IMG/VR virus record: IMGVR_UViG_3300037042_006682 | Coordinates: 64,001-128,000 of that record | From: a virus | DNA: 64,000 nt | Reading direction: 5' to 3' (one strand) | In this document: piece after piece, positions 1 to 64,000 of the stretch | Layout: each line of letters begins with the position of its first letter | How positions within the stretch are numbered: position 1 is the stretch's first letter | Program-made: the position numbers and the translations under genes | The notes under the pieces: generated by a model | The model's database searches: none | What the model was told of the DNA's origin: nothing | What the model saw: the letters and a program-made list of their open reading frames with translations, nothing else

Positions 1-325
1 CCTGGGCCCGCGCCTCCGCCTCGATCCCCATGAGCGTCTGGTCCGCCCACGTGTATAGGTGATGCCACCGCCACTCCGGCACCCCCGTCAGGGGGACCAC
101 CACCGTGGCCCGCGCCTCCCCCCGCACGATCAGCGTGGCCTCCAGCGTGACCTCGGCGTCCGCAGCGAGCCGATTCGCCGTATAGAGGACCGTCAGCATC
201 ACCCCCTGTTTGGGGTCCCCGTCGATCGCGTAGGTCTCCGTCCACTGCACGGGACGGCGCGCAAACGCCACCCAGTTGCGCTGCGGGACCTCCGCCACCA
301 GTCCCTCGCTCTGCTCTTCCATCAT
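1..325 (-). CDS. hypothetical protein (partial, runs off window)
   Basis: ATG at 325 overlaps the upstream TGA; frame open to the window edge (MMEEQSEGLVAEVPQRNW...). Confidence 0.6.
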   Translation of the reverse strand, partial: MMEEQSEGLVAEVPQRNWVAFARRPVQWTETYAIDGDPKQGVMLTVLYTANRLAADAEVTLEATLIVRGEARATVVVPLTGVPEWRWHHLYTWADQTLMGIEAEARAQ

Positions 326-705
326 CACAGTCCCTCCAAGCGCCGCAGGCTGCGTAACATCGCCGCCGTGCTCGCATTATCCGCATGCCAATACGCCAAT
401 AAAACCTCATGATTTAGACGCACATATGCCTTGAGCTGCTCTAGATGCGCCACCGGCACACGCGGACGCCGCGGCACCTTCAGCACACGCGGATCCTCCT
501 CAATCGTCACCACGATCTCCGCCGCCAAATTGTTGTATCCTGCCGGATAGGCCTTGATGCTCGCCCCATGGCGGATCCCGCGTTTATTGCGAATATAGAT
601 GGGATACGGCAACCCCGATTCCGCAGGCAGCACGTTCGCCACCTCAAAGAGATAGTCCCCTGTCACGCGATCAAGCACCTCGCGCATCAACATCCGCATC
701 CGCAT
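325..705 (-). CDS. DUF4160-like small phage protein with ...LFE|VAN leader
   Basis: AGGAGG RBS before ATG 705; EVANVLPAESGLPYPIYI...RHGASIK pattern. Confidence 0.55.
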   Translation of the reverse strand: MRMRMLMREVLDRVTGDYLFEVANVLPAESGLPYPIYIRNKRGIRHGASIKAYPAGYNNLAAEIVVTIEEDPRVLKVPRRPRVPVAHLEQLKAYVRLNHEVLLAYWHADNASTAAMLRSLRRLEGL

Positions 706-713
706 AGCGCCTC

Positions 714-1346
714 CTACACGAGCGTCGTTACCTGCCCCCCACGGGCAAGCCGCACCTGCTCCTTGATCTGCACCGCGAGCCAATCCTGGATCGCGCTCAT
801 CGCCGCCGTGGCATCCGCCGCATCGTCCAGGGGCTCCATACACCCCACCTCGGCCCGCACGAACTCAAAGCAATGCTCCATGCGCGGGATCTTCTTGACC
901 GTGCACCCATAGGTCACGCCAATCACGCGCGCCCAGCACGCCGACGGGAACGTCAAGGTGGGCGTCGGGGGCTTGTGGTCCTTGTCGGCGTGCACCCACG
1001 CGATCTCCGCATCGAGCACACCGCGCGCGGCCCCCGCCAGCGCCTCGAACTGCGCCGTGCGGTTCCCCTCCAGCGCGAACCGCGCCTCCAGGCGCACCTG
1101 CACGCGGATGAACTCCTTGGGCCGGATCTCCGTCGTGGCCTGCGCCTCGACCGTGAGCTGCCGCCCCCCCGTGGCCTGCTCAGCTGCCCGCGCCGGCGCC
1201 GTCATCACGGTCCGCGTGGGGGCACAGCCCGGCTGCGCGTTGGCGTGGACCCCGGCCGTGGCGCGGATCACCGTCGCCTGAACCAGCGCCTTGCGAGTGG
1301 CCTTGCGGTACTTCTTGCTATTTTTCTTGGCTTTTTTGCCGCTCAT
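714..1346 (-). CDS. hypothetical protein with basic N-terminus
   Basis: GGAGG RBS before MSGKKAKK; downstream of the promoter at 1398-1426. Confidence 0.7.
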   Translation of the reverse strand: MSGKKAKKNSKKYRKATRKALVQATVIRATAGVHANAQPGCAPTRTVMTAPARAAEQATGGRQLTVEAQATTEIRPKEFIRVQVRLEARFALEGNRTAQFEALAGAARGVLDAEIAWVHADKDHKPPTPTLTFPSACWARVIGVTYGCTVKKIPRMEHCFEFVRAEVGCMEPLDDAADATAAMSAIQDWLAVQIKEQVRLARGGQVTTLV

Positions 1347-1397
1347 CGTGTCCTCCAAGAGGTGCCAGCGGCCCCGCACAACACGGGGCCTGCCCAC

Positions 1398-1426
1398 AAC
1401 GTAACCGCTCGAACACAGTTTGTCAA
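1398..1426 (-). promoter_or_regulatory. sigma70-like promoter TTGACA-N17-TACGTT
   Basis: consensus -35, 17-nt spacer, TAnnnT -10; intergenic. Confidence 0.75.
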
Positions 1427-1441
1427 CACACCGTCCCCCCC

Positions 1442-1993
1442 CTAGGCTTCTTCAACCAAGGCCCCGACGGCCCGCCACCGCCGCTCGATCAGCGCCCGCA
1501 GGCGATCGGGATGCAACACCCTCCGCCGCTGATCGGCGTGGTCAGTAGAGTAACGCTCGTGATAGACCTCCAGCGCCTCCACAACCCCAACGATCTGCGC
1601 CTGGGAGTAGAACGCGCGCCCCCCCCGCGAACGATACGGCGTCGGCGGAAACATGCCACGCCGCGGCCACTCCTTCACGGTGTCCCGCGGGATCCCCAAG
1701 GCCATAGCCATGGTGGTCAACGAGTAGCCACGCACCGGCCCCAAGGGCCCCTCACACACGATCCCCCGCGCGTCCTCGTCCTCCTGCTGCGCCCGCCCCC
1801 AGGCTTCCCGCGCCCGCCGATGGCGCTCCTTCGAGGCCGTCGAGGCCTCGCAAATCGCTTTGTGGTACGCCGCATCTTCCTGGTACCGCCGCCGCTTCGC
1901 CTCAGCCAGCTCCTCGCGGCGCGTCAAATAGTACTGCTGTTGGTACGCCGTCCGGTCCGGCGGCGTCCGCTCCCCTGTCTTTTCCGCTGTCAC
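1442..1993 (-). CDS. MerR/excisionase-like HTH DNA-binding protein
   Basis: YSLTTMAMALGIPRDTVKEW...GGRAFYSQAQI winged-HTH pattern. Confidence 0.6.
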   Translation of the reverse strand: MTAEKTGERTPPDRTAYQQQYYLTRREELAEAKRRRYQEDAAYHKAICEASTASKERHRRAREAWGRAQQEDEDARGIVCEGPLGPVRGYSLTTMAMALGIPRDTVKEWPRRGMFPPTPYRSRGGRAFYSQAQIVGVVEALEVYHERYSTDHADQRRRVLHPDRLRALIERRWRAVGALVEEA

Positions 1994-2032
1994 ACCCCGA
2001 TCCTCTCACAACCACGCACCTGCACCATGACA

Positions 2033-2061
2033 CACTTAACCTACCACTGGAGGTTTGTCAA
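2033..2061 (-). promoter_or_regulatory. sigma70-like promoter TTGACA-N17-TAAGTG
   Basis: GTTGACAAAC family member overlapping the helicase stop. Confidence 0.55.
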
Positions 2062-5000
2062 CGGCCAGGCACCCCTGCGCTTCCTCCCCCGGCAGCGCCA
2101 CCCCCATGCGGCGATAAAATTTGTCGCGCCCCCTTGCCTTGCGCTCGCTCCACGCCACCTTGGGATCCCGCACGTCCACCACCACCGGCGTGGGCTTGCC
2201 CGTGCACTGCCCCGCCCGCCAGGGGCAGTAGTGCGCGCACTTCTCGGGGGCCGGCGTGCACCACCGCCGCACCCGGCCGATCGCCTGCTCCGCATCCCCC
2301 AGGGGGGTCGCCAGCACGATCACGTCCAGGGCGGACACGTCGAGGCCCTCCGCGACGAGCTGGATCGTGCAGAGCAACACGTTCGCGCGCTCCGCCTCCC
2401 GCAGCGCCTCGCGCGTCAGGGTGCGCTTGGCCTCCCCCTCCTCCACGGTGAACCACTGCCCCGTGTAGGGCGCGATGGCCACCGGGAACGGCGGGGGCGC
2501 CACCTCCAGGATCTTGCGCAAGTCCGCCCGGAACGCCCGCAGGTGCTCCAGCCGATGGCTCACAACCATCACCTTGCGCCCCTTGCGCACCGCGATGGCG
2601 ATGTCCTCCGCGATGTGCCGCGTGCGCGCCGCGTCCTCCCCGAGCTGGCTGATCACCTGCGCGCTGTTCATGCGCATCGCGCTCACCCGGTAGTCCCCGC
2701 GCCGGATCCCCGTCAGCTCGCTGTCCGACTGCAGGAGGCGCACCCCGAACGGCATCGACTGGGCCTGCATGGTGTGCAGGATCGGCCCGATGTGGTGGAA
2801 GAACACGGGCTCCGCCCGATCCGCGCGCCGCGGCGTCGCCGAGAGCCCCAGGCGGTACGCCGCCATGAAGCGGTGCGCCACGCTGCTCCACACCTCAGAA
2901 CCAATATGATGACAATTATGAACAACAATACCACCATCAAGAACATAGGATGGATGGCCCGAGACGCTCAAATTGAAGACATCAACGCAATCTCCATCAG
3001 TGCGGAATCCAAGTCGCTCAAAATCCTCTCGTTGCGCAACCGCAACACCAACCACCCTTTCTCCCTCAAAAAACGATCCTTCTTCGCATCGCGGTCCTTC
3101 GTCTTTACTGAGTGAGAATACCCATCCACCTCGATCGCTAGCTTCATCATCGGATGTGCGACGTCTATCTTGTAGCAATTCGGCAACCTGGATGGATTGT
3201 TCTTCGGCCGTGATGTCAGAACAACGAACTCCGCGATCCATCCATCTCCCAGCGCTTCTAGCAACACACGCTGTGGAACAGGCATGTCGCATCCATTCCC
3301 CCCTCGTTTTTTTAACGGCACAAACCCATTCCTCTGTTTGGTCTCCATAACCTTTGCGATCACGCCAAGCATGCGCATAGGGTTCTTGTCGCGCATACGG
3401 AGCGAAGCGCTTTCCCTCAGCGAAGAATCCTTCGCATGTCTTTCTAGCATCATAGAGGAATACACCGTCGAATGATCCAGCATGTAAAGACTGTGTGCTT
3501 TCTGCTGACAAGACACCGAACAAAACCTTCTTTGCCTCCCCATCAGTTTGTTCTCTCCGCAAAAAGCGCAAAAAGGACGACCATTCATAGTCCTCTGTCG
3601 TATCCCCTGTGCCGAACATGTCATCGAGCAGAACTTCCGTCCCTTCCTGACGCTGTTCTCCTTCCCGCAAAACGCACATGTTCCCGGTGTGTTCTTGACT
3701 GCCTTCTCCATGTTCCATCCTCATCCTGGTGCAATCATCAAAACTTACCAGAACGTCTCCACACAACGAACTGGCATGCTTCCATCCATCAACAGTCAAA
3801 AACGGATGGTTCTTGGTACATACAATATCAACACCACACAAAAGGCTAACAACAACACAATCGCTCACACACACGCTCCGCTTAAAAACATGTTCAACAA
3901 CACCTTCCCCAAGAGCATTAAAAACCGTCATCCCAATCACAACATCCCCAATAGCCACCTTGCCATCTGGGGTATCGATCTTCTGCTCAGCGGGAAAGCA
4001 CTCATCTGAAACGAACAGCCCGAACGCCTCGTACAGGGCGCGCGGGTAGCGCTGCGTCTGCACGTCCTTGGCCAGGGACTGGATCATGGCGATCACGAAG
4101 TCCTTGTCACGGTAGTCGCAGGTGTCCTGGCGCACCACGCCGATCCGCGCGGCCGGCAGCACGTCCCGGATGCGGGCCGCCCACTGCTCCAGGAAGAACT
4201 CCTTGTGGACCACCACGAGCGTGGCCCGCCCCAGGCGCCGCGCCAACTCCACGGCCAGGATGGTGTTATGCGTGGGCACGCAATTCCGCGTCAGGTAAAG
4301 GTGGTTCGGCGCATCAACCGCAATGCACGTTGCCAATCCTTTCCCAATGGCCGTCACAGACTCCACCGCACGCCCGACCTTGCGTTGCCAGCCATTGCGA
4401 TAAAACTCCGCCTTCTTGCGTGAAAATCTAAAGGGGCAAATGTCTGCTGGGAGTTTTATGTGTAGTCGAAAGCTATCAAACCATCGCGAGTGCACTCCAT
4501 CCTTTGTGTATCGCGTCTGACGTTTCACCAGTTTGCACGTACCCCCCAGAGAGAAAACAATCCGCTGGACCGCATGGGCGATCTGGTCTGATACCGTAGC
4601 ATACTCAACACTTCCGCCTCCACTTGCATATCCGTCTGTATCAAACAGTCCCTGGAGAAGGGATACCCGTGTTGCGACAGATCCACCTTCGTAAACTGTC
4701 GGAATAAATTTATCGTGTGCGGTCAGCCCGAGCATGCCTAGCTTGCGCATGCGCTTTCTGAACGATCCTTCTTGTTGACCAAATTTGATCGGTGGAGAAA
4801 AGCGATAAACCGCAGTATAGCCAGCACGTTGCTTGAGTGCCATTACACGATTTGGCGGCTCTACTGTCATCATATCTACGATCTCTCTATCGGGTGTGCA
4901 TACAGAGATCCCATTGGTGTTGCAAAAGTGGCCATCCCCAATGAGAACACCGAGCGTGTATGGCTCAAAAATCATTTCGCCATCTACCCCCTCAAGGGGG

Positions 5001-5707
5001 GCCATCGTTGGAAGCCACAGTAAACGCCCAACGCTCGTGCGCAGAGTCTCCCGCGCTAGGTCATGCGTCGAAATCGTAACCGTTGGCGCATCACGCTTAC
5101 GCCGCTTCACCAGCGTCCACAGGTGATCCCCATCACAATCCACGTGCGTTCCATCAGAAAATGCGACGCGGAATAGGTCGCGCTCCCCCTGCGGGAAGAC
5201 ACCCGTCACGCGGTGGAATCCACCATCGGTGCCTGCAGCCTCGTCACCAACACGCACCTCCTCAATGGAAGTCCATCCGCGTCTAAGCAAGACAGGCTCT
5301 CCGTGCGCGAGCGCCTTCCCGCTCCCGCAGCCCGCGCAGAGGATGCCCCCGCCCCAGGGGTGCGCCGTGAGGCGGTGCTCCAGCACGGCCAGGGCCTCCG
5401 CCTGCTGCGCGAAGGGGCCGTCCGCCCGGTAGCGCGAGGCCATGCGCTGCATGGGCTGCCCCATGCTCACCTGGACGATCTCCTCGTTCTGTCCCTTGGC
5501 CGAGGCGCGGTAGAACCCGCGCGGCACCCCGAAGAGCCCCACCTCGGGGCGGTCCCGGTAGAGCATGAGGGGCTTGGGCTGCGCGACCCCCGCCACGTCC
5601 GTGGTCAGGATCGGCTGCACGGTCAGCGCCGTGCGGAGCGCCCGCAGGTTGCCCTCGCTCAGCGCCCCCCGCTCCAGCCACGCCCACCCGTCGATGATCA
5701 CGCGCAT
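2036..5707 (-). CDS. SF2 DExH helicase (UvsW/SSL2-like) carrying two inteins
   Basis: Walker A GCGSGK|T and DE|CH both interrupted; LGLSATP, EGLDV, QAIGRVRR motifs; GGAGG RBS. Confidence 0.9.
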   Translation of the reverse strand: MRVIIDGWAWLERGALSEGNLRALRTALTVQPILTTDVAGVAQPKPLMLYRDRPEVGLFGVPRGFYRASAKGQNEEIVQVSMGQPMQRMASRYRADGPFAQQAEALAVLEHRLTAHPWGGGILCAGCGSGKALAHGEPVLLRRGWTSIEEVRVGDEAAGTDGGFHRVTGVFPQGERDLFRVAFSDGTHVDCDGDHLWTLVKRRKRDAPTVTISTHDLARETLRTSVGRLLWLPTMAPLEGVDGEMIFEPYTLGVLIGDGHFCNTNGISVCTPDREIVDMMTVEPPNRVMALKQRAGYTAVYRFSPPIKFGQQEGSFRKRMRKLGMLGLTAHDKFIPTVYEGGSVATRVSLLQGLFDTDGYASGGGSVEYATVSDQIAHAVQRIVFSLGGTCKLVKRQTRYTKDGVHSRWFDSFRLHIKLPADICPFRFSRKKAEFYRNGWQRKVGRAVESVTAIGKGLATCIAVDAPNHLYLTRNCVPTHNTILAVELARRLGRATLVVVHKEFFLEQWAARIRDVLPAARIGVVRQDTCDYRDKDFVIAMIQSLAKDVQTQRYPRALYEAFGLFVSDECFPAEQKIDTPDGKVAIGDVVIGMTVFNALGEGVVEHVFKRSVCVSDCVVVSLLCGVDIVCTKNHPFLTVDGWKHASSLCGDVLVSFDDCTRMRMEHGEGSQEHTGNMCVLREGEQRQEGTEVLLDDMFGTGDTTEDYEWSSFLRFLRREQTDGEAKKVLFGVLSAESTQSLHAGSFDGVFLYDARKTCEGFFAEGKRFAPYARQEPYAHAWRDRKGYGDQTEEWVCAVKKTRGEWMRHACSTACVARSAGRWMDRGVRCSDITAEEQSIQVAELLQDRRRTSDDEASDRGGWVFSLSKDEGPRCEEGSFFEGERVVGVAVAQREDFERLGFRTDGDCVDVFNLSVSGHPSYVLDGGIVVHNCHHIGSEVWSSVAHRFMAAYRLGLSATPRRADRAEPVFFHHIGPILHTMQAQSMPFGVRLLQSDSELTGIRRGDYRVSAMRMNSAQVISQLGEDAARTRHIAEDIAIAVRKGRKVMVVSHRLEHLRAFRADLRKILEVAPPPFPVAIAPYTGQWFTVEEGEAKRTLTREALREAERANVLLCTIQLVAEGLDVSALDVIVLATPLGDAEQAIGRVRRWCTPAPEKCAHYCPWRAGQCTGKPTPVVVDVRDPKVAWSERKARGRDKFYRRMGVALPGEEAQGCLAVDKPPVVG
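2915..4000 (-). mobile_element. intein 2 (362 aa, Cys1...His-Asn/Cys+1) in the DECH motif; no in-frame endonuclease
   Basis: CFPAEQKIDTPDG start, CTKNHPF block B, VFNLSV block F, VVHN|C end; low GC. Confidence 0.9.
2968..3711 (-). CDS. Zn-finger + DUF559/Vsr-like endonuclease nested out of frame inside intein 2
   Basis: two CxxC...FCSxxC repeats, KNPM NUMOD-like segment, YKIDVA...LAIEVDGYSH...RDAKKDRFLREKGWLVLR; GAGGA RBS upstream. Confidence 0.85.
   Translation of the reverse strand: MEKAVKNTPGTCAFCGKENSVRKGRKFCSMTCSAQGIRQRTMNGRPFCAFCGENKLMGRQRRFCSVSCQQKAHSLYMLDHSTVYSSMMLERHAKDSSLRESASLRMRDKNPMRMLGVIAKVMETKQRNGFVPLKKRGGNGCDMPVPQRVLLEALGDGWIAEFVVLTSRPKNNPSRLPNCYKIDVAHPMMKLAIEVDGYSHSVKTKDRDAKKDRFLREKGWLVLRLRNERILSDLDSALMEIALMSSI
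4265..5314 (-). mobile_element. intein 1 (350 aa, Ala1 class-3 type) with LAGLIDADG endonuclease, in Walker A
   Basis: ALAHGEPV start; DHLW, TCIAV and PTHN|T give the WCT triad; LGVLIGDG and LQGLFDTDG motifs. Confidence 0.9.
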
Positions 5708-5722
5708 GGGGTCTTCCCTCCG

Positions 5723-5803
5723 TGAGCCAGGCGGGCCTCGAACCCGCAACCTCCCCCTCACTGGTACCGTGGGGGCGCGCTACCTACTTGGCGCCACTGA
5801 CCC
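5723..5803 (-). ncRNA. tRNA-like cloverleaf with aberrant 13-nt anticodon loop and no encoded CCA
   Basis: GGGTCAG/CTGGCTC acceptor, GCGC/GCGC D arm, CCCCC/GGGGG anticodon stem, GCGGG-TTCGAGG-CCCGC T arm. Confidence 0.65.
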
Positions 5804-5863
5804 AAACACCCCGTTTTTCCGCACGGGGTCACACGGTCCGTCGCTGCCAACAACGGGTATCGG

Positions 5864-6244
5864 TCATTTTTTCTTGTTCTTTAGCCTGTTGATCTCGTGA
5901 TCAGTGTTCGCTTTTCGACACAAGGCACACCGACATCCGTGTGTTTTGTATCCCGACAATGTTCCATGTGATTCCTCTAAGTCGAATTTAGGCTTATGGT
6001 GCAATCTGTTGTGGCATGTAACGCATATCACAACACACTTGGCTAACTTCTCTTCGCGTCGTTTTTCCGACCAAGACCACACCTTGTGGTCAACCTTATT
6101 TTCTGGGTTTAAGTGGTGTACTAATAAATTCACCGACGACCCACACCACACACAAACGGGATGTTCTTTCATCCATGCGTCGCGTCTCCTCTTAATCCAT
6201 TCACGTTGGTAATCACGTTGCTTTTGGCATACTCCGTATCCCAC
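5864..6244 (-). CDS. free-standing HNH endonuclease
   Basis: CVWCG...LLVHH...CVTCHNRLH plus C-terminal HGT..GY...GCRC..C; low GC. Confidence 0.85.
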   Translation of the reverse strand: MGYGVCQKQRDYQREWIKRRRDAWMKEHPVCVWCGSSVNLLVHHLNPENKVDHKVWSWSEKRREEKLAKCVVICVTCHNRLHHKPKFDLEESHGTLSGYKTHGCRCALCRKANTDHEINRLKNKKK

Positions 6245-6271
6245 ACAACACCCAATTATCCACTAATCCAG

Positions 6272-6620
6272 TGGAGGACCTGGCGAGAATCGAACTCGCG
6301 TCCAAGCATACATCCTGCACGTCCTCATCCACAGGCTTGGCGGCGTCGATTGTCCGGGGTGCCGCCGCATCGCCCCTGACCAGGTTTCCCGCCGTATCTT
6401 AGATGGAGCTACTGCGAGTCCTCGCGTCCACCGCACCCTACTTAATGACGTCGGTCCATCGCACTCTAGGGGGAGCACAAAGCCGACGGGCCGAGGCTCA
6501 CGCCGCGGCCTGATACTCCTGCTGTTTGGCATTTGTATGGTGGCGCCTCTATACCCTGTGAGCGCCATCAGGGGCCTGCAAACATGCCATCCATGTGCCT
6601 GTCGAAACCATTTCAGGCCC
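6272..6620 (-). ncRNA. ssrA: tmRNA, tag peptide (A)AKQQEYQAAA
   Basis: 5' GGGCCTGAAATGGTTTCGAC; 3' GCGAGTTCGATTCTCGCCAGGTCCTCCA; G3-U wobble; tag ORF 6530-6498 after ATACAAAT. Confidence 0.93.
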
Positions 6621-6628
6621 ACATTCTC

Positions 6629-6648
6629 CTGCGCACGCGCGTGCGCAG
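6629..6648. promoter_or_regulatory. 20-bp RY palindrome CTGCGCACGCGCGTGCGCAG
   Basis: perfect palindrome 8 nt upstream of the tmRNA 5' end; member of a recurring family. Confidence 0.6.
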
Positions 6649-6650
6649 CC

Positions 6651-6720
6651 AAAAAAGCGCGGGGCCCGCGCCATGGAGGCCCAGCGGTGAAGGATCCGCC
6701 GGCCCCCTCGGGCCCCGCAC
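6651..6720 (-). terminator. intrinsic terminator-like stem plus U6 after the SSB gene
   Basis: GTGCGGGGCCCG...CGGGCCCCGCGC followed by TTTTTT. Confidence 0.55.
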
Positions 6721-6729
6721 AAACACCGC

Positions 6730-7488
6730 CTAGTAGCTCGCGCCCTTGGGCTCATCCCAGGGCTCTTTCCGCTTCGTCGAGGACCGCGCTGCCAGCCGCT
6801 GGAGCTGGTCGAACGTGGGGATCGGGAACTCCTTGTAGTAGTCGTATGGCCCCAGCTCCTTGAGGTGGTCCGGGTTGGCCCCGAGTTCGAGGAGGTAGCG
6901 CTTCACGTCCTGCAGCGCGATGCGCTCCACGAACTGGTGGTCCGAGCCCACGGTCTCGCTCAGCGAGCCCTCGCGGCTCACGTCCCACACGGTCCCCGCG
7001 AGGTCCCCGCCGTTGGCGATGGCCCGCTTGCGGAGGCGCGTCAGCACGCCGGGCTTGTCCTCCGACCCCCGCTTGGCCCCGTAGAGCTTGCGCATGAACT
7101 GGTAGCTCTTGCTGGGGTCCTTGACGCCCTTGTAGGCCGACAAGAGGGCCTTGCCGTTCTCGTACACGACCATGCCCAGGTCGATCACCGTGAACCAGCC
7201 GAAGAAGAGCGGCCAGTTCTTGATCTCGCACAGGGGGCACCCCCGCCCGCCCGCGTTGTTGGGCAGCGCGTTCTTCTCCAGGCAGAGGTAGAGGTCGTGC
7301 TCGTTGTTGATCTTCCAGGTGTCGTGGAAGTACGCGGGGAACGGCATCCCGTCGAGGAAGAGGACCCGCCGCGTCTCCCCGTCCTTCATGTAGAACTTGC
7401 GAAGGCCGAGGTCGCTAGGGTTCTTGTCCTTGCTGTAGTCCTCGGTGCTCTCCCAGCCCGCTTGGGCCCATCCCGTCTGCTGTGTCAT
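6730..7488 (-). CDS. single-stranded DNA-binding protein (gp32-like)
   Basis: RRVLFL...H...C...CPLC Zn site, aromatic-rich; adjacent to primase/helicase; AAGGCGAG upstream. Confidence 0.6.
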   Translation of the reverse strand: MTQQTGWAQAGWESTEDYSKDKNPSDLGLRKFYMKDGETRRVLFLDGMPFPAYFHDTWKINNEHDLYLCLEKNALPNNAGGRGCPLCEIKNWPLFFGWFTVIDLGMVVYENGKALLSAYKGVKDPSKSYQFMRKLYGAKRGSEDKPGVLTRLRKRAIANGGDLAGTVWDVSREGSLSETVGSDHQFVERIALQDVKRYLLELGANPDHLKELGPYDYYKEFPIPTFDQLQRLAARSSTKRKEPWDEPKGASY

Positions 7489-7560
7489 GGTGTCTCGCCT
7501 TTCCTCGTGTTGCGCTCAGTCAACTGAGTGGGGATCCGATCACAACATGTGATCGCCCCC

Positions 7561-7589
7561 GTCCTACCGCATCCCTTATGGTTTGTCAA
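7561..7589 (-). promoter_or_regulatory. sigma70-like promoter TTGACA-N17-TAGGAC
   Basis: GTTGACAAAC family; upstream of SSB. Confidence 0.55.
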
Positions 7590-8737
7590 CGCCCATCCTC
7601 GCCCACGGGGAGGCCCCACGCGCGCGCCTCCTCCCGCGTCGCCGTGCCGGGGTCCCGGCCCTCCGGCAGCACCACGGGGACCACGCGCGTCCCCGTGCCC
7701 TGGAAGCGCCCCACGACCTCCGCGTTCATGCGCTGCCCCGCGAGGTCCCCGTCCCCGCACGCGTAGAGGGGCTGATCCCCCGCGAGCTGCGCCGCGAGGG
7801 CGAGCTGCGCCTCCGTGATGGCCGCCCCGAGGCACGCCATCGGCGCCCGCACCCCCACCTCGGCCAGCGCGATGGCGTCCGTCGGGCCCTCCACGAGCAC
7901 CACGGACTCCCCCGCCTGATGGAGGTGCGCCCCGTAGAGGAGCTGGCCCTTGGGCATGCCGGCCGTGTGGTAGTACTTCGTGTACCACGCCCCGCACTGC
8001 GGGCACTTGTGCGCCCGCTTGCCCTCGGCGTCCACCAGCGTGCGCCCACAGCGGTAGCACCACTCCCGATCCCAGTAGAGCCGCGCCGTGAACCCCGCCA
8101 GCCGCCCATCGGGCCAACGCACGGGGAACACGAGGCGCCGCCGCCGCTCGTCGTGCCCGAGGCCCCAGCGCCGATAGGTCGCCTCCGAGATCCCGCGCTC
8201 GCTGGCATAGGCCGGCATGGATGCCGCAGCAAAGGCCTCCGCCTCGGCCTCGGGCGGGGGCACATAAGGGCGGGCCTCGCGTGGGGGCGCGGCCTCCCGC
8301 CCATCGAGCCCGAGCTGCCGCCGGGGCATCACCCCCACGTCAATTACGCGCGCCATGCCCTTTAGAGGGCCCCCAGGGTTGTAATCAAGCACGCGCGGGG
8401 GCGGCGCCATCGGCGGGCTCAGATCCTGCGCCTCGTTGAGCGCCGCCAGGTAGTAGCGCCCCCGCCGCACGCCCAGCTCCCAGACCAGCCCCACGAGCGA
8501 TCCGTGCGCCCCGCAGGACAGACAACGATAGGCCGCCCCCTCGCTGTCGACGAAGACCGCGCACGAGGGGTGCTCATCGCGCCCCCCACGATGGTGCCAC
8601 TCCGCCAGGGGGCACGCGAGGTCAATTTTGTCCCCCCGCACCCGCTGCTCCTGAAGCCCCAACGCGTGCAGCACCGCCAGCGCCCGGCGATGACTCCACG
8701 TGCCCCAGTGCCGCCTGGGCAACGCATGATCGTCCAT
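7586..8737 (-). CDS. DNA primase (Zn-binding domain + TOPRIM)
   Basis: CP..H...D..PS...YRCLSCG; VLVEGPTDA; CGDGDLAG; extra CxxC...CxxC ribbon. Confidence 0.9.
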   Translation of the reverse strand: MDDHALPRRHWGTWSHRRALAVLHALGLQEQRVRGDKIDLACPLAEWHHRGGRDEHPSCAVFVDSEGAAYRCLSCGAHGSLVGLVWELGVRRGRYYLAALNEAQDLSPPMAPPPRVLDYNPGGPLKGMARVIDVGVMPRRQLGLDGREAAPPREARPYVPPPEAEAEAFAAASMPAYASERGISEATYRRWGLGHDERRRRLVFPVRWPDGRLAGFTARLYWDREWCYRCGRTLVDAEGKRAHKCPQCGAWYTKYYHTAGMPKGQLLYGAHLHQAGESVVLVEGPTDAIALAEVGVRAPMACLGAAITEAQLALAAQLAGDQPLYACGDGDLAGQRMNAEVVGRFQGTGTRVVPVVLPEGRDPGTATREEARAWGLPVGEDGR

Positions 8738-8744
8738 GGGGCCC

Positions 8745-8960
8745 CTAGTTCAGCGGCACACTGGTATCGTTGCACGCGTCGATCACGAAATCCCGGATCT
8801 CCTCCAGCACGGATCCCTCTGCCTCCGTGGTCTCGCCCTTGAGCCGCCGGCGCAAGTGCGCCAGCAACTCATCAATGACGGCACGCAAGGCATCCCCGTG
8901 CAACGCATTGTCCAACGCCTGCCGGTCCTCCGGCAACGCAAACCCAATGGTGACGCGCAT
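8745..8960 (-). CDS. hypothetical protein
   Basis: GGAGG RBS; fills the gap between helicase and primase. Confidence 0.7.
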   Translation of the reverse strand: MRVTIGFALPEDRQALDNALHGDALRAVIDELLAHLRRRLKGETTEAEGSVLEEIRDFVIDACNDTSVPLN

Positions 8961-8969
8961 CTTGCCTCC

Positions 8970-10274
8970 CTAGAATGGTAAATCGAGGTCGTCCTGCACG
9001 GACGCCGCGGGCAGCGCCGCAACCGGCCCAGGCTTGAAGCCCTCGTCGTTGTAATCAACCTTGCCCGCCCGCGTAATCTCGGTGAAGTTACAGGACGTGA
9101 AATCCCAATTGATCTCCACGGGCCCCTCGCTGTAACCGCGGCGAAACTTCAACGGCACATACCGCATGCGCCGGTCCAACTTCATGTCCGCGTCCTGCTC
9201 CATCGCGAACACCGCGTGGGCGTCCATGCCCACCTGGTCGGAGAAGGCGATCGTCCCGAGGCGCGTGCCGCCGCCCAGCTTCGCGCTGACCTCCTGATTG
9301 CGGTTCTGCTGGCTGAACGCCACAAGCGCGAACTGGTGCCGCTTGGCCATATTGAGCGACCACTCCAGCACACGCTCCGTGCGCTCGAAACGATTGCCCG
9401 GCACCTTGAGGTTGTACAGCGTGTCCAGCAGCACTAACTCGGGGTGAACCGCCCGGATGCGCGTCTCAATGCTCCGCGGCGAGAGATCGTCCTCCTGATC
9501 CATGATCCAGATGCCGTTCACCCCCTCGAGGTCGACGACTACATGCTTGAGGCGCTGCAACTCGAACTCGGTCAGGGTACCCCGTATAAGGCCCGTCTGA
9601 CTCACATGTGCATGCACCGCAAAAAAGCGCTCCGCCACCTCCAGGCGGCTCATCTCCGGCGAGATGATCAGCACCCGGCGCCCCGCCTCTTTCCACGCGT
9701 GCTGCGCAATAAGCACCAAACTAATCGACTTTCCGAGTCCGGGTCGCCCCACGAACATCGTCAACGTCCCCGGCCACATGCCCTGGGTCATGACCGTCAT
9801 GCTCGGCCACGGATAGGGCACCCCCACATACCCCTGGAGCATGCGCTCGTAGGCCGCCACCACCGCGGGCCCCGCCGCAAACAGCGTCTTGGGCGGCGCC
9901 TGCTCCTGCACCGCGCTGCTCTCCACGAGCGCCTGAAGGTTGGTCAGAGCGCCGCTGGGGTCGTTGCCCCGCATGGCCCCCATCGCGTTCTCCAGGCCCT
10001 CGCGCAACTGACGGAAGAGCTTGCGGCTCCGCACCTCTGCCAGCACGTAGCCAGGATCCGTACCGGGATCCTCGGGCGTGACCCCACAGAGGTCGACCAC
10101 AGCCGTAGCCCCCGGCACCCCCCCATAGTCGCGCACGTGATCCGCAATAAACCCGAAGGCCCGCCGCGCCTCGGGCAGATCACAATCCATCGGCCCGATG
10201 CCCGCCCCCACGATCCGGTCATAGTGGTCGCGCGAGACCAAGAGGGCCCACAGCAAGTTGCGATCGAGATCCAT
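8970..10274 (-). CDS. dnaB: replicative DnaB-like helicase
   Basis: GRPGLGKS Walker A, SPEM, LLDTL, SQQNR, SDQVGMDAH motifs. Confidence 0.9.
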   Translation of the reverse strand: MDLDRNLLWALLVSRDHYDRIVGAGIGPMDCDLPEARRAFGFIADHVRDYGGVPGATAVVDLCGVTPEDPGTDPGYVLAEVRSRKLFRQLREGLENAMGAMRGNDPSGALTNLQALVESSAVQEQAPPKTLFAAGPAVVAAYERMLQGYVGVPYPWPSMTVMTQGMWPGTLTMFVGRPGLGKSISLVLIAQHAWKEAGRRVLIISPEMSRLEVAERFFAVHAHVSQTGLIRGTLTEFELQRLKHVVVDLEGVNGIWIMDQEDDLSPRSIETRIRAVHPELVLLDTLYNLKVPGNRFERTERVLEWSLNMAKRHQFALVAFSQQNRNQEVSAKLGGGTRLGTIAFSDQVGMDAHAVFAMEQDADMKLDRRMRYVPLKFRRGYSEGPVEINWDFTSCNFTEITRAGKVDYNDEGFKPGPVAALPAASVQDDLDLPF

Positions 10275-10285
10275 GTGCGCCCCCC

Positions 10286-12301
10286 TTACCTCGGCTTATC
10301 GCCAGTGAAGATCAGCTCTACCACGTCATCGAGCGCGCCCTCGCGGAGGTCGGCCCCTACCATCGCGATCGATACCGAGGTCTCGCTCAACATGTGGATC
10401 GTGCTAGTCTTGAGATACTCCTCCAGCTGGCTTAATTCCCCCCGCCGCCGGGGGATCGCGCTCATATTCGTCGTGATCAGCGTCGTACGGCAGTAGGCGC
10501 CCCGGAAGCGCAGCAGATCGTCTAGCAGGCGCTCCTCGGCCCCCTCCTTGTCGCGCACCCCCTTCCCGAGGTCGTCGAGCACGAGCACGTCCACGTCGAG
10601 GATGCGCTCCCAGAGGAGCTTCTCCCCCTCAAAGCCCTTACTCCCGAACTTGATGTCCTTGAGGGCCGCGGCCTCGATGAACAGCCCCGTGTTCCCGCGC
10701 CGGCGCGCCTCCTTGAGGGCGATCACGGCCGCTGAAGTATTGTGACTAATGACGCCGCTTGACCAAAAAAGATGATCCTTGGGAACTACAAAATCATAAA
10801 CGTCTTGTTTTTTAGATTGCACTACGCTCTTAACCTTAAAATACCTAACAGAAGACATCGAAAGCGACTGTAGCGAAGCAAGATCCTTGTTCCCTGGCAC
10901 TATATCAATCAATGAATCCACAACCCTCTTTAGAACAGATACAGAAATCACTCCTCGCTTAGCTGACGAACTAAAAAGACCGTATAGTTTTTCACCCCAA
11001 AAATACCTTAATCCACGCTTTTCAATCCTTGCAATGGCAAAGCCAGCATCTATTAGTATTCTGTCAATTGTATCCTTTTTTACAGGTACAACAGTCATAC
11101 ACACATTGCTGCTTCTGACTTTATCTGCTGCAACACGCAACAGTTCAACTTTGTCCTTTGTTATATCAGAAAACCCTATGTTCTCCTCAAATGCAACTAA
11201 TGCCTCCCCTGAAATATACAGTCTCCAATACTCACGCTTGATACGCGCCCCATTCGTCGCCATTTTCATACATGGTTTTATTGTTGAATTCACACCAAAC
11301 GCCATTAGTACAATTTGCAGATCCCTAACAAGCCTCTGCGACTTGCTGGTGTACTCGACAACACACCCACAAATCGAGCCATCCCCTGAAAAAAGCGAAC
11401 GCATAAAGCTACGCAAAACACTAGACGGAGAAGACAGTAATGAATCACAGATACAAACACTCTCGCTTGTGCCGCATCCCAATGCAGTCATAAACACATT
11501 CAATTTTTTTCCACCACGTATACTCGTATCAATACATCCGCTCTCTTGAACCACATCATGTCCACGACAAAAACCAAGGCTCTCCATAACGCTAACAACG
11601 TGCTCTGTGGCAAGACTGTTAGAATTTGAAAATACATTCTTACAATTTACCACACGACCCTCAGCTATGAACCATCCGAGCATAGACGCCACGTCACAAT
11701 CAATAACGACATCTCGGTCGCCAATGGTAATGCGCATTGGATCGCCATCGCTGACAACGCAACGAGCATCAACAGCAACAAAATCATCCTCACAAAGATC
11801 TCCCATGCGCACCATGGCATCACCACTATCCCGCCATACACGCACACGGTGTTCCTCTGTCGCCGTGACACACAATCCATTGGACAGTTCCATGCAAAGT
11901 GTAGGCTGTATGCCATCCGCATAAACCTGCGTTGCCACAGCATAATGCCCATCCCCCGCATACACAGGCATTTCCACGGGAGAACACGCCAAAATTGGAC
12001 TCGCCAACGATCCAATCCTATGCAACCGCCCATTGGCTACCACGATCTCTCTATCCGAAAGGCACTTCCCCGTGCCGTTCTTCCCGTGCAGCACGAGGCC
12101 CACGCCGCGCGCCAGCATGTCGTCCAGCGCCACGAGGTAGTTGTACAGCTCCATCTTGTGCAGCCCCGCGCTCACCCCGTCGAAGTGCGCGTCGCGATAG
12201 CGCAAGGGGATCCGCATCCGCTCCATGTCCTTGAGGTTCAGCTGCCGGCGCATCCCACTGCGCGCCTCGGCCACCTGCTCCAGGTCCTGCTCGTCAGTCA
12301 T
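10286..12301 (-). CDS. DnaC/IstB-like helicase loader ATPase with intein
   Basis: RIPLRY...F, GLVLHGKNGTGK|T, VLVLDDLG, TLITTN. Confidence 0.88.
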   Translation of the reverse strand: MTDEQDLEQVAEARSGMRRQLNLKDMERMRIPLRYRDAHFDGVSAGLHKMELYNYLVALDDMLARGVGLVLHGKNGTGKCLSDREIVVANGRLHRIGSLASPILACSPVEMPVYAGDGHYAVATQVYADGIQPTLCMELSNGLCVTATEEHRVRVWRDSGDAMVRMGDLCEDDFVAVDARCVVSDGDPMRITIGDRDVVIDCDVASMLGWFIAEGRVVNCKNVFSNSNSLATEHVVSVMESLGFCRGHDVVQESGCIDTSIRGGKKLNVFMTALGCGTSESVCICDSLLSSPSSVLRSFMRSLFSGDGSICGCVVEYTSKSQRLVRDLQIVLMAFGVNSTIKPCMKMATNGARIKREYWRLYISGEALVAFEENIGFSDITKDKVELLRVAADKVRSSNVCMTVVPVKKDTIDRILIDAGFAIARIEKRGLRYFWGEKLYGLFSSSAKRGVISVSVLKRVVDSLIDIVPGNKDLASLQSLSMSSVRYFKVKSVVQSKKQDVYDFVVPKDHLFWSSGVISHNTSAAVIALKEARRRGNTGLFIEAAALKDIKFGSKGFEGEKLLWERILDVDVLVLDDLGKGVRDKEGAEERLLDDLLRFRGAYCRTTLITTNMSAIPRRRGELSQLEEYLKTSTIHMLSETSVSIAMVGADLREGALDDVVELIFTGDKPR
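10739..12064 (-). mobile_element. intein 3 (442 aa) with LAGLIDADG endonuclease, in Walker A
   Basis: CLS start, TEEH block B, LGWFIAEG and RSLFSGDG, VYDFVV, ISHN|T; low GC. Confidence 0.92.
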
Positions 12302-12887
12302 GGCGTCCACCGCCCTCCGGGCCGTCCCACTCGTCAAAGTTCTTCTTGCGCTCGCGCGCCTCGTCCTTCGCCGCCCCCTTGCGCGGCGCCCGCAGCGCGG
12401 GGACCTCGCCCCGCAACTGCCAGGCGTCGAAGACGCGCCCCCGCGCAGCATACAGCATATCGATCGTGGGGGGATCCCCCTTGGCCGCGCGGGCCATGGT
12501 CGCCTCGACCACAGCGCGCACGAGGTCCCAGCCGTACTCCTGCACGAGCAGCTTGGCCCAGCGCTTCTGCACGACGGTCCAGGCCGGGGGCTGGTAGTCC
12601 TTCCCGTAGCGCTCCTGCATGGCCCCCCGCCATACGCGCGCTACGTCGCCCGCGTTGCGGGCCCGCGCCGCTGCCGCTGTGGCATCCGCCGCCGCGGTCT
12701 CCACCTGCGCCGCCGTCATGGACTCCGCCCCCTCGAGGGCCCGCGGGGCCCGCCCCTCGGGGCGCTGCGCCCGCATCACCGCCTTCAGGGCCCGTGCCGC
12801 GAGCGACCGCGCCTGCGCCTCAGCCGAGATCGCCTGCAGTTCCGCGAGCCCCGGCCGCCGCCGCGTTGTCGTTGGATTCTGTGTCAT
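12294..12887 (-). CDS. hypothetical, possible replication initiator partner of the loader
   Basis: directly upstream of and overlapping the DnaC-like gene; position only. Confidence 0.55.
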   Translation of the reverse strand: MTQNPTTTRRRPGLAELQAISAEAQARSLAARALKAVMRAQRPEGRAPRALEGAESMTAAQVETAAADATAAAARARNAGDVARVWRGAMQERYGKDYQPPAWTVVQKRWAKLLVQEYGWDLVRAVVEATMARAAKGDPPTIDMLYAARGRVFDAWQLRGEVPALRAPRKGAAKDEARERKKNFDEWDGPEGGGRHD

Positions 12888-13200
12888 CGTCAGCCCTCAA
12901 CTGTTCGCCGCGGTGATCCACCGCGGCCCTGCTCTCAACTATGACAAACTGCGGGGCCTCGACCGTGAGGACCCGCCCGCTCTCCAGCCGCACCGCGAGC
13001 CGCGCCCACCGCGCGCGCCCCCCGTGCAGCCGCATCCGCCCGTCGATCCGGGCCGTGAACTCCTGCGCCTCCGCCGCGCGCATCGCCTCCACGCAGTCGC
13101 GCCACGTCTCCACGGCCTCGACCACGCCCTCCTCGGGGTGGAGGTCATCCCCGACGATCCGCGCGCGATCCCCGAGGTACGCGGGGCGCGTGGCCCTCAC
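12820..13200 (-). CDS. hypothetical protein
   Basis: GTGA overlap start; plausible composition. Confidence 0.5.
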   Translation of the reverse strand: MRATRPAYLGDRARIVGDDLHPEEGVVEAVETWRDCVEAMRAAEAQEFTARIDGRMRLHGGRARWARLAVRLESGRVLTVEAPQFVIVESRAAVDHRGEQLRADDDTESNDNAAAAGARGTAGDLG

Positions 13201-13616
13201 AGCGGCACCAGGCGCGCCCACAGGCCGGGGCACACGCGGTCCACGGCCCGCGGCGGCACGCTCTCCGCGCCCAGCCACGCGGGGGCCCGCAGCTCCCGCG
13301 CATCCCACGCCCAGCCATCGATCCGCAGCACGCGCCGGCGCACCACGTTGCGCGAGATCCGGTGCAGGGAAGCCACGCCGTCCGCGCACGCCACGCTGGC
13401 CTTCAGGCGCTCCTGCCAGGGCATCCCAAACCGCCCCGGCGCGATCTCGACGGCGATCCCCGGCGCGACGAGCCCCCGCCGCACCGCGCGGTCCTCGGCG
13501 AGGACCATCGCCCCCGTCGCCAGGCCCATGGCGCGCAGCACGTCGCCGTCAAGCGCCGCAAAGGCCCCGCGCCGCGCCACCGCCGCCTGGGGCCGCCTGG
13601 CCAACGCGTGCATCAC
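13197..13616 (-). CDS. hypothetical protein
   Basis: tight overlaps with both neighbours. Confidence 0.55.
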   Translation of the reverse strand: MMHALARRPQAAVARRGAFAALDGDVLRAMGLATGAMVLAEDRAVRRGLVAPGIAVEIAPGRFGMPWQERLKASVACADGVASLHRISRNVVRRRVLRIDGWAWDARELRAPAWLGAESVPPRAVDRVCPGLWARLVPL

Positions 13617-13978
13617 GCCCCGCGCCTCGCCACCCCGCCCGCGCTGCGGCGGCTCTTGTTCTCACTCTCCGTGATGTAATCGAGGTCCATGTGGACCCCC
13701 GCCTTGCCCTGGAAGGCCGCCACAAACGACCGCAGCGAGCAGATGAGGTGCGCGTTGCGCCCCACCACCTGCCCCACGTCATCGGGGTGCGTGTGCAGCT
13801 CCGCGATGAGCCGGCTCGCGCCGGGCACCACGTCCACGACCACCCGCTCGGGGTGGTTGACAATGGTCCTCACGACCACCTCGATCAGCCCCCGCAGCTC
13901 CTCGATCACGCCCTGCGGGATGCGTGCCCGCCGGTCCTCGGCCTGCTGTTCCGCCTGCTGTCCTTGCATCTCTGCCAC
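13613..13978 (-). CDS. KhpA/YlqC-like single KH-domain RNA-binding protein
   Basis: LIEVVVRTIVNHPERVVV...ELHTHPDDVGQVVGRNAHLICSLR. Confidence 0.8.
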   Translation of the reverse strand: MAEMQGQQAEQQAEDRRARIPQGVIEELRGLIEVVVRTIVNHPERVVVDVVPGASRLIAELHTHPDDVGQVVGRNAHLICSLRSFVAAFQGKAGVHMDLDYITESENKSRRSAGGVARRGA

Positions 13979-13990
13979 CGTTCCGCCGGG

Positions 13991-14302
13991 CTAGAAGCCC
14001 AGCTCGCTGTCGGCGCGCTCGCGCGCGGCCACCCGCTCATCCACATCCCGCTTGGTTAGCCCTGCCCGCCGGCGCCCGTTCGTGCATCGCGCGCGCTCCC
14101 GCGCCTCGCGCAACTCCCGCAGCTTGCCCCCGTAGGTCCGCGCCTGGCGCTGGATCCACGAGCCGTCCGCCGCTACGAGTCCCACGCCCGCCCGCAGCCC
14201 CTCGCGAAGGGCCAGCAGCCGTTGACGCACTTGTGGGTTGATCTTGATGCACAGCAGCTCATCCAACAGCATCACCGCATCGTCGTAGCCGTCCACGTTC
14301 AA
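13991..14302 (-). CDS. hypothetical protein
   Basis: ORF with GAGG upstream. Confidence 0.6.
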   Translation of the reverse strand: MNVDGYDDAVMLLDELLCIKINPQVRQRLLALREGLRAGVGLVAADGSWIQRQARTYGGKLRELREARERARCTNGRRRAGLTKRDVDERVAARERADSELGF

Positions 14303-14352
14303 CCTCGCAACACGGGCACATCGGCCGTGCCCCAGCTTACCCGCGCAACCGC

Positions 14353-14973
14353 CTACCGCGCAAGATCGGGGGTTGCCCCAATCGCAAACGCCCCCAGCGC
14401 CCGTGGGCCCTCCCAGCGCACGGGATGGACCTTATCGAGCACCCGCATGGTCGCCTCCAGGCCCCCCGCCCGGTAGGTCGCGCCCCGCAGCGCGAGCCCC
14501 CCGAGGTCTGCCGTGATCGGCGGCACCCAGGGGCCCACCAGATCGTAGGTGGCCTCCGCGACCACCCAGGCCCCCTCCTCCAGGGGAGCGAACCACCCCG
14601 GCACGTCCGCAGCGCGCTCCCCCCAGCCCCCCACGACCAGCCCAACGGCATGCCGCATGAGGCCGAAGGCCAGCCACTCAAAGCGCTCCAGCGGGGCCAG
14701 CGCCCGCGCCGCCGTCAGCGGCAGGGGGATCTGCCCCAGCAGCGCCCACTCCGGCATCGTCCGCAGCTCCATGGGGCGCCCCCGCGCCACCTCCTGGCCG
14801 TCCGGCCCCAGGTGGACCCAGGTCGAGCCCTCCCACACGATCCGATCCTGCACCTCCAGCGTGAGCCCCGTGGGGCCCCGCATCGCCCGCACCCACAGGC
14901 CGTCCGGGCTGCGCCCCCAGTGCACGCTCGGCGGCGCCATGCTCGGCCCGCTCACGCGCCAATGCGGCCTCAT
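14353..14973 (-). CDS. hypothetical protein (start uncertain)
   Basis: Trp-rich ORF overlapping the 3' part of 14678-15256. Confidence 0.5.
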   Translation of the reverse strand: MRPHWRVSGPSMAPPSVHWGRSPDGLWVRAMRGPTGLTLEVQDRIVWEGSTWVHLGPDGQEVARGRPMELRTMPEWALLGQIPLPLTAARALAPLERFEWLAFGLMRHAVGLVVGGWGERAADVPGWFAPLEEGAWVVAEATYDLVGPWVPPITADLGGLALRGATYRAGGLEATMRVLDKVHPVRWEGPRALGAFAIGATPDLAR

Positions 14974-15256
14974 AGCTCGCCTCGGAGATCAATAGGGCCT
15001 CGTGCACATAGGCCACGCACCCGTTTAGCTCGATGGGCACGATGTCCTTGTTGCGGGCATCCCGCTTGGCCGCGTAGCGCATCCGCGCGCGCACCTCGGC
15101 CGTGTGCTCGGCCAGCCGCACCCGCGATCCTGCTGGCAACGTGTAGAACCCCGACGGCCCCACATAGCCCGCGCGCTCCGCCATGTAGCGCGGGACGTGC
15201 CAGGTAGAGGCTCGCCGCGTGCACACCCACGTCCCCGCATCGCGCGGATCTGCCAC
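14678..15256 (-). CDS. hypothetical protein (C-terminus uncertain)
   Basis: N-terminal ~110 aa look coding. Confidence 0.45.
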   Translation of the reverse strand: MADPRDAGTWVCTRRASTWHVPRYMAERAGYVGPSGFYTLPAGSRVRLAEHTAEVRARMRYAAKRDARNKDIVPIELNGCVAYVHEALLISEASYEAALARERAEHGAAERALGAQPGRPVGAGDAGPHGAHAGGAGSDRVGGLDLGPPGAGRPGGGAGAPHGAADDAGVGAAGADPPAADGGAGAGPAGAL

Positions 15257-15259
15257 GGA

Positions 15260-15949
15260 TCATCCCTTTGCCAACTCAGCGCGCATCGCCGCCAACTCGG
15301 CTGCCGCCTCCTCCTCAGCCAGAGCCTCCACCGCCCCCACGGCTTCAGAAGGCACCTCGGGAACCACCTCGGGCGCGGGCAGCCCCAAGGCATCCGCCGC
15401 GCTCGGCGTGAGCCCCCCCTCGGGGCGGGCCGCGGCCTCCGCCGCCAGCTCCTCCGGCGTGAGCCGGTGCACCACGAGGTTCCCCTCGGCATCGCGCTCG
15501 TCGGGCCGCACCCGCACGTTCTGCGGGACGAAGCCCAGTGGGAACTTCACCCCCCGCGGGAAGACCCAGAGGTGGCGCTCCGTGAGGCCCTCCATCACGC
15601 GGTCCGCCGCCGGATACAGCTCGATCGCCTCGGTGTCCTCGCCCAACAGCTCGGCCTTCGCGCGCTGCGCCTCGTCCCACGTGAGGTCCAAGTGGTCCTT
15701 CGTGCCCACCATGGCCAGGTGCGTAAGCATGAGGGGCTCCCCGTTGGGATCCTTGAACATCACCGACGGCAGGGAGTGCGCGAGCACCATGCAGCGATCG
15801 TTGCGCCACACGCGCTCCACGAGCACCCCGAGGTTCTCCCGCGCCACCGCGGGGTCCAGCTCCTCCCACGCGCCCCAGACCTCGCGCGTGAGGGCCTGCC
15901 CGTTCGCCCCCACGAGCGTCAACTTGCGATTAACCGTCCTGCGTCCCAT
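15260..15949 (-). CDS. conserved phage protein (DUF7694-like)
   Basis: TWDEAQRAKAELLGEDTEAIELYP...RHLW pattern; acidic tail. Confidence 0.6.
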   Translation of the reverse strand: MGRRTVNRKLTLVGANGQALTREVWGAWEELDPAVARENLGVLVERVWRNDRCMVLAHSLPSVMFKDPNGEPLMLTHLAMVGTKDHLDLTWDEAQRAKAELLGEDTEAIELYPAADRVMEGLTERHLWVFPRGVKFPLGFVPQNVRVRPDERDAEGNLVVHRLTPEELAAEAAARPEGGLTPSAADALGLPAPEVVPEVPSEAVGAVEALAEEEAAAELAAMRAELAKG

Positions 15950-16352
15950 TGCTCTCAGCTTTCCCGGCCCGCTGGCCGCTGGCCATCACCGCCGCGATCC
16001 ACTGCGGATCGCACAGCTCATCCACCTCGATCGTCTGCATCCGGCCATCATCTAGCGCCAACTCGGCGGCCACCGCCGCCGCCGCCCGATCAGCATCGTA
16101 CTGCCGCGCGATCACGCGCAGCGCCGCCTGGTAGTGCCCCAGCAGCGCCCGTGCGATCTGCTCCACCCCGACCATGCGCTCCCGCGCGTACCGCAGGTTG
16201 TGGATGATCTCGTAGAGCCCCCGGATGTCGGGCTGGTCGAGCCCCAAGAGCCGCGCCTGCGCGAGGCTCAGGCACTCCGCGATCTCGCTCTCGCGCGTCG
16301 CGCGGTACCCTTCTGGCGTCTGCCGCATGGCGTCCGCCTGCGTGTCAGTCAT
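15930..16352 (-). CDS. hypothetical protein
   Basis: GGAGG RBS; promoter and palindrome upstream. Confidence 0.7.
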   Translation of the reverse strand: MTDTQADAMRQTPEGYRATRESEIAECLSLAQARLLGLDQPDIRGLYEIIHNLRYARERMVGVEQIARALLGHYQAALRVIARQYDADRAAAAVAAELALDDGRMQTIEVDELCDPQWIAAVMASGQRAGKAESNGTQDG

Positions 16353-16365
16353 GGAGGACCTCCGT

Positions 16366-16383
16366 TGCGCATGCGCATGCGCA
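16366..16383. promoter_or_regulatory. 18-bp RY palindrome TGCGCATGCGCATGCGCA
   Basis: between TTGACAAAC (-35 at 16431-16436) and the RBS. Confidence 0.6.
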
Positions 16384-16445
16384 GCTCAGAGATTAGGGGC
16401 GCCGTCGTTATTCCATGGCCGCCGGTGGTTTGTCAACCGGAAAGA

Positions 16446-17036
16446 TCACCCCGCGTCAAGAGCAAACGGAGCCCGGCGATCAACGGTCCATCGCGCCCAC
16501 GCCTGGGTGGTCTCCTCGGCCGCCGGATCGCGATCGTGATGCCAGCAGTGGTAGATCCCGCGGTACCGCTTGCCGCGCCGGGGATCCGCCTGCGGGCGGT
16601 GGCAGCCCGACACCTCGCACGTGGGCCGCGCCAGGTAGTGATCCAGGCAGATCGGCCCCACATCCGTGAGGCGCACCTCGACGTCCGCCTCGCAGTCGTC
16701 GCACTGGCAGAGGATGTCGGTCCCCTCGCTGCGCACCCAGTCGATCAGCCGCCGGTCCACGCCGCGCGGGTAGCGCCCCTCGACATCATCGGCAGGCGCA
16801 ACCGGGCGCAGGGGCACGGGCGGGGCCGTCTCAAGGCCAATAGTCGTCTGCGGCACCGCGCGGAGGAGGTGCCGTAAAACCGCGATCGTCGCTGGGGGGA
16901 GGCTCGGCACTGTAGGGGGAAGGGGCTGCGGAGGGGCGGGCTTCGTTTTCGGCGTATCTGAGCCAGGGCTGGTCGAAGTCGCGATCGTTGTACATCGGCG
17001 TGGACCTCCATGCAGTGGCTTGTGAGCGGCTCCCAT
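16446..17036 (-). CDS. Pro-rich, Cys/His Zn-binding hypothetical protein
   Basis: GGAGG RBS; CDDC, CLDH, CEVSGC, CWHH. Confidence 0.55.
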   Translation of the reverse strand: MGAAHKPLHGGPRRCTTIATSTSPGSDTPKTKPAPPQPLPPTVPSLPPATIAVLRHLLRAVPQTTIGLETAPPVPLRPVAPADDVEGRYPRGVDRRLIDWVRSEGTDILCQCDDCEADVEVRLTDVGPICLDHYLARPTCEVSGCHRPQADPRRGKRYRGIYHCWHHDRDPAAEETTQAWARWTVDRRAPFALDAG

Positions 17037-17284
17037 TGTGCCTCCCTTGTTAACGACGCGCAACAAACGCGCGATCGCTCGCGGCCATACGACTCAAGGG
17101 CCCCCGCTCACGCAGTGCTACGCAGCACCGCCCTCTTACGCCACCATTCCTACCCATTGCGAAGGGGACCTAACGCTGAACATACCTCCAGCGCTACCAC
17201 CGCCTCCCCTCGCTCGTCAATAGCGACGGTTACAGCCACATCGTTTTTTTATTGTCAAACTGGATCGATGACGGTCACGAGCAC

Positions 17285-18016
17285 TCACGGAGTACGCGGC
17301 ACAGGGGTCGGGATAATCGACGCAAAGCGCCGATTCTTGGTCAGCCCCGAACGCTCGAAGAGCTTCATGCGGTACACGGTCCCACGCTGCTTGAACGCCA
17401 TCCCCTGCCAGGCCTTGAGAGACAACGTCCCCTGCTCCGTAGGGTAAGCACACTTGCCAATCGCATAGCAGGTCAGCGTCGCCTCCAACCCCCCGCACCC
17501 CCGACGACAATCCGTCCACACAGTCAGGCCCTCGCGGATCTGATCTTCCGAAGTCACGCCCGTCCCGCCGTTCACCTGCATGAGCCCGTGATCGCGGCCG
17601 TCCTTAAAGCCCTTGATGCCCCCCTCCTGAAAACCGCTCTCCATGCGGCAGATCACCGTAGCCACCCGGTAGTCCACATCCATCTCCCGCGACACATCAA
17701 CGATGATCCGCGCCAAGACTGATGCCCGCTCAACCACGATCTTATTGGGCAGATAGTCTGGGTTCGTCGCGGCCCAACGGCGAATGTACTCTGCCACCCA
17801 CAACACGTCGCCCTCATAGGTGTTGGTCTCCTCAACCTCATCCATGGCCTCCAGGCGCTGCAGCGCGGCCTCCGTCCGCACCCGCATGCCCACGGGGTTC
17901 CCCTGTTTGTCCACGCTCCCCCCTGCCTGGCCCTTCGTCGGCGTATTCGCCCCCACGCTCCCCGCGGCCACCAACATCAACGCTACCGCACACAACACGC
18001 GCTTCAACTGGTTCAT
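17285..18016 (-). CDS. secreted lytic transglycosylase (SLT-like)
   Basis: signal peptide MNQLKRVLCAVALML...; ICRMESGF...GLMQVN; AAGGAGG RBS. Confidence 0.8.
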   Translation of the reverse strand: MNQLKRVLCAVALMLVAAGSVGANTPTKGQAGGSVDKQGNPVGMRVRTEAALQRLEAMDEVEETNTYEGDVLWVAEYIRRWAATNPDYLPNKIVVERASVLARIIVDVSREMDVDYRVATVICRMESGFQEGGIKGFKDGRDHGLMQVNGGTGVTSEDQIREGLTVWTDCRRGCGGLEATLTCYAIGKCAYPTEQGTLSLKAWQGMAFKQRGTVYRMKLFERSGLTKNRRFASIIPTPVPRTP

Positions 18017-18143
18017 CTCAACCTCCTTCTCTGTGCCCCGCACCGCCTGCTCTCATGGGGGGGCGTCAGTACAGCCGCGCACGCATATGCGCCTGCCGGG
18101 AGGACGCCCCGCGGCTCCGCCGGGGCTATGTTCGTTGGGGTCT

Positions 18144-18173
18144 AGGCTATCGGCCCCCGTGGGCCCATGTCAA
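18144..18173 (-). promoter_or_regulatory. sigma70-like promoter TTGACA-N18-TAGCCT
   Basis: intergenic, upstream of the SLT gene. Confidence 0.6.
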
Positions 18174-18196
18174 ATTCGTTTCGCTTCGCCACACGA

Positions 18197-18577
18197 TCAC
18201 CCATCACCCCGCGTGGCGTCCGGGGCAGGCGTTGACCCATCAACGGGCGTCTCGGGGAGAAACGCCCTCCACTCCGTGGCCCCTCCGCACCGCGGGCACA
18301 CATGCTCATGGCGCTGCTCCCACGACTGCACCTCGGCCCCCAGCAGGGCCGCCCACCCGCACTCCTCGCGCGTCACCGTGAGGTGCGAGCACCGATGTCG
18401 GAATTGAAACGCCTTGCAGGGGCACACCGCATCCCCATGGCCCTCGCGGAACCACCCCGCGACCTCGTGGGCCTCGCCGGGGTGACTCTTCGAGGGCACG
18501 CGCAGGTGCCACCGCACGATCGGCGGGGCCATGCAGGCCTGGTACTGCCGCATCGGCGGGGGCCTATGCGTCGGCAC
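18197..18577 (-). CDS. SWIM Zn-finger protein
   Basis: CPCKAFQFRHRCSH plus CPRCG. Confidence 0.7.
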   Translation of the reverse strand: MPTHRPPPMRQYQACMAPPIVRWHLRVPSKSHPGEAHEVAGWFREGHGDAVCPCKAFQFRHRCSHLTVTREECGWAALLGAEVQSWEQRHEHVCPRCGGATEWRAFLPETPVDGSTPAPDATRGDG

Positions 18578-18580
18578 CGC

Positions 18581-19009
18581 TCACCCCCGGCACGCCATCA
18601 CCAGCTCGTTGAGGGCCGGCCACAGCCCCTCGAGATCCGCGTGCATCCGCGTGGCCTGGTCCACGACCACCACGCTGCGCCGCGGGAGCAGCGGCATCGC
18701 CCGCGCGGCCTCCGACAGGCTCAGCACGCGCACGCGCACCACCCCCACATCGAAGGCGTGGGCCGGGATCGTCAGATCGTAGACGGCCCCCAGGTGCGCG
18801 GCCTCCATGCGGCACCACTGCGTCACGCGCTCCGCGTCGCCCTGGCCCAGCACGATCGCGACCACCGTGCAGGGTTCGCGCCGCGAGATCGCCAGCTCGC
18901 ACGCCCCGATCACCTCATCGACGAACGGCGTCACGCACATGGATTTCACCTCCACGCCGATCTTCCGCCCGCCCCCGCGCACCTGCAAGTTTGTGGATTC
19001 CACCCTCAC
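18581..19009 (-). CDS. hypothetical protein
   Basis: GTGA overlap. Confidence 0.55.
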   Translation of the reverse strand: MRVESTNLQVRGGGRKIGVEVKSMCVTPFVDEVIGACELAISRREPCTVVAIVLGQGDAERVTQWCRMEAAHLGAVYDLTIPAHAFDVGVVRVRVLSLSEAARAMPLLPRRSVVVVDQATRMHADLEGLWPALNELVMACRG

Positions 19010-19386
19010 GGCAGACGGACACCCTGCTTGACACGGTGGTAGAACATGATCCCCGAGCCCACGAACTCCACCTTGCCGCTGAACCGGAAGGTGTCCCCCT
19101 TGCTCACCTCATCCGCGATCGGCTTCTTGAAGGTCACCGTAGCGTAGTTGCCGCTGTCGAACTTCACCGTCAGCACCTTGGGGCTCACGATGTCGAAGAC
19201 CTCGCCCTCGAAGGCGAGCACCTTGCCCTGCACGGCCTTACGGCACTGGTCCTTCTCGTAGGTCGTCTCCGAGCCATCCGCGCACCTGATCAGGGCCGCA
19301 TCGCCCTCCCCGGCCCGCACATGCCCCGCGAGGACGACCGCCGCCGTAAACACCGCAAACGCGACTGCCAGTTGGATCCGCTTCAT
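19006..19386 (-). CDS. secreted OB-fold-like protein
   Basis: signal peptide ending VRA; GKVLAFEGEVFDI...VSKGDTFRFSGKV. Confidence 0.6.
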   Translation of the reverse strand: MKRIQLAVAFAVFTAAVVLAGHVRAGEGDAALIRCADGSETTYEKDQCRKAVQGKVLAFEGEVFDIVSPKVLTVKFDSGNYATVTFKKPIADEVSKGDTFRFSGKVEFVGSGIMFYHRVKQGVRLP

Positions 19387-19412
19387 TGTTCCACCCCTTG
19401 GTTGGGGGGCCG

Positions 19413-19595
19413 TCATTCGGCCCCGTACACTGCGGCCACGATCACCATGGCCACCATCATCGCCCCGAGCAGGAACAGCAGGGCGTTCCCCGCCCGGCCG
19501 TTGCCCCGCCCCACAAACAGCGCGCCCCCGAACCCCATAAAGACCAGCCCCACAGCGGCCACCACGACCAACGCCAGGACACGCCCCGTTGTCAT
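19413..19595 (-). CDS. small membrane protein (2 TM)
   Basis: two hydrophobic stretches; ATGA overlap. Confidence 0.6.
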   Translation of the reverse strand: MTTGRVLALVVVAAVGLVFMGFGGALFVGRGNGRAGNALLFLLGAMMVAMVIVAAVYGAE

Positions 19596-20143
19596 GCGAT
19601 CCCAGCCTCGCGCGCCTTGCCCAGCGTGGCCAGGTACTCGCGCGTGAGGCGCCGGCCGCCAGGGAGCTGCAGCGTCGCGCGGATCGCCTCGCGCCCCGCG
19701 TCCTTGCCGCACCCGCTGCACTGCGCCACGTGGACGATGGGCTCCACCAGCAGCGCGAGCCCCGGCATCGTGAGCCCGCACACCTTCTCCCACTCGGCCA
19801 CCACGGCCTCCGCGACCTTCAGCGCCGCGAAGCCCTCGCCCGAGAAGCCCCGGCCATCGGTCGCCTGCTCCACGTGGTAGTCCACGAGCATGGCGTCGGG
19901 CTCATACCCCCGGCAGGTGCCCGTTACCGTGATCCCATGGCGCACGTCCCGCGGCCCCAGCTTGTGGTAGCGCTCGAAGCGCCGCTCCATCAGCGCGAAC
20001 GCCCAGGTGCGCAGGAGCCCATCGCGGGCCTCCGCCGTGAGGAGCCCCCGCGCGTGCTGCTCCCGCATCGCCTCGGCCCCCCCCTCCACGGGGATCCCCT
20101 GCAGCACGTGCTGCACGATCACTTCTTCGATGCCCAAGTTCAT
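19592..20143 (-). CDS. hypothetical protein
   Basis: GGGAG RBS; ATGA overlap. Confidence 0.6.
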   Translation of the reverse strand: MNLGIEEVIVQHVLQGIPVEGGAEAMREQHARGLLTAEARDGLLRTWAFALMERRFERYHKLGPRDVRHGITVTGTCRGYEPDAMLVDYHVEQATDGRGFSGEGFAALKVAEAVVAEWEKVCGLTMPGLALLVEPIVHVAQCSGCGKDAGREAIRATLQLPGGRRLTREYLATLGKAREAGIA

Positions 20144-20320
20144 GATGCTCCCTCGCCCGGCAGCGTACCACGCCGCCACTGCCCGCGCACCCACCGCAAC
20201 GCCACGCGCTCCCCGTTGACGCAGCGGGCCGTGGCCCCCCGCAGGATGCGCCGCCCCCACGCCGTCCTCGGCTGCGGGAGGGCCCGCGCCGCATCGCAGA
20301 CCCCCTCGCGATAGTAGATG

Positions 20321-20593
20321 TCATACAACAGCATCGTCGTCCCGCTCCTCTCGTTCCTTCCAACCCCTCATCAAGCACATCATGCTACGCGCGAACGAGG
20401 GGCGCACCTCGTCATCCCCCCCATCCTCGACCACCAACTCCTCCTTGTTCAAGCCGCAGTAGTACACGGCCCCCGCCAGCGTGGGCCGCCACGCCAGGGC
20501 CTCGCACGCCCCGCAACAGCGATCAGGAGGGGAGGTTAACGTGCTGCTGTTACAGGCGCCCGCTTGGTAGTAGTGCTTAGAGATGTTGTTCAT
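20321..20593 (-). CDS. small Cys-rich hypothetical protein
   Basis: first ORF after the promoter at 20658-20686. Confidence 0.5.
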   Translation of the reverse strand: MNNISKHYYQAGACNSSTLTSPPDRCCGACEALAWRPTLAGAVYYCGLNKEELVVEDGGDDEVRPSFARSMMCLMRGWKEREERDDDAVV

Positions 20594-20657
20594 GGCTCAG
20601 AGCCCTTTCCGGCGCCAGGCGCCTGGGTTGTCAGTAGAGCCTATGGCTCCACCGAGA

Positions 20658-20686
20658 AAGTTAGCGCATCGCCCCAGGTTTGTCAA
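20658..20686 (-). promoter_or_regulatory. sigma70-like promoter TTGACA-N17-TAACTT
   Basis: GTTGACAAAC family. Confidence 0.75.
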
Positions 20687-20954
20687 CGCGCACCAGGCGG
20701 GGCCGGTACAGGGGCGGGGGGGCCTCCCGCACAAAGCGCTCGGCCAGGCCCTCCGGGGCGAGGCGCGGCCCATACCCCTCCCCACGCGAGAGCACCCGCG
20801 AGACGCACACCGCCCCAACCTCGGCGTAGCGCACCATCCAGAAGGCCGCGGCGACCTTGCGCGCCTGCTGGCCCCCGCACGCCACGACGTCCACCGCGCG
20901 CTCCCCGCAGGTCGCCCGCCAGATGTGCCACTGCTTCTCATTGAGCTTGGGCAT
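20661..20954 (-). CDS. hypothetical protein
   Basis: GAGGAGG RBS before MPKLNEK. Confidence 0.55.
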   Translation of the reverse strand: MPKLNEKQWHIWRATCGERAVDVVACGGQQARKVAAAFWMVRYAEVGAVCVSRVLSRGEGYGPRLAPEGLAERFVREAPPPLYRPRLVRVDKPGAMR

Positions 20955-21109
20955 GCCCCCTCCTCGCGGTGATGTGCCCGCACCGGGGGCACTCCCCCGG
21001 CCGCATCTGGATCCGGCTCCCCCACTCGTTGTCCGTCTGCGTCGGCGACGTGACCCCCAACGGCACGGCGCACACGACCAACCCCGAGGAGAAGAGCGCC
21101 CCGCACCGC

Positions 21110-21412
21110 TCACACGTCGTCATCGTCGTCGTGGTCGTTGGGGTACCACTCCACCGCCTGCGCGGCCGTAGCTTGCGCCTGCCCATGCGTCCGCTCCCTG
21201 ATGGGTCGAGTCATCACCATCAACTGCTCCAGGTGCCTGCCCGATTGACAAGCCCCCTTGGGTTGCGGGGGGAAGGGGCGGGGGCCAGCGTGGACCCGCA
21301 CCCCGCGCGCCATCAACGCCGCCCTGGTCTTCCGCGCCAACTCATTTATCGTCGCCAACAGCCGGCACGCCTCACAATCGCAGTATTCGATGGGGGCCTG
21401 CTCATCCGTCAT
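21110..21412 (-). CDS. hypothetical protein (CxCxxC)
   Basis: ATGA overlap, GAGG RBS. Confidence 0.5.
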   Translation of the reverse strand: MTDEQAPIEYCDCEACRLLATINELARKTRAALMARGVRVHAGPRPFPPQPKGACQSGRHLEQLMVMTRPIRERTHGQAQATAAQAVEWYPNDHDDDDDV

Positions 21413-21813
21413 GGCTGCACCTCGGCACTGACCCGCCACCGCTTGTCGAGGATCCCCGTGAGGTCCTCCTCGACGTCCCGCACGAGCACGTAACACTTGG
21501 CGCACAACGACCCGCAGTGGCGCCGGATGTTCTCCGCCGTCGCCTTCTGGCAGTCCAGCAGCCGCGCGTTCGCCGTGATCCCCTGGTCCACCAGGTCCTG
21601 CTGGCACCCGTCCAGCGAGTCCTCGGCCGCCGCGAGGCGTTTTTGCACCTCGTCGAGGCGTTTTTGCACCGCGTCGAGGCGTTGCTGCAACGCCGCCCGA
21701 TCATCGACCACCGACATCGCCTTCATCCGGTCCTCGACCACGAACCCTCCCAGCACCAATAACATCACGATCTCGACCGCCATAAGCGTCGTCATAATCT
21801 TCTTCCCGCTCAT
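21409..21813 (-). CDS. single-TM coiled-coil protein (paralog A)
   Basis: N-terminal TM, heptad repeats, several Cys. Confidence 0.7.
   Translation of the reverse strand: MSGKKIMTTLMAVEIVMLLVLGGFVVEDRMKAMSVVDDRAALQQRLDAVQKRLDEVQKRLAAAEDSLDGCQQDLVDQGITANARLLDCQKATAENIRRHCGSLCAKCYVLVRDVEEDLTGILDKRWRVSAEVQP
21632..21689. repeat. 21-bp tandem repeat (~2.7 copies) encoding heptads LQQRLDA/VQKRLDE/VQKRL
   Basis: CGAGGCGTTTTTGCACC(T/G)CGT repeated. Confidence 0.8.
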
Positions 21814-22085
21814 GGCGTCACCTGGTCCATTCCATCCACCAGTTCTGCGATGGGCGTCCCTTTGCAAGTGGCCAGTTTTCGCTCTGCCAACCATGCGCTT
21901 GCATCGCGGTCGCGAACGTCCACATCAAACCAGGCACACCACGCACCACAGGGGTCTCCGTCAGCAGAAGACGACAGCGGGCAGTAAATCTTGCGCCACC
22001 CCGTCGTGCCGTCGGCCAGTGCCTGCTCGGTCTGTAGCTCTGGCGCACACCCAGGCGCGCTAATGTGTGTCCTCGCCTTTTTCAT
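21810..22085 (-). CDS. Cys-rich hypothetical protein
   Basis: CPL...CGAWCAWF; ATGA overlaps. Confidence 0.6.
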   Translation of the reverse strand: MKKARTHISAPGCAPELQTEQALADGTTGWRKIYCPLSSSADGDPCGAWCAWFDVDVRDRDASAWLAERKLATCKGTPIAELVDGMDQVTP

Positions 22086-22303
22086 GGCAACACCATCAAA
22101 CTAAGGTTGTCCAACACAGCCTTCACCGCCTCTGCCTTCTCAAACTCCCCAGCGGCTTGATACCGCAGCATTACCGTCCTGGTAATCAGCAGCGCCCGGT
22201 TGCCGAACTCCTGCACCGCCGGACGGTCGATCGCCCGCTTTAGCTTCTCCAGGGCGGCGTTGCGTTCCGCTTCCACTGCGCGTATGTCGCGATACTTCGT
22301 CAT
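22082..22303 (-). CDS. hypothetical protein
   Basis: GGAGG RBS, ATGA overlaps. Confidence 0.65.
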   Translation of the reverse strand: MTKYRDIRAVEAERNAALEKLKRAIDRPAVQEFGNRALLITRTVMLRYQAAGEFEKAEAVKAVLDNLSLMVLP

Positions 22304-22608
22304 GGCGTCACCTCCGTCGTGTACCCCGCGCAGACCGCCTGCATGCGCTCCCGCCACTCAACGCCCTTCTCCCGCTGGCACGCCTCCAGCTCGTCGTGGA
22401 ACTGCGTGGCGTCCCGCAGCATGTTCGCGTAGTCCTTCTCCACCTCTGCGGTGCGTTTCTGCATCACCGTGATGCGCTCTTGCAACGCCGCGTTGTCATC
22501 GGCGAACTTCCGGGCATCGCTCCACTTGAACGCCGTCAAGATGCCCATCACGAAGACGGCTGCAATCTCGATGGTGAGCAGGGCCGTCAACCCCGTGTTC
22601 CTATTCAT
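22300..22608 (-). CDS. single-TM coiled-coil protein (paralog B)
   Basis: similar to 21409-21813 (EI..V.G...DD.AALQ.R...QKR..EV.K). Confidence 0.7.
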   Translation of the reverse strand: MNRNTGLTALLTIEIAAVFVMGILTAFKWSDARKFADDNAALQERITVMQKRTAEVEKDYANMLRDATQFHDELEACQREKGVEWRERMQAVCAGYTTEVTP

Positions 22609-22886
22609 GGCTGCTCCTTGTTGGCCGCCGCGCAGACCGCCTTGATCGCCGCCCCGTCCCACCCCTTCCAGTCCAGCTTCCGTGACGCATCATCCTGGAG
22701 GGCGAACACGTCCGCATCCCGGATGGGATCCCCCTCCATCGCGACGATGTACCCGGCGACTGTCAGGTAATGCCGCCCGCAGGCGAACCCCCAATCGACG
22801 ATCGGCTTCTTCTCAGCCGGCGGCGCCTCCGGGGACGACAGCTCCGGCGGAGGCGGCAACGGATCAGTCGGGTAGAGCGCCGTCAT
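22605..22886 (-). CDS. hypothetical protein
   Basis: ATGA overlaps. Confidence 0.55.
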   Translation of the reverse strand: MTALYPTDPLPPPPELSSPEAPPAEKKPIVDWGFACGRHYLTVAGYIVAMEGDPIRDADVFALQDDASRKLDWKGWDGAAIKAVCAAANKEQP

Positions 22887-23224
22887 GACCGCCCCCCCCG
22901 TCGACACGCGGCGAGGTCCTGGATCAGCATATCCGCCATGTTGCGCAGGAGGTCCCGCCCATCCTCGGTACACCGCTCGCACCGGCACTGGGCCGCCTTG
23001 CGCCGGAGGTAGTCCGCGCACTCGAAGATCGCACGGTCCCGCGCCAGCTGCTGATCCCGCTCGCACTGGCGGGGGCAGGGCGGCGCGGGCGCGGGCTCCC
23101 GCACGACGACCACCGTGTGATCGTGCCCCCCCGACCCCTGGCGCGCGGGCGCCAGGGCCACCCCCGTCATCGCGAACAGCCCCCCGATTGACATCTTGTT
23201 CCGTCCATCCCAGTCTCGTGGCAT
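22883..23224 (-). CDS. hypothetical protein
   Basis: GGAGG RBS. Confidence 0.5.
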   Translation of the reverse strand: MPRDWDGRNKMSIGGLFAMTGVALAPARQGSGGHDHTVVVVREPAPAPPCPRQCERDQQLARDRAIFECADYLRRKAAQCRCERCTEDGRDLLRNMADMLIQDLAACRRGGRS

Positions 23225-23694
23225 CACCCCTCCTTCAGCAGCGCCTGCAGCTCGGCGTCTAGGGCGGCGATCGCCCCCGTATGGTCGCTCAGCCACTGTT
23301 CACCGCGATACATCTCAAGGGCCGCCATCTGGTTCTCGTGCTCCATCCAGATCAGGAGCGCCCGCGCCCGGAGCCTCCGCGCCTCGTGCGCCGGCGCGGC
23401 GCTGGGGCCGGCCAAGGGAGCGGGGGGCACCCACCGCCGCTGCTCAGCCGCGCGCGCGCGCTCCGCCGCCCACCGGATGATGTCGGGCGTGCCGGGCCCC
23501 TTGCGGTCGGGGCCGTCGTAGCTGTGGGTGCAGGCCGCGCACAGGGCCCGGCCTGCCTCCGCGATGTTGTCGGCGCAGACCGCGCAGCGGCGCCCCTCGG
23601 CGCGCTGATGGAACAGGTTGCAGGGCCCCACCGGGCGCTGCCCCTCGCACCACGCCCCCTCGTGGACGCACCTCCGGCACTCGTCATCGCTCAT
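23224..23694 (-). CDS. Cys-rich hypothetical protein
   Basis: GAGGAG RBS; CRRC, CAVC, CAAC. Confidence 0.55.
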   Translation of the reverse strand: MSDDECRRCVHEGAWCEGQRPVGPCNLFHQRAEGRRCAVCADNIAEAGRALCAACTHSYDGPDRKGPGTPDIIRWAAERARAAEQRRWVPPAPLAGPSAAPAHEARRLRARALLIWMEHENQMAALEMYRGEQWLSDHTGAIAALDAELQALLKEG

Positions 23695-23969
23695 GGGGTC
23701 TCCTCGGCGCTCATACGGTTCTTCTCCTTCTGCTTGCGCACCCACGCGAGCCGCCGCAGCCGCCAGCAGCTCCCGCAGGACGCCTTGAGCATCCACTCCG
23801 GGTGCTCGCTCCCCGCCGCATCCCGCGCCAGCGCCGCCGCCACGACCCGATCGAGCCCCGCCCGCTCCGCGTACTGCATCCCGCAGATCGACACGCGCTG
23901 GGGCTCCCCGTCCACGAGGCGATGCCAGTGCAGCACCGGCCCCGTGTCGTACCAGATGCCGCTCCGCAC
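23691..23969 (-). CDS. hypothetical protein
   Basis: H...ICG...CGSC. Confidence 0.5.
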   Translation of the reverse strand: MRSGIWYDTGPVLHWHRLVDGEPQRVSICGMQYAERAGLDRVVAAALARDAAGSEHPEWMLKASCGSCWRLRRLAWVRKQKEKNRMSAEETP

Positions 23970-23972
23970 GGC

Positions 23973-24275
23973 CTATTCGCCCCACCACGTGCATGGCGTA
24001 TCGATCGTCTCCCAGACCTGCTGGTCGTTGACGCCATCGACGAGGACGTTCAGGCGCCGCAGGACCACCCGCCCCCCGGCGTCGCGCTGGACCTCGCACC
24101 AGGAATCCACGACCCCCCCGTAGCCCGCATCCGTCAGCTTCACGACCGCCCAGATGAAGGCCACCGCGCAGACCCCGCAGAACAGCACCCACCCCATGAC
24201 GACCACGGGCGGCAGGGGCGCGGGCCGGTACAGGGCGGCCATGTTGATCACGGCTTCCTCCTCCTCGCCCGTCAT
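23973..24275 (-). CDS. membrane protein
   Basis: one TM segment; ATGA overlap. Confidence 0.55.
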   Translation of the reverse strand: MTGEEEEAVINMAALYRPAPLPPVVVMGWVLFCGVCAVAFIWAVVKLTDAGYGGVVDSWCEVQRDAGGRVVLRRLNVLVDGVNDQQVWETIDTPCTWWGE

Positions 24276-24468
24276 GGCCCCACCTCGCCGACGAGGACGC
24301 CACAGCCCGCGCAGGGGGCCTCGCAAGGGGGCCGCCCATCGCTGTACACGCGGACCCACGGGGCCGATCCGCGCCCCGCTTGGGCCTCCTCCAGCCGCCC
24401 ATGCTGGTGCAGGCAGTCCACGCAGTAGAGGACGCCGCCAGGGTCGAGGTAGGCGCAGATGGCCCGCG

Positions 24469-24681
24469 TCATGTCCCGCGCTCCTGCAAGTCGTAATAGA
24501 TCTCCCCCACTAGGGTGACATCCTCGGTGTAGACCTCGCTAGCCGTGATGATCGTGCGCGCCCCGCACGCCGGGCACTCGAAGACGTCCCCCCGCAGGCA
24601 GTAGCCCGTGCTGCGCATGCGCACCACGACGCCGTTCTTCTGGCACCGCAACTCCACCCGGCACCCCGCGCACACCTTCAT
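24469..24681 (-). CDS. Zn-ribbon protein
   Basis: CAGC...CPACG. Confidence 0.6.
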   Translation of the reverse strand: MKVCAGCRVELRCQKNGVVVRMRSTGYCLRGDVFECPACGARTIITASEVYTEDVTLVGEIYYDLQERGT

Positions 24682-24965
24682 CGGCCCCCCTTGCGATCCG
24701 CGTGAACCGCCAACACGATGTCCGCCAGCCCCTCCCAGCGGATGATCGCGGGCATGACCTCCAAGATCAACGCCAGTACCGTGCGGGTCCAGGCCTCCAC
24801 CTCGCCCGCACGCAGCTCTAGGACCCCGACCTGCTCCTGTTCAACCATGGCCTGCACCAGCTCGTTCAGCTGCCGCGTAAGATCTGCCAGCGCCTGCACG
24901 CCCCCCTCCGGGGGGGACTCGTCCTGGCCCACCGAGGCCACCGCATCCTGCTCACCGTCGCTCAT
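24678..24965 (-). CDS. hypothetical protein
   Basis: AAGGAG RBS. Confidence 0.55.
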   Translation of the reverse strand: MSDGEQDAVASVGQDESPPEGGVQALADLTRQLNELVQAMVEQEQVGVLELRAGEVEAWTRTVLALILEVMPAIIRWEGLADIVLAVHADRKGGR

Positions 24966-25201
24966 CGCTTCTCCTTGAGGGCGCGCTCCACGGCCCGCAG
25001 CCCCTCGGCCACGTCCCGCAGCGCCCCGTTGATGTCCTTCAGCGCGCTCACCACGTCCCGCAGCTCCGCCGGCGGCCCCTCGGAGGCCCGCACGGGCGCC
25101 GGCTGCAGGGCGAGCGCCCCCACGCACAGCACCGCGAGGCCCACGAATCCCAGCACCCGCGCGCGATAGCACGCCCACAATCCGCTCCACGTGATCAGCA
25201 T
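24962..25201 (-). CDS. small TM + coiled-coil protein
   Basis: hydrophobic stretch followed by heptads. Confidence 0.55.
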   Translation of the reverse strand: MLITWSGLWACYRARVLGFVGLAVLCVGALALQPAPVRASEGPPAELRDVVSALKDINGALRDVAEGLRAVERALKEKR

Positions 25202-25842
25202 GTTGCCCCCCGGTGCCAAGCAAAGCTGTACCGCGACCGCTCCCTAGCCCACGCGCGCTTCACGGCCTGGCACTGGGCCCGCGCCCAGCAGTCCATCCAG
25301 GTCGCCCGCGGGCGCCAGTAGCGCCGCAGCGCGGCCATGTCTTCGAGGTTGTCCGCGCTGATGTGGTCCCAGATGTCGGCCCACACCACCCCGTAGTGGG
25401 GGCCGCGCCCCGCGCCCCGCGGGAGGCGGTAGGTGCGGGCATCCCCCTCGACGATCGCCAGGCGGGTGCCCCAGCGCTCCCGCAGCGTCGGCGCCACGAG
25501 GGCGATCACCTCGGGGACCAGCTCCACGACCGTGACGCCCGTCACCTCGGGCCGCGCCAGCATGGCCTCGGCCACGAGCCCGAGGCCGAGCCCGAACACG
25601 AGGCACTCCCCCGTGGCCCGGCGCACCGCCTCGCGGTGGTCGCGCGCCTCATCCGGCGTGTCGCTCATCACGAGGGTGCCCCCGCGCATCAGGCTCGTGT
25701 AGGCGCCCTCGGGCACCCAGCGCCCGCGCCCCTTGACCGTCGCCTTCAGCATGTCGAGCCGCGCGTCGTCCGGCGACACCGTGTAGCGCTCCACGCGCCA
25801 CGCCCCAGCCTGCCCCTCGGGGATGTTGGCCTGCCACTGCAT
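25195..25842 (-). CDS. class I SAM-dependent methyltransferase (spermidine-synthase-like fold)
   Basis: CLVFGLGLG, VTVVE, IVEGDA, WADIW. Confidence 0.8.
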   Translation of the reverse strand: MQWQANIPEGQAGAWRVERYTVSPDDARLDMLKATVKGRGRWVPEGAYTSLMRGGTLVMSDTPDEARDHREAVRRATGECLVFGLGLGLVAEAMLARPEVTGVTVVELVPEVIALVAPTLRERWGTRLAIVEGDARTYRLPRGAGRGPHYGVVWADIWDHISADNLEDMAALRRYWRPRATWMDCWARAQCQAVKRAWARERSRYSFAWHRGATC

Positions 25843-25905
25843 CGTTCAACCATCGTTCAACCTCCAGCCTCTACGCGGGGAGCCCCGCGCGCAACCTGCC
25901 ACCGT

Positions 25906-26142
25906 TCAACGCGGGATCCCGATCCCGTGCGCATGCGCGTACGCCAGCGCCTTGGCGCCGATGGCCAGCACGGCGTCGAGCTGCGCCCGGCTCATGGGGT
26001 TCGTCTGCCCGCAGCAGCGCCCCAGGAGGGCCCCCTGGGCCTCCACCATGGTCCGCCGCTCCTCGGGGGTCAGGGCCCCCGCATATCCCCGCACGGCCTT
26101 GTAGACCGCGAGGGCGTCCTTCCAGCTCAGCACACGGTCCAT
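25906..26142 (-). CDS. hypothetical protein
   Basis: TGATG overlap. Confidence 0.5.
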   Translation of the reverse strand: MDRVLSWKDALAVYKAVRGYAGALTPEERRTMVEAQGALLGRCCGQTNPMSRAQLDAVLAIGAKALAYAHAHGIGIPR

Positions 26143-26360
26143 CAGGCATCCGCGCGCGCCGCAAAAAAAGCCACACGCAGGCACTCCGTCGTGCGCTCGT
26201 AGGCGCAGTCCGGGGCGTGCCCCTCGATCTGGTGGCAGGAGCACGGCGCCACCTCAGCCCAGTGCACCCGCATATAGTCAAGGAAGGCATGCGCCTCCAA
26301 CAAGACCTCTTCCTGCGCATGCGCATGCGCGGGCGAACGCATCCACTCCCAGGGCGTCAT
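26142..26360 (-). CDS. hypothetical protein (CxC...H..DC)
   Basis: ATGA overlap. Confidence 0.5.
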   Translation of the reverse strand: MTPWEWMRSPAHAHAQEEVLLEAHAFLDYMRVHWAEVAPCSCHQIEGHAPDCAYERTTECLRVAFFAARADA

Positions 26361-26600
26361 GCCCGCCCCCGCAGCGCCGCCACCACGACAGCCCGCGCGA
26401 TCCGATCCCGCCCCACCTCGACCTCGGCCACGAGCGCCGCCGGCTTGTCCCCGTGCTCCGCCGCGAGGAGACCCGCCCACATGGGGCCGCCCCGCAGCAC
26501 GCAGGCGCGGCGCCCCACGAACTTACCCTCATGCTCTAGCATCCGTGTGCCCTGCGCATCCATGATGATCCTTCCCCCCTGGCCCCTAGGGCCTGCAAAG

Positions 26601-26629
26601 GCGTTAGCACGCCCCGCCCGGTTTGTCAA
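26601..26629 (-). promoter_or_regulatory. sigma70-like promoter TTGACA-N17-TAACGC
   Basis: GTTGACAAAC family, right after the SNF2 stop. Confidence 0.6.
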
Positions 26630-29071
26630 CTACTCGCGGCCCTGGGCCACCATAAACCGCGTGGCGAGCCCCGCGAACCACGCCACCACGTCCTGCACGG
26701 CCTCCGCGCCCCCCGCCCCGATCACCGCGGCGTCAGCCACCGCGCGCTTGCTCTCGATCAGCTCGATCATGTCAGTGTCGAACGTGTCCTCACCAGCGAG
26801 CCAGTAGGAGTTGATCGACTCGGCCTCGCTGCCGATGCGGTGCACACGCCCCTCGGCCTGGTTCATGTCCGCGGCGTGCCACCCGAACTCCACGAAGGCC
26901 ACGGTCCCCGCGCACTGGAGGTTCAGGCCCACGCCGGCGGCCTTGAGGCTGCACACGATCACGCGGCACGCGGGGTCCTTCCAGAAGCGGTCCACGGCGT
27001 CCGCGCGCTCGCGGTCCGTGCTCTCCCCGCTGAGGGCCACGGCCCCGTAGGGGGCGAGGGCCGCGAGGAGCTTGCCCTGGATGGCCTTGTGGTGCGCGAA
27101 CACCACGAGCTTCTGGCCCTCGGCGCCGTCGAGCCACGCCTCGATCCAGTCGACCGCGCTGGCGAGCTTGAACTCGGCCGCCATCTGGCGGAGGGCGTTG
27201 ATCCGCACGAGGGCCTCGGCGTGGAACGCGCGCTCCGATAGCGAGCCCTTGGCCTCGCGGAGCCACTCGATGGCGTCGCACATGGCGTCCGCGAAGGCGG
27301 CCTTGTCCCGGATCTCGCAGGGCACCACGGTCCGCTGGAGGGCCGGCAACTCTTTTACGACGTCCGCCTTCTCGCGGCGCACCATGCAGGTCGCGCGCAG
27401 GCGGCGGTTCAGCTCGCCGAGGTTGCTGGCGCCGCTGAGGTCCCACCCGTAGCGGCCCTGCGTGGCCTTGCAATACTGCTTCACGAACGCCCAGAACCCG
27501 CCGAACTCGCCGAGGCGCCCGAGCACGTCGAGCTGGTGCACCAGCTCCACGGGGCGGTTCATGATCGGGGTCGCGGTGAGGAGCAGGCGGGACTTAATGC
27601 TCTTCATGAGGGAAAGGCCCTTAACGCGCCCGGACTGTTGCGTTTTCGCGTCCTTGATCGCCTGGCACTCGTCCACGATGATCGCCCGGAAGCCGCGCGC
27701 CGCGACCTCGGGGGTGGGCTCGTACACCGTGCGCTCCCGGCCGCCCTTGCCCGGCGCCTTGACGGCGACCGTGAGCTTGCTGAGCTGCGCGTAGTTCACG
27801 ATCACGAAGTCGCCGCTGAGGTCGATCTTGCCGTTGACCTCGCTGCTCGTGCGCCCCGCCAGAAACTTGTCGATCTCCTTGCGCCACTGGCGCTTGACCG
27901 CCTTCGGCGCGATCACGAGGCAGGGGTAGGCGCCGAGCTGCTCGACCGTGATCATGGCCTGGGGGGTCTTGCCGAGGCCCGTGTCGTCGGTGATGAGGAC
28001 GTTCCTGTTGGCCACGGCGTAGGCGATGCCCGCCTTCTGGAAGGGGTAGGGAGTGACGCCGGCGGCCAACCCGGTCAGGGTCACCTCGGCGTCGGCCGCG
28101 CGGCTCGCCTCGACGTTGGCCAGGGCCTGGGCCACCGTCGCCTGCCCGAACGTGGCCACCGCCGCCGCCACGCGCCAGTTGAAGCGGCCCGCGAGGGCCT
28201 GGACCGCCGTGCAGTTCTCCGCCGTCGCCTTGACGACCCACACCCGGCGCTCGCCGTCCCAGCGGCGGCCCTGGAGGTCCTTGATCGCCGCGGTGGCCTC
28301 GGGGCTGTAGGGGGTGCGCAGGATGAGCTGGCCGTCCACGAGGGTCACATGGTCGGCCTTGGGGGCCTCGGCCTGGGGGGCCGGGGTGGCGGCGTCCGCG
28401 GCGTGGGCCGCGAGGAGGGCGCGGGCCACGGCGGGGCAGGCGATCTCGAAGCGGTCGAGGATCGCGAGGAGGGCCGCGGCGTTGCCGCGCATCGCGGCGA
28501 CCCAGATGCGGCGCGCGCCGTCCCAGCGGCGGCCACTCAGGGCCTTGACCGCCGCGGTGAAGTCGACGTCGTAGTGGGTCTGGAAGAGCAGGTCCTGCCC
28601 CTCGACCCAGGCCACGTACGCGCAGGTCTTGGTGTCGGCGAGGGCGCGGCGGTCCGAGGGGCAGCCCGCGCTCGCCGCGTAGGTCGCGAGGGCCACGGTC
28701 TTGAGGGCGGCGGCGGTCGCGGCGGCGGCGCGCGCCTTGAAGGCCTCGTAGTTGGCGTGGCGGTCCACCCCGACGCGGGGGAGGGCGTCCACGTCGATGC
28801 CGAAGCCCGCGAGCTGGCCCTTGTAGGTGCGGCAGAGGGCGCTGACGCCCGCCACGTCCTCGGCCGTCCAGGCCTCGGGGGCCACGGCGGCAATGGCGCG
28901 GCCGTAGGAGGTGTCCGAGGCGCTGAACCCCACGTCGTCCTTCTTCTTGGCGCCGTCACAGACGCCCGCGAGGGCGCGCACGGCCGCGTGGAGTTGCTGG
29001 GCAAGGGCGAGCAGCTCGTCGGAGGTGAGGGCGGCGAGGGCGGCGAGGGTGATGATCGTGTTGGCTTCCAT
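26630..29071 (-). CDS. SNF2-family helicase with two HARP-like domains (SMARCAL1-like annealing helicase)
   Basis: two 'Y....A.K.L.GRRWDG.RR.W' repeats; DDTGLGKT, DECQ, LTATP, QAEGRVHRIG; AGGAGG RBS. Confidence 0.9.
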   Translation of the reverse strand: MEANTIITLAALAALTSDELLALAQQLHAAVRALAGVCDGAKKKDDVGFSASDTSYGRAIAAVAPEAWTAEDVAGVSALCRTYKGQLAGFGIDVDALPRVGVDRHANYEAFKARAAAATAAALKTVALATYAASAGCPSDRRALADTKTCAYVAWVEGQDLLFQTHYDVDFTAAVKALSGRRWDGARRIWVAAMRGNAAALLAILDRFEIACPAVARALLAAHAADAATPAPQAEAPKADHVTLVDGQLILRTPYSPEATAAIKDLQGRRWDGERRVWVVKATAENCTAVQALAGRFNWRVAAAVATFGQATVAQALANVEASRAADAEVTLTGLAAGVTPYPFQKAGIAYAVANRNVLITDDTGLGKTPQAMITVEQLGAYPCLVIAPKAVKRQWRKEIDKFLAGRTSSEVNGKIDLSGDFVIVNYAQLSKLTVAVKAPGKGGRERTVYEPTPEVAARGFRAIIVDECQAIKDAKTQQSGRVKGLSLMKSIKSRLLLTATPIMNRPVELVHQLDVLGRLGEFGGFWAFVKQYCKATQGRYGWDLSGASNLGELNRRLRATCMVRREKADVVKELPALQRTVVPCEIRDKAAFADAMCDAIEWLREAKGSLSERAFHAEALVRINALRQMAAEFKLASAVDWIEAWLDGAEGQKLVVFAHHKAIQGKLLAALAPYGAVALSGESTDRERADAVDRFWKDPACRVIVCSLKAAGVGLNLQCAGTVAFVEFGWHAADMNQAEGRVHRIGSEAESINSYWLAGEDTFDTDMIELIESKRAVADAAVIGAGGAEAVQDVVAWFAGLATRFMVAQGRE

Positions 29072-29125
29072 TGAGGCCTCCTGGCGCCAGGCGCCGGTTT
29101 GTTGATGGGACCATGCCCACTCAGA

Positions 29126-29154
29126 AACGTAACGCCGCCAGCCGGGTTTGTCAA
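29126..29154 (-). promoter_or_regulatory. sigma70-like promoter TTGACA-N17-TACGTT
   Basis: same -35/-10 as the promoter at 1398-1426. Confidence 0.75.
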
Positions 29155-29186
29155 CAACAGATCAACGGGGGTGTGGGGGGGGGGCC

Positions 29187-29837
29187 TCAGAGGGGGGGCA
29201 GGCCGATGGGCTCCCAGACCGCGGCGCTGAGGCGCACCGTGGGGGCGTGGGTCTCCAGCCACGCGATGGCGCGCCGGCTCGGGGTGTGCGCGATCCCCCC
29301 GCGCCACGCGATGCTCGCGGAGGCCGCCAGCATCCGCGCCGCCACCGCGATGTCCGCGGTCCCGCACCCGTAGGCCCGCAGCTTCGCCGCGAGGGCCGCG
29401 GGGTCCAGGTGCCCCCCGTCGTACCAATAGGCCATCTCCAGGTTCGTCGCGTAGGCCTCGGCCTCGTAGCGCGCCCGCGCCGTGGGGTCCGTCATGTAGG
29501 CCCACTGCCAGCGCCAGCCCCCCGCGTCGTACTGCTCCACGTGCTGGTGCTCGTGGACGCACGTCGCGATCTCCTTGGCCAGCACCGCGGGGTCCTGCGA
29601 GGCGCCCACCGCGTAGGGCAGGTAGATGGTGCGGCCGATCGTGGTCGCATATCTCTTCATGAACGTCTGGGCGTCCTGGATCCCCATGAGGTCCAGGGCC
29701 CACCCCGCCGCCTGCATCGCGTTCGAGCCCCCCTTCTGGACCACCCGGCTGTGGTAGCCGCTGCTCATGTACCCGTACAGGTCGATCACTAGCGCCGGGG
29801 TCAGCGCGTGGTGCTCAGTCGTTGGGCTCGTCGTCAT
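29187..29837 (-). CDS. zincin-like metallopeptidase domain protein
   Basis: TTIGRTIY...VHEHQH...YEAEAY. Confidence 0.7.
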   Translation of the reverse strand: MTTSPTTEHHALTPALVIDLYGYMSSGYHSRVVQKGGSNAMQAAGWALDLMGIQDAQTFMKRYATTIGRTIYLPYAVGASQDPAVLAKEIATCVHEHQHVEQYDAGGWRWQWAYMTDPTARARYEAEAYATNLEMAYWYDGGHLDPAALAAKLRAYGCGTADIAVAARMLAASASIAWRGGIAHTPSRRAIAWLETHAPTVRLSAAVWEPIGLPPL

Positions 29838-30002
29838 CGTCGCTCCTCACCTCCCCGATCCACGGGGAGCCTAGCCGCCAGGACTCGTCCTCCATCGCCC
29901 AGCGCGCGCGCAGGCGCCGCGCCTGGCGCTCCTCGTACTCCGCCGTCTCTTTGTCCACCTAAATGCGCCTCCAGGTCCAGGACGCGGGCCCCCGGCGCCC
30001 AC

Positions 30003-30377
30003 TCAGGGGACGGTGTCCCCGGCATCGCCCGCATCGACCATCTTGCCGGCGTCGGCAAAAGGGTCCCCCGCGTCCCCGCCGCACTCCGCGGCCGGCACGC
30101 ACGCCTCTTGGGCGGGGCAGCACGCCCAGACCCCCGGCGTCACGGTCGCGCAGTCCGCGACGAGGCCCCAGCGGCGGTCCGCGTCGCAGACCTCCAGGCG
30201 CGTCCCCGCGCACCGCAGGGCCTCGGGCGCGCACCCATCCGGGGCCGCCCTCGTGAGGTCGCACCCCGCGAGCACCATCGCGAGCACCCCGACGCCGATC
30301 CCCGCCCCGAGGCACAGGCCCACCAGGGCCCAGATCCACCGCTTTATGGTGTGCTTGTCGTCGCTCTGCATCCCCAT
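30003..30377 (-). CDS. Cys-rich lipoprotein
   Basis: hydrophobic signal + LAGC lipobox; C-rich repeat; DAG repeats. Confidence 0.65.
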   Translation of the reverse strand: MGMQSDDKHTIKRWIWALVGLCLGAGIGVGVLAMVLAGCDLTRAAPDGCAPEALRCAGTRLEVCDADRRWGLVADCATVTPGVWACCPAQEACVPAAECGGDAGDPFADAGKMVDAGDAGDTVP

Positions 30378-30384
30378 CGCTCCT

Positions 30385-30402
30385 TGCGCACGCGCGTGCG
30401 CA
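30385..30402. promoter_or_regulatory. 18-bp RY palindrome TGCGCACGCGCGTGCGCA
   Basis: abuts the AGGAG RBS; identical to the copy before the tmRNA. Confidence 0.6.
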
Positions 30403-30406
30403 GCCG

Positions 30407-30622
30407 TCAGTTGAGCTTGATCGCCGGGGTCGACGTTACCACGGCCCCCGGCGGCACCGCCACGATCGTCAGCTGGATCACATTGTTGGGCGTATCGAGG
30501 TCCAGCCGCGCCCAATCGTAGGGGGGCACCCCGACCCCGCGCTCCTTCAAGCCGTCCGTCAGCAGCTCCACGGCCTCCTGCAGGGAGAGGCGGTAGACCC
30601 GCGCCTCGCGCACCTCAGCCAT
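30407..30622 (-). CDS. hypothetical protein
   Basis: GGAGG RBS. Confidence 0.6.
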   Translation of the reverse strand: MAEVREARVYRLSLQEAVELLTDGLKERGVGVPPYDWARLDLDTPNNVIQLTIVAVPPGAVVTSTPAIKLN

Positions 30623-31055
30623 CGGCGTCCTCCAGCCCGAGGAAGCCCTCGACGCCCGCCAGCCCGAGGCACGCGGGGCACGTGTCGAGCGCCCACGCGG
30701 GGCTCCGCCACACCCGCAGGCACGCGGGGCACGCCGCGGGGTGCCAGGCGTAGCCCAGCGCGGCCGAGAGCGCCGCCCGCAGGGCCGCCGGGGCCTTGCT
30801 CACCGGGATCACCTCGACGGTGGGGTGCGCCGCCACGTGGGCCGGGGCCCGGATCCGCGCCACGACCGCCTCGGCCGCCGCGCGGTGCGCCGCCTGGACC
30901 ACCACGAGCGGCTGGTCCCCCGCCACCGCGAGGTACCGCGTCACGCGCACCATGGGGATGATGTCCGCCCCAGGGCACCCCCACTGCGGCTGCGCCGCCA
31001 CGATGTCCGCGGACGCCGGCACCAGGGGCTTCTTGCGATTCTTCTTGCCGGCCAT
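30615..31055 (-). CDS. hypothetical protein with C-terminal Zn ribbon
   Basis: CPAC...W..DTCPAC. Confidence 0.55.
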   Translation of the reverse strand: MAGKKNRKKPLVPASADIVAAQPQWGCPGADIIPMVRVTRYLAVAGDQPLVVVQAAHRAAAEAVVARIRAPAHVAAHPTVEVIPVSKAPAALRAALSAALGYAWHPAACPACLRVWRSPAWALDTCPACLGLAGVEGFLGLEDADG

Positions 31056-31693
31056 CAGAGGAGGCCCCCCGCCTTGGCCTTGGCCCGCACCTCGACCGCC
31101 TTGTCCAGCGAGGGCAGCGGGGCAGGCGGCGCCTCGTAGGCCCGCGCCTTGAGCACGCGCTGCTCCTCCGTCGCCGTGTCCAGCATCCGCGCGAGGTCCG
31201 CGAGGTTCGCCTGGTCGCTCAGCGCCTCGGGGTCGGGGTCCTCCCCGAGGGATCCCGGCAGGGCCGCCACGCTCGTCGCCGCGGGGCGCCCCCCCACGTA
31301 CCCCGGCCGGTCGATCGGCGGGGCCGTCAGCGCGGGGCTCGCCGCCGCCGCGAGGGCGTCCCGCTGCGCCACCAGCAGCTTGAGGAGGTCGCGCACGTCC
31401 GCGAGGTCCCCCCGCAGCTCGGTGAGCTGCCCATCCACGTAGGTCACGCGCTCCCGGAGCACGGCGTAGGCCGTCTCCGCCTTGGCGTCCGCCACGTCCG
31501 CCTTGGCGTCCGCCCCGCTCAGAAACGCGAGGTTGCCCGGCACCAGGGCCGCGAGCAGCAGCAGCGCCTTGCCCGCCAGGAGGAGCCACGCGCGCTTCGT
31601 CCGCGCCGCCGGGGCCTGGCTCGCGGGGCCCGCCCCCGTCACGGTCTCCGCCGCCGCGTCCACTGTCTTCTGCACGTCATCCGCGAGCGTCAT
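31055..31693 (-). CDS. membrane-anchored coiled-coil protein
   Basis: AAGGA RBS; TM followed by heptads. Confidence 0.65.
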   Translation of the reverse strand: MTLADDVQKTVDAAAETVTGAGPASQAPAARTKRAWLLLAGKALLLLAALVPGNLAFLSGADAKADVADAKAETAYAVLRERVTYVDGQLTELRGDLADVRDLLKLLVAQRDALAAAASPALTAPPIDRPGYVGGRPAATSVAALPGSLGEDPDPEALSDQANLADLARMLDTATEEQRVLKARAYEAPPAPLPSLDKAVEVRAKAKAGGLL

Positions 31694-31743
31694 GGTTGAT
31701 TGTCCTTGTTAAATCCTGTTTTTAACATCTTCGCTTAACCCCA

Positions 31744-32058
31744 CTAGGGCATCACGGGCAAGGTCTGCCCACAAGTCGGGCAGCACCGGGCGCCCAGCCG
31801 GCAATCCACGCAGGTCTCGATCGCCCAGGGCTCACAGGTGTGTACCTTGCCGCAGGCCGGGCACGGCGCCTCGTAGTTCACCAGATCGTGCTGCGCCGCG
31901 ACCTCCGCCTTCCGCTCCGCCGACATCTCCGTGTAGGGCGGGATCGCCACGGCCCGCAGCCAGGTCTGCGCCTCCGCGGGCGTAGTCCCGATCCCCGCCG
32001 CCGTGGTGCCGTCCTCGAAGGTAAACAAGATCATGTGCAGCTGATTGTCATTGTCCAT
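31744..32058 (-). CDS. Zn-ribbon protein
   Basis: AAGGAGG RBS; CPAC...WAIETCVDC...CPTCG (resembles the 30615-31055 C-terminus). Confidence 0.65.
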   Translation of the reverse strand: MDNDNQLHMILFTFEDGTTAAGIGTTPAEAQTWLRAVAIPPYTEMSAERKAEVAAQHDLVNYEAPCPACGKVHTCEPWAIETCVDCRLGARCCPTCGQTLPVMP

Positions 32059-32067
32059 GGGTCCTCC

Positions 32068-32364
32068 TTAGGCCTCCGTGGGCGCCACGCGGTCCGCGGG
32101 GCGCGTCCCAATGCAGAACGCCATCTCCCCCGTGGAGCCGTGGCGCTCAATGTACCACTCCGCATACGCCGTCCGCGGGGGTTCCCCCACGCGCTCCCAG
32201 AGATCCGCCACGAAAAAACACCCCTGTCCCCCACAGAACCGCGCCCGGTGCTCCGGGGCATAGCAGGGATGCCACTGCATCGCGGGGGCCCACGCCAGGG
32301 CGCCCCCGCAGTCCGGGCACTCCCACCGCAGGGCCGCCTCCACACACACCTTGATCTCATGCAT
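32068..32364 (-). CDS. hypothetical protein
   Basis: CPDCG; overlap with neighbour. Confidence 0.5.
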   Translation of the reverse strand: MHEIKVCVEAALRWECPDCGGALAWAPAMQWHPCYAPEHRARFCGGQGCFFVADLWERVGEPPRTAYAEWYIERHGSTGEMAFCIGTRPADRVAPTEA

Positions 32365-32737
32365 CGCGGCCCCCCTGCGACGGATTCCCCACGCCGCACA
32401 GGGCCAGCGCCCGCTGGTCCTCCTCGCTGGTGATGGCATCGATCGCCCGCTGTCCCCCCCCCGCCGCCGTGGGCAAGGGCGTCACCGTGAAGATCGCAGC
32501 GGGAGCCGCCACCGGCCCCTCCCCCATCCCCTTGGCAGCCTGATAGGTCAAGATCGCGGCAATCAACCGCTGCTGTGCCGGCACACTGTGGGGATCCATC
32601 AACAGCTCCGTGAAGCGGTACGACACCGGCCGCGCCCCCGGATCCCCCGCCAGGGCTTGATCCTCGATGGTCTTCCCATGCACTCGTATCCACGCGATCG
32701 CCTCGTCATAGGTCAAAGGGCCTCCTCCGTCGGCCAC
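32357..32737 (-). CDS. hypothetical protein
   Basis: ORF in gene chain; start uncertain. Confidence 0.5.
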   Translation of the reverse strand: MADGGGPLTYDEAIAWIRVHGKTIEDQALAGDPGARPVSYRFTELLMDPHSVPAQQRLIAAILTYQAAKGMGEGPVAAPAAIFTVTPLPTAAGGGQRAIDAITSEEDQRALALCGVGNPSQGGRDA

Positions 32738-33303
32738 GCCGACGAGATCTGCAACGGGATGTACGGATACCAGATCGTCCCTGGCAGCAGGTCCGGTGGC
32801 GGCACGATCGGCGACGGGTACTGCGACTGGTGCAGATCGAGGGCGGACACCGTAAGCCGCATCACATGGACGCGCATCTCAGGGCACTCCTCGATCTCCA
32901 ACCCCGTCACCGTCGCCTTGGTCATCGCCACCGCATGGTCATAGCGCGCCCAGCCCCGCCACCCCTCCCAGCCCCCAAAGGCCTCAGGGTCGTTGAACTG
33001 GGCGACCACCAACGCGCCGCATGCTGGCGGTGCCCGGAAATGACGATTCACCCAATCGAGGAACGCCTCCTCCCGCCGGATAATCCCGCCGAACACCAAC
33101 TCGGCCGCCTGCATCCCATGCCGCGCCACGTGATCGGCCACCATCTCGAGGGGCAGATGGTCCGTCGTCACGCTACCCCGTGCATACCCATAACGGGGCA
33201 CCTCCCGCTGGATGCGCACCACGCACTCCTGCGCCACCGCCTGGATCCACCCGCTGGAGACATCCTCCGTCTGGAAGCTCAACCGATACCGCACAGGACT
33301 CAT
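32713..33303 (-). CDS. hypothetical protein
   Basis: AGGAGG RBS, ATGA overlap. Confidence 0.6.
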   Translation of the reverse strand: MSPVRYRLSFQTEDVSSGWIQAVAQECVVRIQREVPRYGYARGSVTTDHLPLEMVADHVARHGMQAAELVFGGIIRREEAFLDWVNRHFRAPPACGALVVAQFNDPEAFGGWEGWRGWARYDHAVAMTKATVTGLEIEECPEMRVHVMRLTVSALDLHQSQYPSPIVPPPDLLPGTIWYPYIPLQISSAWPTEEAL

Positions 33304-34004
33304 CGCGTTTCCTCCTGGTGCCGCGCGCACCGCGCCCACGCCTCCGGGGTCAGGCCCCGGTCGAGGTCCGCCCAGACCGCATCCTGCACCGCCTCGGCCG
33401 CCAGCGTCCCGTCAACCCGCTTGACCACCCCCGTATCCAGCGCCACGTCCCACACGAAGCTGTGGTAGGCCGCGACGACCTTCTGGTGGAACGTCTGCTC
33501 CTCGAACCGATCCGGCAAAAACCCGCGCGCCCGCACCCGTTGCCAGAACACCCCAGCGGGCCCGTCCAGGATGAACGTCATGTCCGGCGCCACCCACCAC
33601 GGCACCTCGGGCACCCCGTGATCCCGCGGCACCCCGGCCCGCACCTCGCGCGCCAGGGCCATCATCCGCTCCAAGTGCCCCCCCTCGGAGAGCCCCTGGT
33701 AGACCACCGTCGAATGAAAGAACCGATCGCAGACCACGACTACGCCCTGCCGCAGCAGGGGGCGGATCACGTGCTCCACGTGCCAACAGCGGTCCGCCGC
33801 GAAGAGGTGGGCGAGCCCCCGCCAACTGAGGTGCACGCCACCCCGCAGGTACTCCCGCAAGGTATGGCCGATCGGCCCGTGCGAGGGCTCTGCCGTCGCC
33901 TGCGCCGCGATCCCCATCCCCTGTAGCCGAGCGACCAGCAGCGCGGTCTGCGTCGTGGTCCCCGCGCCATCCGCACCCTCGAATACGATGAACGGCGCTC
34001 TCAT
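33300..34004 (-). CDS. tmk: thymidylate kinase
   Basis: FIVFEGADGAGTTTQ, TAEP, LFAADR, VVCDRF..S..YQG, PD...LD. Confidence 0.9.
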   Translation of the reverse strand: MRAPFIVFEGADGAGTTTQTALLVARLQGMGIAAQATAEPSHGPIGHTLREYLRGGVHLSWRGLAHLFAADRCWHVEHVIRPLLRQGVVVVCDRFFHSTVVYQGLSEGGHLERMMALAREVRAGVPRDHGVPEVPWWVAPDMTFILDGPAGVFWQRVRARGFLPDRFEEQTFHQKVVAAYHSFVWDVALDTGVVKRVDGTLAAEAVQDAVWADLDRGLTPEAWARCARHQEETR

Positions 34005-34705
34005 TCGGCCACCTCATCGGGCACGACACCGACGATGTCCACCTCGCTGAACAAGTCCACGGCGTCCCCGTGTTTGGCCCGCACGACACAGGCATTGAAC
34101 AACGAAATGATGCGCACCTCCTGGGGTCCCTCGACCGCGCCCCGCTGCAACCACAGGACGCACATCCGCCCCTTATAGACCGCGTACTCGCTCATCTTCA
34201 CCCACGCAAGCATCGCCGCGTCCATGTCCCCTCGTGGAATGCGGCACAGCGTGATCGACCGATTCCACGCACTCCCCGAGATCGGCGTCCGTGCCGTCGC
34301 CGTCTCCTCTTCGATGTGGACCGCCCTCATGGGAATGCGCGTCGGCCACGCCTCCCAGGCATCAAACGTCGTCGTCCCCTCGGGGGCCAGGTAGAGGTCG
34401 ATCCGCGAGGGCACCATGCAAGACGGCACCCCCTCCTGAATGTCGCCCACTTCGGTCAACGCCAACGCCCACACCGGCTGACCAAACCCCACGAACCGCG
34501 CCTGTTCCGTCCGCTGACACGCCGCGATCCGCGCCGTGAGCCAGCGCCCCGTATAGACCGCTGCCCCGTGCTCCCACTCGCGGAACACGATCGTGTCCTC
34601 CGCCGCGTACTGGCGGTCGTCGCCGAACCGGATCTCCAGCGTCTTCGCCCCGCGGGCGATCTCCACAAAATAGGCGCGCCAGATCTTCAACTCGTGCGTG
34701 ATCAC
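34001..34705 (-). CDS. ASCH/DUF3850-domain protein with C-terminal extension
   Basis: HELKIW..YF..I..G.KT.EIR..D.R.Y...D...FREWE. Confidence 0.75.
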   Translation of the reverse strand: MITHELKIWRAYFVEIARGAKTLEIRFGDDRQYAAEDTIVFREWEHGAAVYTGRWLTARIAACQRTEQARFVGFGQPVWALALTEVGDIQEGVPSCMVPSRIDLYLAPEGTTTFDAWEAWPTRIPMRAVHIEEETATARTPISGSAWNRSITLCRIPRGDMDAAMLAWVKMSEYAVYKGRMCVLWLQRGAVEGPQEVRIISLFNACVVRAKHGDAVDLFSEVDIVGVVPDEVAE

Positions 34706-35761
34706 AACGGCAATACCTCCTGCGCCAGCCGCCGCGCGGCCACCGCACAAAACTGCTCCTCGCGCTCGATCCCGATCACGCGGCGCCCCAGCTCCTTGGC
34801 CGCGCGCAGCGTGGTCCCGCTCCCCATGAACGGGTCGAGCACGAGGTCCCCCTTGTGGCTGCTCACGCGCACCATCTGCTGGATCAGCGGCAGGGGCTTC
34901 TGCGTGGGGTGCTGCCGGTCGGTCTCCCCGCCGAACCGCCAGACCTCCCCCCATTGGTCGTGCTTCGTGAGGTTGAAGGGCCGGCGCAGGGCCTCGTACT
35001 CGCGCTTCAGCTCGTTGTACTCGCGGCGCAGCACGTCGGCCTCCCGCTGCAGCAGCGCGAGGTCGCGGTCCAGGGCGGGCTCCCCGTCCGCAGCCCGCGC
35101 CGCGTTGAACAGCTCGCGCAGGCGCAGGTAGTGGGCCTCCGTGGGGAGGGCCCACTGCGAGCTGCTGAACCAGTGCCCCGCCATGTTGGTGTTGAGGGCG
35201 CGGTTCACGTCCCCCCGCGAGAGCCCGGCCCGCGCGCGCTCCCCGTCGAGGTAGGCCCGGATGGGCTCGAAGATGCGCCCCCGCAGCTCGTCCTCGACCC
35301 GCGTGCGGTGCTCCTCGGCCCCCGGCCGGAGGCCCTCCCCGCGCTGCTCCGCGAAGACGATGCGCTCGTTGTTGCGCGTCCAGTAGGTCCGCAGCATCTC
35401 GAAGTCGACCTGGCCGTTGGCCCCCGGCTTCTGCCACGTGATGTTCGCCAGCACGTGGAACTGCGCCCGCATCGCCACGTCGACCCGCGTCAGCATCTGC
35501 GGCGAGGTGAAGACGTAGAGGCTCCCCCGCAGCTCCAGGATGCCCCGCAGCAGGCCGAGCACCCCGTCGAGCCACGCGAGGAACGCGGCCTCCGTCTCCC
35601 ACTGGTTGTCCCAGTCCTCCTCGACGACCCCGCAATAGGGGGGGGTCCGCGATGACGAGCTGCACGCTCGCCAGCTCCAGCTGCGGGAGCACCTCCTCGC
35701 AGGCCCCGCAGTAGATCGTGACCCCATTGCGCTCGTCGGCGTAGTACGGCGTCAGCGCCAT
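34702..35761 (-). pseudogene. beta-class N6A/N4C DNA methyltransferase frameshifted at a C8 tract in DPPY (phase-variable or sequencing error)
   Basis: LVIADPP in one frame continues as PPYCGV...HPTQKP...VLDPFMGSGTT in another; G8 at 35638-35645. Confidence 0.85.
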
Positions 35762-35763
35762 CG

Positions 35764-36807
35764 TCAGAAGCCCTCCCAGAGCGCCCGCTGGCGGGGCTCC
35801 GCGGGGAGGCACCCCGGCGAGTACCAGATCGCCTCCTGGTCCTTCGTCTTGCTCGACCCATAGGTGGTCCGCAGGCGCTCCCAGCCCACGCAGTCCCACC
35901 CCGGCAGGTCGTAATCCCCGAGGTGCCCGCACAGCGCGACGCGGAGGTCCCCGTGCTCGCGGCACCACGCGATGACCCCCGCCACCACGCTGTCCGCGCG
36001 GTAGAGGTCCTCGTAGCCGTCATAGGGCGGGTCGAGGAACACCGCGGTCTCCTCCTTGCCATAGTAGCTGTTGAGGCAGCGGTCCCAGGCCCCATGCACG
36101 ACCCGCACGCGATTCAGGCGCGCCGCGAGCCGCCGCAGCCACTGCGCCGCCACCGCCCCGCTGGAGGTCCAGTGGTCGGGGCCCGCGCCGTCCTCGGCGA
36201 TGTGCGTCTTCGAGGCGTAGCCCCGCCCCACGTCGTTGATCTGCGGGATCTGCCCCACGGCCTGCACGCCCCGCCCCAAGTTGTTGACGTGCGGGATCTT
36301 GCCCCCCGCCTGCACCCCCATGCCGGGGCTGCTCAGGAAGGGGATCTGCCCGCCCTCCACCGCGTCGCCCATGGGCCGCGTGCGCCACCAGTCCGCCCAG
36401 CCGCTGCCGATCCAGCAGCACTGCCCCCACATCCACCACCCCGCGACCTGCGCGTCCCCCGGCCACTCCGGGTCCTGCAGGGCCGCCCCGAGGCGCTCGC
36501 GCTGCGCCATCAGCCAAACGTGCCGCGCCCCGAGGTCCACGTTGACCACCGGGTAGTCCGCCCACCGCGCGACCTCCGCGTGCTGGTTCACCACCGCCCG
36601 CCAGAAGTTCGCGATGAACCCGTTGGCGTCCCCGATGACCTCCAGCGCGGCCGGCCGCGGCGCCCCGAGGAGCATCGCCGCCGACCCGCAGAACGGCTCG
36701 ATGTAGTGCTTGGGCCGCCCGAAGCGCGCCCAGACCTGCGTCACCACGTCCCGCTTGCCGCCGAAGTACGGAAAGGGGGCTACTAGGGGTTGTTCAACCA
36801 CCGACAC
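35764..36807 (-). CDS. Dam-like (D12 class) N6-adenine DNA methyltransferase
   Basis: FPYFGGK, YIEPFCGS, FLDPPY; GGAGG at start. Confidence 0.88.
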   Translation of the reverse strand: MSVVEQPLVAPFPYFGGKRDVVTQVWARFGRPKHYIEPFCGSAAMLLGAPRPAALEVIGDANGFIANFWRAVVNQHAEVARWADYPVVNVDLGARHVWLMAQRERLGAALQDPEWPGDAQVAGWWMWGQCCWIGSGWADWWRTRPMGDAVEGGQIPFLSSPGMGVQAGGKIPHVNNLGRGVQAVGQIPQINDVGRGYASKTHIAEDGAGPDHWTSSGAVAAQWLRRLAARLNRVRVVHGAWDRCLNSYYGKEETAVFLDPPYDGYEDLYRADSVVAGVIAWCREHGDLRVALCGHLGDYDLPGWDCVGWERLRTTYGSSKTKDQEAIWYSPGCLPAEPRQRALWEGF

Positions 36808-36822
36808 CTCCGGCCAACGCCA

Positions 36823-37626
36823 TCATCGCCGTCCCCGCGTCACGATGGCACCAGGCCCCGCCGCGAACAGCTCAAAGGCTATCGCATAGACCTGCCGCAG
36901 GAGGCCAGGGTGCTCGCCCGCATCCAGCGACTCCGCGAGGTCCAACACGCTCATCTCCGCGCGGTCCGCCCGCCGCTTGAGGTCCAGGTGGCAGCGGTCC
37001 CGCACCTCGCGATACAGGCGGTTCCAGGTCTCGCGGTAGTCCGCCCCCGTGAGCTGGCAGAACCCCCGCACCACCTGGTTGATCTGCATGCGCTCCGTCA
37101 GCTCCGGGGCCGGCAGGGCCGGTGCCGGGAGGGCCCGTAGCGCCTGATCGCCCGCCGCGGCGCGCGCCTCAATAGCGTCCACCCGCTGCGCCAACGCCGC
37201 CGTCTGGCGCTCCTGCTCAGCCAAGGCCTGCACCGACTCCAGCAACAGCTCGATCTGCGTCTTGGCCCGTCCCGCCACCGCGTATTGCCCCGTGCGCCGG
37301 ATGCGCGGGAGCACCTCCCCCGCGATCCACTTCTGGAACGGAAGGGCCATCGGCTTGTCCGATCGGGCCAGGAAGAAATAGAGGCCCTGCTCGGAAAGGC
37401 AAAGGATTTCCTGCACTCCGCCAGGGGTCGGTATTGGATACCGCCCCTTCCACTCCTCCGGGATGTGGTCCGTCATGCGCTTGGCATTGTCTGCTGTCGA
37501 TTCAGGATACCCCAGGGCCAACGCGACATCTCGCGCCACCCACCAGGGCTCGCCCTCGATCAGCTCGACGCGCACCGCCCGTTGCTCAAAATCAAACACC
37601 TGCACCACCGCTTGCTGCTCGCTCAT
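36823..37626 (-). CDS. BRO-N antirepressor-like protein
   Basis: FDFEQRAVRV...EPWWVARDVALALGY...SEQGLYFFLARSDKP.A..FQKWI..EVLP.IRRTGQY. Confidence 0.9.
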   Translation of the reverse strand: MSEQQAVVQVFDFEQRAVRVELIEGEPWWVARDVALALGYPESTADNAKRMTDHIPEEWKGRYPIPTPGGVQEILCLSEQGLYFFLARSDKPMALPFQKWIAGEVLPRIRRTGQYAVAGRAKTQIELLLESVQALAEQERQTAALAQRVDAIEARAAAGDQALRALPAPALPAPELTERMQINQVVRGFCQLTGADYRETWNRLYREVRDRCHLDLKRRADRAEMSVLDLAESLDAGEHPGLLRQVYAIAFELFAAGPGAIVTRGRR

Positions 37627-37678
37627 CGCTCCGCTCCTGGGCCCTCGCCCGCAACCGTCAGCCGTTCAACCGTTCAAC

Positions 37679-38002
37679 TCACCGCCGCCGCACGAGCCAC
37701 GCGGGGACCCCCTCGGGGCCCACCGGGGCGGCCGGGGCCGCGCTCCGCCGCTGCGCCTGCACCTGCGCCACCGCCTCATCAAGCGCCCGCAGCACCCCCT
37801 CGTGGGCCTCCACGAGCCCCAGTAGGCGCCCGCGCTCCGCCCGCAGCGCCACGAGGTCCCGCGCGAGGCCCTCCGCGAGGCAGGGCCAGCAGCGGTGCTG
37901 CCCCTCCAACAGGACAGCCGCGCGCCCCCCGCAGGCCCCGCACTCCTCCCCCCGCAGGCCTACCCGCGTCCACCGCGGGCACTCCCCCGTCAAGAAGCCC
38001 AT
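37679..38002 (-). CDS. hypothetical protein
   Basis: GGAGG RBS; CGAC..CWPC. Confidence 0.55.
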   Translation of the reverse strand: MGFLTGECPRWTRVGLRGEECGACGGRAAVLLEGQHRCWPCLAEGLARDLVALRAERGRLLGLVEAHEGVLRALDEAVAQVQAQRRSAAPAAPVGPEGVPAWLVRRR

Positions 38003-38232
38003 ATCACCTCCCCTGCACCATGCCGCGCGGCCCGCCGCCCCCCGCCAGGGGCCGGGTTCACGGCCGGCACCCCCTCACATGGTGTGGTTCCCTGCCACCC
38101 CCAGCTATTCTTCACCCTGAACCATTGGTTTCGCTGCATCTTGGAGGGGCCTGCGTGAGTTTTTAGGGGGCAGCAGGCCGCGCCGCACGCCGCGCCCCCA
38201 CCCCGTTGCTGTGTCCACGTTCGCACCCCATC

Positions 38233-38262
38233 GGGCTACCACGGGGCCACCATGTTTGTCAA
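38233..38262 (-). promoter_or_regulatory. sigma70-like promoter TTGACA-N18-TAGCCC
   Basis: GTTGACAAAC family. Confidence 0.5.
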
Positions 38263-38665
38263 CTTTCATCCTCCTCCCCCGCACTTTCCCCCGCCGCGCC
38301 CCGCGCCACGAGCCGCACGCGCCCCCGCTGGGGCACCCACAGCATCGCCGCCGCCTTGGCCCCCGCCCGCCGATGCATGCTCACCCACCAGCCCTCCTCC
38401 CCGTCCAGCGCCCCCCGCGTCACCTCCACGCGCAGCCCCAGGAGGTCCGCCGCCATGCGCCGCACCACGCCCCAGCCCTCCCAGCCATCACCCAAAAACA
38501 TCCATGCCTCCTCTCCGGACTGCCCCGCCCCATCCTACCACAGCCCTCCCCCAGGTTATCGCGCGAGACACGCGCGCGGCTTCATCCGCTTCGATCCTGC
38601 GCGATGTGGTCTGTTCTAGATCGATCTGGCCTTCCCCGAGCCCCGAGCCAAAGGCAGAGGACCCC

Positions 38666-38723
38666 TGTACCTTTACGTCTTGTTCTTCGTCTTGTTCTTC
38701 GTCTTGTTCTTTGTCTTCGTCTT
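38666..38723. repeat. 12-bp tandem repeat CGTCTTGTTCTT (~3.5 copies plus degenerate flank)
   Basis: direct reading. Confidence 0.8.
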
Positions 38724-39183
38724 AGATCTCGAGAGAGATCGCGCGGCCCTGCGCGCAGGGCGAAACTCCCGTAGGGAGTTGAGCTAAGACCCGCAAGGGA
38801 TCCGGATCCGGAGATCCACGCGCTCTCCAAGGCGCGAAGACGCCCCCGATCGAACGCCCGTCGTCACGCGCGAGACAAAGGAGAATCCACGGGGTTCACG
38901 TAGATTCTTGAGGTTGCGTACGCGCGTACGCGGATTCTAGGATTCACCTTAACTATGCACATCAAACGGCTCGACATCGCTTGTGAAATCTCGCAAGGGC
39001 ACGCGAAGCATCCCATCTTGCCGCTTTGCCACTGCGTACGCAGGTTCGAGAATCTACTTTAACTATTGCGTGTAACCACCACGTAATCTCACAGCTATCG
39101 CCAAACGCGAGCGCCCACTGCGTACGCAACCTCGTGACTTTACTTGAAGGATTGATACTCAACTCCACGATTACACAAGGCAA

Positions 39184-39567
39184 TCACCGCTTTTTCCACT
39201 CATCCTCGTGGACAAAAGCACGCAGGATCGCGGCCACGCCCCCCTCGGCCTCCTCCGGGGGCACGCTGGTGCGCGCCTGCACCGCGGCCACCGCGCGCCC
39301 CACCCCGTCCCCCGCCGCGGCCAGCGCGTCCACCTGCACCTGCAGGGCATCCGCGCGCTCCCGGTGCTGCTTGAGGGCCGCCACCATGCCGAGGCGCGCC
39401 CGCTCCAGGGCCCCCACCTGGACCTCCGCCGCGACGAGGGCCTGCCCCAGCGCCGCGACCTCGCGCTCCACCCGCGCGAGCCCCGCCGTCAGCGCCCGCA
39501 CGGTCCCCGCCAGCTCCGCGACCCGCGCCTCCACCCCCACCCACGAGGGCGCCCGCGGCGGCGTCAC
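39184..39567 (-). CDS. coiled-coil hypothetical protein
   Basis: GTGA overlap; heptads. Confidence 0.55.
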   Translation of the reverse strand: MTPPRAPSWVGVEARVAELAGTVRALTAGLARVEREVAALGQALVAAEVQVGALERARLGMVAALKQHRERADALQVQVDALAAAGDGVGRAVAAVQARTSVPPEEAEGGVAAILRAFVHEDEWKKR

Positions 39568-40178
39568 GAGCGGCCCCGCACCCCCGCCCCGTCCGCCTCC
39601 GTCACCGTCTGGAACGAGGCCGTGATGGCCTCCCCGAGCGGCCCCTCGTCCCCCGCCATCGGCGGCGGCGCCACCGTGGGCACCGGGGGCGGCCCCAGCG
39701 GCGCGGGGACCCCGCCCATGCGCACCACCCACGCGGCCAGCGCCACGGCCACCCCGTGCGCCGCCTGGCGCCACGACGTGGGGAGCGCCCCGAGCCCCAG
39801 CCCGAGCCCCCGCGCCACCGCCAGCAGCAGCGCCAGCCCGTGGACCCCCCACACCGCCCCGGCCTCGTGGCCATCGGCCCCGCGCACCCCGCCCCCCGTC
39901 GCCCCGAGGGGCCGGTGCCAGCGCGCGAGCCCCATCACCAGCGCCGGGGGGAGCCCCCCCGCCACCAGCGCGTCCACCGCGTAGATCCCATGGCCATCCG
40001 CCCCCACCACGCGCAGGAGCCCCTCCACCGCCGCGCGGTCCAGGGCCTGGCGCCCCGCCGCCGCCCGCGTCCCCACGCGCGTCCCCAGCGCCGGCGTCCG
40101 CATCTGCCCCGCCAGCTCCGCCGCGGCCCCCGCCCGCGCCCCGTCCGGCCGCGTTGGCCGTCCCTGCTCGTCGCCCAT
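39564..40178 (-). CDS. hypothetical protein
   Basis: AGGAGG RBS; TTGACA at 40374-40379 upstream. Confidence 0.5.
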   Translation of the reverse strand: MGDEQGRPTRPDGARAGAAAELAGQMRTPALGTRVGTRAAAGRQALDRAAVEGLLRVVGADGHGIYAVDALVAGGLPPALVMGLARWHRPLGATGGGVRGADGHEAGAVWGVHGLALLLAVARGLGLGLGALPTSWRQAAHGVAVALAAWVVRMGGVPAPLGPPPVPTVAPPPMAGDEGPLGEAITASFQTVTEADGAGVRGRS

Positions 40179-40352
40179 CACGCGCCTCCTCTGCTGGATC
40201 GTCTCTGGGGTATTGTAGGCCGCCGCAGGGGCGCTATCAAGGCGACGCGCACGCGCATACGCAGGCACAACGCCACCAAAAAGAAGAGCCGCCGTGGTTG
40301 CACCCACGAGCGGCTCGAGTCGGTCCAGGACAAACACAACGACCAGGGCCTT

Positions 40353-40829
40353 TTACCCCACCGCACCGCCGCGTGTCAAGCCCTCCACAAGCGCCCGCAG
40401 GCGCTGGCTCAGCGACCGGGCCTCGCCCTTCAGCGTCCATGGCCCCTCGAACTCCGCGCGCCTCTTGCCCACGAGCTTGTAGTACTTCGCGTCCTTCGCG
40501 GCGTGGTTCCGGTCCCGCTGGTGCCTCTGGATGTACTTGCGCCCGCGCGGCGTCTGCTGGTGCGGCTTCCGCCGCTTGAAGTACGGCAGCTTGGGCCCGT
40601 GGTGCAACGCCGCGACCCCGCGCGCGATGGCGTGCGCCTTCGGGGCGTCCGAGCGCCGCGGGGGCGTCTTCTTCCGCAGCCCCCCCACGATCGCCACCAC
40701 GGCGTGCCGCGTGTAGGGGTCCGCCGCCCGCGGCTTCTGCACCTTGATCGCGGCCCCCCCATGGGGCGTCTTCCCCTCGATCAGGGCCCGCAGGCGCGCG
40801 CTGAGCCGCTCCCCGCGCGTCAGCGCCAC
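40353..40829 (-). CDS. very basic protein with LSARLRALIEG leader (putative capsid-internal DNA-binding protein)
   Basis: K/R/H-rich; leader motif at both ends. Confidence 0.6.
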   Translation of the reverse strand: MALTRGERLSARLRALIEGKTPHGGAAIKVQKPRAADPYTRHAVVAIVGGLRKKTPPRRSDAPKAHAIARGVAALHHGPKLPYFKRRKPHQQTPRGRKYIQRHQRDRNHAAKDAKYYKLVGKRRAEFEGPWTLKGEARSLSQRLRALVEGLTRGGAVG

Positions 40830-40833
40830 GGCG

Positions 40834-41157
40834 TCAGAGGCTCCACGCATCCCAGACCGCCTCGAACTGCTTGTACGCCTCGGCCACGGCCGCCTGCGCC
40901 AGGAACAGCGTGTGGGCCTGCGTCGCCTCCCACGTGGCCTCGTAGTCCTTGCGCGGCACATCGACCTCGTAGTGCATCAGCGGGCGGATCCCCGCCATCT
41001 CCTCCCGCTTCGCCTTCAGCGCCCGCACCGCCTGAGCCAGGGCCTCGGCCGCCTTGAGGACGGGGTCCACCTTGGGCACCACCTTGCGGGCCTTGATGAC
41101 CGCCTCGGGGACCTTTACCTCGTCCAACTGCCGGATCAGCGCCTTCATGCTCCTCAT
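40834..41157 (-). CDS. putative internal head protein (leader MRSMKALIRQLDE)
   Basis: GGAGG RBS; shared leader. Confidence 0.65.
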   Translation of the reverse strand: MRSMKALIRQLDEVKVPEAVIKARKVVPKVDPVLKAAEALAQAVRALKAKREEMAGIRPLMHYEVDVPRKDYEATWEATQAHTLFLAQAAVAEAYKQFEAVWDAWSL

Positions 41158-41513
41158 ACGGGCCTCCCCATCGCGAGTTCCCACGCGTCCGTCACGCCCC
41201 ACTTGGCCTCGTCAATAGCGATCAGTTGCTCCTGGTACGCCGCCATCGCCTGGCGGTCCGCCCGGTCCAGCCCCTTGACCAGCTTGGCCAGGTCCGCGAC
41301 CTCCTTGTCGAACCGCGCCACCGCCGCATGCACGCCCTTGAGCACGGCCTCCGTCGGCACGTGCATCTGCTGGTTCCGCTGGTCGATCTCGCGCCGCCGC
41401 GCCTCCTTCGACTGGAAGTCCCCCGGCGCCACCTCGCGCCGCCGCTGGACCCCCTCGATCACCGCGATCCGCCGCTTGACCCCCTCGATCACCGCGCTCA
41501 TCCGCTGTGCCAT
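41154..41513 (-). CDS. putative internal head protein (duplicated leader AVIEGVKRR/AVIEGVQRR)
   Basis: GGAGGAG RBS; 30-bp tandem duplication 41441-41496. Confidence 0.65.
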   Translation of the reverse strand: MAQRMSAVIEGVKRRIAVIEGVQRRREVAPGDFQSKEARRREIDQRNQQMHVPTEAVLKGVHAAVARFDKEVADLAKLVKGLDRADRQAMAAYQEQLIAIDEAKWGVTDAWELAMGRPV

Positions 41514-41515
41514 CG

Positions 41516-41860
41516 TCACTCCTCCGTGTCGGAGTGGGCCGCGCCGTGCGCGAACCCCACCTGGAATAGCAGCCCATCGACGGCCTTGTTCAGCGCGATC
41601 ACGGCCGCCTGCATGCGGGGGTCCGTCGCCGGGCGGTCCAGCCCCTGGACCAGCTCCGCCACGCGCCCCGCCGCCTGCTGCAGCGCCGCCGCCTTGGCCC
41701 CCGCGGCCTGGCGCGCGTTGGCCACGCCCCGCGCGTCCTGCGGGGAGCGCCACGCCACCTGCATCCCGCTGGTGACCTGCCCCCAGTTCGCGGGCACGCC
41801 CTCGGCCAGCAGGCCCGAGGCGACCAGGCTCGCCTCGATCATCGTGCGCATGCGCGTCAT
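41516..41860 (-). CDS. putative internal head protein (MTRMRTMIE...LLAE)
   Basis: AAGGAGG RBS. Confidence 0.65.
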   Translation of the reverse strand: MTRMRTMIEASLVASGLLAEGVPANWGQVTSGMQVAWRSPQDARGVANARQAAGAKAAALQQAAGRVAELVQGLDRPATDPRMQAAVIALNKAVDGLLFQVGFAHGAAHSDTEE

Positions 41861-41869
41861 GGCGCCTCC

Positions 41870-42259
41870 TTACTCGGTCGCACCCCTGAATTTCCATTCC
41901 TTCTTGGCGAAGTCGTACCACGCCTGTAGCAGCGTGATCCCATTGCTGCCGCCAGCCCTGTGCTCCCACGAAATATCCAGTGGGATCTGCATCATGTTGT
42001 GCTGGGCGCTGTAGTGCCCCGCGCCCTTCACGACCACCGTGCTCATCACGGCCTCGAAAACCCCCGCCTTGCCCACTAGCTCGTCGCTCTTCACGATCAA
42101 ACGCCAGGGTCCAGCAGACGACAACTTGGCCGTCAACTTCACCGGCACCTTGAGGGCCTTGGAGACCTGCTGCTCCAGCGGCTTGATGTCGATCTCGTCC
42201 TCGCTCGGACCCTCAGTGGCCTCGTGCAACCGCCCGATCAGGGTGCTCATCTTCTGCAT
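41870..42259 (-). CDS. putative internal head protein (MQKMSTLIGRLHE)
   Basis: GGAG RBS; shared leader. Confidence 0.7.
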   Translation of the reverse strand: MQKMSTLIGRLHEATEGPSEDEIDIKPLEQQVSKALKVPVKLTAKLSSAGPWRLIVKSDELVGKAGVFEAVMSTVVVKGAGHYSAQHNMMQIPLDISWEHRAGGSNGITLLQAWYDFAKKEWKFRGATE

Positions 42260-42327
42260 GGTATCTCCATTCTCAGGGGCGCCACCGGCGCCGCGTTTGC
42301 TACTTCGCGAGCCCCGCGCGCGCCGCC

Positions 42328-42849
42328 CTACGGCAGCACGTAAATGGTGCTGACCCCGCGCTTGCGCGCCTCCGCCTGGGCCGCCTTGACCGCCTCGGCA
42401 TAGAGCATGTTGCCGCCGGGGGCGAACGCCTCGTCCGACCGCATGTCCGGGTCCTGCGTGCCAATGCCGAACATCCAGTTGCCGCGCCCCTTCGGGGCCG
42501 CCCCGTGGTTGAAGCGGTACAGGTTGGTCTCCACGTTGACCTTGCCGGTCGCCTCTTCCAAGCGCCGGATCAGGCTCTGCATCTTCGTCATGGTGTCCTC
42601 ACCCTTGATGGCCCGCTCGTAGGCCGCATCTTTGCCATGGGCCGCCGCGTCGCGTCCATGCGCCCGGATCGCCCGCTTGCCCTTGGCCGTCTTGTGCTTC
42701 GTGCCGGGCTCGTAGTAGCCGGCCTTGTTCCCGCCCGCCTTGCAGATCGCGAAGGCCGCGCCCTTGTCCTTGCCACCCTTGGTGACGCCCGCCACGCAGT
42801 GCCGCATGTAGGCGTCCGCCCGCTCGATCAACGCTTGCATCGACTCCAT
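42328..42849 (-). CDS. putative internal head protein, two leader+domain units fused
   Basis: MESMQALIE at the start; internal MTKMQSLIRRLEE at 42591 with its own GAGGA. Confidence 0.7.
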   Translation of the reverse strand: MESMQALIERADAYMRHCVAGVTKGGKDKGAAFAICKAGGNKAGYYEPGTKHKTAKGKRAIRAHGRDAAAHGKDAAYERAIKGEDTMTKMQSLIRRLEEATGKVNVETNLYRFNHGAAPKGRGNWMFGIGTQDPDMRSDEAFAPGGNMLYAEAVKAAQAEARKRGVSTIYVLP

Positions 42850-42859
42850 GCTCGCCTAC

Positions 42860-43231
42860 TCACACGCTCGCCAGGATCCGCACGGGGACCGGGCTCGTCG
42901 GCGCCGTGGTCCCCGGCGTGCCGGGGCTCGTCACGCAGCAGCACGTGAGCCCCACCCCGAACGCCAGGCCCTCCGGCACCGCGAACGACCGCTTGACCGC
43001 CGCGGGGACCATCAGCACGAGGTGCGGGTCCACGGACCCCGGCGCCGCGCTCACCGCGTTGTAGAACTTCACGTAGCTGGGGGCCCCCGCGTTGCCCGTG
43101 TTGTCGGCCTCCACGAGGTACAGCGTGCAGGGCGCCCCGAAGAGGTTGTTCTGCGCCGTCACGCCGAGGGCCGTGTCCACCGCGAGGCGGGTCGCGACCG
43201 GGTTCACCTGGGTACTGACTGCCATCACCAT
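42860..43231 (-). CDS. putative virion structural protein (beta-rich)
   Basis: GAGGA RBS; no E-leader; preceded by a 26-bp palindrome. Confidence 0.6.
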   Translation of the reverse strand: MVMAVSTQVNPVATRLAVDTALGVTAQNNLFGAPCTLYLVEADNTGNAGAPSYVKFYNAVSAAPGSVDPHLVLMVPAAVKRSFAVPEGLAFGVGLTCCCVTSPGTPGTTAPTSPVPVRILASV

Positions 43232-43249
43232 GCTCGTCCTCGTTTCCTC

Positions 43250-43275
43250 GCGCTGCGCATGCGCATGCGCAGCGC
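43250..43275. promoter_or_regulatory. 26-bp perfect palindrome GCGCTGCGCATGCGCATGCGCAGCGC
   Basis: intergenic; RY family. Confidence 0.65.
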
Positions 43276-44648
43276 TACCTTACCACCGCGCCCCCCGCCC
43301 TGTCCGCAAACTCGCGCAGGAGGGCCCCGAGGCCCCCGTCAACCCCCTCGCTCTGTGCCGCCCGCCCCAGCGCCAGCGCCTCGAAGCGCGCCCGCTGCGG
43401 GCCCGTCAGCACCACGCCGTTATAGTCCCCCAGCACATAGGCCGCGAAGGTCTCCGCGAACTCCTCCACCGCCGACTCTGCCCCGTAGGCCGTCGGCGCG
43501 GGCACATACCCCGCCTGCGGGCCCTCGCGCTCCTGGTCCGCCTTGCTGCGCGGGTCGAACCACGCCGCGAAGCGCGCCCGCGCCCCCGCCTTCATCACCT
43601 TGTACCAATAGCGATGGCCTAGCTCGTGTACTGCGATCTCCGCCACCACATCGGGCGTCCACCACCCCTTTGGGTTCAGGACAATCTCCTCGCTCGTGTT
43701 GTAATGCCCCGCAACCTTAAAGTTCACCCCAGACTTAGCCTTCTTTAACGTAAGCGCACGCGCCACAGGACGCACAAAAATCTCCCCATACCACACGCCC
43801 CCCATCCCCCGCTGTACCAGCGCCCGCTGCGCCGCTTGCAACCCTGCATGCACAGCCCGCATTACACCTATGTTCACGCTGCGCTCCCCAACGGGCGCTC
43901 CCGCAATGTCATCGGATCGTGCCAGGGCACTCAAATCCACTTGTGCACCTGGATCTGTCACGACTTTCATGCGCCCTAGACTGTACTCTAGCGGCGGGGC
44001 CTCCGCGACGACCGCGGCCGTGTTCGGCGAGACCTGCAACAGTTTAAGATAGGCGCGCAAGGCCGCCTGCACCTCGATGTCGACCGCCTTAACCGCATTG
44101 CCCTCGTTGCGCATCTCAAGCTGCCACGAGGTTAGCTCCCCCTCGTCCGTGGCCCCCGTTTGCGAGCGATTGCCCATGCGATCATTAAAGGCGCGCTTGG
44201 CCTCCGAATCTGGATATTCTACATCGAACCATTGCTGCTCCCGCCCCATCATATTTTGTAGCGCCTTATGGGCTACATCCAGATGCGGCAAAACCCCCTG
44301 CTCCGGCGCCTTTGAAAGAGCATGCCCCGCCACACGGGCTGGCATCTTTAGCACGGCATAGGCTCCCGCTTTGTAAGGGCGCCGCTCCATCGCAGTAAGG
44401 GCCGCCTTCGCAACATCCTGCGGCACCGCTATCCCAGCCGCCCGCACCAAGGCATCCTTCAGCGCCGCGATCCGAGCCTGCCCCTCGGCAAACCACGCGA
44501 GCACCTGGCCGCGATCTTTAGGGTCGCGGATCTGCGCCACCGTGGCCGCGGCCTTCACCCACTGCCCCCACCACTTGCGGACCCCCGCCAGCCACGCCTT
44601 GGTGCCCGGCTCGGGGGCCGCCTCCAGCAGGGTCAGCAGCTCACGCAC
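43275..44648 (-). CDS. leader-bearing protein with C-terminal zincin metallopeptidase (lethal-factor/MPTase-like)
   Basis: MRELLTLLEAA leader; AVHELGHRYW...YGAESAVEEFAETFAAY. Confidence 0.8.
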   Translation of the reverse strand: MRELLTLLEAAPEPGTKAWLAGVRKWWGQWVKAAATVAQIRDPKDRGQVLAWFAEGQARIAALKDALVRAAGIAVPQDVAKAALTAMERRPYKAGAYAVLKMPARVAGHALSKAPEQGVLPHLDVAHKALQNMMGREQQWFDVEYPDSEAKRAFNDRMGNRSQTGATDEGELTSWQLEMRNEGNAVKAVDIEVQAALRAYLKLLQVSPNTAAVVAEAPPLEYSLGRMKVVTDPGAQVDLSALARSDDIAGAPVGERSVNIGVMRAVHAGLQAAQRALVQRGMGGVWYGEIFVRPVARALTLKKAKSGVNFKVAGHYNTSEEIVLNPKGWWTPDVVAEIAVHELGHRYWYKVMKAGARARFAAWFDPRSKADQEREGPQAGYVPAPTAYGAESAVEEFAETFAAYVLGDYNGVVLTGPQRARFEALALGRAAQSEGVDGGLGALLREFADRAGGAVVR

Positions 44649-45036
44649 GGCGCACCTTCGCAGCCAGCGTACCGAGGGCGACCCCCCAGTCCGTCGCCGC
44701 GCTCGCCGCGCCCCGCAACCGCTGGTCCGCCGCCCGCACCGCGGCATCCTTCATCTGGTCCCCCGGCCAGAACAGCCCCATGCGGCCCAGCTCATAGCTC
44801 GTGGCTAGGGACCACACCTTCGCATCGTGCTTCTTCTTGACCAGGAGCACCTCGCGGTCAAAGCCCTCGACCCGCGCGTAGGCCCCCCAGTAGGAGCGCG
44901 CGGTCCCCGGCCGATCGCGCCCCATGATCCAGCCCTCCCACGTGATCGTCACGGGGCGCTTCGCCCCCGCCACCACCACGCGGACCGCGCCCGTGCCCTC
45001 GACCAGCGCCCGTAGGCGTGCGCTCAAGCAGGTCAT
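44641..45036 (-). CDS. putative internal head protein (LSARLRALVEG)
   Basis: GAGGAGG RBS; shared leader. Confidence 0.7.
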   Translation of the reverse strand: MTCLSARLRALVEGTGAVRVVVAGAKRPVTITWEGWIMGRDRPGTARSYWGAYARVEGFDREVLLVKKKHDAKVWSLATSYELGRMGLFWPGDQMKDAAVRAADQRLRGAASAATDWGVALGTLAAKVRRA

Positions 45037-45046
45037 CGCGCCCTCC

Positions 45047-45904
45047 TCAGTCCATCGTGCTGAAGATGTGGTACGCCAGCTTCGCATCGGACAGCGCCTT
45101 GTACAGCTCGCGGAACGTCATGCGCTTGATGTCGCTGAGGTTCGCCTGCACCCACAGGTAAAAGGCCTTGATCGCCGTCTTCTTTGCCCCATAGGTCGGC
45201 GGCATGATGATCGGCGTGTCGTCCCCCCCGTGGCCCGGCCGCGGCTTCTCCGACACGGAGAAGTCCGTCAGGGAGGCCTCCAGCGTGAAGGTCGGCGTCT
45301 CGACCTTGATCTGCGCCCCCGCGGCGCCCTGCGCGGGCTCCACATCGACCCCGCGCGACGACCCCTCGGTGAACTTGACGCGGTCCGCATACGCGGCCTT
45401 CCCACTCTCGGCATCCCGCACCTGCGCCGCCGTCTCGCGCGCGATCTGCACGGCCTGCGCGTACCCCTTGGCCTTCGCAATCGCCTTCAAGCCAGCCTCT
45501 AGGATCGCCACCGCCTTGGCGCTAGCGAAGCCGTCGTTGCGCGGGTCGAACCCGCTGAGGGTGAACGAGGACACCGTCTTGCCGCGCTTGCCCGCGTTGG
45601 CGAGGTCCAGGACATGCAGGTTCGTCATGAAGCGGTGCAGGCGCATGCCGTTGCGCTCCACCGTCTGCGCCATGGGCACCCCCGCATTCTGGTCCACATA
45701 GAAGCGCTCGGGCGCCTCCGCCTTGGGCAGCGCCTGCTGCGTCGCCCCCTGGATCACCGCCGCCATGCCCTGCGCGGGGCTCGCCGGGGGCGCCGGGGGC
45801 GTCGCCACCGTCTGCCCCTTGGGGTCCTTCCCGCCGGGCAGCACGCGCAGGGTCACGCCCGTCTTCGTCGTCGTCTCCACCCGCTCCAATAGCTGCCGCA
45901 TCAT
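45047..45904 (-). CDS. putative internal head protein (MMRQLLERVE)
   Basis: AAGGAG RBS; shared leader. Confidence 0.7.
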   Translation of the reverse strand: MMRQLLERVETTTKTGVTLRVLPGGKDPKGQTVATPPAPPASPAQGMAAVIQGATQQALPKAEAPERFYVDQNAGVPMAQTVERNGMRLHRFMTNLHVLDLANAGKRGKTVSSFTLSGFDPRNDGFASAKAVAILEAGLKAIAKAKGYAQAVQIARETAAQVRDAESGKAAYADRVKFTEGSSRGVDVEPAQGAAGAQIKVETPTFTLEASLTDFSVSEKPRPGHGGDDTPIIMPPTYGAKKTAIKAFYLWVQANLSDIKRMTFRELYKALSDAKLAYHIFSTMD

Positions 45905-45915
45905 GAGTCTGCTCC

Positions 45916-47001
45916 TTAGCTCCACGTCGAAGACGTGCCTTTACGGGCAATTTTATGATCGTCCAACCAGGCCCCTAAGTCCTTGTAGGCCACGCCCTTG
46001 AGGGCTGCGGGCTGCGCCTGCAGCAGCTTGAACAGCTTGGCCGCGGCACTCGGCCCCTTCTCCACGGTCCCCGTGTAGTAGGGGCTGCTCTGCTGGAAGT
46101 CGCTGTTCGGCGAGTAGGCGCGGAAGGTCTTCCACGTCACCTTGAGCGCGAAGTCCTTGCCGTCCACGACCAGCTCCGTGTCCCCGCCCTCGGGGGCCAC
46201 GCGGCCCGCCGGCACGGCCTGTTCCCGCCAGCTCCCCTGCTGCTGCAGCCAGTCCGGCCGGTGTGCCCCCTCCCACTTCGCGATGACCGCGCCCTGCGCC
46301 TCGGCCACCGCCTTCCCGACCTTGTCCTTGATCGCGTCGAAGCCGTCGCTGTCCGCGAGTTTGGCAAAATGCAGGATGTTCTGCGGGAGCATCGCGTCCC
46401 AGGCGCGCGCCATCTGCCCCCCGCGGTACCCCGTCCCCAGCTCGGCCACGCGCAGCTGGCGCTTCCCCTTCACGGGCAGCTCCTCCAGCCGGTAGCTCTC
46501 CCCGTAGTAGCCGATGGTGAGCCGCGCTCCCGCCCCTGTGAATACCATGGTGTCGTTGCTGCGCTTCTCCAGCTTCTCCAGCAGCACGCGCAGCGAGGCC
46601 TGCTGCGCCCCCTCGCTCCGCTCGCCCTGGCCCAGCGCACGGGAGGCCGCATCCTTCGGCGCGTACCCGTCCTTCTGCGCGGAGGCATACGCCTTCTGGA
46701 GGCGCTCCCACCACCCCGCCACGGCCTGCCCCGCTGCTGCCTCCGACTTAAAGGCCTGCCCCTGGAACATCGCCTCCCAGGTCGGCAGCCCCTTGCGATC
46801 GACACGCCACGCCGTGCCCTCGTTGTTATCCTGAATGATCCGCACGGCTACGTCCACGGGGCCCACCTTGAAGGTCCGCCCGTAGGCCATCCGCTTGCCA
46901 TCCGGGCTCGGGTGCTCCTCCCATCCCTTGAGGTAGAGCGCCTTCGCCTCCTTGTGTATGTCAAACTTCTCCAACAGGGTGTGTATCGTCGGGATAGTCA
47001 T
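45916..47001 (-). CDS. putative internal head protein (IHTLLE; internal LRVLLEKLE)
   Basis: GGAGG RBS; leader present twice. Confidence 0.7.
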   Translation of the reverse strand: MTIPTIHTLLEKFDIHKEAKALYLKGWEEHPSPDGKRMAYGRTFKVGPVDVAVRIIQDNNEGTAWRVDRKGLPTWEAMFQGQAFKSEAAAGQAVAGWWERLQKAYASAQKDGYAPKDAASRALGQGERSEGAQQASLRVLLEKLEKRSNDTMVFTGAGARLTIGYYGESYRLEELPVKGKRQLRVAELGTGYRGGQMARAWDAMLPQNILHFAKLADSDGFDAIKDKVGKAVAEAQGAVIAKWEGAHRPDWLQQQGSWREQAVPAGRVAPEGGDTELVVDGKDFALKVTWKTFRAYSPNSDFQQSSPYYTGTVEKGPSAAAKLFKLLQAQPAALKGVAYKDLGAWLDDHKIARKGTSSTWS

Positions 47002-48605
47002 CACTTGCCTCCGTAGACCGCGTGGTCCGCCGCCTTGACGAGCAGCTTGCAAATCGCCTGATACTTGGGGTCGTGACCGCTCGATGGAATCGCGCGGCTC
47101 TCCGGGGCCACCTTCACCATCCCGCTCAGCATCCGCCCGAGGTACATCACGATCTCGGGATGCACCTTCTGCAGCTTCCCTACCGCCTCGCGTATCCAGT
47201 CGAGGTTGACCTCCTCAGTCATCCCCCCCACCGCCTCGGTGAAGCCCTTGGGGTCCTTCAGGGCGATGTCGACCGTGCGCCCCATGCGCTGCTGCACCAC
47301 CAGGAAGCGGTCCCCCTCGACCTCCTTGGCCACCGCCAGGAGGTAGTTCTGGTTCAGCGCCCGCTTGCCGTCCGCCGCCGCCATCAGGGCATCGTTCTTC
47401 TTCGCCGACTGCCCGCTCGTCGTCGCGCTCGGGCTCGCCAGCAGCACGGCCTCCGCGGCCTGCGGGACCCCGCTGATCAGCTGCCAGCCCTTGCGCCCCT
47501 TCCAGAGCGTCACGAAGGCCTGGGAGTCCGCCGCCGGCCCGTGGTCCTTATTCACAAAGACCAACCACTCCTTGCTCGTGCCCTCCGCCCACGGGGCCAT
47601 CCCCGCCCGGCGGAAGGCCGCCTTGGCCGCCCCCTCCAGCGTCCGCTCGCTGGGCGCGCGGTCCCCCGCCGCCTCGCCCATGGCCCCCGCCTTCTTGCGC
47701 GCGATCGTCCCGCACAAGGCCTTGGGATCGCTCACGCCCCCCTTGGCCTTCATGTACTTCACGCAGTTCCCAAACTTCTCCCCCTTGCGCCCCTTGAAGG
47801 CCCCCGTCTTCGGGTTGATGTACTTCGCGCTGAGCTGCTGCTGCTTCGACGCCTTCTTCTTCTTGGCCGCCGCCTCCATCAACGCCGCGACCCAGTGCCC
47901 CACGGCCTCGCTGGCCTCCTCGGCGTCCATCTCCTCGTCGTCGTCCTCGGGCCCCTCGCAGTCCTCGCAGGCCGCCCCGTCGCTCTCATCCCGCGCCTCG
48001 CAGGCCCGCGGCTCGCCCGTCACCGGGCACACACCCTCGTCGCCCATGTCCTCGCCCTCGTCCCCACCGTCCTCCTCGTCCTCGTCGTCCTCCACCGCCT
48101 CAAACCTCTTCGCCGCCGGCGCGAAGGCCTGCGTCGTGCTGAAGTACCGCTGCAGGATGAGATCCGCCATCTCGCGCCCGCTGATCCGCACCATGAGCAG
48201 GTACCAGTAGATCGGCATGTTCTCGGGCTGCGCCCGCATGAGCCGCGCCGCCTTCGGGGCCACCTTCGCGATGTTGCGCAGCGCCAGCTTGAACGCCTCG
48301 CGCGGCCGGTTCGCCAGCACGTCCTGCGCGTCCGCCATGTTGTCCGCCCCCAGCAGCGCGGGGAGGTCCTCGCGCGGGATCGCCTTCAGGAGCGCGCGCT
48401 GGTTGTCAAAGATCATGTTGGAGAGGTCCAGCTTCCCCTGGTCATCCTTCCACGCCGCCGGCGCGTCCTTCTCCCACATCCTGAGGATCTTGCTGCTCAC
48501 CTTGAAGGCCCCCGGCCGCACCGGGGTGTCCTCGCCCGCCATCGCCATCGCCGCGGGGCCCGTCTGGCGCTCCATCAATGATCCCAACCGCTCGCTCAAC
48601 CGCAT
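47001..48605 (-). CDS. multi-segment putative internal head polyprotein (MRLSERLGSLME)
   Basis: acidic linker; repeated xxE|A sites (RFEA, LMEA, MGEA, FTEA). Confidence 0.65.
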   Translation of the reverse strand: MRLSERLGSLMERQTGPAAMAMAGEDTPVRPGAFKVSSKILRMWEKDAPAAWKDDQGKLDLSNMIFDNQRALLKAIPREDLPALLGADNMADAQDVLANRPREAFKLALRNIAKVAPKAARLMRAQPENMPIYWYLLMVRISGREMADLILQRYFSTTQAFAPAAKRFEAVEDDEDEEDGGDEGEDMGDEGVCPVTGEPRACEARDESDGAACEDCEGPEDDDEEMDAEEASEAVGHWVAALMEAAAKKKKASKQQQLSAKYINPKTGAFKGRKGEKFGNCVKYMKAKGGVSDPKALCGTIARKKAGAMGEAAGDRAPSERTLEGAAKAAFRRAGMAPWAEGTSKEWLVFVNKDHGPAADSQAFVTLWKGRKGWQLISGVPQAAEAVLLASPSATTSGQSAKKNDALMAAADGKRALNQNYLLAVAKEVEGDRFLVVQQRMGRTVDIALKDPKGFTEAVGGMTEEVNLDWIREAVGKLQKVHPEIVMYLGRMLSGMVKVAPESRAIPSSGHDPKYQAICKLLVKAADHAVYGGK

Positions 48606-48631
48606 CGCTCGTCCCTCATTCCCTTGGTTAT

Positions 48632-48649
48632 CGCGCATGCGCATGCGCG
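48632..48649. promoter_or_regulatory. 18-bp RY palindrome CGCGCATGCGCATGCGCG
   Basis: intergenic, upstream of the 48605 start. Confidence 0.6.
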
Positions 48650-48655
48650 GCTCGC

Positions 48656-49435
48656 TCATCTCTCGCCCGGCAGCGCGAAGTCCACCGGCACGCGCGCCGC
48701 CCGCAGGCCCGCCCGCAGCGCCGCGAGGTCCATCCCCGGCAGCGCCGCCGCGTGCTCGTCCACCCAGCGCGCGAACATCGTCCCCACCGCGTACTTGCCC
48801 GCGGCCCCCGTGCGGATCGCCACGTCCCGGCCATCCCACATGCGCAGGCTCACGGCTGGCCAGCTGTAGGACAGCACGAAGTCCTTCCCCCGCAGCTCCT
48901 CGCTGCTATGCGCCAGCCCCACGGGCCGCCGCTGGCTCTCCTCAAAGGGCGTCCGCAGCGTGGCCGCCCCGTCGATCAGGAACCGCTCGGGGCCCTGGAG
49001 CCCGCGGTTCGCGGCCTCCGCCGCCGCCTGCACCCGCGCCCAGACGCGCGGCCACCCCGCCTCGCCGTAGGCCGCCCGCAGCGCCGCCCGGAAGCCCTCC
49101 ACCGCCGCCTCGACCATGGCCCCCGCGCGCCCCGCCTCGACCCGCTGGGCATCGCGCGCCGCCCACTGCGCCTTCGTCAGCTTGCGCCCCCGCGGCGGGG
49201 CCGCCATGGGCACCCGCGGCGTCGCCGGCACGCTCACGCGCCCCACGTGCCCCAGCCCCGTGAGGTCCACCACGAGCACATCCACGAGGTCGCGCGGATA
49301 CCGCGTGCCCTGCGCGCAGAACACCCGCACGTCGTCGACCGCCCAGCCCAGCTCGGCGTTCCACACGCTCTCCACGCTCGCGTTGTACCGGGTCCCCCGC
49401 TCGATCGCTTCCAGCAGTTGTCGCATCGCAGCCAC
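48656..49435 (-). CDS. putative internal head protein (MRQLLEAIE)
   Basis: GGAGG RBS; shared leader. Confidence 0.65.
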   Translation of the reverse strand: MAAMRQLLEAIERGTRYNASVESVWNAELGWAVDDVRVFCAQGTRYPRDLVDVLVVDLTGLGHVGRVSVPATPRVPMAAPPRGRKLTKAQWAARDAQRVEAGRAGAMVEAAVEGFRAALRAAYGEAGWPRVWARVQAAAEAANRGLQGPERFLIDGAATLRTPFEESQRRPVGLAHSSEELRGKDFVLSYSWPAVSLRMWDGRDVAIRTGAAGKYAVGTMFARWVDEHAAALPGMDLAALRAGLRAARVPVDFALPGER

Positions 49436-49632
49436 GTCTACCCTCCGGCAAGCGCGCGCCCCCTCTCGTCTGCTCGCTGATCGACTCTACCGACCCGCCC
49501 GCCCCCTGCCAAGAAATCCCCACGCCCCGCTCGCGCTTTACCCCGCCGCGAGCCACGCGAGCACCGCCAGGACGAGCCCCGCCACGGCCAGCCCGATGAG
49601 CGCCGCGAGGGCCACGTCGCGCCCGCCCGGCC

Positions 49633-49947
49633 CTACGCCCACGCCGGCCCCACCGGGGGCTGCGAGATCGGCCCCTCGGCCGCCCCCGTCGCGCGCAGGG
49701 CCTCCGTGAGGGCCGCCACGCACAGCGCCACGTGCCGCCGCGTCGCCGCCGCATCCCGCCCCAGGCCCCCGGCCTCCGCGAGCTTCGCCAGCAGCGCCGC
49801 CGCATTGCGCACCGCCGCCCAGGCGTCCGCCGCCTCCGCGGGGTCCCCGCCCCGCTTGCCGTCCAGCAGCAGCCCCAGCGCCGCGCGCATCAGCGCGTTC
49901 GCCTCGGCCTCCGCCAGCGCCTCCATCCTCTCGATGAGCTGTTTCAT
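49633..49947 (-). CDS. putative internal head protein (MKQLIERMEALAE)
   Basis: shared leader. Confidence 0.6.
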   Translation of the reverse strand: MKQLIERMEALAEAEANALMRAALGLLLDGKRGGDPAEAADAWAAVRNAAALLAKLAEAGGLGRDAAATRRHVALCVAALTEALRATGAAEGPISQPPVGPAWA

Positions 49948-49957
49948 GGCCCCCAGC

Positions 49958-50263
49958 CTACCGCCGCGCGGGCCGCCCCGCAAGCTCGTCCCCCGCCCCC
50001 GATGGCACGAGCCCCGCCGCCTCCGCCTTCTCCTGCAGCGCCTTGAGCGCGAACGCAAACAGCTCCGCCGGGGGATGTCCATAGGCCCGCCCCAGGGCCC
50101 GCGCGCGCTCCCAGGTGTCCCTCGTCACGAGCATCATCACCAGGTCGTCGTGCTGGAGGGCCTCATCCGGCCGCGGGTCGAGCTTGCCATCCTCGGCCCC
50201 CGCGATCTCCCGCTGCGGCCCCCCGCGCGGCCCCCCGCGCGCCTGTGCCCGCATCACCATCAA
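49958..50263 (-). CDS. hypothetical protein
   Basis: overlap with upstream stop. Confidence 0.45.
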   Translation of the reverse strand: MMVMRAQARGGPRGGPQREIAGAEDGKLDPRPDEALQHDDLVMMLVTRDTWERARALGRAYGHPPAELFAFALKALQEKAEAAGLVPSGAGDELAGRPARR

Positions 50264-51018
50264 ATGGCCGTCTGGTCGAGCTTGCCAACGCCGTGCCCCG
50301 CCCCGTCCCAGGTCTTGTCGTCAAACTTGTACGGCGCCGCCCCGCTCCCCACCGCATCCTTCTGCCGCCCCACGTAGGCCACGCCCTTCATGGGCTGCTG
50401 CACCACCTGCCGGAACGTCAGGGCCACCGTGGCGAGCCGTGGCACGCCGTTCGCGAAGCAGAGGCTGTACGTCACGTCGCAGCCCGTCATCACCGCGAAG
50501 ATCGCATCCCCGCCCTTCTCGTTCCAGTTAAGCCCCGGCGCGTGCAGGATCGCGATCGGCGGGGGGTACGCCTCCACGTGCGTCTCCCCCTGCGTGTACA
50601 GCGGGTAACAGAACGCCCGCAGGTAGCGGATGGCCCCCGCGACGTCCGCGTTCCACCCCGGCGCGTCCGCCCCCTTCGTCATCCCAAAGGGGTCGAAGAG
50701 CTTCTCCATCACCGTGCGGTCGCCCTCCGGCTTCATGAGCCGGCTCATGGTGACCTCGAACGAGATCGTGCGCCCCCCGTTGCTGCCCCACGTCGCGAGC
50801 GCGTGCGAGGCCCCAGGGATCTCGCTGAAGTTCCAGCCGATCTCGATCGTGTCGGAGATGCTCTCAGGCCAGTACTGGAAGGCGCGCTGCGGGAGCGCGG
50901 GCTTCCCCGCGTCCGCCGCCAGCGCGTCGATCCCGCACATGCTCATCCACGCCGGCTTCTCGCCGGTGGGCCCGTCCATGATAATGCTGGCGATGCCGCC
51001 GAAGACCCCGAGGGCCAT
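50260..51018 (-). CDS. contractile tail tube-initiator/baseplate protein (gp48/gp54, CIS-tube-like)
   Basis: FQYWPESISD...W....IPG.SH....W..NGGRTISF...PPP...GVPRLATV.LTF. Confidence 0.75.
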   Translation of the reverse strand: MALGVFGGIASIIMDGPTGEKPAWMSMCGIDALAADAGKPALPQRAFQYWPESISDTIEIGWNFSEIPGASHALATWGSNGGRTISFEVTMSRLMKPEGDRTVMEKLFDPFGMTKGADAPGWNADVAGAIRYLRAFCYPLYTQGETHVEAYPPPIAILHAPGLNWNEKGGDAIFAVMTGCDVTYSLCFANGVPRLATVALTFRQVVQQPMKGVAYVGRQKDAVGSGAAPYKFDDKTWDGAGHGVGKLDQTAI

Positions 51019-51044
51019 GGCCTACCTCCCGCGGCGCCCCGCGC

Positions 51045-51953
51045 TCAGTACTCGACCCCTAGCGCGTCATCCACCAACTTGGCTGTCCGCGCATCGAGCT
51101 TGCGTGCTAGCGTCCGCAGGGCCACGGGGGAATAACCCATCTTGCGCATCATGGGATTGGCCCGCTGCAGGAACATCTCCAGGGGGGTCCCCAATGCCTT
51201 GACCAGCGTCACGACCGGCTTGTCCAACCCGCCCCCCATCAAGGTCGTGAGCTTGTCCTGCAGCAACAGGGCATACACATAGGCCAACGCGGCCTCCGCG
51301 TCTTCTGGATTCGTGTCCATCACGGCCTCCGCGACCGCCTTGCCCTTGCCGCCCGCCGCGCAGCCCCCCTCATCATCCGCCTTGGCCTTCCCCTTCCCCT
51401 TGGCCGCCTTCTTCTTGCCCTTGCGCCCTTCGTCGAGGATCGCCCGGAGCGACGCCAGCAGGGGGTCCGCCCCCTCCATCTCGGGCTCCGCGTCCGCCGC
51501 GCTGCCGTTGGGCTCCTCGGGCTCCAGGTCCTGCGCGCCCTCGTCCTCCAGGTCCGCGCCCTCGTCGCCCTCGGCGATGGCCCAGCCCACGGAGCCCTCC
51601 GCGTCGATCGCCAGCATGGTCTCGTCGTCGAGCATGATCACGGCGCCCGGCGGGTCCTCATCCAGCGCCACCCCCACGACCTCGGCCGTGGTGTCCGCCG
51701 GCACCTCGACGGCCTCGCCGTCCTCCGTGTACGCAATCGTGTCGCTGACCGCGACGAGGGGCACGCCCTCCTCCCAGCCCGCGAACAGGTCCCCCTCAGC
51801 CATCGCGTTGGGCTCCTCCGGCTCCAGGGCCTCCCCGTCGCCTTCAAACCCCGCGTCCACCATCTCGCCTTCGGCCTCCGCGCCCTCGCGCACCACGGCC
51901 ACGGCCTCGCCCGCCTGCCCCTTCAGGGCCTCCATCAATGCTCGCATCGTCAT
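51045..51953 (-). CDS. acidic prohead core/internal protein-like (MTMRALMEAL)
   Basis: GAGGAG RBS; E-rich; LEPEEPN repeated; LRAILDE internal. Confidence 0.6.
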   Translation of the reverse strand: MTMRALMEALKGQAGEAVAVVREGAEAEGEMVDAGFEGDGEALEPEEPNAMAEGDLFAGWEEGVPLVAVSDTIAYTEDGEAVEVPADTTAEVVGVALDEDPPGAVIMLDDETMLAIDAEGSVGWAIAEGDEGADLEDEGAQDLEPEEPNGSAADAEPEMEGADPLLASLRAILDEGRKGKKKAAKGKGKAKADDEGGCAAGGKGKAVAEAVMDTNPEDAEAALAYVYALLLQDKLTTLMGGGLDKPVVTLVKALGTPLEMFLQRANPMMRKMGYSPVALRTLARKLDARTAKLVDDALGVEY

Positions 51954-51993
51954 CGCTCGATCTCCTCGTGCGGCCCGCAGCCGCGCTATGCCT

Positions 51994-52013
51994 GCGCTGC
52001 GCATGCGCAGCGC
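51994..52013. promoter_or_regulatory. 20-bp palindrome GCGCTGCGCATGCGCAGCGC
   Basis: intergenic; shortened RY family member. Confidence 0.55.
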
Positions 52014-52017
52014 CCGC

Positions 52018-52521
52018 CTACAGGGTCACCGTCACGTTGCGCTGCAACGACTTCTCCGAGGTCTTGATCACCTCGTCAAAGGTCACGTAAAACATCATGT
52101 TGTCCCCCGCATCGAACGCCGCCAGCTCGAACAGCGAGGGGCTGCCCCCCGTCCCATCGTCGTTCGCCTCAGCCGCGTCCAGCGCGCAGACCACCGTGAG
52201 CACGTTGTCCACCACGCTCACGGTCCCCGGCGCCAAGGGCTTGCAATAGTACCAGTTCTGCCCCACGCGCGTCCCCACGAGGGCCGTCCCCTCGCTCCCC
52301 GCCGGCGTGGGCCAGCCCGGCGGCACGGGGCACGCCGCGCCGCCCGCCGCCTGGATGTCCCCGTAGCTCGCCGCTGGCGCCGGCATCGCCGACCCCGAGG
52401 GCAGGTTCGCGCACCCCCACTTCACATAGCTGAGCTTCAGGGCGTCGAGCGGCGCGCCGTCCCGCGCCACCGCCGCGTACCGCTCCCGGTAGAGGTCCGT
52501 AAACACGCCTGCCGATGCCAT
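52018..52521 (-). CDS. baseplate/tail-collar protein (P2 gpH N-terminal-like)
   Basis: LFELAAFDAGDNMMFYVTF..VIKT. Confidence 0.65.
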   Translation of the reverse strand: MASAGVFTDLYRERYAAVARDGAPLDALKLSYVKWGCANLPSGSAMPAPAASYGDIQAAGGAACPVPPGWPTPAGSEGTALVGTRVGQNWYYCKPLAPGTVSVVDNVLTVVCALDAAEANDDGTGGSPSLFELAAFDAGDNMMFYVTFDEVIKTSEKSLQRNVTVTL

Positions 52522-52533
52522 GCCGTCTCCTGT

Positions 52534-54972
52534 CTAGCGCGTGATCGTGAACGTGAAGCGCACCTCGCCGTTCGCCACCGCCGCCGTTGCCCTCGCCTGG
52601 AGCGTAACCGCCCCCGCCCCGGCGAGCAAGGAAGTCAGGTCCACCGCGCCGCCGCCCGGCGCCACGCGCCACACCAGGTCGTCGTAGCCCGTGCGCACGT
52701 CGTCCAGGCCCCACGGGGTGTCCCCGTCCACGTCCACCCAGATCGACTGCTCCTCGCCGATCTCGTTGAGGTCGCCCCGCTGCTCCACCGTCAGGAGCAC
52801 CTGCGTGGCCCCCGCGAGGTCCTCCACGTCGAAGGCGTGCGCCACCGTGGCCCCCGCCTCGACCGCCAACAGCACGTGCTGGCTCGTCAGCACGAGGGCC
52901 CCCGTCACCGGCAGCACGTGCCCGTCCATCGGCAGCACGTCCGCGGGCCACCCCGGCGCATCGAAGGTCTCCGTGAACGGCAGCACCGTCACGAGGGTCT
53001 CCTGCAGCGCGCCCACCGCGAGGCCCGGCACCCCCATCCCGATCGCCGTCGTGTAGACCAGCGCGTACTCGCTCACCCGCACGTGGATCGGCACCAGCGT
53101 CGCCTCGATCTTCGCGATGAGGCGCCGGACCGCCGCGTCCAGCGGGAGCCCAAACCCGAAATAGGTGTCCGCCCCCCAGGGCCCGCCCTGCGGCGTGATC
53201 TCCACCCGGATGCGGTTGCTCCGGCAGTACCCGCAATCCACCAGCAGCTCCGGCCAGTAGCGCACCGCCACGTCCGCCCCCAACGCCGGCGTGGGCGCCG
53301 CGGGGTCCTGCCCCACCACGACGTCCCAGTGCCACCGCAGGGGGTCCAGCGGGTCGACCCCCGTCCCCACCTCCGCATCGATCCACCACACGGCATCCCC
53401 CAGCGCCGGCGGCACGCCCCCCGCCCGGTCGTACACCGAGAGCCCGAAGACCCCCTTGCGCACCCCCCGGAAGTCCCCCAGGGCCTCCTTGAGGATCGAC
53501 ACCGTAACCACGTGCCCCCCCATCAGGTTGTAGCCCGCGGCCTCCGCCGCCGTGAGGTCCCGCACCGCCACCACGCGCGCGGGGTCCCGCTCCGGGTGGG
53601 CATAGCCCTGCGCCACGTCCAGCGCGAAGGCGAGCCCCACGGAGAGCCCCGCCGGGGAGAAGTCCTCGTACAGGAAGCAATCGTCGATCAGCGTCTTCCA
53701 GCGATCCGCCTCCACGGCGTCCCGCCAGTCGTAGTACCGCACGTCCGCGTTGATGTCGTCGAACCGCACGGCCCGCGGCTCGATCGTCGTGTACCACTTG
53801 TCCCCCACGTGATGCACCGCCGGCGCCGGCAGGAGCCCCGCGAACCCCGCGTCGCCCAGTAGGTGCAGGGGCCGCGCCGCCACCGCGAAGCCGCTCACCG
53901 CCCCGCGGATCCGGTAGCTCTCCGCCGTGGCCTTCAGCCCGAAGAACTTGTGCGCGTGCGCGATCGTCGCGCGCTGCACGCTCTCCGGGTCGTTCGCATC
54001 GTTCTCAAACCCAAAGTCCCGCGCCAGCACGTCCAGCAGGCTCGCGGGCCGCGCCGCCACGTAGTAGCCCGCCACCCGCCAGTCCGCCGTGATCGGCGTG
54101 GTCCCCCACGGCAGGTCCCAGGTCCCCGTCCAATCGGGGCTCGCGAGCGCGCGCTCGTAGTCCACGGTCCCCCGCGCCTCCCCGAGGTCCGCCTCGCCCG
54201 TGCCGGGGTCCACGAAGTACAGCACGCCATAGCCATCGTAGGGGTCGTTCGGCACGTCCACCAGCGCCACGCGGTCCACCCACCAGGGGCTGCTGTACCA
54301 CAGCACGAGCCCCGCCGCGGCCACCGTCAGGGGCCCCGACGTGTCCATGGGCCGCAGGCGCCAGGGCGCCCCCGGCAGGGCCACCGGCGGCGTCTGCGTG
54401 CCGTCCCCAGCCCCCACCGCCACGCCGTACTGCGTGGCCGGCCACAGCCCCAGGGGCACCCCCGCCACCCAGACCTCGTTCGCCTCGGACTGCGCGGGGG
54501 CCGCCGCGTCGAAGAGGCGCGTCCGCACGTTCACCACGCGGTAGCGCGCGCCCCCCCACTCTACCCACCACTGCGGGGCCACCCGGCTGATGGCCGCATA
54601 GGGCGCCCACGCCACGCCGAAGGCCTCGTCCCCGTAGGGGAAGGCGCTCGCCAGCGCGGGCTCCCGCAGCACCACCACGGGGCCATGCGTCGCGTCCACC
54701 ACCCACGTCGCGCTCTCAAAGTACAGCCACTCCTCGGTCCCGAGCCGCCCCCGCACCTGGAAGGGATCCCGCTGCGCCGGCAGCGCCGCGATCTGGTCGC
54801 GCACCGCCTCCAGCTCGTCCGCCCACGTCCCCAGCAAGCGCTGCAGGACGTCCCCCTGGCCCGCGTCCTCCGCCTGCCAGAGCTGCGGCACGTTGCCCCA
54901 CAGCACGCGCCGCGCCCAGCTCCCCTGGCCGAAGCGCCCGCTACCAAATGGCTCGTTTCCAAAGGTCGGCAA
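52534..54972 (-). CDS. baseplate wedge protein (P2 gpI/T4 gp7-like)
   Basis: LLDVLARDFGF...QRATIAHAHKFFGLKAT; ...LVPIHV. Confidence 0.7.
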   Translation of the reverse strand: MPTFGNEPFGSGRFGQGSWARRVLWGNVPQLWQAEDAGQGDVLQRLLGTWADELEAVRDQIAALPAQRDPFQVRGRLGTEEWLYFESATWVVDATHGPVVVLREPALASAFPYGDEAFGVAWAPYAAISRVAPQWWVEWGGARYRVVNVRTRLFDAAAPAQSEANEVWVAGVPLGLWPATQYGVAVGAGDGTQTPPVALPGAPWRLRPMDTSGPLTVAAAGLVLWYSSPWWVDRVALVDVPNDPYDGYGVLYFVDPGTGEADLGEARGTVDYERALASPDWTGTWDLPWGTTPITADWRVAGYYVAARPASLLDVLARDFGFENDANDPESVQRATIAHAHKFFGLKATAESYRIRGAVSGFAVAARPLHLLGDAGFAGLLPAPAVHHVGDKWYTTIEPRAVRFDDINADVRYYDWRDAVEADRWKTLIDDCFLYEDFSPAGLSVGLAFALDVAQGYAHPERDPARVVAVRDLTAAEAAGYNLMGGHVVTVSILKEALGDFRGVRKGVFGLSVYDRAGGVPPALGDAVWWIDAEVGTGVDPLDPLRWHWDVVVGQDPAAPTPALGADVAVRYWPELLVDCGYCRSNRIRVEITPQGGPWGADTYFGFGLPLDAAVRRLIAKIEATLVPIHVRVSEYALVYTTAIGMGVPGLAVGALQETLVTVLPFTETFDAPGWPADVLPMDGHVLPVTGALVLTSQHVLLAVEAGATVAHAFDVEDLAGATQVLLTVEQRGDLNEIGEEQSIWVDVDGDTPWGLDDVRTGYDDLVWRVAPGGGAVDLTSLLAGAGAVTLQARATAAVANGEVRFTFTITR

Positions 54973-54980
54973 CGCCTACC

Positions 54981-55376
54981 TCACTGGGGGTGCGCCTGCA
55001 GCCACGCCGCGTGCGCCTTGGCAAAGGTCTCCGCCAGCGGCACCTCCACCGGCGCCCCCGAGGGCCACGCCGTCGCGCCCGCCACCATCTCTGCTGGAAT
55101 CTGATCCGCCGTCACCCCCTTGGCAAAGCGCCCCGCCCCCACGAGCCACTGCATCACAGCCTTCGCCGCCCGCAATCGCTCACACGCCTCCTCGGGATAC
55201 CCCGCAGGAAGCTCGCCATACACCATAATATCCGCCCGCCGCTTCTCACAGGCAGGGCAGAGGGGCGTCGCCACGACCCCGATGCCCACCGTCATGTCCG
55301 CCGCTGCATACACCGTCGGCGCCCCGCACATGCACACGATCTCCACACCGTCAACTAGCAGCCGCTTGATCGACAT
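54981..55376 (-). CDS. hypothetical protein (CxC...CPAC)
   Basis: AGGAGG RBS. Confidence 0.6.
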   Translation of the reverse strand: MSIKRLLVDGVEIVCMCGAPTVYAAADMTVGIGVVATPLCPACEKRRADIMVYGELPAGYPEEACERLRAAKAVMQWLVGAGRFAKGVTADQIPAEMVAGATAWPSGAPVEVPLAETFAKAHAAWLQAHPQ

Positions 55377-55385
55377 CGCATCCTC

Positions 55386-57530
55386 CTACACGTAGGTCAC
55401 TACGGCACATCCATGCCAATACGCAGACTCATAAACATCGAGGGTGTCCGTTTCTACAGTGGCCAATGCCCCAACGCCATCCCCCGGTATCCCTGTTCCC
55501 CCAACTACCGTAGGCATAGCAGCGATGCGTATCTGCACCGTCCTCTCAAAGGTAATCGAAGCAACAAAACCGCGATAGGTCCGATGGATCTCCGAAAAGG
55601 CCACACATGGTTGCGACAAGGCAGAAGGGTTGTAAAAACCAAACCCCAATGGCACGCACTCCACGCTGCCCCCGCCCACCACGATCGGCGAGAGATGGCC
55701 TGCGAGCACCGAGTCCATCCACGAGATCGCAGTGTCCCAGCCTAGCAGCGCCCACCCCGTCGCATACCCCGACGACAAGCGACTCTTGTCGTACATCTGG
55801 AATCCGCCCAGCGCCGTGATCTCGAACATCTTGGCGTCAAAGTCGGTATCGTCCGGCCGCCACTTGCTCGTTGCCTGGTTCCAGTAGGCGTTCGTCGTGA
55901 CCATGATGGCGCCCGCCCCGCCAAAGTAGATGCGCGACTTGATGGACGAGGTGCCCCCGCTCTCCCAGAGGAGCCCCAACGCATCCTGCCCCCCCACCCC
56001 TGGCTCGTACGCGCTGGATAAGTAGGTGGTGTCGTTGCTCAGCGTCACCTGCCCGCCCGCCAGCGTCACGCCGCTGTCGAGCGTGAGGAGCCCCACCACG
56101 TTGGCGATCAGCGCCGTGATGTTGAAGATCCCCCCGCCGATGTCGAACCCGCTGGCCCCGCCCACGTTCCCCACGCGCGTGTACGCGCTCCAGTTCGCCA
56201 GGTTGTTCCAGGCGAGCCCCCCGCTGAAGGCCCCGTGCTTCGCGAGCAGCATGGGCCCCATCTGGTTGTCGGAGCTGAGCCGCAGCATCGTCACCGAGGT
56301 CTGCGGCGCGACCGGCGCGCGGTGGAAGTTCCCCGCATTGAGGTACCCGCCCACGATCGCCGCGAAGCCCAGGGGCGAGCCCCAGTACAGCGTGATCGTC
56401 TGCCCCGTCACCAGCGAGTCATCCGTGATGCCGTGCGACCGCCAGATCTGGACCGCCCCGCTCGGCGCCGTCTCGGGGTCGATCTGCGGCACGCGGCCGT
56501 TGATCGCCCCCGTCAGGATCGCGATGGCCTCGGAGACGTTCTTGCTCGTGATGCTGGTGGGGTCCCCCGCGACGTCCCGCGTCGGGATGTCCTCGGCGTG
56601 CGGGAAAACGTCGAACTCCTCCAGGAAGCGGTCGTCCGTGACGAGGTCCCGCACCGTGGCCCGCGTCCAGTACCACGCGGTCCCCGCCGGGGGCGCCGTG
56701 TCGCTCGTCTTCGTGAGGTCCAGCTTGATCCAGGGGTTCGTGACGAACCCCTCGCTGTCCGCCGTCGCCAGCGTCGTGGCCCCGCTGTCCGCATACAGCG
56801 ACGCCACCGTGATGCGCCCGTGATCGTCCCCCACGTAGGGCCCCTGGAACCGGAAGCTCCCATCCCCCGCCCCCAACTGGACATAGCTCGATTTGATCGT
56901 CCACGCGCCGCCCCCCAAGGGGCAGTACACCTTGCCCGTGATCTGGAACACGGGGGGCGCCCCCGTGGGGGCCGCGAAGTTCACGTAGGCGCGCTTCACC
57001 GTCACGCGGTCCAACGACGCCGTCATGCGGTAGCAGCTCGCCGGCGTCGCCGACGTGCTGCGGTCGATGTAGCTGTCCAAGATCGTCGTCGCCCCCATCG
57101 GGATCGTGATCTTGGCCAGGCGCACCGCGCTCCCGCTCGTGCTGGGCGCCGTGGTGTCCACGTAGAAGGCCCCGCTCGTGGGGGCCCCCGTCGCGTAGGT
57201 GCAGCTCAGGTACACGTAGTACGTCTTGGTGCTCGGCATCGTGCCGCCGCCCCCGGTGAACTGCCCACTAAGGTTCACCGCGACGTCCGTCGCGTAGCGC
57301 ACCGCGAGGGCCGCCCCGCCGGTCTTCTCCACCCACAGGTAGAAACTATCCTGCTCCCCGTTGGGCGTGATCTTGACCGTCTGGGTGCCCTGCGCCATGA
57401 CGTAGCCCCCCCGGTAGATGCCAGGGTCCAGCACCGCAAGCGCCTTGTTGATCCCCTCGGAGACATAGGTCTCGCGCCACCGCACCTTCATCTGCGCCTC
57501 GGGGATCACGACCGTCTGTACTACCGCCAT
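55386..57530 (-). CDS. tail fibre / baseplate-associated structural protein
   Basis: G/T/S-rich; PGIYRG N-terminus; VRLAKITIP; tail module context. Confidence 0.7.
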   Translation of the reverse strand: MAVVQTVVIPEAQMKVRWRETYVSEGINKALAVLDPGIYRGGYVMAQGTQTVKITPNGEQDSFYLWVEKTGGAALAVRYATDVAVNLSGQFTGGGGTMPSTKTYYVYLSCTYATGAPTSGAFYVDTTAPSTSGSAVRLAKITIPMGATTILDSYIDRSTSATPASCYRMTASLDRVTVKRAYVNFAAPTGAPPVFQITGKVYCPLGGGAWTIKSSYVQLGAGDGSFRFQGPYVGDDHGRITVASLYADSGATTLATADSEGFVTNPWIKLDLTKTSDTAPPAGTAWYWTRATVRDLVTDDRFLEEFDVFPHAEDIPTRDVAGDPTSITSKNVSEAIAILTGAINGRVPQIDPETAPSGAVQIWRSHGITDDSLVTGQTITLYWGSPLGFAAIVGGYLNAGNFHRAPVAPQTSVTMLRLSSDNQMGPMLLAKHGAFSGGLAWNNLANWSAYTRVGNVGGASGFDIGGGIFNITALIANVVGLLTLDSGVTLAGGQVTLSNDTTYLSSAYEPGVGGQDALGLLWESGGTSSIKSRIYFGGAGAIMVTTNAYWNQATSKWRPDDTDFDAKMFEITALGGFQMYDKSRLSSGYATGWALLGWDTAISWMDSVLAGHLSPIVVGGGSVECVPLGFGFYNPSALSQPCVAFSEIHRTYRGFVASITFERTVQIRIAAMPTVVGGTGIPGDGVGALATVETDTLDVYESAYWHGCAVVTYV

Positions 57531-57549
57531 GGCTTACCTACCTCGCTCG

Positions 57550-57569
57550 CTGCGTACGCGCGTACGCAG
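57550..57569. promoter_or_regulatory. 20-bp RY palindrome CTGCGTACGCGCGTACGCAG
   Basis: intergenic, upstream of the RBS for 57530. Confidence 0.6.
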
Positions 57570-57571
57570 GG

Positions 57572-58069
57572 TCAGTCCTCTAGGATCCCACACTTGAAAA
57601 ACACCAGCATCGCCTCGGCATCGAGGATGCCGTCGGGGATCTCGGTCCGCTTGATCTTGTAGGGCTCGAAGTCGGTGGTGAGCCGGAGCAGCTCCTCCTC
57701 CTTCTTCGTCAACGCCTGCTCATCGATCTCCGCCTGGGGGTGCTCCTGACGGAGGGCCGCCTGGGCGATCTCCAGGGCGTCGGGATGCGCGATCTGATAC
57801 CGGAAGGCCCCCGGCTGATCCATGATCGGCGTCCGCTTGGGCTCCCCCGCCGCCGTCTTCTCCGCGTGCGCCTCGACCAGCTTGTTCCGCGCCGTGCTGA
57901 ACGCCTTCATGGCCTCCGTGGGCTCGATCTGCTTCTTGAGATCCTCGATCGGCTTGTCGAGCTTCGCCCGATTCCGCGCGATGGCCCACGCCACATTCGT
58001 CACCTTGACCGCACTGTGCCGCCGCAACGTCGCGTCGCACACCAACATCAACTCGTTCAACAACTGCAT
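57572..58069 (-). CDS. helical phage protein (tail-associated, hypothetical)
   Basis: AAGGAG RBS; WAIARN...L pattern. Confidence 0.65.
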   Translation of the reverse strand: MQLLNELMLVCDATLRRHSAVKVTNVAWAIARNRAKLDKPIEDLKKQIEPTEAMKAFSTARNKLVEAHAEKTAAGEPKRTPIMDQPGAFRYQIAHPDALEIAQAALRQEHPQAEIDEQALTKKEEELLRLTTDFEPYKIKRTEIPDGILDAEAMLVFFKCGILED

Positions 58070-58181
58070 CGTCCTGCTCCTTCATTGGCCACGTTCAACC
58101 GTCCATCTTTGAGTGGTTCTTACTCAAGCCACGCTACCACAGCCGATCGCCCCCCGCCAACCTTCCGCGCACCCATGCACG

Positions 58182-58436
58182 TCACGCCACGGGGATCTTC
58201 GCGATCTCCGCCTCGACCACCATGGCCTGCGCATCGAGCGCCGTGAGCTGCGCCTCCAGGCGGGGCTTCACGGTCCCCATCGCATAGGCCACCGCCACCG
58301 CGATGCGGTCCGGCTCCGTCGCCCCGAACACGAGCGCCTCGACCTGCTCCGTCGTCACGCCACCCCCGCCCATGCCCAAGTAATACTGCCGCAGCATCTC
58401 GTTCGCCCACGCCTTCTGATCCGTTGTAAAGGCCAT
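58182..58436 (-). CDS. hypothetical protein
   Basis: AGGAG RBS. Confidence 0.65.
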   Translation of the reverse strand: MAFTTDQKAWANEMLRQYYLGMGGGGVTTEQVEALVFGATEPDRIAVAVAYAMGTVKPRLEAQLTALDAQAMVVEAEIAKIPVA

Positions 58437-58451
58437 CCACGTGCTCCTGGG

Positions 58452-61400
58452 TTAGTACCGCGTGATCTGATTGGGCATCCGTGCGTCACACGGATCGGGG
58501 ATGAAATTCTGCTTATACTTCGCCACCCCCACATGACACTGGAAGTTGCTGATCGATCCCGCCATCGACCGACTCGCCGCCTGCGCATCATTGAAAAACG
58601 TCGGGGTTGCCGACGAGGCCCCGACCAACGTCGTCGTCGTGACGCTCTCGGACATATAGCCATTCTTAAACATCTTCAACGAGGACCCACTGCGCACGAC
58701 CGCGATATGCGTCCACCCAATACCGAGAACCGACGAATTCACGGTCGCCGCCAAGGTCCGCGTAACATCGTACAACATCGCCTGGATGATTTTGCCTGTC
58801 GTCTGGACAATCTGGAACCCATAGTTGTTGCCCCCCATCAAGGCGCATCCCCCCACCACGATCCCATACACCCCTGAACCGGGGGCACTCGTCAAGTGGA
58901 CCCAAAACTCAATCGTGAAGTCCCCCGCCCCCAACGACAGCGGCATCCGAATGGCCGTCTGTGGCACGACCTCTACACCAAACGCCACGACCCACCACGG
59001 CTGGCTCATCGACCCGTTACATTCAATCTTTGGAGACGCTTTTACTGTCGGAGATACCTTGCGCGACCCATGCACCCAATGCTGGCACTCCGCCGTGTAG
59101 GCCCGGCGATACTGATCCACCGTGGTCGGCGGCGTAAAGGCCCCCGTCCACAACGCCTTGCCCACAAAGATCCGCAACTGGTCGGCATACCCCGCCGTCG
59201 TCTCATTCGTCGTCCCATACGCTGCCCACCCCAACGCCACCCAATTTATGAGGGAGTAGTTCGACGCGACGACCTGCGAGCACACGGAAACCCCACCGAC
59301 ATACAGCGTGATCGTCGTTCCCACCCGCACTAACGCGACGTGCTGCCAGACATTCGCGATGCGCGACGTATACGAGGGCACCACGTACTGGACCGATCCG
59401 TTATAGACGGAAAAACAGAAATAACCGCTAGTGTTGGTGTAAATCCGGATCGCCCCATATGTCTCCACCGAACTTAACGGCCAATTACACGAATTCACAA
59501 ACAAATCGAATTCCGTTAAACTGTATGATCCTCTTGTCCAGAAATCGACCGTAAAATCCTGCGTACCAAAGACCGTCCCATTGACCGGCGTCGCGATCCA
59601 CCCCGGTGTCGATAAAACATCATGACTGAATTCAGCCAGTGCAACACGATCATACGGCATCACCTGCGTCGTCCCCGTCAAAAACTCGGGTGACACCGAG
59701 GCAATACTACCGCTATGCACGAAATCCCGCCGATCCGTCGGCGGCGTAAAACTGGTCGTCCACAAGGCCGTCCCCTTCAACACCTCAACACAGGCAATGG
59801 CCCCCAAGATCAACTGCTGTCCCGACGGATTAGCCCCCCCACTATCTCCAATGGTAAAATACCCGGACATGTTGTCCCAATACTCGGTGCTCGATGTCTC
59901 GCTGCCCCCACTAACCCCGTCAATATAGACCGTCGTCGTCGTCCCACTGCGCACGATCGCCGCGTGATGCCAATTACCATCATTAAGCGTCACGCCTGCG
60001 CGGGAGGCCGTAATCGCGTGCTCCGTTGCCCCCGCATTGACCGCCTTCCATCCCAGTTGTGTCGCACTATTGATCGACAGACGGAACGCCACGCTCGTAT
60101 TAGAAAGTGCCACACCACGGTTCAAAAGAATCTTAGGGTACGCCGTCCCCGCATAACGAAACCACAGGTGGATCGTGAAGGGGTCATTGGCTAGGTAATA
60201 CTTGTTCCCCGTACCAGCTTCATAAATGGCTTCAAACTTTGTAAAGTCAAAGGCCGTCTGGACACAGCACGCCCGCGCCCCCGACTGGAAGGCGATCGCA
60301 TACCCCATGCCCCCAAAAGTGCGGTGCATCCGTTGATAGTTGGATGTCCCCCCCGTGCTGATCAGCCCCGCCGGACGCTCCGCCCGCCGGGCCATCGACC
60401 CCCCCGTATTCGTCGCGACCGTCCCGCCCCTGACGGGCATCCCGCGATACTCGGACAAGGTTCCCCCCAAACTACCTGGGAAACTCATCCCATCGGGGCC
60501 AGCATCCACCAGACGAAAGCCCAACCCCACCTCTACACTATTCCCACGCAGGAAGAACTTGACGTTGCTCATCTCCGCGTAGTCCGCCGTGGTCACCGGC
60601 GGCGTAAAGGGCGCCGTCCACCGCGCAGCGGCCGTGAACCGTATGTTCACCATCCTGCCATAATGGAACGCCGCCGACACACTACCCACCGTGAACGGTT
60701 GAGACGAAGACAGGCTCTGCCACGGCGTGGGTTGTGAACTGTATGCCGGTTCCACCCCGTTGACATACAACTTCCCCTGTCCCGCCCCCATCCCACTGCG
60801 CACAAAGGCCACATGCGTCCATTTACGTTGCGGCACCACTCCGGCCACAGAGACGACCGCATCCCCCGTTCCGCACGATAACGCCCCCGTTTTGGTCACC
60901 AGGAAAGAGTAATCGCTCGATCGACTGCAAATCTCGGTAATATATTGACTGGCATTATTCCACTCGCTGAACACCCAGGCATCCAACGTGTAATTCCCGT
61001 ATCCTAGGTTAAACGGCGTGGTGCTACTCGTCTGGGCATACCATGTGGCTTCCAGGTGTTCCAATTGCTCTTCATCATCGACGAACACCACCGAACTGTT
61101 CTTACGCAACATTTTTGTGGGCGGCGCGAAGTCCCCCGCATACAACGCCTGACCAATCGCAATGCGCAAACCAGCAATCTTGCCAAGAAAATAATTAACC
61201 GCTGTATAATATCCAGTAAACTCCGCCGCTAACATCAATGGGGCACTTGTAAATTCCAAGACCGAGGAACCAATGCTAAAGGTCTCTGTCTTCCCATCAA
61301 TGGCAAACAACAGACTGCTACCCACACGACTGATCGCCACATGGTACCATCGAGACAACTCTAGCGTTACCGTACTATCCACAGTCACCGTCGCCCCTGA

Positions 61401-63023
61401 CGCGGTTGAATACAGAAAGGCCAATCGGTAAATCGCCGCTTGTACCTTTAACGCCCAACCCATATACACAGACGCTTCCTGCATCGAAACAATGCACTTG
61501 CCGTATCCAGTGGCCAAAGACACCCAACATTCAATCGTAAAATCCTGTGACGTGATCACCATCTTTGAATACGGATTGTTATAGCGTGTTTTAGCCGTCC
61601 CCGTCGTCACCGTCCACACCCGATCTGGTTTGGCCTTATCAAAGATGTTAACCCCCGATTGAATATAACCAAAATCCTGATCCCCCGGAATTAAAACCTT
61701 GGTATTCGCCGTAACGGTATAGGACGCCTCCGATGGCACGGTAAAACTGGTCCCCGTCCATAGTGCCGCGCCCAGGGTGACGCGAAAATACGACAGAAAC
61801 AAAGAAGCAACATTGTAATAATTCCCACCTATGTAAACATCATACCCATTAAGATTTTTTATACTAACCGTGATCGCCTCATCCGTACCACACTGTACGC
61901 CATCCTGGAACATACGCAGGACATTCCCCGTACGCACCCACGCGACATGATGCCACGCACCATTCTGATTCGAGACAGGCGTCGTCTTTGTCACTGTCGT
62001 CGTATTAATACCATCCGAACTATAAATAAAGGTCAAAGCGTTAGCACTAGCCCGACAGATCCAACACATCCCGCCCGACGCACCATACTTTGTGTACACC
62101 TCGTCCACATAAAATCTGATCCATACATCCACCGTAAAATCCGCACTGCCAAACGACAACTGCGTCCCACTGTCATTCCACCGCAACGACGCCCCGTCGA
62201 TCCACAAATACGGATTCGACGCGAAATCCTGTGTCCACGAATACGACGCATTCCCCTCCCACGTGCGCGCTTGGATCCCCCCCTGCCCCGTAACCAGGGC
62301 GGTCCCCACGGGCGTCGGTACCATCTTGCTGATCGCATTGCCCACCGTGTCCAACGTCCAGTCATACCATGTCGCACACCCCGCTGGCCGAGGGGGGGGC
62401 ACATTGCGCCGTGGCGGCGTGAACGCCGCTGTCCACAATGCCTTCCCCTTCACCACGCGCGTCCACCCCAGTTCCCCAGCAAAATACGTTGAACCATCGG
62501 TCCCGAGCCTAACCGAACCGGCGGTCGTCGTCGTCCCACTGGCCGTCTGGGTCCCGACCTGGACCCCATTCGCAAACAGTCGATGTACATTGCCACTGCG
62601 TGTAACGGCTACATGTGTCCATACGCCTGTGAGCAACGCATTATTCGTACTAGAAAAACTTACCAAATTCGTCACAACCGTCATCGCCTGATTAGCTGCC
62701 GTCGACAGTCTTAATGACTCAATATTACAGAAACACTGTACACCAATGCTATCCCGCATAACGTACAAATCAACCGTGTAATCCCCCGTGCCAAAATCCA
62801 ACTGATACCCGTAGGTGCTAGAATCAGTCAGCGTAGAACTCGTTCCATTGTATATCATCCCCTCTAGTGGCATCATTTTTTCAGTATTGATCTCTGTGTG
62901 CGAGACACTGACATTCGTTCCCGTGTATGTATAACGCCGATTGCCCCGCGAGGGATTGAACGGGATCACGCAAGGCAACCCCCGTGGCACTTCCCGCGTC
63001 CACCGCTTTTGCCCACCCGGCAT
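58452..63023 (-). CDS. large multi-LamG (concanavalin A-like) repeat tail/receptor-binding protein
   Basis: about 7 repeats of DFT(V/I)(D/E).W...W.HVA.VR.G....(Y/F).(D/N)G...G.ALWT..FTPP; lower GC. Confidence 0.85.
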   Translation of the reverse strand: MPGGQKRWTREVPRGLPCVIPFNPSRGNRRYTYTGTNVSVSHTEINTEKMMPLEGMIYNGTSSTLTDSSTYGYQLDFGTGDYTVDLYVMRDSIGVQCFCNIESLRLSTAANQAMTVVTNLVSFSSTNNALLTGVWTHVAVTRSGNVHRLFANGVQVGTQTASGTTTTAGSVRLGTDGSTYFAGELGWTRVVKGKALWTAAFTPPRRNVPPPRPAGCATWYDWTLDTVGNAISKMVPTPVGTALVTGQGGIQARTWEGNASYSWTQDFASNPYLWIDGASLRWNDSGTQLSFGSADFTVDVWIRFYVDEVYTKYGASGGMCWICRASANALTFIYSSDGINTTTVTKTTPVSNQNGAWHHVAWVRTGNVLRMFQDGVQCGTDEAITVSIKNLNGYDVYIGGNYYNVASLFLSYFRVTLGAALWTGTSFTVPSEASYTVTANTKVLIPGDQDFGYIQSGVNIFDKAKPDRVWTVTTGTAKTRYNNPYSKMVITSQDFTIECWVSLATGYGKCIVSMQEASVYMGWALKVQAAIYRLAFLYSTASGATVTVDSTVTLELSRWYHVAISRVGSSLLFAIDGKTETFSIGSSVLEFTSAPLMLAAEFTGYYTAVNYFLGKIAGLRIAIGQALYAGDFAPPTKMLRKNSSVVFVDDEEQLEHLEATWYAQTSSTTPFNLGYGNYTLDAWVFSEWNNASQYITEICSRSSDYSFLVTKTGALSCGTGDAVVSVAGVVPQRKWTHVAFVRSGMGAGQGKLYVNGVEPAYSSQPTPWQSLSSSQPFTVGSVSAAFHYGRMVNIRFTAAARWTAPFTPPVTTADYAEMSNVKFFLRGNSVEVGLGFRLVDAGPDGMSFPGSLGGTLSEYRGMPVRGGTVATNTGGSMARRAERPAGLISTGGTSNYQRMHRTFGGMGYAIAFQSGARACCVQTAFDFTKFEAIYEAGTGNKYYLANDPFTIHLWFRYAGTAYPKILLNRGVALSNTSVAFRLSINSATQLGWKAVNAGATEHAITASRAGVTLNDGNWHHAAIVRSGTTTTVYIDGVSGGSETSSTEYWDNMSGYFTIGDSGGANPSGQQLILGAIACVEVLKGTALWTTSFTPPTDRRDFVHSGSIASVSPEFLTGTTQVMPYDRVALAEFSHDVLSTPGWIATPVNGTVFGTQDFTVDFWTRGSYSLTEFDLFVNSCNWPLSSVETYGAIRIYTNTSGYFCFSVYNGSVQYVVPSYTSRIANVWQHVALVRVGTTITLYVGGVSVCSQVVASNYSLINWVALGWAAYGTTNETTAGYADQLRIFVGKALWTGAFTPPTTVDQYRRAYTAECQHWVHGSRKVSPTVKASPKIECNGSMSQPWWVVAFGVEVVPQTAIRMPLSLGAGDFTIEFWVHLTSAPGSGVYGIVVGGCALMGGNNYGFQIVQTTGKIIQAMLYDVTRTLAATVNSSVLGIGWTHIAVVRSGSSLKMFKNGYMSESVTTTTLVGASSATPTFFNDAQAASRSMAGSISNFQCHVGVAKYKQNFIPDPCDARMPNQITRY

Positions 63024-63026
63024 GGC

Positions 63027-64000
63027 CTACAGCACCACGAAGACGAGTTGCACGCTCGCCGTCAACGCATCGTCGTTGGTCCCCGCCGCATCCGTACTCA
63101 ACTCGATCGCCTGGCCATTGGTGATCCCGTAGTTCGCCGTGCTGATGTCCACCGCCGACGAGACCCAGACCGTATTGCTCATGTCCCACCCGTTGTTCGA
63201 GTTCGCCGTGCCCACCTTGTTCCCGTTGACCACCGCATTGAGGCGCGGTTGCAACGTCCCCGTGTCCATGCTCTCGGTCTTGTGCACCACCCGCACACAA
63301 TAGGCGGGGCCATGCTCCCAGCGCGCCCACTGCCCCATCACGTCCCACAACAGGGTCGTGCTCGCCACCGTCGCAAAGGCCCCGTCCAGGCGGAACTCTC
63401 GCAGGACCACGTTGGAAAGCGCCGCGTATTCCAACTCGTCGTCATCGTTCGTCGTCATGGGCGCCCCGGCGATCGTCACCGTGCCCGTGCTGTACCCCGT
63501 CACGATCCCGTAGCGCCAGGTCCCCGCCGTCGCGCGATACCGCAGGGGCCGTCCCGCCACGAAGATCCCCTGGTTCGTCGCGTTGTCCGTCACCGTGAAC
63601 GTGCTGTCTGCCGTCCGCGTGAACGGCGTCACCGCCGTCCAGGAACTCGCGCCTCCCCCACTGCTGCTCGCGGGCTGGTCGTACCACCCCTTGGTGCCCG
63701 AGGCGTTCGTCCCATAGAGCTTCGTGTTGCCCGGCGTCGCACTATCGTTGACGAGGTTGACCGTCGTGGTCCCCGTGATCGAGTGCTGGAAGGTGATCGG
63801 CGCCTGGTAGTCGGTCCCCGCCGATGCCGCACTAATGAGCCCCGCCGTCGCCTTGAGCAGGCCGCCCAGGGCCGTTGCCAACGTCGTGGTGCCCACCACC
63901 TCCACGTTCCCGTCCAGGTACGTGACCCCGTTGACCTCCAACCGGCCCGCCACGAGGAGGTCCGCGTCCGTGTTGAAGGTGTGCGAGGTCGTCCCGCTAA
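63027..64000 (-). CDS. tail fibre protein (partial, starts beyond window)
   Basis: frame open to the window edge; GLLKATAG.ISAA.AGTDY fibre motif; T/G/S-rich. Confidence 0.7.
   Translation of the reverse strand, partial: SGTTSHTFNTDADLLVAGRLEVNGVTYLDGNVEVVGTTTLATALGGLLKATAGLISAASAGTDYQAPITFQHSITGTTTVNLVNDSATPGNTKLYGTNASGTKGWYDQPASSSGGGASSWTAVTPFTRTADSTFTVTDNATNQGIFVAGRPLRYRATAGTWRYGIVTGYSTGTVTIAGAPMTTNDDDELEYAALSNVVLREFRLDGAFATVASTTLLWDVMGQWARWEHGPAYCVRVVHKTESMDTGTLQPRLNAVVNGNKVGTANSNNGWDMSNTVWVSSAVDISTANYGITNGQAIELSTDAAGTNDDALTASVQLVFVVL

Follow-up and report, generated by a model that had tools for sequence, protein, structure and literature searches.

The 161-kb genome of an uncultured, divergent T4-like myovirus contains a dispersed family of 18-bp palindromes, with consensus TGCGYAYGCGCRTRCGCA, that is concentrated at gene junctions, and we tentatively regard the motif as an operator-like element at which a dimeric DNA-binding protein particular to the lineage would punctuate transcription of a one-directional genome. 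The family is real: in the window, the whole 64,000-nt stretch of DNA that was analyzed, there are five exact matches where none is expected, dinucleotide shuffles of the window being the background for the counts and yielding none, and at up to three mismatches there are 14 matches compared with 1.39 expected from the shuffles. Genome-wide, exact copies number 13, and 27 distinct copies are counted when up to two mismatches are allowed, with short forms being extra. The dyad spans 18 bp, and 20 to 26 bp in some copies, with strict purine/pyrimidine alternation across the 18 bp. In the 27 copies, 14 of the 18 positions are essentially fixed, the GCGC loop bases are fixed, and the four variable Y/R positions change by transitions only, so that the alternation is retained. 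Conservation of the flanks is limited to positions -2, -1 and +19, and the flank logo has no asymmetric conservation.

Position of the palindromes relative to genes and promoters

All genes of the genome are in one direction (the minus strand of the window), and in gene orientation most window copies are 12 to 26 nt ahead of a start codon. The usual order is stop codon, 2 to 19 nt, motif, Shine-Dalgarno site and start, with a median stop-to-motif gap of 6 nt and the Shine-Dalgarno site coming directly after the motif. At the exact copy at 30385-30402, the stop is 4 nt before and AGGAG and then ATG come directly after; at the exact copy at 57551-57568 (TGCGTACGCGCGTACGCA), the stop is 3 nt before and the ATG of a 714-aa gene is 20 nt after; and the exact copy (TGCGCA)x3 at 16366-16383 is 13 nt ahead of the ATG of a 140-aa gene. 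The exact copy at 43254 is contained within a 26-bp perfect palindrome, GCGC-(TGCGCA)x3-GCGC (43250-43275), with the stop 3 nt before and the ATG 22 nt after. Another perfect palindrome, CGCGCATGCGCATGCGCG (48632-48649, two mismatches to the consensus), has a stop 6 nt before it and the ATG of a 534-aa gene 26 nt after it, and the short form GCGC-(TGCGCA)x2-GCGC (51994-52013) is a 20-bp perfect palindrome. Single-mismatch copies are found at 26314-26331, where a shifted match at 26320 overlaps, at 25928-25945 within the final codons of a gene, and at 38915-38932 in non-coding DNA immediately after a TAGAAT hexamer, this last copy and its flank being identical in the relative L184. A 12-bp relative of the motif, CTGCGTACGCAG, is found at 39032-39043; it and the 38915 copy each follow one member of a pair of twin 25-nt units.

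Two copies adjoin transcription signals. The exact copy TGCGCACGCGCGTGCGCA at 6630-6647 lies between the intrinsic terminator of an upstream 252-aa gene (6651-6672, minus strand; GC stem and T6), which ends 3 nt before the motif, and the phage tmRNA gene (6272-6620, minus strand; tag AKQQEYQAAA), whose 5' end is 9 nt past it, the arrangement that the preliminary description had noted. The single-mismatch copy at 40246-40263 has a strong terminator 14 nt before it and, 5 nt after it, the -35 of a sigma-70-like promoter, TTGATA-N17-TACAAT (40212-40240, minus strand; 10/12 matches), and this terminator-motif-promoter arrangement is kept in L184. The preliminary description had listed the five exact copies, the near-copies at 26314, 38915, 40246 and 48632 and a short form near 51998, all of which are genuine; its near-copy at 18076 is present (18076-18093, about 60 nt ahead of the start of the gene 17285-18016) but is weak, with four mismatches, and the sites at 25928 and 39032 are additional to its list. 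Its placement of the motif upstream of genes and mostly between them is borne out, since 18 of the 27 genome copies are non-coding although non-coding DNA makes up only about 16% of the genome (junction enrichment P=3e-9).

The copies are about 6 kb apart and are more evenly spaced than random junctions (coefficient of variation 0.58 versus 1.02, P=3.5e-4). Four are deep within genes, where each uses the single tolerable reading frame, L-R-[M/T]-R-[M/V]-R, and intragenic copies are retained in relatives despite amino-acid changes. Copies occur inside or beside head genes, and the starts of the capsid, portal and sheath genes have no copy within 600 nt upstream. The genome has few terminators and few sigma-70-type promoters, with only about 12 sigma-70-like candidates across the 161 kb. 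The suggestion that the structural region lacks TTGACA promoters is borne out as a scarcity of sigma-70-like ones, the 38.5-58.4 kb region having one good candidate (40212-40240), beside a motif copy, and one weak one (49484-49512). Promoter hexamers are absent in or beside most copies. The motif is not a T4 late promoter: TATAAATA has no exact and seven one-mismatch sense-strand matches in the genome, none of them near the motif. It also does not resemble a directional T7- or N4-type promoter sequence, as the flank logo lacks asymmetry, and it was rejected as an intrinsic (Rho-independent) terminator, being a hairpin without a directly following U-tract; the next 15 nt hold 0 to 5 T, mostly 0 to 2, whereas genuine terminators elsewhere in the genome carry T5-T9 runs.

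Conservation, co-variation and RNA folding

The fixed motif positions are 96.7% identical in 28 orthologous pairs, compared with 82.7% for the 30-nt flanks, while the variable positions, at 69.6%, flip fast and co-vary. In the regions covered by close relatives none of the 13 copies is lost, and all five in the region covered by L181 and L184 (56% amino-acid identity) are retained in place. Orthologous copies switch type wholesale, with many double changes from C-G to U-A; in L181/L184, the ortholog of the 43250 palindrome is TGCGTACGCGCGTACGCA and that of the 51994 short form is a full 18-mer. The more distant relative L183 does not have the motif; the equivalent layout of stop, palindrome, Shine-Dalgarno site and start is filled there by six copies of CGAACCYRGGTTCG, a palindrome of different sequence, which does not alternate purines and pyrimidines and is built like a classic 6-2-6 operator. 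At the tmRNA-side junction, the terminator is retained in L203, where the motif is absent and an ordinary promoter takes its position, and the cargo of this junction differs, being tmRNA here and a methyltransferase in L203. In L207, a different palindrome occupies the 42 nt between terminator and helicase start. Synteny breakpoints with relatives do not fall at motif copies, and bacterial genomes contain scattered single matches, with no repeat family among the matches listed.

Perfect palindromes account for 11 of the 13 exact copies in the genome. Permutation detects co-variation at pairs 5:14 (P=0.011) and 7:12 (P=0.0015) and none at the outer pair 1:18, and the covariation score for 53 distinct copies is 0.261 versus 0.209 +/- 0.014 when shuffled, with 0/500 shuffles reaching 0.261. 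The proposed co-variation that keeps the dyad is therefore real at inner pairs but not absolute, with G·T or C·A filling about a quarter of the cells at variable pairs.

RNA tests on the motif are equivocal. All non-Watson-Crick cells pooled give 27 G·U and 17 C·A, which we read as no strand bias; the mid-stem pairs on the sense strand give about 9-10 G·U versus 2 C·A (8 versus 2 at pair 5:14 alone), and at pairs 7:12 and 1:18 C·A is as frequent as G·U. The hairpin is predicted with a probability of 0.39 on the sense strand with its native flanks, compared with 0.35 in random contexts and 0.43 in antisense, and with native flanks it is near 0 in about half of the copies. The 18-mer has predicted folding energies of -6.7 to -11 kcal/mol and the 26-mer one of -20.5, and the L183 palindrome core is predicted to fold weakly (-4.5 kcal/mol). 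At the Rfam gathering threshold the tmRNA is the sole match in the window, leaving the motif without a family.

Relationship to known dispersed sites

The motif falls within a kind of phage repeat that has been described before, for which roles are proposed rather than established. Cluster O mycobacteriophages carry 17-bp palindromic repeats, TGTTCGGNNNCCGAACA, numbering about 30 in each genome; short intergenic gaps hold many of them, some are close to the 5' ends of genes and roughly one third are genic. Host genomes do not have them, the phages that carry them are not obviously temperate, and the authors propose dimeric DNA-binding proteins for the repeats (Cresawn et al. 2015, PMC4351075). 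Both are phage-specific dyads with fixed arms and tens of intergenic and genic copies, with no bacterial family among the matches listed for the motif here. The sequences are unrelated, however, with no TGTTCGGNNNCCGAACA match in this genome, and the present motif differs in lacking a central spacer, in having four fast-flipping, co-varying positions, and in being evenly spaced and tied tightly to stop/Shine-Dalgarno junctions. The Cluster O phages are also Mycobacterium siphoviruses, whereas this is a divergent T4-like myovirus. The stoperators of Cluster A mycobacteriophages (L5 gp71, Bxb1 gp69) are likewise dozens of short sites in intergenic gaps, with elongating RNA polymerase as their presumed target (PMC4351075). 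The motif resembles them in being one short site repeated in short intergenic gaps genome-wide, but stoperators are asymmetric 13-mers that are oriented with transcription and serve as binding sites for a temperate phage's immunity repressor, whereas here the site is a symmetric dyad and neither an integrase (Phage_integrase) nor, among the helix-turn-helix matches, a CI-like repressor was found in a record that is about 88% complete, so that absence is not proven; the motif was accordingly not assigned to the stoperators. The phage appears lytic (its head and tail genes are T4-like, and an integrase was not found), and therefore lysogenic silencing, the classic reason for dispersed repressor sites, does not apply.

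In the IncP plasmid RK2, the KorB operator (OB) is a palindrome repeated about a dozen times and serving a global regulator, with some copies a few bp upstream of a -35 and others far from any promoter. The copy at 40246 is similarly just upstream of a -35, but KorB belongs to the ParB family, a search of this genome found no ParB_N domain, and the site sequence is unrelated. The PeSL cassettes of T4-type phages each pair a terminator stem-loop with an early sigma-70 promoter; they are concentrated in hyperplastic regions and mark the breakpoints of indels (Arbiol et al. 2010, PMC2839356; Comeau et al. 2014, PMC4122927). The motif shares with these a short conserved sequence repeated between T4-like phage genes, and one terminator-motif junction with variable cargo, but it differs in its even spread, in the lack of a U-tract and, at most copies, of promoter hexamers, and in synteny breakpoints that lie elsewhere. 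The REP/BIME elements of enterobacteria are palindromes between the genes of operons, in many cases no more than 15 nt from a stop codon, but they are host-wide, of greater length and imperfect, and they have a link to RAYT transposases, whereas no RAYT (Y1_Tnp) match was found in this genome and the motif has no bacterial family among the matches listed. Finally, the Start-Associated Sequences (SAS) of Cluster K mycobacteriophages are repeats tied to translation starts (cited in PMC4351075); these lack symmetry and take in the ribosome-binding site, whereas the symmetric motif ends just ahead of it.

Candidate functions of the motif

The analysis establishes the family together with its placement, spacing, conservation and lineage-specific sequence, whereas binding by a protein, the phage origin of that protein and the effect of binding are inferred. 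If the motif is an operator, a two-fold symmetric (dimeric) protein of the phage lineage would recognize it as double-stranded DNA, and binding would most likely control passage or restart of host RNA polymerase at junctions, as a global punctuation like that of stoperators or KorB sites and not as regulation of a particular gene set. The fixed sequence favors a DNA site because a purely structural hairpin would let its stem pairs drift, and transition-only change at variable positions is common for operator degeneracy. The same placement with a different sequence in different lineages is what might be expected from a co-evolving protein and site, and the even spacing fits genome-wide punctuation. 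Some copies stand where RNA or translation roles are inapplicable: before a promoter -35 (40246), before the untranslated tmRNA, and deep in genes. Native flanks do not favor the hairpin, and the pooled non-Watson-Crick cells have no strand bias; we count both for a DNA site, along with the junction enrichment and the precedent of the Cluster O palindromes. Against an operator, half-sites read independently by a dimer would not be predicted to co-vary, so that templated quasi-palindrome correction or copy-to-copy conversion is then needed as well; the mid-stem G·U excess on the sense strand hints at an RNA constraint; lysogenic silencing does not offer a reason for dispersed sites in a phage that appears lytic; most copies are without a nearby promoter; and no candidate binding protein is tied to the motif. 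The HTH-rich ORFs are HNH homing endonucleases, and the sole regulator-like candidate, a 183-aa MerR-type HTH protein (window 1442-1993), has no link to it. The earlier view of a phage-specific regulatory code is supported by the junction enrichment, the positional conservation, the lack of a bacterial family among the matches listed and the substitute palindrome of L183, and among the mechanisms offered with it the dimer operator fits best, an RNA stem is live, a promoter is poorly supported and Z-DNA or a cruciform is weakened.

An RNA hairpin between cistrons of long polycistronic sense transcripts, with a 7-bp stem (up to 11 bp) and the fixed GCGC loop, is the main rival and somewhat less likely. 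It might be a processing site, an exonuclease barrier, a block that either couples or uncouples the translation of adjacent genes, or, because the stem begins 2 to 13 nt past the stop codon, a stall site for terminating ribosomes, and it may be read by a specific RNA-binding protein. The location of copies in transcribed junctions between stop and Shine-Dalgarno site, the co-varying inner pairs with orthologous C-G to U-A double changes, the predominance of G·U among mid-stem mismatches and the predicted stabilities are all consistent with a hairpin, the even spacing would suit the cutting of long transcripts into units, and the phage carries a KH-domain (KhpA-like) protein in addition to the tmRNA. 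T4 reportedly has stable hairpins between cistrons (Tuerk and colleagues, 1988), RNase III sites are present in T7, and REP hairpins of E. coli that lie no more than 15 nt from a stop reportedly lower upstream expression via trans-translation (Liang, Rudd and Deutscher, 2015). The stem sequence, however, is fixed and does not co-vary freely, C·A equals G·U at pairs 7:12 and 1:18, native flanks do no better than random ones, the L183 equivalent folds weakly, one copy is between a terminator and a promoter and four are deep in coding regions, and RNase III would require a longer stem than this one, which has no U-tract after it and no Rfam match. The operator is preferred over a phage-specific promoter, of a hairpin type or for an unrecognized phage factor, which would restart transcription at junctions and would account for the lack of sigma-70 and TATAAATA promoters, but which we consider improbable. 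Copies just ahead of Shine-Dalgarno sites recall T7-type promoters, the tmRNA copy follows a terminator where L203 has an ordinary promoter, and the L207 palindrome fills the gap between a terminator and the helicase start, but the element is symmetric, and with only flank positions -2, -1 and +19 conserved nothing gives it a direction. No T7-like RNA polymerase was matched with PF00940, although control genomes were also unmatched and several large ORFs are without family assignment; sigma region 2 had no match in the phage genome, with region 4 signals only in homing endonucleases; and the absence of copies ahead of the capsid, portal and sheath starts and the copies deep within genes are also difficult to reconcile with a promoter.

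The strict alternation, the even spacing, the perfect palindromes of up to 26 bp and mismatches without overall strand bias would suit non-B DNA (Z-DNA or a cruciform), acting as a supercoil sink or a gyrase/topoisomerase site that eases the torsion of one-direction transcription. We judge this improbable too: the specific sequence is conserved beyond mere alternation, 18-bp palindromes without a loop rarely extrude, no type II topoisomerase gene was found in the phage genome, and the reading is weakened because the L183 equivalent does not alternate. Least probable of all is a selfish or mutationally maintained mini-palindrome without phage function, spread by copying and kept symmetric by template-switch correction; the below-flank identity of the variable positions, the wholesale type switches and the hexamer-unit length variant at 51994 would agree with it, but the complete retention of copies in the regions covered by close relatives and by L181/L184, the above-flank conservation of the fixed positions, the intragenic copies kept despite amino-acid changes, the lack of any match to a RAYT-type transposase and the non-matching synteny breakpoints all argue against it. 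One further reading, as doubtful as the promoter, is a genome-wide, evenly spaced hairpin punctuation, in which the copies would be either restart signals for an unrecognized phage factor or polymerase or stop-proximal (2-13 nt) RNA stems that stall ribosomes. If true, the restart version would fit a genome with almost no ordinary promoters, and in the stall version the stalled ribosomes would feed the phage tmRNA, setting protein ratios along very long polycistronic messages.

Copies and layout of the palindrome in the phage genome

The IMG/VR record is a single virus sequence of 161,208 bp with 67.5% G+C, estimated to be about 88% complete, and almost all of the real genes of the window lie on the minus strand. 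By Pfam, a T4-type head and tail set (gp23 capsid protein, gp20 portal, gp21-type prohead protease, and tail sheath) lies outside the window, and the replication genes inside it include a DnaB-like helicase, a primase, an SNF2 helicase, and further helicases, several with inteins. No cultured-phage relative was found by megablast, and all tblastn matches were below 35% identity. In the coding strand of the 161 kb, where the genes all run in one direction, there are about 12 sigma-70-like promoter candidates and about 5 convincing intrinsic terminators, and the T4 late promoter consensus TATAAATA is absent from the genome.

The five exact copies of the consensus TGCGYAYGCGCRTRCGCA that the preliminary description had placed at 6630, 16366, 30385, 43254, and 57551 were all borne out, with 0 expected in the window, which at up to three mismatches holds 14 matches compared with 1.39 expected. 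The near-copy reported at 18076 is present but weak, having four mismatches, and a one-mismatch copy at window 25928 was absent from that list. At up to two mismatches the whole genome carries 27 distinct copies, of which 13 are exact. Short forms built from the same hexamer also occur, for example GCGC-(TGCGCA)x2-GCGC at window 51994, and the palindrome at window 43250 is perfect over 26 bp. The layout on the coding strand is a stop codon, 2 to 19 nt, the motif, 0 to 10 nt, a Shine-Dalgarno site, and a start codon, with 12 to 26 nt between motif end and start codon in the typical case. The predicted intergenic enrichment was confirmed, as 18 of the 27 copies are non-coding (binomial P = 3e-9, with the background non-coding fraction set at a deliberately generous 15.6%). 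Distances between neighboring copies range from 1.3 to 13.9 kb (mean 6.1 kb), and the coefficient of variation of these gaps is 0.58, compared with 0.95 for random positions (P = 0.0012) and 1.02 for random gene junctions (P = 3.5e-4). Ten of the genes that follow a motif copy have no PHROGs annotation, and thus no regulon logic can be read from them.

Co-variation within the motif and its conservation in relatives

Fourteen positions of the 18-mer are essentially fixed, and positions 5, 7, 12, and 14 toggle by transitions only. Conservation outside the 18-mer is limited to G at -2, C at -1, and a purine at +19, so there is no directional flank. The facing positions co-vary in pair 5:14 (P = 0.011) and pair 7:12 (P = 0.0015), with none in the outer pair, and over 53 distinct copies from the phage and its relatives, whose relatedness inflates such numbers, the covariation score lies above all 500 shuffles and collapses in slid controls. 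The predicted RNA fold of the 18-mer is -6.7 to -11 kcal/mol. The co-variation could also arise without selection, through template-switch correction of quasi-palindromes or copy-to-copy conversion, either of which would also account for variable positions that outpace the flanks in evolution.

Four IMG/VR contigs (G001-G004, 80-98% nucleotide identity) have a motif density similar to that of the phage and retain 13 of 13 copies in the regions they cover. Additional relatives, loci L181-L184 and L203-L208, were obtained through metagenome and protein look-ups, and two viral-contig protein scans gave 0 further relatives covering the window. In metagenome relatives at about 56% protein identity, 5 of 5 copies are retained in the covered stretch and switching of type is frequent, for example at window 43254, where (TGCGCA)x3 is matched by TGCGTACGCGCGTACGCA. 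Over 28 orthologous pairs, identity is 96.7% at the fixed positions, 82.7% in the flanks, and 69.6% at the variable positions, and by the measure of these alignments the motif core is under purifying selection and four positions are hypervariable. A PeSL-like role in module exchange was considered and set aside, as the synteny breakpoints relative to G001-G004 are not at motif copies.

The more distant sister lineage represented by L183 (57% G+C) has 0 copies of the motif at up to three mismatches. It has instead a second palindrome, CGAACCYRGGTTCG, whose six copies likewise come after a stop and ahead of a Shine-Dalgarno site and start, and which is found also in non-coding control regions; this palindrome has no purine/pyrimidine alternation and its predicted RNA fold is weak. 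Orthology with L183 is not conserved junction by junction, and since its gene order is rearranged, the layout is common to the two lineages and the individual junctions are not. A third palindrome type, CGCGCAATYRATTGCGCG, occurs in relatives L204-L206 in two copies only, with 0 at junctions, and we therefore make no claim of a third family. L183 also carries two tandem paralogs (L183:9670-12274) of the 490-aa protein encoded at window 43275-44747, and about 10 of its genes begin with a common MRxLIxRLEE leader that is visible as a direct DNA repeat family.

At the gathering threshold of Rfam the tmRNA was the sole match. When 185,579 genomes of bacteria and archaea were scanned, the motif gave, among the matches listed, only scattered single occurrences in many high-GC taxa, none of them homologous to the phage.

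Surroundings of individual copies and candidate partner genes

The tmRNA copy begins 3 nt past the T-run of a terminator and ends 9 nt before the tmRNA 5′ end. A sigma-70 promoter with the motif as its spacer can be drawn here (TTGGCT-N18-GAGAAT), with a start site that would land inside the tmRNA, and it was rejected as a general reading. The tmRNA cassette (window 6272-6651) is variable cargo between relatives. The 96%-identical relative L203 keeps the gene and terminator on the upstream side and has neither motif nor tmRNA; next come an ordinary promoter and a gene for an HsdM-type N6 methyltransferase (L203:2552-2715). In the 68%-identical relative L207 the stretch from terminator to the start of an intein-bearing helicase is 42 nt long and is taken up by a different palindrome, GCGTCTGCGCAGACGC (L207:2297-2434).

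The copy at 40246 is separated by 14 nt from a strong terminator on its upstream side and by 5 nt from the -35 hexamer of a TTGATA-N17-TACAAT promoter on its downstream side, an arrangement kept in relative L184. Directly upstream of this copy and promoter is a unit at window 40270-40380 (minus) in which TTGACA-N18-TAAAAG precedes a short RNA (about 60 nt) with a strong terminator end (-25 kcal/mol + T5). A comparable promoter with its own short RNA and a T8 terminator is found at genome 39.3-39.4 kb. The copy at 38915 follows a TAGAAT hexamer within a non-coding stretch, and at the end of its upstream twin unit is a 12-bp sequence related to the motif. The 25-nt unit ATAGTTAARGTRRATYCTMGAAY occurs twice here, about 110 nt apart (window 38934-39068) and each time with a family palindrome after it, and this unit is found nowhere else in the genome; the surrounding stretch of about 680 bp is non-coding and could be an origin or control region. 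Four copies are buried well within genes, each of them read in the frame L-R-[M/T]-R-[M/V]-R, and these are kept in relatives while the encoded residues change.

The genome gave no matches to T7-type RNA polymerase, sigma-70 region 2, tyrosine integrase, ParB_N, RAYT, or the topoisomerase II subunits. Signals for sigma region 4 and HTH were assigned to two HNH homing endonucleases, both free-standing and both containing multiple HTH modules (genome 15818-16891 and 4053-4955; loci L185), the latter gene corresponding to an 840-bp insertion that G003 and G004 do not have. The gene directly downstream of the intein-bearing helicase (window 1442-1993, minus) encodes a protein of 183 aa whose C-terminal half contains a MerR-type HTH (Pfam MerR_1, 24.3 bits), and it keeps this position in relatives. 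A KhpA/KhpB-type KH-domain protein (window 13613-13978, minus; Pfam, 36 bits) has its gene adjoined by an IS605 OrfB/TnpB gene in the relatives' contigs.

Candidate roles and comparison with known repeats

The family is genuine and under selection, is specific to its lineage, and has evenly spaced copies. For its role we tentatively favor a putative protein-bound DNA operator that would punctuate transcription, and prefer it to an RNA hairpin between cistrons; the operator for a dimeric regulator is thus the part of the preliminary description that fared best, and its RNA stem remains the rival. Several features count for a DNA site: the stem sequence is fixed, its degeneracy is by transitions only, another sequence takes the same layout in the sister lineage, some copies are placed where RNA or translation roles do not apply, and the mismatch types have no overall strand bias (G·U 27 vs C·A 17). 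Also on the side of the DNA site, the native flanks do not help the RNA fold in a hairpin context test (0.39 vs 0.35), which leaves selection for RNA structure unsupported. A hairpin acting in the transcript is a somewhat less likely alternative that would fit the co-varying half-sites, the location of copies at transcribed junctions, and the excess of G·U over C·A in mid-stem (about 9-10 to 2).

The late or hairpin promoter suggested earlier is hard to reconcile with the symmetry of the motif, with a genome in which no phage polymerase or sigma factor was found, and with main head and tail gene starts that have no copy just upstream. The Z-DNA or cruciform switch, also suggested there, loses its main support because the palindrome of the sister lineage does not alternate, and the phage encodes no type II topoisomerase. 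That the repeat is a selfish element is unlikely, since relatives conserve the positions of its copies and no RAYT transposase was found.

One or two features of the motif recur in each of five known systems (stoperators, Start-Associated Sequences, REP elements, KorB operators, and T4-type PeSL cassettes), and from each of them it departs in at least one defining feature. Among described repeats the nearest is a 17-bp palindrome of the Cluster O mycobacteriophages, which is present in more than 30 copies between and inside genes of phages that are not obviously temperate, and whose function is unknown there, with the authors suggesting dimeric DNA-binding proteins (PMC4351075). The hexamer pair TGCGCATGCGCA also serves the eukaryotic NRF1 homodimer as its site (PMC10810270), a likeness that shows no more than the suitability of this kind of sequence for a symmetric dimer.

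The motif family belongs to a known kind of phage repeat. Phage-specific dispersed palindromes recur, Cluster O being one example, and we know of no established function for them outside temperate-phage repressor systems. This phage offers unusually clean handles for their study, being lytic-looking and T4-like, with one-directional genes, very few ordinary promoters and terminators, regular spacing of about 6 kb, and a sister lineage in which the same layout holds another palindrome. Copies that acted as roadblocks made of protein, or as points of restart, would account for the division of the genome into transcription units, and if they are RNA stems, they would be a new sequence-defined class of inter-cistron punctuation; under either reading the motif is a practical marker for this uncultured phage clade.

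What the first reader, a model, noticed from the sequence alone, without database searches (positions are those of the whole stretch)
40353..51953. Array of ~14 unrelated proteins sharing a short N-terminal 'L-x-x-L-[ILMV]-E' leader: a capsid cargo-loading system
Seen leaders: LSARLRALIEG, MKALIRQLDE, MSAVIEG, MRTMIE, MSTLIGRLHE, MQALIE, MRELLTLLE, LSARLRALVEG, MRQLLERVE, IHTLLE, LSERLGSLME, MRQLLEAIE, MKQLIERME, MRALME. The downstream domains appear unrelated. Established: T4 internal proteins carry an N-terminal capsid-targeting peptide removed by the gp21 prohead protease after (L/I)-x-E. Inference: a modular cassette in which an amphipathic address tag is attached to diverse payloads (peptidase, basic DNA-binding proteins, unknowns) for packaging and injection. 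This would be a large uncharacterised pool of injected effectors or anti-defence proteins and a possible engineering tag.
Basis: partly seen in the sequence, partly recalled or inferred. Interest (0 to 1): 0.8.

Follow-up and report, generated by a model that had tools for sequence, protein, structure and literature searches.

The report
T4-style capsid-loading leaders on phage proteins
Fourteen neighbouring, mostly unrelated genes of an uncultured T4-like phage start with a short tag like the one phage T4 uses to load proteins into its head and then cuts off, so they are probably head-packaged, injected proteins: a large new example of a known system, not yet tested at the bench.

Summary
On the minus strand of window 40353-51953, 14 of 19 consecutive genes begin with a 6-25-residue helical leader ending in L-[ILMVHD]-E (two have M or V in place of L). 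A start-anchored form of the motif occurs 17 times in the 161-kb genome against 1.7 in shuffles, and 10 of those lie in this 11.6-kb array. Third codon positions vary freely, so selection acts on the peptide.

The genome is a distant T4-type phage. It has a gp23-family capsid protein and a gp21-family prohead protease. No HK97-type protease or radical-SAM enzyme was found. The leaders match the T4 capsid targeting sequence in length and in the L/I-x-E cleavage rule.

Orthologues keep the leader. A 169-kb relative carries about 26 such genes in two arrays, and few payloads are shared. Between two ~95%-identical relatives, whole leader-gene cassettes come and go, and two junctions sit exactly at the leader.

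The best reading, at about 0.68, is a T4-like head-cargo system. It is a new member of a known kind. This scan has reported the same kind on other uncultured T4-like phages. Neither cleavage nor packaging has been shown. One payload has an M34-like zinc peptidase fold; the others remain unknown.

The parts
51045..51953 (-). g2, 302 aa, leader MTMRALME|A (51930-51953). Acidic N-terminal half, then an internal leader-like site LLASLRAILDE|GRKGKK (51429-51461) before a basic stretch.
   Evidence: no Pfam or PHROG hit
50260..51018 (-). g3, 252 aa, no leader. Conserved structural gene with a weak CIS_tube match. It interrupts the array and is not cargo.
   Evidence: PF19266, E 0.0024, below cut-off; 48% identical homologue in relative G003
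49633..49947 (-). g5, 104 aa, leader MKQLIERME|A
48656..49435 (-). g6, 259 aa, GTG start, leader (V)AAMRQLLEAIE|R
47001..48605 (-). g7, 534 aa, leader MRLSERLGSLME|R. After an acidic linker comes the internal site HWVAALME|AAAKKKK (47874-47897), followed by a basic stretch.
45916..47001 (-). g8, 361 aa, leader MTIPTIHTLLE|K and internal site ASLRVLLE|K (46576-46599). Its C-terminal domain is paralogous to that of g9.
45047..45904 (-). g9, 285 aa, leader MMRQLLERVE|T
   Evidence: protein atlas gave no lead
44641..45036 (-). g10, 131 aa, basic (pI 10.5), long leader MTCLSARLRALVE|G
43275..44648 (-). g11, 457 aa, GTG start, leader (V)RELLTLLE|AAPEPG. Payload is a helical bundle plus a zinc metallopeptidase domain (HELGH at 341-345, EEFAE at 395-399).
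   Evidence: Orthologues keep the leader MRxLIRRLEE|AAP. AF2 model pLDDT 68: the leader is a separate short helix followed by a Pro/Gly linker. Foldseek and VIA-align both point to M34-type zincins (anthrax lethal factor catalytic domain Z 9.1, PPEP-2 Z 8.4).
42860..43231 (-). g12, 123 aa, no leader. It is conserved at about 47% identity in all three relatives, inside their arrays. Function unknown.
42328..42849 (-). g13, 173 aa, two modules: leader MESMQALIE|R plus a basic 'AFAIC' domain, then an internal full leader MTKMQSLIRRLEE|A (42553-42591) plus a second domain.
   Evidence: the relative's homologue has the same domain followed by an internal MRSMIRQLEE|G and different downstream modules
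41870..42259 (-). g14, 129 aa, leader MQKMSTLIGRLHE|A
41516..41860 (-). g15, 114 aa, leader MTRMRTMIE|A
41154..41513 (-). g16, 119 aa, leader MAQRMSAVIE|G repeated ten residues later as RRIAVIE|G
40834..41157 (-). g17, 107 aa, leader MRSMKALIRQLDE|V
40353..40850 (-). g18, 165 aa, very basic (pI 11.7), long leader ..GERLSARLRALIE|G. A second copy, LSQRLRALVE|GLTRGGAVG, sits at the C-terminus (40383-40412).

Best explanation
The leaders are this phage lineage's version of the T4 capsid targeting sequence. A short N-terminal amphipathic helix would dock each protein onto the scaffolding core while the prohead assembles. The gp21-type prohead protease would then cut after the final Glu of the L-x-E motif. 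The mature payload would stay in the head with the DNA and enter the host at infection. Leader-like sites inside longer proteins (g2, g7, g8, g13) and at the end of g18 would be extra cut sites that release separate modules or remove acidic pro-pieces from basic domains.

Shown here: the motif, its restriction to gene starts, its conservation across relatives while payloads turn over, and the presence of the matching protease and head type. Inferred: docking, cleavage, packaging and injection.
For: 1. Head machinery. Peptidase_S77 is found in one 947-residue frame split by an intein. Its C-extein aligns to T4 gp21 residues 96-153, including GVSSRGxGS. The gp23 family is matched at E 2e-63, and the best GenBank capsid hits are T4-type phages at about 31% identity. 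No HK97-type protease and no radical-SAM enzyme were found.

2. Fit to the published rule. gp21 cuts after Glu in L/I-x-E. The T4 targeting sequence is 10-19 residues long; residues 4 and 7 matter for targeting and residues 8 and 10 for processing (PMC9026906). T4 N-termini read from AF158101 are IPII/IPIII MKTYQEFIAE|A, gp24 MAKINELLRE|S, Alt MELITELFDE|D, gp67 MEGLIE|A and gp21 MNEPQLLIE|T. Here we have MKALIRQLDE|V, MSTLIGRLHE|A, MQSLIRRLEE|A, MQALIE|R and MRTMIE|A. Twelve of the 14 have Leu at P3. The residue after Glu is Ala, Gly or Thr in 9 of the 14, and mostly small in the relatives.

3. Internal control. This phage's own head proteins carry the motif: protease MSGKLLTE|T, a coiled-coil tail on the protease with about 19 L/I-x-E sites, the capsid protein MEARNILTE and KNLSE|D, and a gene between portal and protease with ..LGLSTMVE|D.

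4. Specificity. 17 hits against 1.7 expected, 10 of them in the array; almost none at other gene starts.

5. Selection on the peptide. In 26 leaders of a 58% GC relative, codon positions 1 and 2 are informative and position 3 is not.

6. Modularity. g11 orthologues at 46-75% identity keep the leader. Peptidase-domain homologues in two other phage contigs have no leader. Relative G003 has about 26 leader genes, and only about 6 of the 19 leader proteins here have a homologue there. Two ~95%-identical relatives differ by at least six cassette changes, and two junctions lie exactly at the leader.

7. Accessibility. In the g11 model the leader is a separate helix followed by a Pro/Gly linker.
Against: - There is no experimental evidence. 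The phage is uncultured and no virion proteome exists.
- Position 7 of the 10-residue leader, a targeting determinant in T4 IPIII (Phe), is Arg or Gln here, so the docking contacts must differ.
- Two leaders have Met or Val rather than Leu or Ile at P3.
- Several leaders contain two possible Glu sites, so the exact cut is uncertain.
- The arrays lie beside baseplate genes rather than head genes. A low-GC contig shows similar leaders right after sheath and tube genes.
- The S77 match is only just at Pfam's cut-off (27.4 against 27 bits), and it depends on the intein splicing out.
- Payload functions are unknown except for one, so 'injected effectors' is a guess.
Confidence: 0.68

Rival explanations
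1. The tagged proteins are prohead core or scaffold accessories, like T4 gp67, gp68 and gp22. They would use the leader to enter the core, be chopped by the protease and leave the head, so nothing is delivered to the host.
For: g2 and g7 have long acidic stretches like T4 gp67. Several proteins carry more than one L-x-E site. The motif is shared with the scaffold-like tail of the protease.
Against: About 19-26 different proteins per genome, with fast turnover between close relatives, is not how essential scaffold parts behave. One payload is an enzyme-like zinc peptidase. Many are basic, as T4 internal proteins are.
Confidence: 0.12
2. The leader addresses proteins to the contractile tail or baseplate (tube lumen or spike), as cargo signals do in extracellular contractile injection systems, and not to the head.
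For: The array follows baseplate genes (P2 gpI-like at 52534-54972, a CIS_tube-like gene inside the run). A low-GC contig has two leader genes directly after sheath and tube genes.
Against: The leader matches the head protease's cut rule and the N-termini of this phage's own head proteins. No tail-loading signal of this form is known. The second array lies downstream of the head genes. Roughly 5,000 residues of distinct cargo is a lot for a tube lumen.
Confidence: 0.07
3. The leader is an N-terminal helix with another job, such as oligomerisation, a degradation or timing tag, or binding to a shared partner or chaperone. It would have nothing to do with virion loading.
For: Only sequence evidence exists. 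An earlier finding in this scan showed that a shared phage N-terminal tag can belong to a modifying enzyme rather than to capsid sorting (e1-127136).
Against: No radical-SAM enzyme is present. The tag ends in the specific cut motif of the protease that the phage encodes and matches T4 leaders in length. The same motif recurs at module joints inside proteins, which a start-of-protein tag would not need.
Confidence: 0.1
4. The conservation is at the DNA or RNA level, a repeated regulatory or translational element overlapping the start codons, and the peptide similarity is a by-product.
For: The motif sits at start codons, and an upstream ATGACGACN is partly conserved in a relative.
Against: Third codon positions carry almost no information. 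Arg and Leu use up to six different codons each across 26 leaders. Copies also occur far from any start codon.
Confidence: 0.02

Closest known systems
Phage T4 capsid targeting sequence on internal proteins IPI, IPII, IPIII and Alt, removed by prohead protease gp21 (Mullaney and Black 1996, as reviewed in PMC9026906 and PMC3012670)
   Same: A short N-terminal propeptide on otherwise unrelated proteins, ending in L/I-x-E and often 10 residues long with Glu at position 10 and a hydrophobic residue at positions 4 and 8. The same protease family and head type are present. The gene set varies between related phages.
   Different: - About 19 tagged genes here and about 26 in a relative, against four or five in T4.
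- They sit in long tandem arrays.
- The consensus differs (MRSLIRRLEE or MxxLIE against MKTYQEFIAE), and position 7 is basic rather than Phe.
- Full leaders also lie inside proteins.
- No payload is homologous to a T4 internal protein.
- Nothing has been shown experimentally.
Ejection proteins of giant phages (SPN3US, phiKZ) processed by their prohead protease (PMC5694885, PMC10052503)
   Same: Many head-internal proteins with N-terminal propeptides, cut after Glu by a related protease and thought to be delivered to the host.
   Different: Those propeptides are mostly longer than 100 residues and the cut motif is A/S/G-x-E. Here the leaders are 6-25 residues with Leu at P3, as in T4.
Cargo-loading peptides of encapsulins, and N-terminal cargo signals of extracellular contractile injection systems (from general knowledge; not tested here)
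   Same: A short portable peptide addresses diverse cargo to a phage-derived protein shell or tube.
   Different: Encapsulin peptides are usually C-terminal and are not cleaved. Contractile-injection signals are about 50 disordered residues and target the tube. Neither is linked to a prohead protease motif.

Membership tests
T4-type capsid targeting sequence / internal protein system | The phage encodes a gp21-family (Peptidase_S77) prohead protease | tested here: met
   PF03420 hits in one 947-residue frame, 27.4 bits combined against a 27-bit cut-off. The GVSSRGxGS block aligns to T4 gp21. Relatives G001-G003 also have it, at up to 69 bits.
T4-type capsid targeting sequence / internal protein system | T4-type head: gp23-family major capsid protein with an N-terminal pro-piece | tested here: met
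   PF07068, E 2e-63. Alignment to T4 gp23 shows a conserved pro-piece (KWxxLLEG) and a candidate site, KNLSE|D.
T4-type capsid targeting sequence / internal protein system | Short N-terminal propeptide ending in L/I-x-E | tested here: met
   All 14 leaders end in hydrophobic-x-E within 6-25 residues. Twelve have Leu at P3, one Met and one Val.
T4-type capsid targeting sequence / internal protein system | Targeting determinants at leader positions 4 and 7 (hydrophobic in IPIII) | tested here: inconclusive
   Position 4 is Leu or Ile in the 10-residue leaders. Position 7 is Arg or Gln instead of Phe, and position 5 is hydrophobic instead.
T4-type capsid targeting sequence / internal protein system | The leader is shared while the mature parts are unrelated and vary between related phages | tested here: met
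T4-type capsid targeting sequence / internal protein system | The proteins are present in proheads and virions, and the propeptide is removed by the protease | not testable with these tools
   The phage is uncultured and no proteome exists. The closest GenBank records are unannotated metagenomic phages.
M34-type zinc metallopeptidases (payload of g11 only) | HExxH with a third zinc ligand Glu about 50 residues downstream, on a zincin fold | tested here: inconclusive
   HELGH at 341-345 and EEFAE at 395-399 are invariant in 10 homologues. Foldseek's best hits are zinc peptidases, at E 0.04 only. VIA-align gives lethal factor catalytic domain Z 9.1, PPEP-2 Z 8.4 and PPEP-3 Z 8.2 for residues 218-429. 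There is no Pfam hit.

The most novel reading that the evidence does not exclude
In this lineage the leader is both an address tag and the joint at which payload cassettes are exchanged by recombination. This gives each phage a fast-changing pool of 20-30 head-packaged, protease-released proteins, about a tenth of its genes. The pool includes an M34-like metalloprotease and two-module pro-proteins, all delivered with the DNA to act on the host before any phage gene is expressed.
Probability: 0.35. Interest if true: 0.65.

Novelty: new member of a known kind. Interest (0 to 1): 0.45.

Why it matters
If the tag works as in T4, about 8% of the 161-kb contig, roughly 19 genes, encodes proteins that enter the host together with the DNA. 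Such proteins act before transcription starts, so they are good candidates for counter-defence or host take-over functions, and nearly all of them are of unknown function. The case extends the T4 mechanism to a distant, high-GC, uncultured branch. It shows how far the cargo set can grow. It also gives sequence-level evidence that the leader marks the boundary at which cargo genes are swapped. The leader is also a candidate packaging tag for phages of this group.

It does not reveal a new principle. Reviews of T4 already suggest that the targeting sequence lets T4-like phages load varied proteins, and this scan has reported similar leader families in other uncultured T4-like phages.

Tried and rejected
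- Pfam and PHROGs on all 19 genes of the run gave no significant hit for any payload.
- The protein atlas gave no lead for g9 or g7.
- A profile search of g11 against solved structures found nothing.
- Megablast of 18 kb against GenBank phages found no match.
- tblastn of g11 against GenBank phages found one unannotated metagenomic phage only.
- A single-protein scan of viral contigs with the baseplate protein found no relative.
I reached the relatives through the search for related loci with the g11 alignment instead.
- A search for T4 late-promoter boxes (TATAAATA) and a sigma-70/terminator scan gave nothing usable for timing of expression.
- A degenerate DNA pattern for MRxLIRRLEE across IMG/VR found the three known relatives and one low-GC contig. 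The other hits were an unrelated family with the motif inside a protein.
- The DNA-level repeat explanation was rejected on codon evidence.
- A radical-SAM partner enzyme was looked for and is absent.
- A second prohead protease type (HK97 S78) is absent.


Full report
**What is there**

The window is positions 64001-128000 of a 161,208-bp IMG/VR virus record. The record is 67% GC and nearly all its genes are on the minus strand. Third-position GC traces an unbroken chain of minus-strand genes from 52521 down to 39564. I named these g1 to g19 and placed their starts behind Shine-Dalgarno-like sequences.

The leaders are 8 to 25 residues counted from the start codon. They come in three related forms:
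- a short form, M-x-x-[LMV]-[IM]-E (g2, g13, g15, g16);
- a 9-10-residue form, M-[KR]-x-L-[IL]-x-x-[LMVI]-x-E (g5, g6, g9, g11, g14, g17);
- a long form, L-S-x-R-L-[RG]-[AS]-L-[IVM]-E (g7, g10, g18).

g8 (MTIPTIHTLLE) fits none of these exactly.

The g11 orthologues show that these forms replace one another: LLTLLE|AAP in some corresponds to LIRRLEE|AAP in others.

**Is it more than chance?**

A start-anchored regular expression hits the coding strand of the whole genome 17 times, against 1.7 +/- 1.3 in codon shuffles. Ten of the 17 hits are in the 11.6-kb array and two more are in a second cluster.

With a crude automatic gene caller, which misses or mis-starts five array genes, 9 of 15 array genes carry a leader in their first 25 residues, against 8 of 159 elsewhere (p = 3e-7). 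Of those eight, five form a second cluster at genome 308-1844 and about 10.6 kb, and one lies between the portal and protease genes.

The payloads are mutually unrelated by blastp, apart from a basic segment shared by g13 and g18 and a C-terminal domain shared by g8 and g9, seen through a relative.

**Peptide or DNA?**

I aligned 26 leaders from a 58% GC relative, where codon choice is freer. Codon positions 1 and 2 carry up to 2.3 bits, while position 3 carries 0.1-0.8 bits. Arg and Leu each use up to six codons. Selection is therefore on the peptide.

**What kind of phage is it?**

Peptidase_S77, the T4 gp21 prohead protease family, is found in one 947-residue frame interrupted by an intein after ELDHP. 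The part after the intein aligns to T4 gp21 residues 96-153, including GVSSRGxGS. The frame then continues into about 350 residues of coiled coil with about 19 L/I-x-E sites and a weak likeness to T4 gp22, so it looks like a protease-scaffold fusion.

The capsid protein is gp23-family (E 2e-63). Its best GenBank matches are T4-type phages at about 31% identity. No HK97-type protease and no radical-SAM enzyme are present.

**Comparison with T4**

Published work states the following (PMC9026906; see also PMC3012670):
- gp21 cuts after Glu in L/I-x-E.
- T4 internal proteins carry 10-19-residue propeptides called capsid targeting sequences. In IPIII, residues 4 and 7 govern targeting and residues 8 and 10 govern processing.
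- The internal proteins of T-even phages are diverse, with only this sequence conserved.

I read the T4 N-termini from AF158101: IPII/IPIII MKTYQEFIAE|A, gp24 MAKINELLRE|S, Alt MELITELFDE|D, gp67 MEGLIE|A and gp21 MNEPQLLIE|T. The leaders here have the same shape: MKALIRQLDE|V, MSTLIGRLHE|A, MQSLIRRLEE|A, MQALIE|R, MRTMIE|A.

Twelve of the 14 have Leu at P3. The residue after Glu is Ala, Gly or Thr in 9 of the 14. Position 7 differs: it is Arg or Gln here and Phe in T4.

The phage's own head proteins carry similar sites. The protease begins MSGKLLTE|T. The capsid protein has MEARNILTE and KNLSE|D. The gene at the position of T4 genes 67/68 has ..LGLSTMVE|D.

In the AlphaFold model of g11, the leader is a separate low-confidence helix (residues 2-10) followed by a Pro/Gly linker.

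**Relatives**

g11 has homologues at 46-75% identity, all from uncultured sources, and the full-length ones keep the leader. Three IMG/VR contigs of 106-169 kb hold it, and all three encode the S77 protease. Two further contigs hold only the peptidase domain, in proteins that have no leader.

I read the 168,688-bp relative G003 in full. It has 37 regex hits on its coding strand against 5.6 in shuffles. They fall in two arrays, at 79.4-89 kb and 138-147.5 kb, and amount to about 26 leader genes with the consensus M-R-S-L-I-[RE]-[RQ]-L-E-E. Of the 19 leader proteins of the present genome, only about six have a homologue there.

Two relatives that are ~95% identical in shared DNA differ by at least six whole-cassette insertions, deletions or replacements within 12 kb of array. 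In one case identity is perfect through the leader and is lost at the first codon after it. In another, identity begins inside the leader. The leader is thus a module boundary, possibly a recombination joint.

**Internal sites**

- g13 is two modules, each behind its own leader. Its homologue in the relatives has the same first domain followed by an internal MRSMIRQLEE|G and then different downstream modules. One of these is a stand-alone leader gene in the present genome, and in the relative's protein a VLDE|R site lies 11 residues before that module begins.
- g2 and g7 each have a leader-like site between an acidic stretch and a basic one.
- g18 ends in a leader copy. T4 Alt is also processed at its C-terminus (PMC9026906).

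**Payloads**

Only g11 has a recognisable fold. Its HELGH and EEFAE motifs are invariant. Two independent structure aligners place residues 218-429 nearest to M34-type zinc peptidases, with modest scores. Several payloads are strongly basic (g18 pI 11.7, g10 pI 10.5), as T4 internal proteins are. The rest gave nothing.

**Verdict**

The most likely mechanism, at about 0.68, is T4-like: dock to the scaffold core, cut after Glu by the gp21-type protease, stay in the head, enter the host with the DNA.

The rivals are:
- scaffold accessories that are degraded and expelled (0.12);
- another role for the helix (0.10);
- tail-directed cargo (0.07);
- a DNA-level element (0.02, tested here with the result against it).

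This is a new member of a known kind. What stands out is the size of the cargo set, the tandem arrays, the internal leaders and the recombination junctions at the leader. This scan has already reported the same kind of leader family on other uncultured T4-like phages, and a note on this same genome had listed the second cluster.

Noticed in passing
window 40337-40412: g18 ends with a leader copy, LSQRLRALVE|GLTRGGAVG, and a TAA stop (40353-40355). g19 starts five codons later in the same frame. The pair may be a two-module protein split by a stop codon, or g19 may have lost its own leader.
   Followed up: partly
L006:2515-2540 and L006:3338-3358 (also L004:3035-3057): A 254-residue leader gene is present in one relative and absent from another that is ~95% identical. 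It is flanked on both sides by the same hairpin sequence, ACGCGAACCCAGGTTCGC. This recalls the promoter/stem-loop cassettes that mediate shuffling in T4-type phages (PMC2839356).
   Followed up: partly
L031:2-1139 (IMGVR_UViG_3300042731_005539, 41% GC): A small low-GC contig has a tail sheath gene and two tube genes, followed by genes starting MKNLIRRLDE and MRDLIRRLEE. The same leader therefore exists in a very different phage background, next to tail genes.
   Followed up: partly
genome 24440-27280, outside the window (L001, L002): The prohead protease is interrupted by an intein directly after ELDHP. It is fused at its C-terminus to about 350 residues of coiled coil rich in L/I-x-E sites, apparently a protease-scaffold fusion.
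   Followed up: partly
window 42860-43231: g12 is a leaderless 123-residue protein, conserved at about 47% identity inside the leader arrays of all three relatives. It has no family hit.
   Followed up: no
L004:10001-12650: One relative has two tandem copies of the g11-type peptidase gene. The other has one copy that is a hybrid of the two, consistent with unequal crossing-over.
   Followed up: partly
L020-L027, L032: An unrelated family on small contigs of about 59% GC carries MSLLIRRLEE inside a protein, 57 residues from its end. It is probably a chance likeness to the leader.
   Followed up: no
genome 308-1844 and 9970-10659, outside the window: There is a second cluster of leader genes: MGTLSSRLRALVE|G, MRALLRRLEE|G, MRALLTHLEE|G, ..LRALAADLRTIVE|W and ..LAGRLAALLE|A. 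It lies at the very end of the contig, which is estimated 88% complete, so part of this array may be missing.
   Followed up: partly
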